From Adineta vaga (lineage: Eukaryota > Animalia > Rotifera), in contig CP075493.1 in NCBI GenBank assembly GCA_021613535.1, positions 16,988,001-17,052,000 of the forward strand: DNA of 64,000 nt, given 5' to 3'. The notes beneath the pieces were generated by a model that did no database searches, was not told where the DNA came from, and saw only the letters and a list, made by a program, of their open reading frames with translations. The position numbers and the translations under genes were made by a program. The number at the start of each line of letters is the position of its first letter. Within the stretch, counting starts at the first letter, position 1. This document shows, one piece after another, positions 1 to 64,000 of the stretch.

Positions 1-2116
1 GATGTCGTACAGGTATTTCCATGAAATAAATCATTACTTCTTTGATACAATAATCTATTTTAGGTGACAATAATGGTCAACTCATTATGTGTATACCTGG
101 TTGTGGTGGAACAGGCAAATCACAATTGATTCGTGCTCTTACAAAATATTTTCTTGTTACAAAAAGAATGCAAATGATGCGAAAACTTGCACCTACTGGA
201 ATTGCAGCTGCTGAAATTGATGGCATGACAATTCATTCATTTTTAGGTGAACAACGTAATTCACGAAAGCCACGTACCATCAAACCAGGTGATTCCAAAC
301 TTGAAAACGAATGGAGACCTGTTGAATACCTTTTAATTGATGAAATGAGTATGGTTGGCTTAACATTATTAGGAAAACTCAATAGAATCATTTGCTCTGC
401 CAAACATGTTGATGTTCAAGTTTCATTTGGTGGTGTGAACGTAATCTTCTTTGGTGATTATTTACAATATCGACCTGTTTATGATTCACCATTGCATACT
501 GATTTTTCTTTACCATCAAGAGAGAAACAAGGCAAAGTACTATCTGAAAAAGATATACAACAACGCGTTGCACGCTCTTGCGTTCTCCAAATGAATTGTG
601 TTGTCAAACTTAGTCAACAGATGCGAACAGAAGATTTACGATATCTTCAATTACTCGATCGGCTTCGTCAAGGTCAATGCATTTATGACGATTACGAATT
701 ATTGCAAGCACGAGTTGTCGGACAACCATCAATAGAATCTCTACATGATTCACCATGGAACAAAGTAAACCAACTTTTTCATATAAAGGAAGAACTATTT
801 TAATCTGTTTTTTTTAGGCTCCTATTCTTGTGTTTCGAAATGAAGTTCGCACACAATTAAACAACAAAGCTGCAATTCACAATGCAACACAAACAGGACA
901 TCCACCGATGGTATGCGTCGCTCAAGACACATGTAAAGGCAAAGCAATCAAAGATCCAATGTTGCTTAAGAAATTATTAGAACTGTCTGACAGCAAGACA
1001 GAGCATTTACCTGGTCTATTACCTTTTGTACCAGGTATGCCTGTCATTTTAACGCAAAATATTGCTACTGAATTAGGTCTTATCAATGGTATTAACGGAA
1101 TATTTCGACAATTGGTATATCATGAAGATTCGGTATCAACAGGAAATTTATCAGAAATGTTTCCGAATAATACACAATATATTCGTCGACCAATATATGC
1201 TTTAATTGAGATTGTTAAATCGAAGATTGAATGCAAACTTCAAGATCTTCAACCAAAACTTATACCAATTCCACTCATAGAACAAACATTTCAGGTTGAC
1301 GTTGCTGATCTTATTCCAAAAGATAAGAAACCAAAATCAAATCAAAAGACAGTTTTATCAATTAAACGATCTGCATTACCACTTGTACCTGCTTATTGTA
1401 TTACAACACATAAAAGTCAAGGTCAAACATTGAGCAAAGTGGTTATCGATTTAAAATTACCAAATGAAACGGATGATATTGCAGCAGTGTACGTGCCATT
1501 ATCTCGTGTAAAACGTTTAGCCGATCTAGCTATTCTACGACCATTTGATTATAAAGTTTTGCTGATGAAACCATCTAAATCTCAAGTTACCGAAATGGAA
1601 AGACTGAATCAACTGTTTTTGAAAACACGATCACGTTTTCCGGAATGGTTTCAATAAATCATACATTTAATAAGACAGCTCTTACTGATTTTATCAATTT
1701 GTACAATAGACAATTTGCATTTTCCATAAATTTCATTATCTTTCATTAAATTATGGAATTTCCACATTTTAATATTCTTTAAGATAAGATGATTGTACTT
1801 TCAGATTATGTTGTGCATATTTACATAGATATTGTTTTTTCTGTTCATTTTTCTTTGTTTCAATCACATATAAAATAAATTTTTGTTATGCAGTTGATTA
1901 AGACAGTTTTTGACAAACCTTCTCCACTGCAATTTGAATTAGAATATTTTTTTAAATTCCTACGAAATGACTTATACGATTACAAGCTTGAAAAGAACTG
2001 TGACGAGTATACAATAATAGAATGCAAAATATTATGAATGATTTCAGCATGAAAAACATTTACTGTTAGCCATTCAGTCGAGGGTTAAGCGAGTCTGCCT
2101 CGACGAGCGTTACTAG
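1..2116 (+). mobile_element. Helitron, 3' part (RepHel helicase C-terminus, 3' UTR, terminal hairpin and CTAG)
   Basis: Pif1-type helicase exons are followed by a GC-rich hairpin GTCGAGG(2077-2083)...CCTCGAC(2098-2104), then CTAG at 2113-2116 and a T at 2117. This is the canonical Helitron 3' terminus. The 5' part lies outside the window. Confidence 0.88.
64..1657 (+). CDS. Pif1-family SF1 helicase domain of Helitron RepHel protein (5'-incomplete, spliced)
   Basis: Motifs GCGGTGKS (Walker A), IDEMSM (Walker B), FGDYLQYRPV, QQMR, HKSQGQTL, YVPLSR. Intron ~766-818 (GTAAAC...TTTAG) joins ORFs 87-803 and 830-1657. Confidence 0.9.
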
Positions 2117-3675
2117 TCTTTTAATATGTATCAGAGGTATTTCTTTTAATAGCTCAATGGGAAATTTTAAACGAATACTTTCTTGTGTATTTACCTGCAA
2201 ATGATAAAACCCAAATCAAAGAAAATAAAAGTACTATTCAATCAAATCATGTTTAACATCACATGTCTCCAGAACTCGATTATTGTTTATTTCCTATTTA
2301 TGCCGTGCAATTTTTGATAAATTTTTAACAATATTTCAAAAGTCTAGTCCAATGATTCATTTGTTATACGAAGAATTATCAAATGTATATCGAATGGTTT
2401 TATTGTCATTTTTAGTATCGGATCATGTTGGTAATAAAGAAGGTTCCGGATTGTTATTAATTGATCATAAATTAGCTAAAAAGCAATTAAACGACAAGCA
2501 AATAAAAATTGGTGAGACAGCACAGAATTTAAAATTTATTATAATAAATCACTTTCACTTCAGGTGAAGAAACTCGAAAATCATTATCTTTCTTATCGAA
2601 AGATGAGAAAGAAATCTTTTTTCAAGATGTACGGAATATTTTTCATTCGATTGCTTCATATTTAAAATTAAATCTTCCATTGAATAATTCATTCTTACGT
2701 GATGTGCATATATTGGCAGTTTCTCGTCGTTGTGATCCTGAAGGAAATGATGCCATTGTTCGTATTGGTCGATATATACCTGGTTTATTATCGTCAAATG
2801 AAATTGATCTTCTTAGTGATGAATGGTTAATGTATTCCTTGCAAACGATTGATGATTCATGGGTAATTAAAAGAAAATTTAATGATTTTGAAGGAATAGA
2901 ACGTATTGAGTACCACGAAATCGATTATTATTGGAATAAAATACTTTCGATTGTTCAAAGTAATGGATATCCAAAATATCCAACACTCTCGAAACTTATT
3001 AAAAATATACTTATTATATCACATGGCAATAGTGATGTAGAACGTGGTTTTAGTATCAATAATAATCTAGTTACCGAACAACGTACTCTTTTATCAGAAA
3101 AATCAATCAATGGGCTTCGTGGAATTCCCGACGCTGTTAATTTCTTTGGTGGTGGATTAGTACATAAGGTAACGATTGGTATAATTATATCGATGTTTTT
3201 TATGAAGATTGCATTCTTTTTTCAGTTGGAGACCACTAATGAAATGATTAGTGCATTTCAAAAATCAGCCTCATTGTACAAGGAAGAGTTGGTAAAAATC
3301 AAAGCATTAGCTGTTGTCCATGAAAAAGAAAAGGAATATCTTGAAAAAATTGATGCTGAAAAAATGAAATTATTGGAGCAGGAGAAAGAACTTATGTTGA
3401 AATATAAGAGGCTTCAAGCAGAACAAAAAGCAGCTCAAATGTTACTTGATGAAGCAAATCAACGATTAGAAAATTCGTTGAAAAAAAGTGAATTTACTGA
3501 TGTACAAGCTGCTTATGCATTAAACGAAAGTGGCACGGAAAAAATGAAATCTATTGATGAGGAAATGACAAAAACCATCGAAAACGTATCCATAATTCAA
3601 CAAAAACGTGATCGTGTTGAACATGAACAATTAAAAAAGAAAAATAAATTAGTTTCTGAACAGTCAAAAAAATGA
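2117..3675 (+). pseudogene. hAT-like transposase, disrupted
   Basis: ORFs 2283-2567 and 2680-3675 are joined by short introns. SHGNSDVERGFS motif present; the 5' part is frameshifted and cut off by the Helitron. Confidence 0.7.
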
Positions 3676-4007
3676 AGATGATCAAATGTTCTGATAAAAA
3701 GTTCTCATTGTTATGAAACAATCAGATAATATTGTTGTTCTGATTTATTATTGCTTTTCTTCTATGCTAATAGTTTTTCATTATTTTTTTTTTGAAAGAT
3801 ATGAATAAACATTGTGAAACTGGTAAATTCCTTACTAAATCTCGTTTGAAATGAATATCTATAGGTGAAAAACTCTATAAAAGTCATTTTTATATAATGA
3901 AAAAAACTCCTCCATTTATCCTCCGATTTTGCAGCACATCCTCCAAAATATTTTGAATTAAATCCTCCCCTCTCCTCCTTTTTCTTAACTGAGCGTTAAC
4001 ATGCCAG
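2117..4007 (+). mobile_element. hAT-like DNA transposon, 3' part, interrupted by the Helitron
   Basis: Transposase-like coding starts right after the Helitron CTAG (SLLICI..LIAQWEILNEYFLVYLP, frameshifted). The C-terminal region carries YPTLSKLIKNILIISHGNSDVERGFS, a hAT dimerisation-type motif. CCTCC subterminal repeats at ~3908-3978 and a probable right TIR GTTAACATGCCAG ending at 4007. Confidence 0.7.
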
Positions 4008-4420
4008 TTTATAAGGTGCGCACTTGATTGAAATTTTTTTACAGAAAGTAAATATTAAAGAATCAATGAATTGAAAAGATGACAGAAGAATTCAGAATAT
4101 CAAATGCTCATCATCTACGACAAATGCATCGCAAAAAAGCAATCGCTAAATCAAAATTTCTAAATATGAGCTCTATTAGGCATTTGATTCTATAAACTGC
4201 TTTGACGTAAGCGAAAGATAGTCGAGTCTCCTAGCATACTATTTTCCGAAAGCTGCACAAGAAAGTTATTTTATTATTCAGGTAAAGAAAGTTAGTACCA
4301 TATACGAGTATTTCTTACCCGGATTCGCTTGAGAACTTGTGCTGTGTCTAAGAATGGTTGTGTTGAATTCAGAATTTAATTTCCTATCAAATGATATAGA
4401 TCTTAGGCAGTATTACCGCA

Positions 4421-4473
4421 GACGAGGATCTGAGTGTGAGTGTGACGATTTTTTTCTCTCGGTGATCCTCATC
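4421..4473. repeat. Degenerate telomere-like inverted-repeat cassette
   Basis: GACGAGGATC-TGAGTGTGAGTGTGA-spacer-GATCCTCATC. The outer inverted arms remain, the C-rich arm is lost. Confidence 0.4.
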
Positions 4474-5700
4474 AAAAACTACATCATCTGATAGAGAATT
4501 AAATTCTGCATCCTACACAATCTTTTCGAAGACCAGCACATGTTTATAGGCGAATCCTGATAAAAAATACTCGACTATGGTGCTAAATTTACCTACGTTA
4601 TTATTCCTCCTTTTATGTTTAAAACATAAAAACGACCATATATTTATTAGTGATATTCTCACAATGCTGATAGATACACTACAGCTTGTTGTTCGATTGA
4701 TAGAAATATTATTGAAAACGGAATAATATTTACTAAAATGAATTATCCACAATATCCGTCATAGTGTCTGAAGTCCAATGAAACGTACTTTTGCAATTGT
4801 TGAAAATTCGTCCTCAAAGTCATTGTGACAAAGACTATGATGCATTTATTTAAAAAATATCACTGAATATTGTAATTATAAAGTAGAGAAACGAAAGATT
4901 TGTTGCAAAACACCATATTGATATTATAATGAATAAAAATATTCTCATACAAGTATTCGTCAACAACGGATCCATCGAAAAGTATGATGCAGTAATTCTA
5001 AAGACTAGTATAACACAAAAAACTACTCGAATATTCAGATGCAATAAAATATCAAAGGAAGTAATACGTAAAGGTATAAGCATTCAGCCGTCACGACGAA
5101 CACAACGCAAAACAAACTAATCATATAGAAAAACGTACGCAAAATACAGAAAAAATAACAGAGAGAGATGCGTAGGACTACGCAGTATATAATATCGAAA
5201 CATTACTGCTATTTTCAAACAGCACAAACGCACAATTCGAGAAAAGGTAAGTACTGTATTACTTTGAAACTATTCAAGATACCTCAGTGATGTAACAAAA
5301 TCAATACGACGTTAAAGTAGTCTTAATAGTATTCATATTAAGTATTGATATAATCCAAACCATCTCTCAGTATAGTAGTACTTGTTCCCTTCCATTATAG
5401 CACCGCTATAAGCGATGTTCGCGACGGTGAAGATACCAAGCACAGATATTCTTGAGGTACAGGGATCTTAGTGGCTGAGTTGTTCTGATGTTGGATCATT
5501 GGACGGTCTAAACGCGTAACATTGCTACACCTCTAGAAGATTAACGTCGTTATTGTTACGTCTCTATGTTCGATATTAATACCTAATAAGTTGGTTGGTA
5601 TTGGTATCGGTAGTATCAATATTGTTATATTTTTATTTCAATTATTCAATTAAAAAATCTTTCAGATAGTTAAAATTCAAGAGAAAATCAACAATAATTG

Positions 5701-8700
5701 ATGTCGTTTATCAGCAGATACGTCGAGCGTCTGATGGGTCATAGCAATCGTGATTCGCAACAAGCAAATAATCAGTATAAATATACAGTGATTGATTTTC
5801 ATTATTCTTTTCATATCTTCTTTTCTTTAGAACATTAGCATCGTGGATACCTGTGTTGGCTATATGTTTCATTTTAATGGTTTTGGGAATCATTGCCGGA
5901 GTGATTGTTCTGTCATTACTTAGCTTATATTTACCGAACAAGGCAGACGATATGGTCATCAATCACAACAGTAATGGTATGAAAATTACTTTTATCTATA
6001 ATTCTTTTGCTCATGTTTCATTTTTTTCAAGTGATAAGAACCATAGACATGGCCCTTGCTACTAATCTGGATGTTAATAACATATTTAATATTGATAATT
6101 ATGATTCAATCGGTAAACAAGTATGTATCTTGCTTCATGACGATTGTGAAATGCATAGTCTCATTTTAGCTGGAACAATATCTTGGATATTCATCTTCAG
6201 TACTAAGTGTTCGATGGGCTGCTTTCAGTAGCAATACATTGACAGCTAGCACCAGTAAGAAGAGAAAACGAGAAATAAGGTTAGTTAATTTATTTGTATT
6301 TTTCTTAATTGAAAAGATATTCATTGTTATTTCTTTTGTTTAGTGATGTGCCTTCATGCATCAACGGCCTTACTGGAACGAACAACAGTGGGGAAAAAAG
6401 TACTAATTTAGGTCTCACAATTCATATAAACAAGTGCCCACAAAGTCATTGCAAAAGTGATCATTGTGTAGAAAAATGTTTACATGCCATAAAAGTTGAT
6501 ATTCAAAACAAACTTGGTTCAAATCCTTTCTCATTCAGTATCACAGCAGCTAATGGAAATGTTCATTCAGTTTCTAGTCAACTTTGCTCTTTTCAACGAC
6601 CCGTTGCAGGTAGAGAAAAAACATTTTGTATCGAAAGAATTTTTGAAGTTGATAACTGTTGATTGAACTCACAATCAACGTAACCATTGGTTACAGAAAA
6701 ATATTTTGTTGTAATATTTGAATTGAGTAATTCTTCTGTATAATAAGATTTGAAGTTACATATACATCGTTATATTATTTTCTTTGACGAGTACATCTGA
6801 ATATTACTGTATCAAAATATGAACAGAAAAGTAAAATAGAAGGTAGTGTGTCATTAGAACATATAAATATATAATGAAACGTATATTATTATATGTTCCA
6901 TAGTAGTTTCAATTTCATTTTTCTCTCAAAATTATCTTTATTTTTTTATTCATCAATTATAGCACCAGCAACTTGTTTTGATGGAATTCAAAATCAAGAT
7001 GAAACTGATATAGATTGTGGAGGATTAATTTGTCCACTACGATGTTCTACTAATCAAAAATGTCAAAGAATATCTGATTGCAGCAAAGCATCTTGTACTT
7101 GTGGTATATGTCAAAGTAAGTACAAAGAAATTTGACGGCATACAAGATGTATTTTATTTGAAATTAAATACTATACTATTCTTGTTTGATTAGTTCCTAC
7201 ATGCAGCGATGGTATTCGTAATCAAGATGAATCAGGCATTGATTGTGGAGGAAAACTATGTAAAAACAAATGTGCGACAAATGTAAATTGCACGATAAAC
7301 TCCGATTGTGAGTCATCTCTATGTGCCAGTAATAAATGCCAAGGTTAGTTTTAAATTACCTATTAGATTTACACTATTTCTATACCTGTTAACTGTTAGA
7401 GTAATTGAATATTTTATTGTATAGCTGTCATATAGTCTGTATATTTCTATCGAAACTGATTTGAATCTACTCTACAGTACACATATGTAAAAGCCTTAAG
7501 TTGAAGGAAAATTGTTTTTTAACCAAAACCTAACAGTACCAATCGTCATAAAGAAAGATATTTACGCTTATTTTAGCACCACAGTGTAACGATTTTATAC
7601 TCAATGGAGATGAAACTGGTATTGATTGTGGAGGCACGCTTTGTTCCAAATGTTCTGCTGGACAAAGCTGTAAAACAACTTCGGACTGTGGCTCTGGATT
7701 GTGTGTTGATGGTACATGCAAAAGTAATAGCAATAACTCTAAGCAAACTCAAAAATATATAACCTGCTTTCACATAATATTCTAGGTCCAACATGTTGTG
7801 ATGGTATCAAGAATGGTCTTGAGACAGACGTTGATTGTGGTGGTCCCTCATGTAAACAATGTGCTGACAATATGTACTGTATGACAAAAACAGATTGCTC
7901 GAGTAAAAAGTGCACAAATAACATTTGTCAAGGTAAAACTATGAAAAACAAAGAAAATATTCGAATAACGTATTCAATTTCAATTTAGTACCAACCTGCT
8001 CTGATGGAATTGTTAATCAAGATGAAATCGGTGTAGACTGTGGTGGACTCATGTGTCCATTATGTGCAGAAGAAGCTTCGTGTCGTCTTACCACTGATTG
8101 TAACAGTGTACTATGTACAAATAGTATTTGTCAAGGTATGTATGCTTTTAACGATAGAAAATCGATTCCACATGTTCTATTATGCCTCTTCACTACGTAG
8201 CTGCCACGTGTCATGATGGTTTGAAAAATGGAGCAGAGATTGATGTAGATTGCGGTGGTCCAATATGTTCATCATGTGGTACTGACAGTACATGTACTAC
8301 TGACAGCCATTGTATAAGTAACAAATGTGTAAACAACAAATGCGAAGGTGACAAACTTGATGAGAAACCTTAATAGCCTTTATTCCCAATGCCTTTTAGC
8401 ACCAAAATATGACGATCTGGTGATGAATGGAGATGAGACCGATATCGATTGTGGAGGATCAAATCCGAAAAAATGTGGTAAAGATAAAAAATGTAAAGTG
8501 ACAGCAGATTGTGATAAAGCATTATGTACAAACGGTTATTGCGAAGGTATGTAGTGTGTTGTTTCAGAATGCAATATCAAACATCTTTTTGCATATAGCT
8601 CCAACATGTAGTGATGGTATTTTGAACGGTGGAGAAGTCCATGTAGATTGCGGCGGTGGTACATGCTCAGGATGTGCGCATGGTAAATCGTGCACCACTG

Positions 8701-11700
8701 GTACCGATTGCTCCAGTAAGCTTTGTGATGCTGCCAGTAAAACTTGTTCAGGTTAGTGGTACCTATTCATCCAATGATTTGCGTTAATTTGAAAAGTTCA
8801 TTTAGTCCCATCATGTCCCGACGGTGTACAAAATGGTGACGAAACTGGATTAGACTGTGGAGGTTCGTGTCTTACAAAATGTAGCTTCGGCGTCACATGT
8901 AAAATAACAACAGACTGCGACAACGCACTATGTGTGAGCGGCACTTGTGCAAGTATGTACGGTGTGGTTCTCCAAAAGTGAAGTATCTCTATTTCCTCAT
9001 ATAGCTCCAACATGCAGTGATGGTATTAAAAACGGAATAGAAGAATTTATCGACTGCGGTGGAACATGTTCGCCATGCACCTATGGTCAACCGTGCACGA
9101 CCGGTGCTACCTGTGCAAGTCAAGTTTGCAGCGGTAGTCCTAAAACTTGCGCAGGTTAGTGATATTAATTAGTCAAAACATTTATGTGAATCGGTTACGA
9201 ACGTTTAGCACCAACATGCCCTGACGGTGTACTAAATGGAGATGAAACAGGACCAGATTGTGGAGGTCCCACATGTGCTACGAAATGTGGTGTTGGTATT
9301 GCTTGTAAAACTACAACCGATTGTGACAAGGCTTTATGTTTCAACGGTGTTTGTGCAGGTATGCAGCATGTTCTTTCTAAAACCATGTGATATTCAATTT
9401 CGCGAATAGCCCAAACATGCAACGATGGGATTCTCAACGGTGCAGAAGTCAAGACAGACTGTGGTGGTGGCACTTGCGTAGGATGCCCAAATAGTGAATC
9501 GTGTAACTCTGCTAGCGATTGTGCAAGCGGGGTTTGTAGTGGTAGTCCTCTAAAATGTGCAGGTTAGCTATACTGATTGTTTGCGATATTTAAGTCTATC
9601 GAATCCAACCATTTAGTACCATCATGTCCCGACGGTGTACTGAATGGAGATGAGACAGGACCAGATTGTGGAGGTCCCACATGTGCTACGAAATGTGGTG
9701 TTGGTATTGCTTGTAAAACTACAACCGATTGTGACAAGGCTTTATGTTTGAACGGTGTTTGTGCAGGTATATAGTGAATTGTTGCGAAGAGCTCAAAATA
9801 TTTGTTTTTCTAAATAGCATCAACGTGCTCTGATAATATTCTGAATGGTGCAGAGACGGATATAGACTGTGGTGGTGGCACTTGTCCAGCATGCGTAAAT
9901 GGAAAACCCTGTTCGACTGGTACGGATTGCTCGAGTAAGGTTTGCAGTGGTTCCCCTAAAACGTGCCAAAGTTAGTAAGATTAGTTTGTTAGAAACCGTG
10001 TAAATATCGGATACCATCATTTAGCACCAACCTGTCCCGATTCGGTCATGAATGGAGATGAGACAGGACCAGAATGTGGAGGTCCCACATGTGCTACGAA
10101 ATGTGGTGTTGGTATTGCTTGTAAAACTACAACCGATTGTGACAAGGCTTTATGTTTGAACGGTGTTTGTGCAGGTATATAGTGAATTGTTGCGAAGAGC
10201 TCATAATATTTGTTTTTCTAAATAGCACCAACGTGCTCTGATAATATTCTGAATGGTGCAGAGACGGATATAGACTGTGGTGGTGGCACTTGTCCAGCAT
10301 GCGTAAATGGAAAACCCTGTTCGACTGGTACGGATTGCTCGAGTAAGGTTTGCAGTGGTTCCCCTAAAACGTGCCAAAGTTAGTAAGATTGGTTTGTTAG
10401 AAACCGTGTAAATATCGGATACCATCATTTAGCACCAACCTGTCCCGATTCGGTCATGAATGGAGATGAGACAGGACCAGACTGCGGAGGTCCTACGTGT
10501 GCTACTAAATGTGGTGTTGGTATTGCTTGTAAAACTACAACCGATTGTGACAAGGCTTTATGTTTGAACGGTGCTTGCGCAGGTATTTAATGTTCTGTTC
10601 TCTGAAAGAATATAACGTTTCTTTTTCGAAATAGCACCAACGTGCTCCGATAATATTCTGAATGGTGCAGAGACGTATACAGATTGTGGTGGTGGCTCTT
10701 GTCCAGCATGTGCAGATGGAAAATCCTGTTCGACTGGCACGGATTGCGCAAGTAAAGTTTGTAGTGGTAGTCCTAAAACTTGTCAAGGTCAGTAACGTAG
10801 TTCGATCTTAGTATTTGTATTATTGGAAAGGATCATTTAGCACCAACGTGCACAGATGGTGTTATGAATGGTGAAGAAACGGATGTTGATTGTGGCGGAT
10901 CTTGCAAGATTTGTGATGTGGGCAAGAAGTGTAAAGTAACGGGTGATTGTAACAACGGATGCAATAACATTGATTGTAATTCGGGCATTTGTGGAAGTGA
11001 GTAAATATGTTTCTAGGAAGGTTCATCGTCTGTATTACAGCTTAAGGATTGATTTGTGATTCGGTCTTTTGCTGATAAAGTTCTTTCATAATATGTGCTC
11101 TTTAAGGGACTGCTGGTGAGAATGATAAAAGGGAGTGGTGAACTTATTGACTGTGGCTGATGTAGAAACGTTTGAGACGGGGTACTTTTTATATATTCTG
11201 TATCGAGTTTCAGAATTACCTAGAGTTTTCAGACGTGCATTGAAGAATTTTTCTTCACATATTAAAACGTTGAAATAGTCGTTCTGACGATGTGGCAGTT
11301 AGATATTTTCAGAAATGCATATGTAGATAATCTTCGTATAATATTCTTTGCTTTTGTTTTGTAATTCAATGTTTTCTTAGCGTTGTGTTTTTTGATAGAT
11401 TTTCCTTGGTTTCGAGAATAGCATTAGCTCAATTTGAGTAAAAGTCCTGTATTAGAAATAGGAGACTTGGCATTAAATGTTGAGTATACATAGTGTATAT
11501 AAATTTGTTATTCGGAACATCAAAGTTTTTACCAAAAGTAGAAAGATTGAAGTTATTCTTGTCAATATAGTGCTTGATTGGGAATAAGCTACAATCCGTT
11601 GTCAAGAGAAAATAGTAATAATTGTGGCCACTAGCGAGATCAAATCTTCTTCGTATGAATAATTGTCATTTCAATTGCCAGAAGTGGCAAAAATATTATG

Positions 11701-14700
11701 GCAAATTCTAACATTTGTGAGGAAGAAGTTAGAAAATCGTAGATAAGAAAAATAGAATTATTGATTCTTATAAATGGTAAATCCAGAAACTAAACTTTTC
11801 TCATTCACGTATTCAATCATTTGGTGATAGATCCGAGATATTCATTAGCACGATAGAATTCGAATACATTCTCGACGTGACAACATGTCAGAATATTCAC
11901 AAGTCAAATCTATGATTCAGCCTGAGTGATGTATATTAGTTTTCTAAAAAAAGACACAAAACAGAGAATATAATCGTTGTAAGGATGTAGATCTAATGCA
12001 CTCAAAGAATAGAGATACTTACAGGGGTGCTTTTTTAACTTGGAGAAATTACGGTGGACTGAGGCTTTTAAGTATTAGACTATTTTCATCAAAATATTTT
12101 TTGATAAATAAAAAATTGATGTAACTTTTAGTAATTTGAATGTGAAAAACATTTCGAGATACTTTAGCTTTAGGATAAAGTTGAAAGTGATTTTTCTGTA
12201 CTTATAGGAAGAAGTTGAAGTGAAAACTTTAATTTCAAGTTTGAAAGGATAGTTAAAATACCACTCTTGTTTCTTCATTATTTTATTCAGCGCAGGAGTG
12301 CAAGATAAAAAGATTTACCGATATGTCGAAACGTTGTAGAGACATGAATGGGTTGTATGTACAGGACGTATTACAATTAGTTGACGCTTCATAGACAAAT
12401 CTTAAGCTCTACAATTTTCGCAAGTATTGTTATTTTCTTCTCATACTTTGGATACTGTTCAACAAAAACGGACGTAACGAAAAATCAGATGGAATGATAT
12501 CCTCGAGTTTTGCTCAATTATATCCCGTTCGATAGAGTATTACTAAATAGCAGAGAATTTGAAAGAATCTCATAGTTCGAGAAAAGCCGAATTTTGAGTT
12601 TCGGGTTACAATCTTGCTTATTTAGAAATCTCAAAAACAATAGTTTTTACAAAAAATTTCAAAAAAATGCAGCAGTATCGTTTGTTAAGATACAGTTTTA
12701 CACATGTTTATTTCCTTCATCCAAGAAAGTACTGCAAATGCAACTTTAAAATAGTTCCTTTAGCCAAGAGCTCTCAAAATTTCTAAGCTGTTAATAAAAA
12801 TTATTTTACTTTAAGCTCTCTGAAAATGATAACTGTATAACAAAAGAAAATAGAAAAATATAACGACAGATTTAGAAACACAAAGCTGAAAGAGAAATTT
12901 CTGTGGATTTTCTACTCTCTGTTGATATTCTATCATATGAAATATGGTCGGGTGAAAAACGGAGAAAGTCATCGCAGCTGATCTTTACTTCCGATACACG
13001 TTTCGGAGACTATTTGTAGTATTAATAAATCAAAAGCATTATAGTGTGGAAAGATGTAATTTCACATGCATTAGTTATGTCGATATTTCATTGTTGCTCG
13101 TCGAGACGAAATGGCAAAGTTTGTATTTCAGTTTCATACTACTGAAATAAATCATATTGTATGCCTCGAAAAGATCTAAATATCATGGTATGCGTGAGTT
13201 ATATTGTTAGATGAATTTAGATTTACAGATTCTAAAATGTCTCTCTATAACTACATAAATCTTTCTCTTACTAATTTTTAATAATTCATCACAAAGGATT
13301 CAATAATCAGACGATTGTTTTCATTTTTCAGAAACGTATTGCCAGGCAGGAGACTTTTTCGTCGGTCGTACTAACGTTCCACGTTATACCGCTCAATGGC
13401 AATTTGAGAATAATGCCAACGACCTTCTTAATGTAAGTATAACGCGACTTCGATACATTTGATCATGGACGATATTTTTATAGCAATATAATGCTGTGGT
13501 GACTGGTTCCGTAAGTTACCCAACAGGTTATGTTGGTTCATCGATACAATTTAATGGAGCAGAATATCTAACAGCACCATTTATTAGTTTTACATCGTCA
13601 AGTTTCACAATAGAAGCTTGGATTTATCCAACAGTGTTAAATACCGGTGGACCGGATTACAGTATTTTTGGTGAATGTGATAGTAGTAGTACTGGCACAC
13701 AAAATGATTGTATTCAAATATTAATTAAAAACTCTGGTTCATACAAATTATATATGAGTAAGTTTCATTAAGTTTGACGGCAAAAAAGTCTTTCATGAAT
13801 AATCAAAAGGTCTTGGAAGTGACAGCGTGTCCAGTACAACAGTACTGTCCGCTTCAAATGCTAATACTTGGATGCATGTGGCATTTGTTTTTGATTCCTT
13901 ATCAAAAAAAATAATCATCTACTTGAATGGTTACAATGTTGGACAATCAGCTTCGGCGACATCTTCAACAGGATATGTTGGCAGTTCAGGATCAGTTTAT
14001 ATTGGTAAGAAACATTGTAACTGATCTCTTTAAATTCCGATTTATTTCTATAAATATGCAGCAGCCACTAAAGCAATGATTCCATTCGTGGGTCGTATTG
14101 ATCATATGACCGGTAAGAAAACTGAAGATAATAAAAATTTTAATAATATTTACATATATGTATTGATAATCTTCTTTCTAGTAATCAAAAGAGCTAAATG
14201 CGCATGTGAAATACTAAACGACGCTACTTTGACTGCTTATTATTCATTCGATTCCGGTTCACCCGACGACGATGGACCGAACTTTAGGAATGGAAATATT
14301 TTTGGCGGTGTCACCACTGTGCCTGGTTATATTGGCAAAGCCCTCTCGTTCAGTTCAACAAGTACATATTTTCGTTCATATGACATCTCTTTTATAAGTA
14401 AACCCTCAAGTGATTTTTCGGTTGCACTCTGGATTAAACCATCTTCAGTTACTAATGGCGCAATCATCATTCACATATCGAATAACTTGGGTGGAGACGG
14501 GTTTTGTTATCCTATTATTGGATTGGACTCTTCCGGTAGGATTGTTGTTCAAGTACTTGGCAGTGCATATAAAGATGTCGTTGGGACTGTTCCTCCTTTA
14601 AATGAATGGACTCATATTGTGCAAACGTACAGCCCGTCTAATGGTTTAAGATTATATCTAAATGGAGTACTATCAGGTTCAACAGGCGCTTTCAATACTA

Positions 14701-14870
14701 TTGGTTCAAACAATAAAATGTATATGTACGTTGGATATTACGGGCCAGATAGTTCGCCGTGTGGTGTACATCAATTAACAAGACAGCCTTTTATTGGAGC
14801 CATTGATGAGCTACGAATTTACACACGAGAACTGAGTGATTCGGATGTTTGGGTGCTTGCTAACCAATGA
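5701..14870 (+). CDS. Large multi-exon type II membrane protein: N-terminal TM, ~19 Cys-rich 'C.DG..NG.ETD.DCGG.C..C' repeats, two C-terminal LamG/ConA-like domains
   Basis: ATG at 5701 (MSFISRYVERLMGH), TM exon (VLAICFILMVLGIIAGVIVLSLLSLYL), repeat exons ~6963-10996 each flanked by phase-1 GT-AG introns, long intron ~10997-13331, LamG exons with FTIEAWIYP, WMHVAFVFD, WTHIVQTY, GAIDELRIYTRELS; stop at 14870. The join across the long intron is inferred. Confidence 0.75.
8395..10996 (+). repeat. Tandem array of a ~405-408 bp two-exon/two-intron unit
   Basis: Units start near 8395, 8800, 9204, 9612, 10020, 10428 and 10836. Segments ~9770-10020 and ~10178-10428 are nearly identical including introns (offset 408). 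Confidence 0.9.
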
Positions 14871-15911
14871 TTTTCATACAACATGAAGTGACAAGAAACA
14901 AAAATAGAAAACGAACATATTACTTTTTGCGAGCTGAATTGTTTTTGATTGAAAATAAAATATTCAATTATTTAAGAGATTTACTTTCTAATTAATAGCA
15001 AAATATATCCTATAGATAGAAATGAAAGTTTGAATATTAATTTCATAGAATGATTACAAATCTTGTAGAAAAACGAAAGGTGTGGATGTATTCGCGAGAA
15101 ATGAAATTTCAACTCGAAGCGTAAGGCTTTTCAGGTTCGAACTGAAGTTGTGATTGAGTTGGAGCGAGAATTGTTAGGAGACGAGTGAATTTGGAATGCT
15201 ACATAGTATAAGTTGTTCTATTTTAGATATGCGCGACAGGATATGTTGTGATATAATGGAAAAATTTCAAGAACAACCTTCTGTGGGTCTCCTTTCATTT
15301 TCTGACATATGAAGTTTTCAGCCTGGAAGGTTCTTGACTATCACCGGGTACCTCCGCTATTAGAGATATAATTTGGAACTTTTCTTTCCACACGATTTCA
15401 ATATCTTACTGAAAAGAAAATTATGGTGTCATAAATTTTGAGATTATTCTATTAGATGGAAAAATTTATGTTCATTTTATACTCTTTCTAATAAAAATTA
15501 AATTGTTTCTAATTATATCATAAATTCTCATCCACTTACTACCGAGGTTTGAATTTATTGCATTAACACGAATACTATCAATTATTTCCTTGACAGAAAG
15601 CGAATTTCATTGATTATGATTAATGATTTTTCAAAGTTTCCATACTGAGTTTAGATCATGTACTCAACTGACTTTTCTGGATTCGAAATACAAATGTCGA
15701 CAACTGATGACACTTATCGATAATCTATTTGAATAGTATGATATATTCGATTTTGTTTCACTTCCACATTTTATATTTTTCGCTAAACTAGAACTGATTT
15801 ACATAATATCTGCAGATTTTTTTGTTTTCTGGTCTGAGCCCAGTTTTTCTCCATATTTTCGATGCTAATTTTTTTAGACTCGATCGTTTCCAATTTACAT
15901 AATATTCAATC

Positions 15912-16853
15912 ATGAATATGGATAGTATTAGTAACAATCAATTTCCTCCTGCTATTCATACAAATGAAAAACTGATCATTTGAATTATTGGTTCATCTGG
16001 TAATATTGCGGTCGTGGAATATTAGATGCGTTTCAATATTCTACTTCCTTTCAGACTGCAATCAACAATAATTTACTGGAAATGATCAATCTATTGAGAT
16101 AGTTTTTGCTGGAGCCAATTGTTTATTTTTACAAACTGGTTATTTTATCAAATCAATTCTACAAAAGCAAAACTCTTATTGATTATGCTAAAGCTGTTTA
16201 TGTTGAATTTATTTTACATGGATGTGTATTAACATAAGATAATACCATCAATGAAAGTTTTGCTTTTCATATTCTTATTGAAAAATATATTGAATATTTA
16301 AGTTTTAAATATTGTCATTTACATATCCACCTATATATATGCAAGTATTAATTGGATATGCCAGAGAAAAAGTGGTTGATTTGAAGAAAAAACAAGTCGA
16401 ATTGTATTGAACATCTGATTATTTGTTAATATGGATTGATTGTAATGATGTGGGAAAAGTAGCTGCATCGATATTATGCGATTATCATTCATATCTGAGC
16501 AAAATTTATCGACTAACAGCGGATCAAGTTACAATGAAACAAGTAACAAGATTGTTCTCAAAAGAATTTCAGATGGATTTGAAATATAATTATATCAATG
16601 CTGAACATTGGGCGAATTTAACGTGTAATAAAATATTTGAAATTAAAGAAATATCTAATCAAGATAAGTTTAGTCAATGTAATTATGTTCATTCTACTAA
16701 ACAAGCTTTTCTTCGACATAATAATAATAATACATTTGATGAAAAATGAAAAATTTATCTGAATTTTGATTATTTATTAAATTATTATCATTGGAATAAA
16801 ACTGAAAATAAATTAGAAGAATTTATCAAAAATAATCGAGACATTTTTCTTTA
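15912..16853 (+). pseudogene. NmrA-like NAD(P)-binding Rossmann-fold pseudogene
   Basis: N-terminal I*IIGSSGNIA (damaged GxxGxxG) and C-terminal WIDCNDVGKVAASIL...IYRLTAD...MKQVTRLFSK. Multiple stops and frameshifts; no obvious introns. Confidence 0.7.
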
Positions 16854-17446
16854 AATATTACTAAACATCATCTTATGAATTGTAAACAATATTTTTACAG
16901 TATTTCATAGATTTTACTAAAACCTATTGTTCTTGTTATTTTCACTAATTAATATCAATTTATACAATCATAATCAAATATATACTTCACCTAATTGTAC
17001 ACCATTACCAAGACGAATAATATTTAATACATTTTCATCAGTATATGTGTAACTTTCAATTAAATTCATATTTTTCATTAAAAAAAAGTTGTGGATCATC
17101 TCAAATAATCGTATCCAGTTTTCGTTATATCATATAATGATATGTAAAATTCAACGAGTCATTATATTATTTATTTATGACATTTATTCAAATAAGTTAT
17201 CTTTTACGTTGTATGTGACATTGAGAAATAAATATTTATCTATCGAGAAAGTAGTTTTAAGAAAGAACTTATTTTTATTGTATTTAACTAAATGTCAAGT
17301 CAAATAGAATATGCAAGAAAAACGAAGTTATTCTCAGTTTTTCACTGAAACTTATCGATCAATCAATTGGTATAGTATCATCGTTGATTTAAGATTGTCT
17401 ATTTCTTCATTATTACTTTATCAATTTTACTAATTATTTTGTCCCT

Positions 17447-17467
17447 ATGATGGAGTGTGAGTGTGAA
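17447..17467 (+). repeat. Half cassette (G-rich arm only)
   Basis: ATGATGGAGTGTGAGTGTGA immediately before the kelch remnant; no matching C-rich arm. Confidence 0.35.
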
Positions 17468-17499
17468 TAAGACGATGATTAGAAATTATTCTTTTTATA

Positions 17500-18130
17500 G
17501 TATGATCTCGTACTGATAAGATTAACAATACATGACGAGGATATAAAGCATCTGTTTTAAAAAATGATATCATATTAGTTGCTGGTGAAATTGGTCATAA
17601 TGGTTTTATTCATAGTTTGGAATTATATGATCCGTCGATAGGAACTTCGATAATGATGAATAAAATGAATTATGTACGATGTAATCATACTATATCTATA
17701 CTATATCAGATAGAAAAATATTATTTACTGGTGGACCTAATAATTTAAGTAATAGTTTTTGAATAGTGCAGAATTATTCGATGTATTAATAAAAACATGA
17801 ACATTAACGATAGTACGATGAATTATCCTTGACAGAAACATTGAGCATCGATGGTACTTAATGGAAATGTATTGATCACAGGTGGAATAAATGCAAATGA
17901 TAGTCTCAATACAAGTGAAATATATGATCCGTTAACAAGAAAATAGAAGATTTATGCTAAAATGAATGACAGACGATCATCTTATGCTGTAGTCGAATAC
18001 TTAATTGGAGATTCCTTCGTTTTAGATGGATATATGTATCCAATAGCAACAATCTTAGCAAAATAGGAATAGCTATTATCTACTGATGGATGAAGTAACG
18101 ATATAGTATAATCTTCTAGATAGTTATTGA
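17500..18130 (+). pseudogene. Kelch-repeat protein remnant
   Basis: Fragments such as KASVLKNDIILVAGEIG...SLELYDPSIG and ASMVLNGNVLITGGINANDSLNTSEIYDPLT, broken by stops and frameshifts. Confidence 0.75.
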
Positions 18131-19018
18131 GTCATATATTCCATCAACAGATTTTTATTCTTTTAAATAATTATCGATCATTTCGATATCACATAATTCT
18201 TTTGTTAATTAATCATTAGAAAAATATTATGATGATATAATTTCAAAATAGAAACCTTATGAAAATTGATCAAAACATAAATTTTATGTGAAAAGAACAT
18301 CAAATTCCTCAAAAAGAATTTCATCATACAAATAGATTTTTTATTTTAGTAATACGAATTTTACAATCGAATATATAGTTTGAATTAATTATTATAAGAA
18401 ATTTTGAAATGAAATCATCGAAGAAAATTATCATTAAAATAATTATGTAATTCATCTTTTATCCGCAATGTCATATCTAATGCTGTTGAATTAAAGATTG
18501 TATTTTCAGATCTATGAAGACATTCAGGAACAAAATGAGGTATAGAAAATAAATACATATCATTAAGATTTCATTTCTAATGTTAATTTAAGAATCTTTT
18601 AAATTTAATCAAAAGTTTATTCAGTAGAACAATGTTATTTAGAAAAAATATTTCGTAGATGAAATAAAAAGAAAAAACTGACAGATGTCTATTCATATAA
18701 TTACATTGCAATACAATTTCAGTTAAATATCTGTATGTGTTTCTTTTGATTGTTTTATTTTGAGATAATATTGAAATATTAGTTTTACGAAATAATCGAA
18801 TGAATAATTTGACATTTTTATTATTCATCTATGTCAAAAGTAATTTTCTTATTTTTCTTATCAAAAAATCATTGATTATTCACCATTTAATTAACATTAT
18901 AACAAAAATAACAAAGAAATATTTATTCGGAGAAAAAAGAAACCAAAATTGTCTTTTATTTTTTACTTTAATATATAAAGAAAGAAAAGATAAATACATA
19001 TCATTTGATTTGATTGAA

Positions 19019-20133
19019 ATGATTTCAATAAGTCAATCTTTGGATTATAAACAAGATGAAAATATTCAAATAGAAAACATTTGTGATAATGAAATAACTA
19101 CTAACGATGAAAATCAAAGCAAAATTAATTCATTTGAATCTATCCATGGAATTTGTACGTCTTTCTTTTCCTATGCATTTCATCTTTTGTTTTGTTTTTT
19201 TTATTTTAAAGGAAATGTTTTCGTTTGAAAATATCTAATCAACTTTGTGTTACTCTCATATCTTTTCTATTTCTAATTATTTTAATGACAATTGGAATTA
19301 TGATTGTTTATCTTAATGTACCAAAACCTAAAGGTTTGTTTCTATTTGATTTATAAAATCTTTATTTGATCTTTTTTTTAGTAAAAAAAATGTCAATTAA
19401 ATTTTGAACGAACTAATTCCACTTCTATTGAATATAATTATGGTCCACAATATGTTGCTATTGGTGATTTTAATCATGATCAATGGATTGATATATGGTT
19501 ATTGCAAATTGGTTTGTTAATCAAATTGATATTTATGAAGGATTAAATGATGAAACATTTTCTAAACAATTTTATGATTCAACTGGAATCAATTCAAATC
19601 CAACAATAGTTGCTGTTAATGATTTGAATAACGATTTTCATTTGGATATTGCAGTTGCTAATTATGGTACACATTCTATTGGAATATTTTATCGATTTGG
19701 TAATGGATCATTTAAAAATCAAATAGAAATCTCAACAGGAATATCACGACCAACATCAGTTGATTTAATTGATATGAATAATGATTTATTCATTGATATT
19801 ATTATTATTAATTATGGAACTAAAAATGAAATCTATTCAAAATCGATGACTTATTCAACTGGTTATGATTCTTATCCATATTCATTAACAATTGGTGATT
19901 TCAATAATGATATTCAATTAGATATTATAGTTATTAATTATAATAATAATAAATTTGGAGTTTTATTTGGTCATGGTAATGAAACATTTGATAATATGAT
20001 TTTCTTTTCAATGCCATATGGATCTCATCTATTTTCATTTGCTCTTGCTGATTTTAATCATGATGAAAAAATGAATATTGATCTGATCAATAATGGAACT
20101 GATAATTTAAGTATTTATTTACATACTTGTTAA
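19019..20133 (+). pseudogene. FG-GAP/VCBS-repeat membrane-anchored protein, probably frameshifted
   Basis: Repeats VAIGDFNHDQWID, DLNNDFHLDIAVANYG, GDFNNDIQLDIIVINY, ADFNHDEKMNIDLIN. TM-coding exon at ~19210-19333. Apparent frameshift near 19493. Confidence 0.65.
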
Positions 20134-20663
20134 TTAGATTTGAGTTTTTTTCTAAAAATTTATCATTAATAAAAAGAATAATGATTTATTAGAACTTTTT
20201 TTTCTTCTATTTAAACACAAAATTAGAAATATTCTAATATTATTTATAAAATGAAAATCTATAATCATTGAAAAGAGAAAAAACGTTTTTTTCCTCTTTG
20301 TAATCTTTTTGTTCGAAGTTGAAGAAATAGAAATATTTCTGTGTATGTCAATAAGATTCAATTATAAAATAATTCTATTTTTAGTTGAGAAATTATATAA
20401 TTCGTCACTATTAATCTACATACAATTAAATATGTTTATATTTAATGATAATAATTATTTAGATATTTCTGACCTAGAATAATAATCATGAATATATTTA
20501 TATCGAGAAATATTTTTCATTAAAACTAAATGTACGTTACGGACAAAAATTAATTTCATTTAATGATTTTTAATAAATTCCGATTGATATAATTAATTTT
20601 GTTACTACAAATAGATTAAACTTATAGTATAAAAGTTGAAAATATTTTCTATTTATTTCAAAA

Positions 20664-21620
20664 ATGAATACAACAACACAATCTCCATGTATAGTTTTAA
20701 GTTGGTCATCTGATACAGCACATACTCGTCAACCAACATTATATATTTGTATAATTGCAACTATAATTCATACAATATTTTGGATACATTTTTTATTTTA
20801 TTCATCCGTTCGACAAAGAGGAATGTTTTGGCTTTATATTTATTTATTAACAGATCTTTTTCTTATTTTTCGATTTTTTTTATTTTATGGTCAACGTATT
20901 TCTAATGTTTGTGTTCCAAGATCAGCACGTACAATCTTATGTTATTTTGAAGCTATATCAAAAATTTATACAAATGTTATTCAAAGTTATATTCTTTTAG
21001 GTCTTAATATATGTCGTTACATACAAATTGTTTTTAATAGAAATATTTATATAAAAAATATTCGTTCACTTATTTTGGGTAATTTAGCAATTTATATTAT
21101 TCCAATGCTTAATATTGTTATTCAATTTCTTATTAATTGGACACAATTATGGCGTCAATTAGGTGGTATATGTGATATTAAATATATATCAATATATGTT
21201 CAAATATTTAATATGTTTATTGTTTATTTTATACCAGTTTGTTCAAATATAATATTTATTTATCTTTGTATTCGTTTTATAAGTTCAACTGGAAATATTC
21301 GTAATCAACAAATAATTAATAATCGTCGTAAATTTCATTTACGATTAGTTATTCAATCAATTGTATTTTATTCAGTTTGGCTTATTTTATGGAGTCCATT
21401 TGTACTTTCTTTTCAATTTATTAATGCAAATACTCCAATTGGTATTGTTACATCAATGCTTAATTATATTCAAATTGCAATAGATCCAGCTATTGTGGCA
21501 ATTATTGATATAAGATTTTATAAAGCTTGGAAAAAAACATTTACGAAAATTATAAGAAAAAGAAAACGATCGAGACAAACTCTTCCAACAATAATAACAG
21601 AAGATATTAAAAGACGTTAA
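20664..21620 (+). CDS. Orphan class-A-like 7TM receptor (GPCR), intronless
   Basis: 318 aa with seven hydrophobic segments, LNICRY (DRY-like), LWSPF in TM6, IDPAIVAIIDIRF in TM7 and a basic C-tail. Confidence 0.8.
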   Translation: MNTTTQSPCIVLSWSSDTAHTRQPTLYICIIATIIHTIFWIHFLFYSSVRQRGMFWLYIYLLTDLFLIFRFFLFYGQRISNVCVPRSARTILCYFEAISKIYTNVIQSYILLGLNICRYIQIVFNRNIYIKNIRSLILGNLAIYIIPMLNIVIQFLINWTQLWRQLGGICDIKYISIYVQIFNMFIVYFIPVCSNIIFIYLCIRFISSTGNIRNQQIINNRRKFHLRLVIQSIVFYSVWLILWSPFVLSFQFINANTPIGIVTSMLNYIQIAIDPAIVAIIDIRFYKAWKKTFTKIIRKRKRSRQTLPTIITEDIKRR

Positions 21621-21835
21621 TATTATTTAAATAACAATTTTTACTTTGTCGTCTTCGTTCGTATATCCTTAATATTTACTTTTCTCTCGATTTTGTCGTA
21701 TCTTTGTTTCTAAAAATTCTTTGTCATGAATAAAATAAATATCTTACATCATTTTTGTTGATATGACATCATTATTTGTTATTTAAAGGAGCACATGTTT
21801 GATTTGTTGTATTTTGAAATATTTTCTTGAACAAA

Positions 21836-22336
21836 ATGGGATCTACTGTTGGTACAGGTTCTGTATATACAAAGGAAGATGTCGAAATGGAAATAGCTAA
21901 TCTAACACCACGATTGCCAATAGCTGAATTAATGAATGGTGGGATTATTAAATTGCAAGGAGCAAATGGATTTTTTAATCCTAATTCACTTATTGATCCA
22001 AGTTGGTTAAAAAATGCTATGACAATAGAAGAATATCGAGAAGCTATTAATTATATTAATCAATGTACAGCTTATGCCTTTATTGGTTTGAGTAAGATGT
22101 ATTCAATAGGTGACCGACCAATTCGTGAAAACCTAAGAACACAAGCTGGAATAACAGCGGTAAACAAAATCAATCAACGTTTTAAATCTCTAGAATTCAT
22201 TTATCAACAAACAGCTCAAATGATGCCTATGAGTACGACGTATAGCACTGATCCCGTCGTTCAATCCTTTGCTCGATTCAATGGAACGAAAGGACACTCA
22301 CAAATTGTTTTTCTCTATGTCAAAATAAATCAATAG
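21836..22336 (+). CDS. Small unknown protein, possibly Erf4/Golgin-A7-like, with N-terminal MG
   Basis: Clean ORF from ATG 21836 (MGSTVGTG) with AATAAA ~40 bp after the stop. WLKNAMTIEEYREAINYIN resembles the Erf4-family core (by eye only). Confidence 0.55.
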   Translation: MGSTVGTGSVYTKEDVEMEIANLTPRLPIAELMNGGIIKLQGANGFFNPNSLIDPSWLKNAMTIEEYREAINYINQCTAYAFIGLSKMYSIGDRPIRENLRTQAGITAVNKINQRFKSLEFIYQQTAQMMPMSTTYSTDPVVQSFARFNGTKGHSQIVFLYVKINQ

Positions 22337-22388
22337 TTTCTATTTATTTCATTGTTTTCTCGCACTATGTGTATTTAATAAAGTTAAC

Positions 22389-22465
22389 TAAGGGTGTGAA
22401 TGTGGATATATGTTCTTTTTGTCTTCATGTACACTTACACACATTCACATCCACACTCTCAAGAT
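22389..22465. repeat. Telomere-like inverted-repeat cassette
   Basis: AAGGGTGTGAATGTGGA-spacer-ACACACATTCACATCCACACTCTCAAGAT, between two convergent genes. An extra C-arm-like stretch lies at ~22582-22601. Confidence 0.75.
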
Positions 22466-22663
22466 TTTATTCGATCCTTGGACGGTATTTCGATACTATT
22501 TACTAATCTTAAAGAAAAAAATCTATCTAACAATCACATTATTATTAAATTCCACATAATCATCATATTTTATTTCTTTGAAACTCATTCACACTCTAGA
22601 TATTTAAAAGTGACAAAAAATATTAAACTATGATTAATTTATGTCGAAACCTTATCCACAATA

Positions 22664-23952
22664 TCATTTCTTACGATTTCTATAAAGAGTGATAATAGTA
22701 CTACTAATACCACCAACAGCAACACCAGAAACAGCACCAGCAACTGTACCAGTAGCAGCAGTAAGAATAGCACAAGGACCTAGAACAATACCGGCAGCAC
22801 CACCCACAACCGCACCAGCAGAAGCAGCACCAAATACACCACCGGTAACAGGATTGAGATAATTCGAATCAGAATTGTCATTGCAAGGCTTCTTCGGAAT
22901 CTTATTCAGCTGACATCCATCGAGTTTTGCGTTCCTTTCTTTCTCGTTCTCACTTCTGTTGCCATGTGTCTTAATATTTTTGTATTTAACAAGCAACTCG
23001 TTCCTTGCAATGCTACAGGTTTTCTCTACTTTCTTAACAATTCCTTTTTCATCTTCAACTTTTTGCCATAATTGCTGACATTGTTTCTTCAGACCTGCTT
23101 TCTTTCCTTTATTACAAGTTTCTAACTCGATACCAACAAGTTCATGAGCTTCTTCTTCTGCTGCTGATTTTTGTTTTGTTACTTCTAATTTGAACACCAT
23201 ATCTTCATACATCTTCTCTTGGATTTTTTTAAAAGCTTCGTATTCCTCTGCCATTTGCACGATTTGAAGTTCATACGCTTGTTTGTTCTCTTCAGCCGCT
23301 AGAAATTGTTGTTTTATAGCTCCTCTCAGCATGATAAGTTCGTTGGACTTCACGATAATGTCAGTTTGTATTTGTTGCTTATTTTCATGATGCTGTGCGA
23401 TAAAATGAAGTAGTCGATTACGTACTACATTAAATTTCTCATTATCATCATAATTCAAATTATCGAGAAAAAACATGTCTTCCAACGAGATTGGTATTGG
23501 ATTTAGTGTTTTTTTAAGCAATGTAATAAATCTCCCTTCGTATGTTGGAGATCGTTTGCTTGGTATATTGTTTATGACGAACATTACAGATTTCAACGAA
23601 AACTTATAGGCTTCTTGAAGAGCTTTGAAGGCAATGATATCATCCGGCTTCGGTCGTCCATCAACCTGTGTCCATACGAACATAACAACTGATGTGGGAG
23701 ACTGTTCGAAGACTTTAATGATTTATCTTTTGTTTCGATCAACCTTGGCATATTGTATACAAGAAGATCACTTGATTCAGCATCAATTCGATGGTATTCT
23801 AGAGTAGTTGTAGCTGCTTCTCATCGAAAATCAGTTTCGAATCTTTTATAGCCAACTATCATATTGCAAATGTAAATTTTGCCTGCTCCACCATTACCCA
23901 AAATAATAAGACCATATTCTTGCTTCTTGTTTGAAAGAGCGTTTATTTCCAT
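22664..23952 (-). pseudogene. P-loop GTPase (AIG1/GIMAP-like) with coiled coil and Gly/Ala-rich hydrophobic C-tail, disrupted
   Basis: Minus strand from 23952 reads MEINALSNKKQEYGLIILGNGGAGKIYICNMIVG...FR*EAATTT (G1 box, premature TGA), then a frameshift into ORF 22664-23683 (MFVINN as G4-like, coiled coil, glycine-zipper-like tail). Confidence 0.7.
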
Positions 23953-26445
23953 CACCTAAAATAATCTATTTATTAATAAATTAATTTGTTCGATGTCGCT
24001 GGATTTGGTGAATGACCGTTTTTCTCTATAATGTCTTTTGATCAACTTTCTGATTTCATTTTCAAAGCTGAACAAGAATTGTCAAATCTATCAACAAAAC
24101 AATTTTGATGCAACTTCGCTTTGTATGCATCTTATTTACAATAAGTTTTTAGGTTTTGACGCGAATTCTTACCTCGAAGAAAATAGATAATGTTATAACC
24201 GATTTCTTTACTTTCATATATAATAAGCAGAATAGAATGAAAACGAAAATGGATTGAGTGTGTTGATTCTCATATCTTGCTTCGTACGATATTGAATTTC
24301 TTCAATATTTACCTTTAAAGAGATTGTAACAATCATGTTTTGAGGATGTGGGAGGTCGTATGAAGTGAGCGGAATATGCTAACCAACGAAATTAAACAAT
24401 CATGATCTGACTTTCTATTCTAAGAAAAGCATCAGTAGGTTGGAGCACATCCATACATAGCAATTCGAACTGTGCTAAAAAATATAATGATCAAGCAGCG
24501 TTAGTAAAGTTTAAATAATTATATATGGATGGTTTGAATTTTGCTTATAATTAGACAAAATCTGAGAGCAACTTTCATGTTCCTCATTATCCAACGGTCA
24601 TCCTACCAAATTTTATTCAGGGTTACGTGGAAACGTCTAGGAATTCCTGTAAACAAACTTTCTCATATTTAAAGCGAATCTTTTTTGATTTCTTGAAATT
24701 CTTGTTCAGCTATTTTTCTGAATTGACAATGTAGACTCTACTAAAGATTCTGACAACAACAATAGATAGGATTCGGTTATTATATTATTTGATTTTAGTA
24801 AAGATCTATTCTGCATGTTCGCTGGAGAACTCTCTGAGGAATTACATTTGTATCAGAGACAAATCTTATCACGAAAACAAACCAGAGTACGTAGAAGACT
24901 AAATTAATAAATTTTATCAAACTTCGGTCAGAATCTTAATAAGGAAATTTTAATTATTTAGCTATTTCTCAAAAATAAATCATACGAGAAAAAAATCCTA
25001 AAATAATTGTTTTTGCAGATGAAAACTGACGATTAAAAATATATTTTGTTACTATAAAGTTCTAGAAGAAAAGTCATATTTTCTAAATAAAAGAAGAAGA
25101 AAAAATGTTGTTTCGCTATTTATCTTTGAGGTTTGTTGATGGGTACTTGATAAAATAAGAGAATAATTGTGAATCTTACTACTCACTTTTAGATGACTCA
25201 TATACGGGGGGAAAATATTTTTCTCCCAACTGCTAATTACCTATTTTCGTTTCAAATCAGAAGAAAAGAAGAAAGATTGCTCTACTTTTCTTACCATTAA
25301 TGCAATGTTTGGAAAGAAGAGATTTTTTGTAATTCTCAACCATCAATAAACCAGTCACTAGACAATAGAATAAATAAGAACTATTTTCGATATTACAATC
25401 CTCTGTTGTTCATACAATAGCTGCATGTAGAGAGTAGTTATAGAAAAATATAGAATCAACTTCACTCTTGTTTATATCATCCTTTTTGGATTAGTTAAGA
25501 TCTTTACAGATTTTTGTTGAGAATTTGATGTTTTTCTGTTCAAGATTTGAATAAATAAACAATTCGTTATTTTATCATATTTAACAATTAGTTTTATTTA
25601 AATTTAATCAATATGAATAATATTTCCAGAATAAAATTATCTTTTCTTTTAGTCTTTATTTCATCGATTTGTGTCAATACAAAACATGAATTTTTATATA
25701 ATAATCAATTTGGTATTTAAAAAACATTTACTGTTGGAAACATAACGTCAGATACAATTTGGATTGCAAAACAACGTGTAAAATATAATTCATGTCATCT
25801 TATAAATTATAATTAGATCGTAATCTCATCGTTTATACGAAATCTAATGCCGTTGTATGGGATAGTAAAACTAAAAACGATGAGAATGGAAAATCATTTT
25901 GTTTGGATATGTTAGATTCAAGAAATTTAATATGAGTTGATATCGTTCAAAAAGTAATCTGACAAACAAATAATACTGGATAGTCTGATCATTATTCAAG
26001 CGTTTAGAAATCAAAATTTATTCGATTGAAAATTCATTTTCTTTATGATGATATTAAATGATCTTTAAAGAAATAAGATCAAATATTGAGGAGATGAAAA
26101 TAGATAATATTAGAATGAGTTAATTTCCTACTATATTTGATATCTTTCAAAATCTTGAATTTATAAACATTTGAAATAATAATTATTTTATCAATCGAAT
26201 TAATATAAGTATTGTCGTCATATTGCTTATAAATCAATTTCAAGTATATTTGATAAGTATGTGAAATGATTCATATTTATCATAATCAAATAAACCGTTT
26301 AAGAGAATTTAATCTTCTATTCATTAAATATTTATCTAAAAGTCAATATAATGAATCAATGTGATTCATATAAAACAATATAAATACGATCGATAGAAAA
26401 TTTTCTTTACCCAAAAGCAAAAAAACTGTCACTAAAATTTTGAAA

Positions 26446-26718
26446 ATGTCTTCAATCAATTGTTTAATTCTTCTATCAGTTTTATTTATTGCATCATTTC
26501 CATCTGGTAATGCTGAAGTTGGTACAGCAATTATGAACAATCAAACTTTGTATACATTTTTGGTATCACCTACAGATGATCAATTTTGGACTATCAATGC
26601 ACAAGGAATAGTTATGCGATGTAGCGCGACTTCTTGTTGGAAAATATCAAATTTACAAGATGTTGCAAACGGATCCAAATGCATTCGAAATGGTTGTGTT
26701 TTCATTTCTGGTCCGTAA
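26446..26718 (+). CDS. Small secreted protein, 4 Cys in mature part, unknown family
   Basis: Signal peptide MSSINCLILLSVLFIASFPSGNA, intronless ~90 aa, AATAAA at ~26773. Confidence 0.65.
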   Translation: MSSINCLILLSVLFIASFPSGNAEVGTAIMNNQTLYTFLVSPTDDQFWTINAQGIVMRCSATSCWKISNLQDVANGSKCIRNGCVFISGP

Positions 26719-26943
26719 ATTAATTGACAAATCAATAACCTTTTTGTAAAAGTATTTATTTACGATTTGGTTAATAAAAACTAAAAATATATCAATATCT
26801 TGTTTCTCTGATCAGAAATCCAACACATTTTTCTATCTATAGTAATCGTGAAAATATGAATTTATGTCAGCATAGAAGCTAAGAATTGGTATCATTTTGG
26901 GAGGGTCTATATATTTATCGGCATTGATATAGTAAATTCGGAA

Positions 26944-27031
26944 TGAAGGTGTGGGTGTAGGTGAGGTATATTTATTGATCAATCTCACTCACAGCCAAAC
27001 CCAAACCCATCTATCCCACTCTTCTTACAAG
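26944..27031. repeat. Telomere-like inverted-repeat cassette
   Basis: TGAAGGTGTGGGTGTAGGTGAG-spacer-CTCACTCACAGCCAAACCCAAACCCAT... Confidence 0.7.
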
Positions 27032-27544
27032 AAAAATTGATTAGAAAATTAAAATTAGCCTTATTGGCAATAAAAATATGCACTTATACGCAAATCATTT
27101 GTCAATAAGAAATATATCTCCTTATTCTAATGAAATTACCGTTAGACTTGCTCAAATTATTTAACCAACCGAAATAGTTCAAATATAATCATATTTAGTT
27201 GTATTAACATCTACTGATCGTTATGTTATAAGTTCATCGAATGTGAAAACATATCAAGGAAGAAATAAACGTGTTACTCTATGACTAATTCTAATCTTCA
27301 GGATTATTGTCTATCAATGATCGTTTTTTTTTAAACGATTTACGATTAGAAACGAAATATGAGAAATGTTTTGGCATTTTCAGAGATATTCTATTTCAAT
27401 GTATTTCACGCCGTTAACAAAAACACATTAACAAGAACTGACGGTTATTTTTCTTTCTTTTTGACGACTATATCGAAGCAAAATGCCTCGTCATCGCGGT
27501 TTGAAATACGTGTGTATATAAAAGAAGGAAGAAGAAAAAAATGA

Positions 27545-38419: not shown

Positions 38420-40627
38420 ATGCAATTGTTAACTATCGTTTTTTTTACCGTGCTCATCTTCATCAACACTTTCGCATATCCAGTTACTTATGATCAAGTT
38501 CGTGGTATTCCCTACCGTGTCTCGTATGATCATCGAGCAATTACCATCAATGGCAATCGCACACTCCTCTTTTCAGGAGTAATTCATTATCCCCGATCAA
38601 CACCAGCCATGTGGCCATACTTGATGTCGAAGGCTAAAGAACAGGGTCTCAATACAATACAAACTTATGTATTTTGGAACATACATGAACAAAAACGTGG
38701 AACATATGATTTTAGTGGACGTGCTAATTTGAGTCTATTTCTTCAAGAAGCTGCTAATGCTGGATTGTTCGTTAATCTGAGACTAGGTCCATATGTGTGT
38801 GCTGAATGGGACTATGGTGCTTTGCCGGTATGGCTTAATAATATTCCTAATATTGCATTTCGTTCCAGTAATGATGCCTGGAAGAGTGAAATGAAACGAT
38901 TTTTATCGGATATTATTGTCTATGTTGACGGATTTCTTGCTAAAAATGGTGGACCAATTATTCTTGCTCAAATTGAAAATGAATACGGTGGAAATGATAG
39001 GGCTTATGTCGATTGGTGTGGTAGTTTGGTATCGAATGATTTTGCATCAACACAAATCCCATGGATTATGTGCAACGGCCTTGCGGCAAATTCAACTATT
39101 GAAACATGCAATGGATGTAATTGTTTTGACGACGGTTGGATGGATAGACATCGTCGAACTTATCCCAATCAACCGTTACTTTTCACGGAAAATTGGGGTT
39201 GGTTTCAAGGGTGGGGTGAGGGTTTAGGTATCCGAACACCCGAAGATCTTGCCTACTCAGTTGCTGAATGGTTTGCTAATGGTGGTGCTTACCATGCATA
39301 TTATATGTGGCATGGGGGTAATCATTATGGTCGAACAGGTGGATCAGGTCTGACAACGGCATACTCTGATGATGTTATTCTTCGCGCTGATGGTACACCG
39401 AACGAGCCGAAATTTACTCATTTAAATCGTTTACAACGTCTTCTTGCTAGTCAGGCACAAGTACTATTGAGTCAAGATTCTAATCGATTATCAATACCCT
39501 ACTGGAATGGAAAACAATGGACAGTAGGTACGCAACAGATGGTCTACTCATATCCTCCATCTGTTCAGTTTGTTATTAATCAAGCTGCATTTTCATTATT
39601 TGTTCTTTTCAATAAACAAAATATTTCAATAGCTGGTCAATCTGTTCAAATTTATGACTATAATGAACATCTACTGTGGAACAGTGCCGATGTGAGTGGT
39701 ATTTCCAGAAATAATACTTTTCTTGTACCGATTGTAGTGGGTCCACTTGACTGGCAAGTCTACTCGGAACCATTCACATCTGACTTACCAGTCATCGTGG
39801 CATCGACACCCTTAGAACAACTTAATCTAACTAATGATGAAACCATCTACCTATGGTATCGTCGTAATGTCTCACTTAGTCAACCATCCGTACAAACAAT
39901 CGTTCAGGTACAAACACGTCGAGCAAATAGTTTACTCTTTTTTATGGACCGACAATTTGTGGGTTATTTCGATGATCATTCACATACACAAGGTACAATT
40001 AATGTTAATATTACACTTAATCTTTCACAGTTTCTTCCCAATCAACAATATATTTTTGAAATTCTTTCGGTTTCGCTTGGTATTGACAATTTTAATATAG
40101 GACCAGGTAGTTTTGAATATAAGGGTATAGTTGGCAATGTGTCTCTCGGAGGACAATCATTAGTCGGTGACGAAGCGAGCATCTGGGAACATCAAAAAGG
40201 TTTATTTGGTGAAGCGCATCAGATTTATACTGAACAAGGTTCAAAAACAGTTGAATGGAATCCTAAGTGGACGACAGTTATCAATAAACCAGTAACCTGG
40301 TTTCAAACTCGCTTTGATCTAAATCATCTTGCTCGGGAAGATCTCAATGCTAATCCAATCTTGCTCGATGCATTTGGTTTTAACCGTGGTCATGCTTTTG
40401 TTAACGGAAATGATATCGGTCTCTATTGGTTGATTGAAGGTACCTGTCAAAATAACTTATGTTGTTGTCTACAAAATCAAACTAATTGTCAACAACCCAG
40501 TCAACGCTATTATCACATTTCATCTGATTGGCTCAAGCCTACAAACAATTTGTTAACCGTTTTTGAAGAGATTGGCGCATCATCACCCAAATCTGTGGGT
40601 CTTGTTCAACGAATTATTAACACCTAG
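38420..40627 (+). CDS. GH35 beta-galactosidase, secreted, intronless
   Basis: SGVIHYPRS, IQTYVFWNIHE, RLGPYVCAEW, GGPIILAQIENEYG (acid/base), FTENWGWF (nucleophile), YYMWHGGNHYG, GHAFVNGNDIGLYW, PSQRYYH. Signal peptide from ATG 38420. Confidence 0.95.
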   Translation: MQLLTIVFFTVLIFINTFAYPVTYDQVRGIPYRVSYDHRAITINGNRTLLFSGVIHYPRSTPAMWPYLMSKAKEQGLNTIQTYVFWNIHEQKRGTYDFSGRANLSLFLQEAANAGLFVNLRLGPYVCAEWDYGALPVWLNNIPNIAFRSSNDAWKSEMKRFLSDIIVYVDGFLAKNGGPIILAQIENEYGGNDRAYVDWCGSLVSNDFASTQIPWIMCNGLAANSTIETCNGCNCFDDGWMDRHRRTYPNQPLLFTENWGWFQGWGEGLGIRTPEDLAYSVAEWFANGGAYHAYYMWHGGNHYGRTGGSGLTTAYSDDVILRADGTPNEPKFTHLNRLQRLLASQAQVLLSQDSNRLSIPYWNGKQWTVGTQQMVYSYPPSVQFVINQAAFSLFVLFNKQNISIAGQSVQIYDYNEHLLWNSADVSGISRNNTFLVPIVVGPLDWQVYSEPFTSDLPVIVASTPLEQLNLTNDETIYLWYRRNVSLSQPSVQTIVQVQTRRANSLLFFMDRQFVGYFDDHSHTQGTINVNITLNLSQFLPNQQYIFEILSVSLGIDNFNIGPGSFEYKGIVGNVSLGGQSLVGDEASIWEHQKGLFGEAHQIYTEQGSKTVEWNPKWTTVINKPVTWFQTRFDLNHLAREDLNANPILLDAFGFNRGHAFVNGNDIGLYWLIEGTCQNNLCCCLQNQTNCQQPSQRYYHISSDWLKPTNNLLTVFEEIGASSPKSVGLVQRIINT

Positions 40628-40777
40628 TCTATTTGACTACTCTTTTTTTTCATGTACTCATTTAATCACATTCACTTCCGTAACTAAAGGCGTATTCATC
40701 ATCTTTTTTAAAATTAGAACTTAATGAAGTTAGAGAATGGCGAGGATTGAATATCGTATTTGCTAGTGGAACACTCA

Positions 40778-40849
40778 ACATCTTGAGAGTGTGAGTGTGG
40801 GTGTGGGTAAGGGTGATAGTTGTATCTGACGCCCACACCCTCAAGATGT
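40778..40849. repeat. Telomere-like inverted-repeat cassette (best-preserved ends)
   Basis: ACATCTTGAG-AGTGTGAGTGTGGGTGTGGGTAAGGGTG-spacer-CCCACACC-CTCAAGATGT, with perfect 10-bp outer inverted ends. Confidence 0.9.
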
Positions 40850-41434
40850 ATATTATCTCTTCGTAAGTAATATCTATTCAAAAGAAAGTTAACTTTAGAA
40901 AAAAACGTCGACAATAGTGGCCATTCATGTTTCCATTCTATTCACAACATCTGCATTATCAAGTAAAAAACTTTTTCTAACTGAGTAAATATAACTGTTC
41001 AACTAAGTCTGATTTTTGACCGTGCGTATGATATAATAGAAAATCATATTTCTTATTTTTTTGAGTACAAATGCATCCATAAAAAAATCTTTCTCTATTC
41101 TATAGCAGCAACACAGCTGCTCAGCGAACATATTCGAGGCCAATGAGCTACTGTTTTCAATGATGGATATGATATAATAGAAAGTCATATTTCTCCTTTT
41201 ATGTTGTGCAATTACATTCCTGATTAAATGTTTCTCCACTCCAGTGTTGCAAGTCAGCTGTTTAGCGAGAATGCTCAAAGGTAGCAAAGTATTCATTTCA
41301 ATAAGATGTCTGAAAAAGAAAAAAAAATTGTAATGCTACTTCACCAGTGCTCGTTGCATCTATAAAAGTATCTTTTTTTTCTTTTGAGACTGCAGTTTTT
41401 TTAGTGGATCTGCTAGTGCTTATTCGATTATATA

Positions 41435-42324
41435 AAGTAGTGTGCAAAAAAATTTGCCGTTCCATACATGGACTTTCTCGAGCTGTATCTGTTCAGTGTA
41501 TAAGTGTATACTTTTGAAACTTTTCTCAATAATTCAGGAGATGCCATAGAACGTAGTATGCACAAAACTTTTGCAAAAATGCTATCATGTCGAGTGGGAA
41601 GAATCGTGACTTGAATACTACCTGTCTATTTTATATATCAGATAATCATATTACACTATCAGGACTATAGCAATCGTTGTCCTTCTGACAACGTATTCTG
41701 AGCGAAGGTCTTTATCAATAGTATCTAATAACATGTAAATGAGCTTCGAACAAAAGTTATCTGGTGACCAAACAGGCGATCAGGGTCTATAGAACCACCG
41801 TCCGTAAATGGTGTTATCAACGGATTTCCGTATTTTCTCAATAATAGTTAATAGAAAACGCCTATAATTTTCAGAGTAGGAAGACCGGGACTTATCGAGA
41901 AAATTTCACTTCAACTGAAGAGTCCTAGAATACATCTTCAGGCTTCGATAGGCGTTATAAATCGTGATAATGGTGCTTGCGTTATTTCCTAATTCAAGCA
42001 TTATATCGAGCTGAAACTTCTGTCATGTTTTTTACATGCCAAATGTAAAGCATAGTTGGCCTTATCTTATTCTAAATGTGTCTTTTATACAAAGATAGAA
42101 ATTTTACATATGGGAAAAACTAGCCTTAGTTATCCTGACTACACCGGTGGAAACACTTCATTTACTCTTTTTTGACTTGCAGCAAAGTTGAGCTGGCCAC
42201 CAATTATTATATTTGTATTCTCTATTATGTGTACACTATGTACGCAAAACAACTTCCAATATTCATTATGTTTAGTGAAACAATTTTGCTAAATACTAAC
42301 GGCAATTTTTTTTGCACTCTACTG
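41435..42324. mobile_element. Degenerate Tc1/mariner-type element (~890 bp)
   Basis: TA|AAGTAGTGTGCAAAAAAATTTGCCGTT ... AACGGCAATTTTTTTTGCACTCTACTG|TA: ~27-bp imperfect TIRs with TA target duplication and a decayed interior. Confidence 0.75.
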
Positions 42325-43190
42325 TATACGGACACTATAATATTTGAATCTAGCAAATAACTATATTTTTATTTATTGATCAATTAGACTGTTTGGAAAA
42401 GTTTTTTTTTCTCGCAATGATGCGTGGTGACTGTAGAAAGAGCAATCTGGTTGGAAATACGCAAGTTTTATACAAACATTAGTTTTGAGTAAGACTTTAT
42501 TTTCGCATCTGAGATTTAGCACTGAAAATCATTATATTGAGTTCAATCAGAACTATCGGTTTTTCGTCAAGAAACGTATAATGTGTCTCTCTATATCTAT
42601 ATCTATTTTACTAACAACCGTATTTCTACATATAGGACATAAATAATTAGCTGATTACCACTTTCATAAACGAATAATGGAAAGAATATAGTAAAGTTCG
42701 CTTCTCTCAAGGCGAAATGTTTTTTGATGGTTAAGGACTATTTATTCTTTGAACAGTTCGTATTCAAAAAGCTTCTGATTTTTGCTTCTAATCGAACAGA
42801 TTTTTTGATTATTGGATGATAAGCCTTTCTTGCAACACTTCTGCTTAAATGTTGCGTTTCGAAATGTCATTTGTTAAAGCTGAACTTCTTCTCGTCAATA
42901 GAGTAACGAAAGTCTAAGCTATTGAAACAGTTTTCTTCTGAAAATCTTTCTTTCGAAAAAGTTGACATATCTCCTATAATCCATCACTGGTTATCCAATG
43001 ATTTGTATCAGTATTTCGGGCAATAGATGCTCAACACTTCTACAAAATGAGCTGATGTCATTATGTAACGATTTCTCATCACATTCTATGTCAAGATCAT
43101 GTTTTTATAAAAGTATAAATGGTCTTACCATCAGTCTTATTTAGTCCCATCTTATACACCATTTTTATTTTCTTCTTAATACATGATACC

Positions 43191-43830
43191 ATGGTAAACA
43201 TTTGTTATTTCAGATAGAACCATCGACTTTTGACGACAGTTATCGTCGGAATAGAACTAAAATAGAAACAACAGTTGACGATTAAAAGAAAAAGGTTCAG
43301 AAGATTAATTCAGTCGTGTCAGTTTTGATTTTTTTTAGTTATTAAAGAAATCAACTACGAAACTACCAAAACGATGTCTCACGAAGAAGGGGTATCCTCA
43401 AAGGATGAAAATAATCCCATACGCCATGCAAACCATTCTGAAAGCATGAACATGACACAAGTATTCTTCGATGAAAAACATTCACCTCAACCGATGATAC
43501 AGAAAACAAGTACGACAGCTCCATTGACAACACCGTATGCATTACCGGTTCTTAGATGATTAATAAAAACTTTCCTTTTTTTAGGATTACAATAGTTGAT
43601 CGAAGAAAAAAACGATCCTTGAAAATTTTTATCATTACTGCTGCCGTCTTGATTCTTGTAGCTACTTTAATTACAATAGCTCTTGTTTTGAAAAAAAAAC
43701 TAGATACAACAGGTATAGTTTTGTCGATAAGAAAAGAATATACGCAGATAATTTTCATTTAGAACTAATAAAACACAAAATCTACTAATTTTCTCAGTCA
43801 ATCAGTATTTAATACATCTGCGCAATAGCT
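43191..43830 (+). pseudogene. 5' exons of a type II membrane protein gene, truncated
   Basis: Short exons ending in RRKKRSLKIFIITAAVLILVATLITIALVLKKK. In-frame stop in an upstream exon; no downstream domain is clearly connected. Confidence 0.45.
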
Positions 43831-44645
43831 CTAGCCATTTTATTGAACTTTTAGGCACATAGTAAGGTATTCCTGAAAACTTATATTATAAAAGTTTTAA
43901 TCTGAAATTTTACCAGCAGATAAATTTAATGGAGATTATCATAGTTCGTCAGTTTAAAAAGAACGAACGCGTTATTCTCGAGATACTGAGTTTACAAGGT
44001 AACTTGATTATCTTTTTATTCTTGCAAGAAATGACTATGTTACAAATTTGATATTTTGCAAACACTTATTTATTTTTATTGAAACTTTCGAGACATTTTA
44101 ATTTTGCTTAGATTTATTTACTAGAAAAATCTCAGGCCAAAAGTTTATAATGCGATTATTGTACAGATGTACTGTTCTGAATATCTCCTATCTATGATAT
44201 AGATGAGACGTTGGTCCATGATTATTACCTGAGATATTTCCATCATAAAATTGTTTTTGACAGAGTTTTTTACCTGAGACAGACAACAATCAAATAGTCG
44301 AAACCTATATACAAAGTGTCAACAGCATCTTACAGTTACATTCGCTGCTCTTGTAGATAGTACCTATAAGAAAATAAAATACAGCTGGTCCTAATTTTTC
44401 GACAATGTACCTCTGATAATGGCTGTACAAGTTTATATTGCTTCGAGCACACTTTTCTTGATCGATTGTGCCAATAAGCAGTGTTGTGAGGTAGATACTT
44501 TTACCATGATACAAAGTATTTTTGATAAAGCAAATTACCACTATAGATTATCAGATATAATCTTATGCTATATAGGAGAACTCCTAATGGGCCGAAAGTT
44601 TTTCAAAAAGTCGCGCATTTCGTCCAAAAATTGACTTTTCGATTA

Positions 44646-44660
44646 ACACACCCTCAAGAT
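44646..44660. repeat. Half cassette (C-rich arm only)
   Basis: ACACACCCTCAAGAT, matching the right end of the 40778-40849 copy. Confidence 0.6.
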
Positions 44661-45045
44661 TTGTTGAGATCGAGAAGTTCAGTCTTGGTATATCCCTACG
44701 CAGCACTCTGTATGTGATCTCCTACACTTGCCATTTTGGACTTCTCTATGATAGTTTGCTCTATTTAGTTACAAAAAATGCAACAAAAATTTCAAGTCTT
44801 GGTAAGTAAAAACTGTTCATATTCCTGCTTTGATAGATCGATAAATGTTTGCGATTCTTTTTTCAAGATACAAGTACAATATTGGCAAGGTATGTTTTTT
44901 CTGAGTCATTCTTTTCCATTGTCTATAGTAGTGTGGTCATCGTCGACTACTGTGCTGTTCAGGTAAACGATTGATAAGGTGATTTGCTAACATAATACAA
45001 GAGTCTGTTTGAATCTATCATCGTTCTGTTAAAAAAATTAAGAAC

Positions 45046-45124
45046 GTGGGTACGAATGTGGGTATATATCTAATATGGACAAAACGCCAGTATATACCTC
45101 ACACCCACACCCACATCCACCCTC
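45046..45124. repeat. Telomere-like inverted-repeat cassette
   Basis: GTGGGTACGAATGTGGGTATATA-spacer-TATATACCTCACACCCACACCCACATCCACCCTC. Confidence 0.75.
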
Positions 45125-45901
45125 TTTCTTTCTTTACGATGAACAACACATTCGTTTAGATACTCGCATTTGTCTCTGCTCTTCTGTGATATACAAGCAT
45201 ATGATTCGATAGAGTTGCCCGAGTTGAATCAAGCACACACTTATTTTTATCTTACATAGCCGTGTAGACATATTATTTCGAGAGAACTTCTAATCAACAG
45301 TTGACTTTTCTTCGATGTTAAGCAAATCGTGTTCTATACATGTCAAACTTAGTAACATGGACAAACGAACTGTACACCTTTTTAATATTAAACATTTCTT
45401 TCTGTTTTTCAAGTGTCGCCATGAATACAACCATCAATCCCAACATCACAAGACCAAAAAATCCATGTAAGCGAGAGAAAGCTCAAATCAGTCGATCGAT
45501 TAGCGTTGAAATATGTGATAATTCAATATTTCCAAACAGTTGAAAAAAAAACTCAAGAAGAATCCTTTGCTCTGAGAGTTATTGAGTGGTATCATGCTTC
45601 CAAACCTGTAGAGTAGATGGATTCAGTCGTTGTTGTGAAAAAAGATGATCGGTTCGAATTGAGTACATTCGAGACTAGTTTATCAAATTGATTTGATCCT
45701 CAGATATTTTTCATATTTCGTTTTATCACGGTTCATTCAGCATTGCTTCTTTCTATAATAATCGAGTTTCAGATGGATGTGTAATGCAAAGCTTCTATAG
45801 AATGAAACCTTCATTATCTTTGGGAAGATTTTGAAAAGTATTCCGATAGGTAGTCTATTGTTTACGATATGAGAGAATGATTGATTTAATTTGGTTTCGA
45901 G

Positions 45902-46836
45902 GTGCACCGTATGGTTTGGGATGGAATACAACTGGCATTACTATACTCAACTCGTCACAATTGACAAGCTGCAGTGGTCTATATTTGGATTCTAACGGTA
46001 ATTTATATACGGTGGATGAATATTGGAATCATGTTGTGTGGAAATTATTACAAAATACTACGACTGCATTCATTGTGGCAGGAATAATGCGATCAAGAGG
46101 CTCCAATTCTAGTCAATTGAATTTTCCTCAAGATGTTTATGTTGATTCCAACTTAAATTTGTATGTAACTGATTATTATGGTTATCGTGTCCAAAAATTT
46201 ACGAATCAATCTTCAATTGGAGAAACTATTGCCGGAATTTCTAATTCCAAAGGAATCGCACTCAATCAATTTGGTGGTCTCCGATATTTTACTTTTGATT
46301 CAACAGAAACATACATGTACATTACTGATTGTGACAATCATCGTATTATGCGCTATTTCACAAATTCGACCTCTGGAACCGATGGAACACTTGTCGCTGG
46401 TGGAAACGGAGCTGGTACCAACAACACGCAGATGAATTATCCATGGGGAATCTATTATCAACCATCCGTCAGCAAGTATATGTATATCACAAACTATTAT
46501 GGACATTCAGTAATGAGATGGATACCTGGAGCTTCATCAGGTAGTTTTGTAGCTGGCATTCCAGGTATATCAGGTTCAGATGCGACAATGTTGAATAATC
46601 CTATGGGCATCAAAATGGATATCTATCAAAATTTGTTTGTTGTTGACAGTACCAATAATCGAGTGCAGCTGTTTTGTCCCAATAGTTCGGTTGGTATCAC
46701 AATTATCGGCGATGGTATTCCCAGAGATAGTGCAACACAATTGAATAGACCAAGAAGTATTATTTTTGATTCATCAATGAACATGTACATCAGTGATTAT
46801 GGCAATGCTCGAATTCAAAAATTCATGAAACTGTAA
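45902..46836 (+). CDS. NHL-repeat beta-propeller protein (terminal exon; 5' exons not resolved)
   Basis: WNTTGITI, QLNFPQDVYVDSNLNLYVTD, MNYPWGIY, LNNPMGIKMD, QLNRPRSIIFDSSMNMYISDYGNARIQKF. Confidence 0.8.
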
Positions 46837-47540
46837 GATCTAATGAAGTTGAATACTTTCATTGATATCATTAAAAAGACAGAATCGTTGTTGTAACTCA
46901 ATAATAACGTCATACTAACTTATTTCTTGCTCATTTGCCATTGTTCGCTTGATTTCTTTATACTCGTTTCATGTGCTTCTGCTTTACTTGAAAACGTCTC
47001 TGAATAAACTCTCTCGTATTCTATTCTCTACAGAAATAGTTGGTCAATGATCTCAAAAGAAGTGTCTCAAGAGCGTGGGCTTGAATAAGAAAAAATCAAG
47101 CGTCATACTGTGCATTTGAAATATTGTTCTAACGTAAGGTCCCCAACACATAAAAAAACTCGTTCTTTAGACTTTTACATATTAAAATAATCAGAGATGC
47201 GCAAATACAAATAAATATTGTCTATCAAATTACACTGTATTCGATAACTTTGTGCTGTCATGTACTCTACTATATAAGTTCGAAAGATCTAGAATCGGTT
47301 AGTTTATATTGTTGTGCACTGAAAAATTTGAAAGGATCTGGAATAGATTATCTGGTATTATCAGACGTTTATCTGCTTTACATATAAAAAATAGAATTTT
47401 ATATTGTGAAAGATGAGAGAACCGAAATATTCTTAGTATCTTAGAGTTTGATACAGAGAAAGATTGGTAAAATAAGGATATTTTGTGCTATTTGGTTATG
47501 TTATGTATATTCAATTTAAGCAAAACTAGTCAAAGGACAA

Positions 47541-47618
47541 CATGACAGTGTGGGTGTGAGTGAGGGTAGATGCGTGCAAGTCAGTGTCCCAATTCACTCA
47601 CACCCACACCCTGAAGAT
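47541..47618. repeat. Telomere-like inverted-repeat cassette
   Basis: CATGACAGTGTGGGTGTGAGTGAGGG-spacer-TCACTCACACCCACACCCTGAAGAT. Confidence 0.85.
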
Positions 47619-47889
47619 TAAGCCTATGAAGTTCGTTGTAACACCTTTTTTTAGAGTGTTGTTTCGTGTGTTCTTGAATCATATAACGTACTTGCTCTCT
47701 TTGCTTCGAATCGAATGAAATATTTGCATAGTGGACTTGTATAAATTTGTCAGTTGTTTAGGGACGCTAGATCCAAGAAGCAACTTCTAAAGTGTGCCTT
47801 CAGATTAACACTATATTGGGATAGCGTTTTTGTTCCAAGGATACTTCTGCCGTTTGAACATCAATCATTGAATGCGTTTATATACTTGA

Positions 47890-48345
47890 ACTGGGAATGA
47901 ATGACGTATTTGAAGAGAATGTTACTATGAATTATTCATTGTTCGGTTGTTCTTCGATCAAAGAATACACTCGATATCTTTCCATTGAATTAGGTGAAAT
48001 ATTTGAGGAAAATGTTGGTCTTTGTTTCAATTATCCGATTTATCAGTATTTCTTAACCATAGTATCCACTTGCTTTCTTTAGTTTGGATTGGAGAAGATA
48101 TTTGAAGAAAATGTTAACACTATGAATTATTTATTTGCCATGTTTTTTTTAAATTATATAATGCACTCAATATCTTTGTATCGAGTTGGATGAAATGTTC
48201 GAAGAGAATGTTCGTACTAGTGCCACTACTTTTGGTGATAGTGGTACTTGTTTGAATATTTATGAATGGTGAGCTTATGGATCACATATTGAAGTGGTAA
48301 TCTTTGAATTGAATCCGATGTAATATTCGAAGAGACTGTTTTTAC
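47890..48345. repeat. Degenerate ~95-130 bp tandem repeat
   Basis: Motif TT(T/C)GAAGA(G/A)AATGTT recurs near 47910, 48002, 48100, 48198 and 48326. Confidence 0.5.
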
Positions 48346-49622
48346 ACCAGAGAAGTAAGCTAGGTATGTTATTTTAATTGAGTCTTTCATTGATGGTCAA
48401 TTTAGAAAGTCTTCTGAAATCCTATTGTATCATTCATATATTCTTCTTTGAGTTTATCCTTTTTAGTATTTTTGGTTTTATGAATTGTTTTAATATTTCT
48501 TTCTTCGTAGAACACATGGCACGAGTTCACGTCTATCATCTACTCTCAACAGTGCCGTCAATTATTAGTCACTTTAATAAACATTATTCAGTAGTTGGTT
48601 TCTTTTCCTTTTACATTTTCATAACATTTTCTGTTTTTATACTAACCACGCATATCTTATTATTAAACATTTCCACTTATCTATCTTTTCTTTATTATAT
48701 TGTCAGTTTTTATTGGTTTCTTAGTTTTAATAAAATATACAAGGTTAAAATGTACCCTAATTGTTGTTTGCTTTGAAGTAAAATGTGCTTTTTTCAGAAT
48801 ATTCTTCTGAACATATTTTAGAAGTTTTAACTTTCAAGAATGATTTCGTCTTTTGTACGATATTTTTTCCATCATATAATTGTATATTTCCTGTAGGGCT
48901 GTATTTCAGAGTTTAAAATCAACCAATCCTGTCATATTTTAAACACTATTATAGAATTCGTTAACGCAATCCTTTTGTTTTGTTTGAAAACTCATTTTGT
49001 GCCTTTATTTTACTCTCATATCGCAGTCAAACATTTGATGGATACTGTTGAGCAAAATTCCAACTAAAAACTACAAATAAAACCGCGTATATCATGCCTT
49101 TCTCCTGTCTGTGAAATATTTTAACAGAAAAGTTCGGATATGCAGTTTATCATTACAGCAACAGTTTCTTTTTTGTAGCAGCTATAGTTGTCACATCCAC
49201 AATCGTCGCCAGATAGCAAAAACATGCTCAAAACTTTCATCTTCTCTTTTCTCTACATTTATATTTATGCAATTGCCGATATATACATATGAAACGATAC
49301 ATCACTCCAAATTTCAATGATTTTACGTAGAATATCTTAGCGCTCGATTCGACTTTTCCTAGGATTTATTCGTTATGATATGCGTTCCAATTTTGCTCCC
49401 ACTGGTTCCAAGTCGAACTTGACGAGCTCTATCGATTCCAATAACCAGATTTTTGCGTAGGTCTCTTCCTTAATCCTCAAAACTCCTAAAAACTACTAAA
49501 ATTTGGTTCAATTGCACTTTAACGACACCGTCACAATCGACGTGAGAGTGTTCGTCAAGGGTCTCACTAAAGTACAGTTGTATCTCGGGCGCCAAGATAT
49601 CCTACGTTTATTTTGAGACTTT

Positions 49623-51117
49623 CTATAAGAGATTATATTTTAGTACACGATTATTGTTCAAATCGGGTACGTATAAACTAAAATTTGAATCGATAACAAT
49701 ATTTTGAGGACTACTTAATCCAATAGTTATAATTGGTATTCCAATCTTTGAATTAGGACAGAACATTGTTATTCGACTATTATTGACATTATTACCATCA
49801 GCTACATACATATTACCATATCTATCAAATATTAATCCTTTTGGTAAATAGAGTAGAGTTTCATTTGTGCCTGGACTTCCACACACACCAGCAATAGCTG
49901 TACCACTTATATCTCCTGGTCTCCATTTGACAATACAATGTGCATTTTGATTGGCAATGTAGAGTATACCTGTATAAGGATCTACATAGATGCCTGTAGG
50001 AGTATTGAGTTGATAAATAGAGTTTCCGGCAGTACCATTACCTGCTACTAGAGTTGCATTGGTTGAGTTTGGTGCTAGTTTTAAAATACGATGATAATTG
50101 ATATCTGGTATGTAAATATTACCAATGGAATCGCCACTTAAACCAAACATGCCACCATAGAGATTGTTAGGAGTGGTTGTGGTTCCATTTCCATAGATCT
50201 TATGACCATATATAGATTTATTGACAAAAACTTGTACACGTAAATTCTGTCTATCCGCAACGAACATATTTTCATATTTATCGATATAAACGGCTGTGGG
50301 TCTATTCAATTGTGTATTATTGTTACCTGGTCCTTGTCCACCAGCTACTATTGCGCCACTAGTAGCACCAACTTCCCATTTCAAAATGCGATGATTACTT
50401 GTATCAGCTATATACAGAACATCACTTCCATTAACCATGAAAAGAGATTGAGGAGATTGAACTTGATTTGTACCATTACCACGAGTAGCCAATACAATTG
50501 GAGTTGTATTCCAATGTAATATAACACCTAAAAGTAAGAAAAAAAAACTCATTGATATCTCTACTCTTCATACATTTCACTTACATTCAAAATTATCTGT
50601 TGTCGTTGGAGATTCTAAATAGATATTATCAGTATTAAGAAGATTTTATTAAAAAATAAGATTTTACCTGTTGTATCTGATTGTATCGATGTAACGATTG
50701 GAACTAATAGAAAAAGACATCATTTTTAAGAATATAAAATGTAGAAATCTTACCTTCAGTAGTTAGTTCCATCATCGTCATTGTATTTTCCCATTGTTCT
50801 ATTGAAGGTAGTTGTCGGAAATAGAATATACTATTTGAATTATTTTTCATTTGATAATAACTAGAATTTTCATATGTCAATGAATTAAATAATTCACAAA
50901 TAACTGTATTATTATTTTCAATAATACAATTTAATGATAAAATTAAATTATTTCCCATAGAATTAATCAAAATACATAGACATTCATGACATGATGATTT
51001 ATTAATTATTTCATTCGTAGAATTGATAATTAAAGATACATTGAAAATAGTTCCTATTTCAATTGCATGAATTATAGTTACAACAATGAAGACGTTAAAT
51101 ATCGATACAAGAAACAT
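49623..51117 (-). CDS. Secreted NHL-repeat protein with N-terminal Cys-containing (apple-like) domain
   Basis: Signal peptide MFLVSIFNVFIVVTIIHA, SCHECLC domain, two Thr-rich micro-exons, and a large NHL exon (YIADTSNHRILKW, QLNRPTAVYID, LNTPTGIYVD, YVPDLNNNRVLKY). Confidence 0.85.
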
Positions 51118-51606
51118 CTTACTTTGTATTATCTTTCTATATGAGCATTGATTTTACATCAATATTTATTATTTTAGATTCGTATTAAAAATGCACGATA
51201 AATTGATTCTCAAGCATAGAGTCCGAAAACAAGAAAAAAGAATTTCCCATTTGTTTGATGAAAGACATAAATATTGTTGCGATTTATTAAAGTTTTTTCT
51301 CTATTGTTCGCTGACGATATATAGGATGAAAATAATGATTTCTCTCGAGTAAGAAGAGTTATGTTAAAATCTTTCTATCAGACATTGAAAAAAATCATTG
51401 AAATTGAGAAAATTTATCTAAGATTTTGAACATTTCTTTATATTCTTATCTTTAATTTTTTTCTTTTAATCTCATTCAACAAACAATATTTCAACTGAAA
51501 TATCAATAGATCAAAAGAGATTGTTCGAAATATTATAATTCAATTTTCAAAACTCTGAAAAGAATCTCTTCTCTCTTTTTTCAGATCTAAACAAACTCTC
51601 AAAGTT

Positions 51607-51658
51607 CATCTTGACGGATGTAGATGAGAGTGTAGAATCTACACATGCATCCTTTCAG
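51607..51658. repeat. Degenerate telomere-like inverted-repeat cassette
   Basis: CATCTTGACGGATGTAGATGAGAGTGTAG-AAT-CTACACATGCATCCTTTCAG. Confidence 0.55.
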
Positions 51659-51799
51659 TTGAGGAAACATTTTGAGTATTATCTAAAGAAATTTTAAATC
51701 CAAGCAACACAATAAAATTCGAGATTACAATAAACTAGATAATTATTGATAAATGTCATTTACATAAATTCTTCTTTGTTTTTCAAATATTACATATGA

Positions 51800-54180
51800 T
51801 TAAGATTCAAGCTTCGCCAATTTACCTTTGAGATCTGTTAACTTTTCATGATCGGAAGGCAATTGTTTCTCATAAATTGTAAGCGCAAATTTCAAGTGTT
51901 CGATAGCCTTGATTTCTCCATTCTGCTTATACATATATAAATCACCCATTGACTGATGACTGAGAGCTAAATCAGGATGATCAGAATGCAACACCTTTGT
52001 CCACATATACAGAGCTTTTTCTAATGCAACAGTGGCATTTTCGATGTTATTGCATTCCAGATGAGTTAATCCGATAAGATATTGACATTTTGCTATATCT
52101 CGTTGATTATCATCATGTATAAAAATACGTTTGTACACGTCGTGAGCTTGTTCATAAAGTTGAAGTGCACCAACAAAATTTCCCTTTGCAAAATGAATCT
52201 CGCCTTGATTTTTTAAAATATATGCTAAATTAATATGATCGACTGATGATGAGAAAACCTTTTTAGTTAAATGGAGAGCCTCTTCATAATACTTTTCTGC
52301 TTCATCGATTTTATTGAGAAGGACGATTTGATTTCCACTCTTTGTAGTTCCCATTCGCTCGCTAATATCGACTGCCAGACGAAATTGTGTTAGTGCTTCT
52401 TTAATTTTGCCTTGTTTGTAATATTGCTTTCCGATATTGTTCTCGGTAGCAGCAGTGTGTGGATAACTAGTGGGAGCGAGTCGCGCTGTTATTTGCGATT
52501 CTTTAAGTAAGCAATCAAGTGCTTTGTCGTAATCTCTCTTATGATAGTGAGCAAACGAAAAAAACTTATAGCATTCGCTGATTTCGGGACCATCAAACAA
52601 TGAGATACGTTTTAGAAGTATTAGAGCTCGTTCCAAGTAGTCTAAACAGACATCGTCATTACCTTTATTAAAATTTAAGAGTTCGAGATTAATCAAAACT
52701 TTTGCAATTCCGAATTCATTGCCATGTTCACCTGCTCGTCGATAAAAGTCTAATGCTTCATCACCGAAAGCAATAGCTTTAGTAAAATCTCCCAAGTCCT
52801 GATAAGTTCGTAAGAGATTGCAGCAAATTTTACTTTTTAAGATAAGACACTCAGATTCTGTATGCATAATAAGATCATAAGCTTGATGAAAATGAAAAAG
52901 GGCTCGATCAATTTCACCAAAAACGCGACAGCATAAACCGGTACCAAATTGAATGTGAGGATCGTTCATACGATGCAATGCAAGATTTTCGAAATATGTG
53001 CGAGATTTGAGCCATTGACCCATGTCAAACAATAGATTACCAAATGCAATTTCAATATCATTTGATTTGTCTATAGTTCTTTTTCTTTAAAATCAAGATA
53101 TTGTTTGACAATAATATTATCTTCGTTACTTGCCGTCATTGAACGTTGCCAAAAACATAATGTATTATCATAAGTAGTCGATTCAAGCTTGAATACGGTA
53201 CCCAAATCAAAAAGCAATTCTTCTTCATCTTCATGTAAACTCATATGTTGTATATCTGCAAGAATAATTTCAAAGAGAATGAAGTCGAGATTGCCAGAAT
53301 TGGATCGATTATTCCGTTCAATACCTGCAAAAATCTCTGCTACTCGTTGAAAAATATACATTGCTCGAAATTAAATTGTCCTATACTTTTCTGAAATCGA
53401 TCAATTTCAACTTTGGAGATTTTCACACCACGATTTATATTCATTTTTTTATGTATATTTTCGCAAACTTTTACGTTACTCAGCTAAACATGTACCAAGA
53501 TCATTAATATAAAAACGATACATATACAAAGCATCAGTATCTTCGATTCGCAGAGCTTTGTTAATACGTCTATAAATGAAACAATCTTTCGTGTATCATT
53601 GAATAGCTTGATCGGGAGTGTACTCATTTTCAAATTTATTGATATTTTCAAGATGTCGCGTTTACAGCCTTCGAAATCTAAATAACATTTTTGTATCATT
53701 TCTTCCTCGCTTTTACGCATGGCATCTTCGTTTGATAACATTTTTCGAATAACTTTCTTTATTAATTGAAAGAAAATAATCGATCCTGATTCTTGATTGA
53801 AGATCACGAATAGATTTTTGCTTGTTGTGATCGCAAACAATAAAAATAGTTGACAGATTATTAAGGTAATCGATGGTACGTTCAATAGTTCGTGGCAGAT
53901 AAAAGTGGATCATACATACTTCTATTTTGATAGAAGATAAAAATAGAATCAATCAAACGTAGATTATGTAATTTTTTCAGTAGATTTGCCAATACAAACA
54001 AACCATAGATAATAATAAATATAATTTCATCTTTGACCTTTTCAATATAGAAAATACAATCGATCTTATTCGAAAAGAAAAGTGCAGAATCATTTAATTG
54101 ACGTAAAGTATTCTCGAGTAGATTTATATGATTAATATCAGGTAATGTTTTTGTGTTTTGAATAAAAATTTGTCCGATGG
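51800..54180 (-). pseudogene. ADP-ribosyltransferase (ART) + TPR protein, frameshifted
   Basis: TPR ORF 51800-53032. Upstream fragments include HEDEEELLFDLGTVFK, a ..RGVKISKVEIDRFQKSIG segment and YTKDCFIYRRINKALR-like sequence split over several frames. Confidence 0.75.
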
Positions 54181-54467
54181 TTTATCTTCAGTTGCTTTCT
54201 CTTCGAAGGGCGTATTGTCTAATCTTCACCTAACTATATAATAATGACAATTTATTTCTTATTTAAAGTTAGCATAAGAGACATTCTACATAAGTCATGA
54301 ATAATCAGTACCTCAAGATTAATTTTACATTTGTATTCTTCAATGTATTCTAAAAGCTTTAGAATAGAATAAAGACAAGATTTTCTATATAAAATTATGA
54401 TAAATGTATATTTAATATTGTACAAAAACAAGAAAAAGATTTGTTCATTTATTTAGAATATATTCAA

Positions 54468-55052
54468 ATGGTATGTAGAAGAATGAATTCTCATTCGACG
54501 GATAATCAATTTGTTCTTCGTAATGCTACTGATTCTGATAATGTTTCACTTGGTAAGCTCAATCAACAAACATTTTTTGAAACATATGTTAATGATTATT
54601 CTACTCGTTACACTAAAAATGATATCAAAAATTATTTTAATTCATCAGTCAGTCCATAATCATTTGCAAAAACGATTTCTGATTCAAAACAAGCAACTTG
54701 GATTATTGAAGATCGAACAAATGGTAAATTCGCTGCATTTGCTAATACTGGTCCATGTAAAATGACACTTTCTGAGATTGAAAAAGGAAATGATGGAGAA
54801 ATCTATCGTTTATATGTTTTACGTCATTATCAAGATGATAAACTTGGTGAAACTCTTATGAATGTATCTTTATCATGGTTAGAAAAACAATATCCTGGAC
54901 GACCTATTTGGCTTGGAGTATGGAAAGAAAATTTAAAAGCTCAAGAATTTCATAAACAGTATAATTTCAAGAAAGTTGGTGAACGATTTTATCAAGTTGG
55001 AGAATATAAAAGACCTAGTTTTATTATGAAAAAAGAAAGTTCTTCGAAATAA
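54468..55052 (+). pseudogene. GNAT N-acetyltransferase (PaiA-like), one premature stop
   Basis: ORFs 54441-54659 and 54762-55052 share a frame and are separated only by TAA at 54657-54659. Motifs LRNATDSD..LGKLNQQTFFETY, GEIYRLYVLRHYQDDKLGETLM, IWLGVWKENLKAQEFHKQYNFKKVGE. Confidence 0.8.
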
Positions 55053-55229
55053 AAATTCTCTCATTAAATGAAACAATTGGATTTGATTAGTTTTCATTGA
55101 TGAATATTATTAAATCATTTTCTAATGCTTTGAAATTAAGAATTCAAAAAAAAAAAGCTCCAATAGAAAATATGACCGTTATTAGTCTATAAGAATGTAT
55201 TAAGTATTTCTTCGAGTGTTGTTGTTGTT

Positions 55230-55575
55230 GTTCGATGACGTTCAGGTACAAAACTATAAGGATCATTTGGACCCACAAGATCAATATCATAATGAATCGA
55301 ATAAACATCAGCTTGGACTATTGTGCCTATTAAGATAAATGAGACGATTAATGGTTTAATGACCTTTTTTCAATGAAATCTTCGTTAAGTTTATATTATT
55401 TGAACAATCAAATAAAAACTTATTTACTTTTTTCAATATTGATTCCTTGTACAATTGTATTATCAGTAGCGCGTCTTTGAGTAGCAATATTAGCAATGGA
55501 ATACATTCTCAATACTTCCGAAATGACCATATCTATATATGGTAATTGTGAAACAATTTCATCTTGAAGTTTTTT
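55230..55575 (-). pseudogene. Cytochrome P450 internal fragment
   Basis: KKLQDEI..QLPYIDMVISEVLRMY (K-helix ExxR), an intron, then GTIVQADVYRIHYDIDLVGPNDPYSFVPERH (PERF-like). No N-terminus and no heme-Cys motif. Confidence 0.8.
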
Positions 55576-55614
55576 TAGTGTAGGTGTGTGTGAACAAGAG
55601 ACCCACATCCTCAA
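55560..55614. repeat. Degenerate telomere-like inverted-repeat cassette
   Basis: CATCTTGAAG...AGTGTAGGTGTGTGTG-spacer-ACCCACATCCTCAA, abutting the P450 fragment. Confidence 0.65.
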
Positions 55615-55754
55615 AAAGAGTTCGTATATTTACTCAACTTTGAAATATTAATAAGATTTATTTGAAAAGAGCTTTATTGTCAAAATAATGATAAAGATAA
55701 AGCAAAAAGGTATGAAAATTTATTAAGAAAATCTTGTTAATAGATATTCATCAC

Positions 55755-57731
55755 TCAATTTGGTAATTGTAGACGAAAATTATCAAATTGAGCATAATCC
55801 CAAGATGATCCAATCGCAGCCCATCCTGAATGGCTAGATGCACTTAATTCACATCGGCCAACTACATTACCGTTAATATATACTATTGAATGATCTTGTA
55901 GAACAACAAGTGTCAATCGATACCAAGTACCAGCGACAATGGAGATGCTTTCAGAAGCGATTGGATTTGTAATCTTTGTACTATCACTTATCTGCCAAGA
56001 TCCATTATTAGTTGTATTGATGCTGAATACAATACCGGGACTTCCAGTGCCACAACCTCCTCTTGAAACTCCTAGAGCAACAAATGCAGTTCCACTCTTC
56101 TCAATCATAACATCGACACTAACATTCAAAGGTTGTTTCCAACTAGAATTACCAATAATAGAATATGGATAGATTGCTTCGTCACACCAACTAATAGTTG
56201 CTTCAGGTACCATCTGTCTCATAGTTTTGCCACGGGTACTTGCTGTATCTACAATTTCCCATGAACCTGTCTGATCAGAAAAATACGATGCTTCACTGGA
56301 TATTTGATATTTGTCAAAATTATCTGCATATGGTAGTGGAAAAGGTTGGGAAGCTGGAGCTTCGTATGTACCTTTTGTACCATTAATTGTTGAAACAGTA
56401 TAAAGTACACCAACTGGTAGTTGAAGTGTAAATTTTCCATCATTCAAGGCAATTAATCCTTTGTAGGTGAATGCTTGTTTTACATCCAATATGTTGAGAT
56501 CCGTGAAAAAAACATATAGTTGAGTTACATGATGAAAAGAATTGTCGAGTTGAAAAGTTGCTGTTTGATTAGTTGTAGTATAGTGTACCGTACTGGAATG
56601 TGCACATTGTGAGCGATCACGATTCATCGTTTCGATGATAATAGTCAATTGTTGACCAGTTGGATCAGTTAATGATACATAACTACCACCATTATCTAAC
56701 AATCCAACGCCTGATCCATGTTTTAAAAAAGACCATCCAGCTTTTGTAAATTGTCCCCAATGTGCTGATACCCATAGAAGTCGTCCAATTTGATAGTGTC
56801 CTGACCATGGTTCATTGGCACGTAGTATACCAACGCCACTCCATGGTAATCCGTCGTAAAATGAGTTAATTAAATCCCAAGCAATAGTTGCAGTTAAATT
56901 CGCACGAACATAATTTTGATTCAGAGATCTTGCCCAACATAGAGAACCCGTATCATAATCAAGTGACATATCTTCACTTGACCATTGAAGCTTGTTAAGA
57001 GCAGCACAGTCTGATGCTATAGATGAACCAACATAGTGCGAACCGACAACATCAACAGCAGCTGCCCATTCGGAATCGCTAGCTAAAGTTTTACAAACAT
57101 CCCATCCTGAGTCATGACCAACAATCTTTGTTTTGAGTCCAGCTGTCACGATTGCTGCCTTGAGTGCCAGTGTATAGCCTTTGTTCCAATTACGTTCATT
57201 CCAAATTCCAACGTAATCAATATCAAGATTGTAATATTTCTTAGCACCTAATAACCAATTCATCGTATATCGAACAGTACTATTCGTCCAAGGCGACTTT
57301 TTTCCTTCACCAACCCAACCAGGAAATCCCCAACTGAGAGCATACAAAGTAATGTTTGGATTTCGTCGTTTTGCTTCCACCATGGTACTCCATTCATAAC
57401 CTCGTTGGTAGTTTTCATCATCAGCTGTATGCATATGGGACGGTTCTGTTCCATCGGTCGATTGTGCATCGCCACCAATTTCAACTTTAAGTATGTGTAA
57501 TGAAGCACCAAAACCTGGTAAAAATAAGTAATCCATTATTTGACTATACCACTTGCTATCATAGTCTGGAAGTAAACGTGTAACACAACCACCACCACTC
57601 AATCCACCAACACCATCTAAAGGTTTACCTAATCCAGTTGCTTTGCTCACATCATATGTGAAAGCTGCATTCGACATTGAAAAAAGTGTTACGAGAACAC
57701 TGATCACAAACATTAAATCAACCAGTATCAT
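55755..57731 (-). CDS. GH59 galactocerebrosidase-like glycosidase, secreted, intronless
   Basis: DGVGGLSGGG..RLLPDY, FGASLHILKVEIGGDAQSTDGTEPSHMH, NYQRGYEW, YALSWGFPGW, GIWNER (acid/base), WSSED (nucleophile), and a C-terminal lectin domain ending AQFDNF. Confidence 0.95.
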   Translation of the reverse strand: MILVDLMFVISVLVTLFSMSNAAFTYDVSKATGLGKPLDGVGGLSGGGCVTRLLPDYDSKWYSQIMDYLFLPGFGASLHILKVEIGGDAQSTDGTEPSHMHTADDENYQRGYEWSTMVEAKRRNPNITLYALSWGFPGWVGEGKKSPWTNSTVRYTMNWLLGAKKYYNLDIDYVGIWNERNWNKGYTLALKAAIVTAGLKTKIVGHDSGWDVCKTLASDSEWAAAVDVVGSHYVGSSIASDCAALNKLQWSSEDMSLDYDTGSLCWARSLNQNYVRANLTATIAWDLINSFYDGLPWSGVGILRANEPWSGHYQIGRLLWVSAHWGQFTKAGWSFLKHGSGVGLLDNGGSYVSLTDPTGQQLTIIIETMNRDRSQCAHSSTVHYTTTNQTATFQLDNSFHHVTQLYVFFTDLNILDVKQAFTYKGLIALNDGKFTLQLPVGVLYTVSTINGTKGTYEAPASQPFPLPYADNFDKYQISSEASYFSDQTGSWEIVDTASTRGKTMRQMVPEATISWCDEAIYPYSIIGNSSWKQPLNVSVDVMIEKSGTAFVALGVSRGGCGTGSPGIVFSINTTNNGSWQISDSTKITNPIASESISIVAGTWYRLTLVVLQDHSIVYINGNVVGRCELSASSHSGWAAIGSSWDYAQFDNFRLQLPN

Positions 57732-58647
57732 TAATCTTTCTGAAAATGCATGTTTACTAAAATATATACATAAAAAGGTTGTCAGTTTTAGATTATTTTT
57801 CTTTATAACTATGAAAACAAGTTCTGTTTTAAGTCTTACCTATGTTATCAAATATGAATACTTTAAATATAGAACTCCCAAGACATGAGCCGAAGGACAG
57901 AATAAAGATAAAAGTACAGAGTATATGATACAAGAGGTAAGTATGGGTATCTCTTTCCTGCACTAAAAAAAAAGAAAGATAATAATGTATATAACAATGA
58001 TAAATTATTCTCATAAAATATTTTTCAATTTGATTGTTAATCATAAAATGAGTAAATATTCCAAATTTTCTCTTACCCTCATTCGTAAAAAAAAGCGAAA
58101 AAGATGAAGTTTGATGTTAGATTTTGTATATGACAACCCCTTACATACTTATTTTAATTCAAATAGAAAGTTTCCTGATTTTTAAAAGAAAATTAGAGAG
58201 AGAAATATACAATCTTTTTGATCAGACAGAATTCAAACAAGAGTGAAGCACGATCGCCATTCTGATCGAATATCTGATATAATCAATAAGCTATATTTAC
58301 GTATTTATCAATGGGAAATGTAATAATATAAAAGAAATAACTAAACGTCATATTTAGATGTTATCTTTAGTAGGAATACTTATCATCTTGTTATGCATTG
58401 TTGTTAAATACTTTATTACATTCATTAGTGATATTTTGGCCTCGTGATTTGGGGAAAATTTATCGTTATTCTAAATGATTCTAAAGAGGATCACAGTTAT
58501 GGTGTTACATTACCTAATTATGTAACAGTATTTTATGAACAACTACCACTATGTACTAAGTTATGGGTTAAAAGTCAACCAATCAAATCACTTGATAATT
58601 ATTCATCGATTCGTGTTCATGCCTATGAAAGTGCACAGTGGTGTAAC

Positions 58648-58696
58648 TGAGGGTGGGTGTGGGTACTACATTTATCTAACACCAACACTCACACCT
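58648..58696. repeat. Telomere-like inverted-repeat cassette
   Basis: TGAGGGTGGGTGTGGGTA-spacer-ACACCAACACTCACACCT. Confidence 0.75.
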
Positions 58697-58768
58697 TGCT
58701 GAGAAATTTCTATAAATCTTAGGATAACATTTGATTTGAGTCTTTTCACTGGATCATGATGCAGAGTA

Positions 58769-58836
58769 TATTCCTAAACCTACCTGATGAGTCCCTTTAG
58801 CAAGGACGAAACGCATCGTAGTGTAGCTTAGGAATA
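58769..58836 (+). ncRNA. Minimal type I hammerhead ribozyme
   Basis: Core CTGATGA (58784-58790), stem II GTCC...GGAC (58791-58807), GAAAC (58808-58812), short loop GCATC, cleavage triplet GTA (58818-58820), and stem I closed by TATTCCTAA/TTAGGAATA. Confidence 0.8.
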
Positions 58837-58879
58837 ATTATATTCTATTAAACACACGCACACACACATTCAAGATCCT

Positions 58880-59150
58880 TGTTATTTGTTTAAGTAACTA
58901 TCTTTGTTTTTATACAAATACCTTGGCTGATCTATAGTATAATAATGTGAGTTCATCTGACATCATAAATAAAAGTTCGGATAGAATTGTAATTGAAAAT
59001 TTTCTAACAGCTGTAGCTGATGCACATTCTCTTTTTTTTTTATTTCCACCAATCTCATTTTATATCTATACATTAACATCAAATATATTTAGAGATGAAT
59101 TTATTTCTCTTGTAAAAAAACTTCTTTTGTTGGAAATATTTCTTTATTAA
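58880..59150 (+). pseudogene. C-terminal fragment of an orphan 7TM receptor
   Basis: KSSDRIVIENFL...ISFYIYTLTSNIFRDEF is typical of TM6-TM7/helix 8 in such receptors; the 5' part is missing. Confidence 0.55.
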
Positions 59151-60120
59151 TCATTTAATTATACCAATAGATAGAAATAGAACATAGAGAGCAACTTTTA
59201 ACTATCAGTATTTCAATATTGTCTCGTCAAATTGTTCTGTTTTTTATTTCATTATTAATTAAGTCTTAATAAATTCCATGTTGACAAAATTTCTTGCCAA
59301 TGTCGATGTGAATGTGCGTATAGATCTGTCTGGACTACACATAAAGCATTACGATGATTTTCTAGAAGATTCTGCACTTCTGACATGAGAGATATTTATC
59401 TAAATATTCCTTACGAGTTTATCATTCTTATTGATAATATGTGATTATATACGTATAAGAGCAGAACAAAAAAGGCAAAACAAATTGAAATTGAAAATTA
59501 CTGTTATCATTTCATTTTCTAAAATGATTTTCACGAAATATCTTCGTGTTTTTATAAATCTTCAAACTACTTTGTTTTGATTTGATCCTATAAACTAATC
59601 ATAAAATCGTTTCCAAATCGACTCTAATCTCAAAACTATGTTGGCGAGGGCGCTCTAAATCGTTCTGATTTCAATAGGATAGAGGCTTATTTCGTAAACC
59701 TATGGACATTCTTCACGTGAATGATAAAGACTACTCTTTTGTCTCATTTGCATCGTTTTTCTTTTTTCCTTTATATGTCGAGGAAAAAAACAAGTAAACC
59801 ATTTTTTATTCAAACCGGGTAATAATTTGTATTCGTAGGTAAAAAATTATGGTAGATTAGAATTTTTCGAAGATCTTCGCAAAATCGTAAAGAAAATTGT
59901 CCAGGTTCACAGATCCGATAACCGATTTACATTGGGTTCCGTCGACAAAAATTTACTCACTTAACTTGTTATAAATTCTACGAGCGTTACTTCTAGCTTT
60001 ATATTGTATTATAATCCCATGATCACATATCATCACTGAATATTATATATGAGATCTTATTTTTTAGATATTTAGTTAAACGAATTGTGATTGATTATAA
60101 GACGAGGAAATAAAACAAAG

Positions 60121-62677
60121 ATGAATGAATTGATGAGATCATTCGATGAAATTCTTCGTCGAGAAATTATTGAAAGAAATTATTTAGTAATATATCTTGA
60201 CAGGAATATTAATCAATTTAATGAAGATTTCTTAAAAGAAGTGAAAAATTATTTTCATAAAATTGAAATCTTTGATAATATTGATCAATGTTTGAAATTA
60301 TTCAATGAAATGAAAAATATCAAAGTCTCTTTGATTACTAATGAAATGCATGGAAAACATATTTTACCTTCTATTCATCATTATTCTCAATTGAATTCAA
60401 TTTATTTCTTATCTCAAAATCAATTCAATAATAATTTATGGTCAAAAATCGAATATTCATCTCCCAAACTCAATTCTATATCCAATCACTTAAAATTACA
60501 AAGAAAACAAAATAATGCCAATTCAATTTCTATAAGTTTCCTTCCATTTAATCGTGAAATATCTGAAATAAATATAAATGAATTAGAATCTTCTTATATG
60601 TATACACAAATATTCAAAGAAATTCTTCTTAATATAAATTATAATAATAATGATTCAATTCAAATTTTAACAAATTATTGTCGTGAAATTTATCCAAATT
60701 ATCACAATGTTATCGATGAATTTGAAAATAAATATACATCTGATAAATCCATTTAGTGGTATACAAAAGAACCATTTATTTATGAATTACTTAATCAAGT
60801 ATTGAGAAATTTACAAGGTTCTATTCTTATTTCTATGGGAATTTTTATTCGAAATTTACATGAACAAATTCAACAATTGTATGAAGAACAAATGAAAAAA
60901 TTGTAAAGAAAATCATTTTATTGTTTATCGTGGACAAGGTTTAACATTAAATGATTTTGAAAAACTTCAAAATACAATTGATGGTTTAATTTCTTTCAAT
61001 AATTTCTTATCAACAAGTCGAAATCGAAATATTTCTTTATTATTTGCTGAAAGTTCTTCATCGAAATCAAATACAATTGGCATTGTTTTTCAAATAAATA
61101 TTGATCTATCTATTGTATCAACACCTTGTGCCGATATTCATAATTATAGTCATTTTCAATCTGAAGAAGAAATTCTCTTTTCTATGCATACAATATTTCG
61201 TATTAAGGAAATTATTTCACTTAATGAAAACAAAACAATTTATCAAGTTAATCTTCTATTAACAAATAATGATGATCCACAACTTGCTCTTCTTACAGAT
61301 CATATTCGTAATGAAACTAATCGTTCAAATCATTCCGAAAAAATTGCACATTTATTAATTAAAATTGGAGAATTTAAGAAATCGGAAGAAATTTATCAAA
61401 ATTTACTTGAAGAAACATTGGATTTAAATAAAAAATCACATTATTTTAATCAACTTGGTTATATTAAAGATGAACAAGGAGATTACAGAAAAGCTATTGA
61501 ATATTATCAACAAGGACTTGATATCAAACAAATCATTTTACCATCAAATGATCCTTTATCAGCGATTACTTTGAATAATATTGGTGTTGCCTTTAGAAAT
61601 TTAGGAGAATATTTCAATGCTCTTTCTTTCTATGAAAAAGCACTTGAAATTCGAAAAGAAGTTCTTCCGTCAAATCATTCTGACATTGCTCAATCTTACA
61701 ATAATATTGGTGCGGTACATCGAGATCAATATGATTATTCCAAAGCATTGTTATTTTATGAAAAAGCACTTACAATCCGAGAAGAAATTCTTCCGAAAAA
61801 TCATCCAGATATTGCAGAATCTTATAATAACATTGGTATAGTATATCACGATATAGAAGAATATTCCAAAGCACTTTTATTTTATAAAAAATCTCTTGAA
61901 ATTCGGCAAATAATTCTTCCAATAAATCATCCGGATATTGGTCAATCCTACAATAATATTGGTGTCACATATAATAGTATGAGTTTGTCTTCTGAAGCAC
62001 TTTTATCTCATGAAAATGCACGAAATATTTTTGAGAAAATTCTTTCTTCAACTCATCCAACATTGGCAACTTGTTATAATAATATTGGTGATGTGTATCG
62101 AGATCAAAATGATTACTCAAATGCAATTCTATTTTATGAAAAATCATTAGCAATTCGTGAAAAGATTTTTCCATCAGTTCATCCATGTATCGGTCAATCT
62201 TATAATAATTTTGGTAAAGTATATAAATGTACAAAACAATTTTCCAAGGCATTATTATTCTTCGAAAAAGCGTGTCCAATTTTAGAAGAAATCTTTTCAT
62301 CGAAAGGTCTCATTTTGGCTATTCTATATAACAATATAAGTGAAATACATCGAATGATGAAAGATAATCAAAAAGCACTTTTTTATGCGGAAAAATCATT
62401 TGAAATCGCGAAAAATCTTTCTTCAGATAATCATTCTGAATTCATTGATATTTTGAAAAATATTGCTTTAGTTTATTCCAATGTGAATGATTATTCACAA
62501 GCTCTTTTATACTTTAACTATGCATTCGATAAATTACAATGTTTATTACCTGCGGATCAAAACCAACCTCAACATCTAAAAAAACTTATTGAAACGACGG
62601 AAAACAATATAAAAATGATCTGTTTCAATTTCAAAAATACAACTGACTTTTTTGCGATGCTTTCTTCCTATATCTGA
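60121..62677 (+). pseudogene. ADP-ribosyltransferase (ART) + TPR protein, two lesions
   Basis: ART motifs I*WYTKEPFIY (TAG at 60754-60756), VYRGQG, FNNFLSTSRNR and FQSEEEILFSM (R-S-E type), with a frameshift near 60900, followed by ~10 kinesin-light-chain-type TPRs (HPDIAESYNNIG). Confidence 0.85.
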
Positions 62678-62748
62678 CATTAATTCTATTCACAATTTGA
62701 AAACGTAATTGTAACTTTGTTCACCAGTAGAGACGTCATTCCTAATAA

Positions 62749-62826
62749 CATGAGGGTGTGGGTGTGGGTGTGGGATGAACACTAGCTAATCATCTACACC
62801 CACACCCCGGTGTCCTCATAAGATGT
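62749..62826. repeat. Telomere-like inverted-repeat cassette
   Basis: CATGAGGG(TGTGGG)3-ATGAACACTAGCTAATCAT-CTACACCCACACCCC...CCTCATAAGATGT. Confidence 0.88.
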
Positions 62827-62829
62827 GTA

Positions 62830-63600
62830 TCATGTTTTAACATACGCCTTGTCAGAACAATGTCAATAAAAAAGTTATCAGCTATCACGATTCAATACCA
62901 TCGCTGAAGATCATTCAATACATACATCACTATAGTTTGAGCATGGCCAAGACTTGCCATGGAATCTTGTTGATCGATGTTGATTATATAATTCCAGATG
63001 TATCCATTGATAGCCGCCAGCTCATAAACTTTGACGCTTCACTTGCGCGCTTTTTCAAGAATATATTGTTTGAACGAAAGCCTAGCTTGGTTCGAATTTT
63101 TGTTGCTGTTTCTCGAAAAATGCCAAAACTTGAGGAGCAACTCAAATTTCTCTCTCGACATAGAATTTTGAATGATCTCTGATATGTGCAACTGACTGCT
63201 ACTCTAGCAATGGCTCAGTTTCGGCATTTGTACCAACTCTATCTGAATAATAATTTCAAGAAACTCGAGCATCTCTTGATCAGTGATTGATGTTTTCATT
63301 GACTCTGTTGGGCCTTTCAACAGGACTTAATATGTCATATCATACGGTCTCTCAGCTGTTAAAACATTTGTTCAAACCAAATTGGCACTTAACCTTCTTT
63401 TTTAAACTTTCGTTTTAATTATCTCAGTAGAATTAATAGTGAAATTCGTCATTTTTATGGACATTTTGTATTCGAACGGAAGGTCATGATCAAATTTTGA
63501 AAACTGATGGTTTCAGTTCAGTCTCGATACTTTAATCTCACATGTGGATGACTCTTTTTGATGCTCCGTTCGTGAGATCATGTTCTTTAAAAATCACAAA
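62830..63600 (-). mobile_element. piggyBac transposase relic
   Basis: Minus-strand fragments ITDQEMLEFLEIIIQIELVQMPKLSHC*SS, NSMSREKFELLLKFWHFS, RLSFKQYILEKARK*SVKVYELAAINGYIWNYII and ..ADNFF resemble conserved piggyBac DDD-domain blocks. Stops and deletions present. Confidence 0.75.
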
Positions 63601-64000
63601 TTTAGATGCATATGGACGATAGAAACAAATAAAGAAAACAAAAAACTCGCGACGAACTACTAAAGAGTGCCTTCGCACCGAAAAATCGGAAAGTTCCGCT
63701 CTCTTATCTTATATGTACTATCCGCATGATGTGAAAGAACGCAAAAGTAATTTCAGGAATTTCTCATATGATCGCTAAAAATCACTTATTATGTGATGTA
63801 ACAAAGAAGAGAACAATGAATAAACAGCGGGAGACAATAAAAAAAAAGTCACTAAGTGCATTTGTTAGAAGTTATTTCTTTACAAAAAATGAATATTTCG
63901 AAGAAGTTTCGAAGAAAACTGAACCATGATGTATGGGTTAATGTTGTTTTAACGTAAAGTTTAAAGTTCATCCAAATTTAAACAACATTGATCAATACAA

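What the first reader, a model, noticed from the sequence alone, without database searches (positions are those of the whole stretch)
4421..62826. Dispersed family of telomere-repeat palindromic cassettes with unique spacers that partitions the region into gene-sized modules
Seen directly: about 12 two-armed copies (22389, 26944, 30373, 33911, 35911, 40778, 45046, 47541, 51607, 55560, 58648, 62749) plus degenerate or half copies (4421, 17447, 22582, 44646, 58852). The shared form is (CA)TCTTGAG-GGTGTGGGTGTGGG..spacer..CCCACACCCACACC-CTCAAGAT(G). The G-rich arm always comes first and the C-rich arm second, the polarity of an end-to-end telomere fusion. The arms are conserved but every spacer differs, and no copy lies inside an intact ORF. 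From 22 kb onward one occurs roughly every 2-5 kb. Established: TGTGGG is a bdelloid telomeric repeat, and ordinary MITE copies share their interior sequence. Inference: this is a sequence-defined site rather than a plain MITE. Options are (a) a hairpin recombination site like integron attC, assembling gene cassettes, (b) a chromosome-breakage/telomere-seeding or fusion junction, so each inter-cassette segment reads CCCACA...gene(s)...TGTGGG like a concatenated mini-chromosome, or (c) paired sites for a telomere-repeat-binding protein acting as boundary or terminator. I know of no description of this arrangement.
Basis: partly seen in the sequence, partly recalled or inferred. Interest (0 to 1): 0.93.

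Follow-up and report, generated by a model that had tools for sequence, protein, structure and literature searches.

The report
Telomere-repeat hairpins from Athena-type retroelement tails
The short telomere-repeat palindromes that sit between genes in this rotifer subtelomere are real and very numerous, but they are best read as miniature inverted copies of the 3' tail of the telomere-attaching Athena/Terminon retroelements, left where DNA ends were healed or joined, not as an integron-like cassette system.

Summary
The window (a 100.8-Mb, six-contig genome with TGTGGG telomeres; its proteins carry Adineta vaga names) has about 12 G-arm/loop/C-arm palindromes between 22 and 63 kb. The opposite polarity never occurs: 21 vs 0 in 244 kb, 87 vs 0 genome-wide.

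"Every spacer differs" is wrong. Loops fall into families; one core (TACATCTATCTAAC) has about 190 copies. Arm lengths are very variable and uncorrelated. The outer motif CATCTTGAG fades gradually outward, and there is no target-site duplication.

Elsewhere in the genome, ribozyme-bearing tails also end in TCAAGAT.

I therefore read each hairpin as two inverted, extremely 5'-truncated retroelement tails. This is a miniature of the known inverted insertion architecture of Penelope-like elements. Whether they mark joined DNA ends or spread as tiny non-autonomous elements is unresolved.

They avoid ORFs and are enriched just downstream of stop codons; one lies 20 nt beyond a mapped mRNA end. Adineta steineri has the same elements. 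The integron-like reading is not supported. First-stage notes record the same arrays in four other windows of this genome. I rate it a new variant of a known kind, of moderate to high interest.

The parts
22392..22464 (.). Hairpin: G-arm 22392-22405, 39-nt loop, C-arm 22445-22458, then CTCAAGAT. It lies 55 bp after the stop of a + ORF and about 200 bp from the stop of a - ORF.
   Evidence: DNA fold z -2.4
26944..27010 (.). Degenerate hairpin: G-arm 26944-26966, C-arm 26986-27010.
   Evidence: fold z -1.4
30373..30479 (.). Hairpin with unequal arms: TCTTGAG plus G-arm 30375-30397, C-arm 30412-30479 (68 nt). It lies 43 bp after the stop of the GTPase-like ORF, with AATAAA just upstream.
   Evidence: fold z -4.0
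33920..33969 (.). Hairpin: G-arm 33920-33941, C-arm 33957-33969.
   Evidence: fold z -1.4
35909..35963 (.). Hairpin: G-arm of five perfect repeats 35909-35941, short C-arm 35948-35963; the loop ends in CTGAC.
   Evidence: fold z -3.9
40778..40850 (.). Best-preserved copy: CATCTTGAG, G-arm 40787-40815, core ATAGTTGTATCTGAC, C-arm 40828-40844, CTCAAGATG. It lies 159 bp after the GH35 stop.
   Evidence: fold z -5.0
44646..44660 (+). Solo tail, not a hairpin: ACACACCC followed by TCAAGAT and preceded by ..CGATTAAC. It resembles a minimal retroelement 3' terminus.
45046..45122 (.). Hairpin with a degenerate G-arm; C-arm 45097-45122.
   Evidence: fold z -2.3
47546..47620 (.). Hairpin: G-arm 47546-47567, C-arm 47594-47614, then CTGAAGAT.
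   Evidence: fold z -4.5
51607..51652 (.). Very degenerate candidate copy (CATCTTGA, a decayed G-arm, a short C-arm), about 150 bp beyond the stop of the - strand TPR ORF.
   Evidence: fold does not pair the arms
55560..55618 (.). Degenerate hairpin: CATCTTGAAG, G-arm 55577-55592, C-arm 55599-55613. It begins about 20 nt beyond the 3' end of the GH59 mRNA contig. One haplotype lacks 55276-55612.
   Evidence: fold z +0.6
55633..57759 (-). Extent of the GH59 (galactocerebrosidase-like) transcript contigs. The module between the hairpins at 55577 and 58648 holds this one gene plus about 900 bp of upstream DNA.
   Evidence: records 1 and 6
58648..58696 (.). Hairpin of the TACATCTATCTAAC core family: G-arm 58648-58666, C-arm 58679-58696. 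The 48-nt unit recurs at other loci with different flanks.
   Evidence: (depth spike and loose ends)
58697..58876 (+). 5'-truncated 3' end of an Athena/Terminon-type Penelope-like element: hammerhead ribozyme 58768-58843, C-rich tail 58852-58868, then TTCAAGAT. It abuts the C-arm of the hairpin at 58648.
   Evidence: (HH9, E 4e-5, full model, CUGAUGAG..CGAAAC core)
62750..62826 (.). Hairpin: G-arm 62750-62776, C-arm 62791-62809, with the outer CATGAGG / CCTCATAAGATG pair. It lies 72 bp after the stop of the TPR ORF.
   Evidence: fold z -4.1

Best explanation
Each hairpin is a miniature inverted pair of 3' termini of an endonuclease-deficient Penelope-like retroelement of the Athena/Terminon type.

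The unit read on one strand is: (CATCTTGAG)(G-rich repeats) - short core - (C-rich repeats)(CTCAAGATG). The C-rich arm plus CTCAAGATG is the same terminus that follows the hammerhead ribozyme in full retroelement 3' ends. The core corresponds to the 13-30 nt that lie between the ribozyme and the tail. The G-rich arm is a second tail in inverted orientation, truncated to the tail alone. So the two truncated 5' ends meet in the middle and the two 3' ends point outward. That is the known head-to-head insertion architecture of Penelope-like elements, shrunk to 50-110 bp.

Inferred mechanism: free DNA 3' ends (chromosome ends or double-strand breaks, frequent in this desiccation-tolerant animal) prime reverse transcription on the tail of such an RNA. 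Synthesis starts at a variable point within the last nine or so bases, which gives the ragged outer motif. Slippage or existing telomeric repeats give variable arm lengths. The two extended ends are then ligated head to head. Copies of one core family may also spread as tiny non-autonomous elements mobilised in trans.

Shown: the anatomy, the polarity, the core families, the ragged ends, the lack of target-site duplications, the shared terminus with ribozyme-bearing tails, the intergenic placement, and presence in a second Adineta species. Inferred: the RNA intermediate, the priming by two ends, and any effect on neighbouring genes.
For: (1) Polarity is exclusive: 21:0 locally and 87:0 genome-wide.

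(2) Window 58768-58843 matches Hammerhead_HH9 over the full model (E 4e-5) with a canonical core. It is followed by a C-rich tail and TTCAAGAT.

(3) Genome-wide, about 26 loci carry CTGATGAG..CGAAAC, then a 13-31 nt leader, then a C-rich tail, against 0 for the control. In at least six ribozyme-type loci of different leader families the tail is followed directly by TCAAGAT, against 0 for the control. This is the same motif that bounds the hairpin arms.

(4) Leaders end in CTGAC, TTAAC or TAGAC next to the tail, as hairpin cores do. One leader (TTGGGATGCTCTGACT) closely resembles a hairpin core (TTGTGGCTATGCTCTTAAC).

(5) Conservation of the outer motif falls stepwise with distance from the arm: G .91, A .75, G .61, T .59, T .55, C .38. 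This is expected for a variable start of templated synthesis or nibbled ends, not for transposase-defined termini.

(6) No target-site duplication: observed 3.25 vs null 3.66.

(7) Among 52-55 copies with an identical 14-nt core, both arms vary from about 8 to more than 60 nt. Arm lengths are uncorrelated.

(8) Published anatomy of Penelope-like elements fits: an inverted 5'-truncated copy adjacent to insertions, tail extensions, and non-autonomous derivatives that share 3' ends (PMC8557442); palindromic inverted junctions ascribed to self-priming (PMC3846280); Athena/Terminon tails of (ACACCC)n or (TCACCC)n next to a hammerhead, with host genes captured between units (PMC6431247).

(9) Telomeric repeats and Athena fragments were found at deletion breakpoints in A. 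vaga lines (PMC13564844).

(10) Strict hits cluster near contig ends.

(11) The same architecture, outer motif and one core family occur in Adineta steineri.
Against: No hairpin contains a hammerhead ribozyme. None of the 55 copies of the best-studied core has a ribozyme upstream, so a parent element with exactly that leader was not found. This favours self-propagation of the hairpin unit, or loss of the parent.

Only one ribozyme-bearing 3' end lies among about 20 hairpins in 134 kb.

The similarity between cores and leaders was judged by eye on short strings, not by a statistical model.

A subfamily shares a fixed inner junction (GTGTTAGTAT before the core), which independent joining events would not give.

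No RNA intermediate, reverse transcriptase gene or de novo event was observed.

[quoted passage not shown] 2017), so I do not know the published 3' termini in detail.
Confidence: 0.55

Rival explanations
1. A family of short foldback or MITE-like DNA transposons whose terminal inverted repeats happen to be telomere-like, moved by a cut-and-paste transposase.
For: Inverted arms, conserved internal cores in multi-copy families, dispersed copies with unrelated flanks. The genome holds other foldback repeats, such as window 4275-4603, and TIR transposons dominate its TE content (PMC8494291).
Against: No target-site duplication. The outermost bases are the least conserved, the reverse of transposase-defined ends. 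The arms of one copy differ up to more than ten-fold in length. The terminus is identical to that of ribozyme-bearing retroelement tails. No transposase is linked: the hAT and PIF1 fragments at 0-4 kb lie outside the hairpin zone.
Confidence: 0.12
2. Pure telomerase healing: both ends of a break, or of a free DNA fragment, received TGTGGG repeats from telomerase and were later fused end to end, with no retroelement involved. The region would then be a concatenation of former mini-chromosomes.
For: Head-to-head polarity without exception. Arm lengths are independent, including a 199-nt tract. Neotelomeres have been reported at A. vaga breakpoints (PMC13564844).
Against: Random fusions would not give loop families with up to 190 copies, nor a shared 9-nt motif between unique DNA and repeats on both sides. 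That motif is shared with hammerhead-bearing tails.
Confidence: 0.1
3. The hairpins are retained because they work for the host. One possibility is bidirectional 3'-end or termination elements: on either strand a converging gene reads a GU-rich stretch first, like the downstream element of polyadenylation sites. Another is paired sites for a telomere-repeat-binding protein that insulates neighbouring genes. This is compatible with any origin.
For: 6 of 19 copies lie within 200 bp downstream of a facing stop codon, against 1.9 expected among intergenic positions (P about 0.009). The GH59 mRNA contig ends 20 nt before the hairpin. AATAAA is found 9 times upstream of the arms against once for its complement. 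Three A. steineri hairpins lie 26, 149 and 260 bp after stops. Roughly one hairpin per gene boundary from 22 kb onward, though this rests on my own rough gene models.
Against: Half of the copies have lost pairing and arm identity, with no sign of compensatory change. Some copies lie 800-1400 bp upstream of divergent genes (58648). Poly(A) signals are not enriched against random windows (10 vs 7.6 +/- 2.6). Relatives of the same genes elsewhere function without hairpins. Tolerance of insertions just past a poly(A) site would give the same bias.
Confidence: 0.1
4. An integron-like system: the hairpins are attC-type recombination sites at which gene cassettes are inserted and excised.
For: Imperfect palindromes between single genes. 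Neighbours of GH35 and GH59 differ between Adineta species.
Against: No recombinase among the large ORFs. Genes lie on both strands, with their own upstream regions. Arm lengths are variable and pairing has decayed. Copies of a 330-bp unit and of GH35 and GH59 elsewhere do not carry hairpins at matching boundaries. There is no evidence of circles or of excision.
Confidence: 0.02

Closest known systems
3' ends of Athena / Terminon elements (endonuclease-deficient Penelope-like retroelements of bdelloid rotifers)
   Same: [quoted passage not shown] Subtelomeric location. Attachment to free DNA ends. Host genes between units (PMC6431247; PMC8557442). In this genome their tails end in the same TCAAGAT motif as the hairpin arms, and one such end abuts a hairpin in the window.
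   Different: The hairpins have no reverse transcriptase and no hammerhead ribozyme. They are 50-110 bp long, consist of two inverted tails, and outnumber recognisable ribozyme-bearing ends about 20 to 1 locally.
Inverted (head-to-head) 5'-truncated copies and 'tail' extensions of Penelope-like element insertions
   Same: The truncated 5' ends meet in the middle and the 3' ends point outward. Junctions are palindromic. Non-autonomous derivatives keep only the 3' end (PMC8557442; PMC3846280).
   Different: Known cases are hundreds to thousands of bases long, flank a coding copy and, for elements with an endonuclease, carry target-site duplications. Here truncation is nearly total, nothing is enclosed and there is no duplication.
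Head-to-head interstitial telomeric repeats left by telomere-telomere fusion (e.g. human 2q13; my own knowledge), and neotelomere scars in A. vaga (PMC13564844)
   Same: The G-strand repeats are followed by C-strand repeats, and the two tracts are of independent length.
   Different: Fusion relics are single events with no conserved sequence between or beside the tracts. Here there are conserved core families and a conserved outer motif, in what I estimate to be hundreds to thousands of copies.
MITEs and foldback transposons
   Same: Short, non-coding, inverted arms, multi-copy families, intergenic.
   Different: No target-site duplication, ragged outer ends, arms of unequal and hypervariable length.
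Endonuclease-independent LINE-1 insertion at double-strand breaks and dysfunctional telomeres (cited in PMC5537684; details from my own knowledge)
   Same: It works alike: a free DNA 3' end primes reverse transcription, there is no target-site duplication, and it is associated with breaks and chromosome ends.
   Different: A different retroelement class. No inverted twin structure or telomere-repeat tail is involved.
Integron attC sites
   Same: Imperfect palindromes between genes.
   Different: No integrase, no common gene orientation, no conserved pairing geometry.

Membership tests
Athena/Terminon (EN-deficient Penelope-like element) | Encodes a Penelope-type reverse transcriptase | tested here: not met
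   Pfam scan of all 18 ORFs of 150 aa or more in the window found no reverse transcriptase. The hairpins are 50-110 bp and non-coding.
Athena/Terminon (EN-deficient Penelope-like element) | Hammerhead ribozyme motif immediately upstream of the 3' tail | tested here: not met
   Met only by the fragment at 58768-58868. No hairpin has one: the whole-window Rfam scan gives a single hammerhead, there are none in 70 kb distal, and 0 of 55 copies of one core family have one.
Athena/Terminon (EN-deficient Penelope-like element) | Short reverse-complement telomeric repeats at the 3' terminus | tested here: met
   Every C-arm (and every G-arm on the other strand) is such a stretch. The terminus ..CCCTCAAGAT is shared with ribozyme-bearing tails.
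Athena/Terminon (EN-deficient Penelope-like element) | Location at or near chromosome ends | tested here: met
   The window lies 1.1 Mb from the end of an 18.1-Mb contig. Strict hits cluster near contig ends.
Penelope-like inverted insertion architecture | Two copies head to head, 5' ends truncated and adjacent, 3' ends outward | tested here: met
   The tail motif points outward on both sides in 26 of 64 arms with 5 or more matching bases. The core lies on one side of the centre only.
MITE / foldback DNA transposon | Target-site duplication flanking the element | tested here: not met
   The best flanking direct repeat averages 3.25 nt, against 3.66 +/- 0.19 for mismatched flanks.
MITE / foldback DNA transposon | Precisely defined, conserved outermost terminal bases | tested here: not met
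   Conservation decays outward from 0.91 to background over 9 nt.
Integron attC / gene cassette | Adjacent tyrosine recombinase (integrase) and a common cassette orientation | tested here: not met
   No recombinase domain in the window's large ORFs. Genes lie on both strands.
Telomere-telomere fusion relic | Two telomeric tracts abutting with no templated sequence between or beside them | tested here: not met
   Conserved core families and a conserved outer motif.
Functional terminator / downstream polyadenylation element | Effect on 3'-end formation of the neighbouring transcript | not testable with these tools
   Positional evidence only: 20 nt beyond one mRNA contig end and enrichment downstream of stops.

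The most novel reading that the evidence does not exclude
The hairpins are the joints of a reverse-transcriptase-templated 'cap-and-join' process. Any free DNA end, including ends of foreign or relocated gene-sized fragments, is first extended on the tail of an Athena-type RNA and then ligated head to head to another capped end. On this reading, bdelloid subtelomeres are literally assembled piece by piece, with one scar per joint. That would give a concrete molecular route for the integration of horizontally acquired genes, and for reshuffling of gene order between Adineta species. A further possibility is that a hairpin just past a gene's poly(A) site makes read-through transcripts of that gene substrates for the same reverse transcriptase.
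Probability: 0.3. Interest if true: 0.85.

Novelty: new variant of a known kind. Interest (0 to 1): 0.6.

Why it matters
Bdelloid rotifers are known for surviving massive DNA breakage, and their subtelomeres are packed with foreign genes. How loose DNA ends are stabilised and stitched in is an open question.

Interspersed telomeric repeats, and Athena/Terminon elements with genes captured between them, are already published. What I did not find in the papers I could search is three things together: that the commonest form of these repeats is a strictly polarised hairpin, that it has conserved cores, and that it has the retroelement's own terminal motif on both sides.

If each hairpin records the healing and joining of two ends, these scars form a countable, sequence-defined record of break repair and gene capture. 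From the local density I estimate hundreds to thousands per genome. The idea can be tested directly in irradiated or desiccated lines.

If instead they are tiny non-autonomous retroelements, they would be an unusually small parasite of a telomere-attaching reverse transcriptase.

Either way, the integron analogy that made the finding look categorically new does not hold.

Tried and rejected
(1) Hairpins as hammerhead ribozymes or any Rfam family: no hit except the single HH9 match at 58768-58843.

(2) The core as the 3' end of a longer conserved element: rejected. All 55 copies of one core have only a G-arm and then unique DNA on that side.

(3) The haplotype deletion 55276-55612 as an 'empty site' or 'module' polymorphism: rejected. 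The left breakpoint lies inside a unit that is contiguous in five paralogous copies, so it is a microhomology (GACCCAC) deletion.

(4) Hairpins at equivalent positions around paralogues and orthologues. The GH35 paralogue on C6 at 7.2 Mb has none. The GH59 paralogue on C6 at 0.88 Mb has hairpins at other distances. The A. ricciae and unnamed-species loci have none. Homology with other species ends within about 100 bp of the coding sequence, so orthology of positions cannot be tested.

(5) An age gradient towards the telomere: my ungapped arm-identity measure is confounded by phase shifts in long arms, so I draw no conclusion.

(6) Poly(A) signal enrichment upstream of the arms: not significant against random windows, only strand-asymmetric.

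(7) A metagenome scan for the core found three unrelated chance matches.

(8) Intron or introner reading: the cores carry GTGAGT-like and CTRAC-like strings, but the one transcript I could map ends before the hairpin. Not pursued.

(9) A run-off of reverse transcription at the ribozyme cleavage site as the origin of the fixed core length: only roughly consistent. One core family keeps the two or three bases before the expected cut, so I do not claim it.

(10) Literature: five full-text searches found no description of the palindromic form. The two primary papers on Athena and Terminons are not held, so prior description cannot be excluded.

Full report
**What is there.**
The window is C1:16,988,001-17,052,000 of a 100.8-Mb, six-contig assembly, about 1.1 Mb from the end of an 18.1-Mb contig. 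The TGTGGG repeat, the six contigs and the names attached to its proteins identify it as the chromosome-level Adineta vaga genome (PMC8494291).

Copies at 45046 and 51607 are visible only by eye. The arm pattern occurs 16 times against 0.01 expected.

In 244 kb centred on the window there are 21 G-then-C pairs and no C-then-G pair. Genome-wide, a strict pattern gives 87 hits against none for the reversed control, and the hits cluster near contig ends. Contigs from two other DNA runs of different studies cover two of the hairpins without differences, so they are not assembly artefacts.

None lies between -82 kb and +22 kb of the window's coordinates. The window therefore crosses the inner border of a hairpin-rich subtelomeric zone.

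The loops are not unique. Within my 32 sampled copies, loops share 7-mers twice as often as shuffled loops do. They fall into recognisable families (..GAAGAAGATAT....TGATCGATGC....GGCTATRCTCTTAAC, TACATCTATCTAAC).

The last of these, together with the first ten bases of the C-arm, occurs 190 times in the genome with up to three mismatches, against 2 for the control. All 55 copies with a perfect 14-mer have a G-arm on one side and a C-arm on the other.

The arms, in contrast, are the variable part. Among copies with an identical core they run from about 8 to more than 60 nt, and one local C-arm is 199 nt. The two arms of a copy are uncorrelated in length (rho 0.28). Only six of the twelve window copies still fold clearly better than shuffles, so pairing is not being maintained.

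**The ends.**
Its conservation falls step by step with distance from the arm (0.91, 0.75, 0.61, 0.59, 0.55, 0.38, then background).

Flanks show no target-site duplication. Ragged outer ends, no duplication and unequal arms are not what a cut-and-paste transposon leaves. They are what a variable start of templated synthesis, or end-joining of nibbled ends, leaves.

**The link to a known retroelement.**
It is followed by TTCAAGAT.

A hammerhead next to a short run of reverse-complement telomeric repeats is the published signature of the 3' end of Athena/Terminon elements. These are the endonuclease-deficient Penelope-like retroelements that attach to exposed chromosome ends in bdelloids (PMC6431247; PMC8557442).

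Genome-wide I found about 26 loci with the ribozyme core, a 13-31 nt leader and a C-rich tail. In at least six ribozyme-type loci with different leaders the tail runs directly into TCAAGAT (controls 0). So the hairpin arm plus outer motif is the terminus of these elements.

The leaders end in CTGAC, TTAAC or TAGAC against the tail, as hairpin cores do. At least one leader is close to a hairpin core at the same offset. This comparison was by eye and needs a proper test.

**Reading the anatomy.**
With the tail motif pointing outward on both sides, and the leader-like core on one side of the centre, a hairpin is two tails head to head. One is truncated to leader plus tail, the other to the tail alone.

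Penelope-like insertions are known for exactly this arrangement at larger scale: an inverted 5'-truncated copy next to the insertion, palindromic junctions ascribed to self-priming, 'tail' extensions, and non-autonomous derivatives that keep only the 3' end (PMC8557442; PMC3846280).

Elements of this class need a free 3' end to prime on. A double-strand break or two loose fragments offer two such ends. Twin priming followed by ligation would give the observed polarity, independent arm lengths, ragged outer motif and lack of duplication.

The arrangement at 58648-58876 fits. [quoted passage not shown] Telomeric repeats and Athena fragments have also been reported at deletion breakpoints in A. 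vaga lines (PMC13564844).

**What remains open.**
No copy of the TACATCTATCTAAC core has a ribozyme. One subfamily shares a fixed inner junction. Both point to propagation of the hairpin unit itself, as a tiny non-autonomous element, rather than to independent formation each time. I cannot decide between 'scar' and 'mini-element'; both may apply.

Only one ribozyme-bearing end lies among about 20 hairpins locally.

**Relation to genes.**
The modules hold ordinary bdelloid subtelomeric genes: a GTPase-like ORF, PAN/CAP, GH35, NHL, TPR and GH59. 16 of 19 hairpins avoid ORFs of 100 codons or more. Six lie within 200 bp downstream of a facing stop codon, against 1.9 expected for intergenic positions (P about 0.009).

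Contigs from two runs that are probably RNA (their kind is not on record; they cover only the gene) place the GH59 transcript at 57759-55633. It ends 20 nt before the hairpin, and the hairpin is absent from those contigs. AATAAA is strand-biased upstream of the arms but not enriched against random windows.

By my rough gene models, about 12 of 15 gene boundaries from 22 kb onward carry exactly one hairpin. This is suggestive of regularity, but my gene models are not independent of the hairpins. A role as a GU-rich downstream element or boundary is possible. So is simple tolerance of insertions just past a poly(A) site.

**Cassette mobility.**
I found no support. There is no recombinase. The GH35 paralogue in the chromosome interior has no hairpin. 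The copies of a 330-bp unit next to the hairpin at 55577 have hairpins at non-matching places. The closest A. ricciae GH59 sits among core genes without hairpins. The one haplotype difference at a hairpin is a microhomology deletion.

**Other species.**
Around the GH35 orthologue of Adineta steineri there are at least six hairpins of the same polarity. They carry the same outer motif and the ATATCTTCTTCAC core family, and three of them lie 26-260 bp after stop codons. The family is thus not private to A. vaga. The neighbours of GH35 differ between the two species, but flanks are too diverged to place breakpoints.

**Verdict.**
The feature is real, abundant and strictly polarised. It is not an integron analogue and not a plain MITE. 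It is best explained as a product of Athena/Terminon tails. I rate it a new variant of a known kind. Whether it has been described before I cannot say, because the two primary papers were not available. First-stage notes flag the same arrays in four other windows of this genome and Athena-like 3' ends in two more; none had been followed up.

Noticed in passing
At least 39 loci match it across all contigs, including chromosome interiors, and a 99% identical copy of the surrounding 1.3 kb lies 26 kb upstream. It is a different repeat family from the telomere-repeat hairpins.
   Followed up: partly
window 87-1657 and 2680-3675: ORFs with PIF1-like helicase domains (possibly a Helitron-type remnant), and an ORF with a weak match to the hAT dimerisation domain. 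Both lie outside the hairpin zone.
   Followed up: no
window 36632-37310: A repeat of about 0.7 kb with 88-98% identical copies on at least four contigs (C1, C2, C3, C4). It lies between the hairpin at 35909 and the GH35 gene; a further repeat at 37477-38205 has 82% identical copies on C1 and C5. Not classified.
   Followed up: no
C1:16,932,800-16,960,600 (loci L011-L014; 55 to 27 kb before the window): A large inverted duplication: the same series of telomere-like arms appears in mirror order at about -55 to -50 kb and -33 to -27 kb of window coordinates.
   Followed up: no
window 55276-55612, 58851-58929, 59086-59206: Structural differences between haplotypes or strains, seen in contigs of two DNA runs: a 337-bp deletion with GACCCAC microhomology that removes the hairpin at 55577; a 79-bp difference that starts at the retroelement tail at 58852; and a 121-bp stretch replaced by CACGTA.
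   Followed up: partly
window 55755-57731 (-) and locus L035 10001-11986: The galactocerebrosidase-like GH59 gene is intronless and subtelomeric here. Its closest Adineta ricciae relative (85% identity) sits among core genes (histones, cornichon, formyltransferase) with no synteny, which suggests relocation of the gene in one lineage.
   Followed up: partly
window 38384-40627: The intronless GH35 beta-galactosidase is conserved across bdelloid genera. Its nearest non-rotifer relatives in the search are plant and amoeba (Acrasis) enzymes at about 43%, so it may be an old horizontally acquired gene.
   Followed up: no
locus L045 186-421 (Adineta steineri): A hairpin with a G-arm of about 215 nt made of mixed TGAGGG and TGTGGG repeats and a 19-nt C-arm. 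This is the most extreme arm asymmetry I saw.
   Followed up: no
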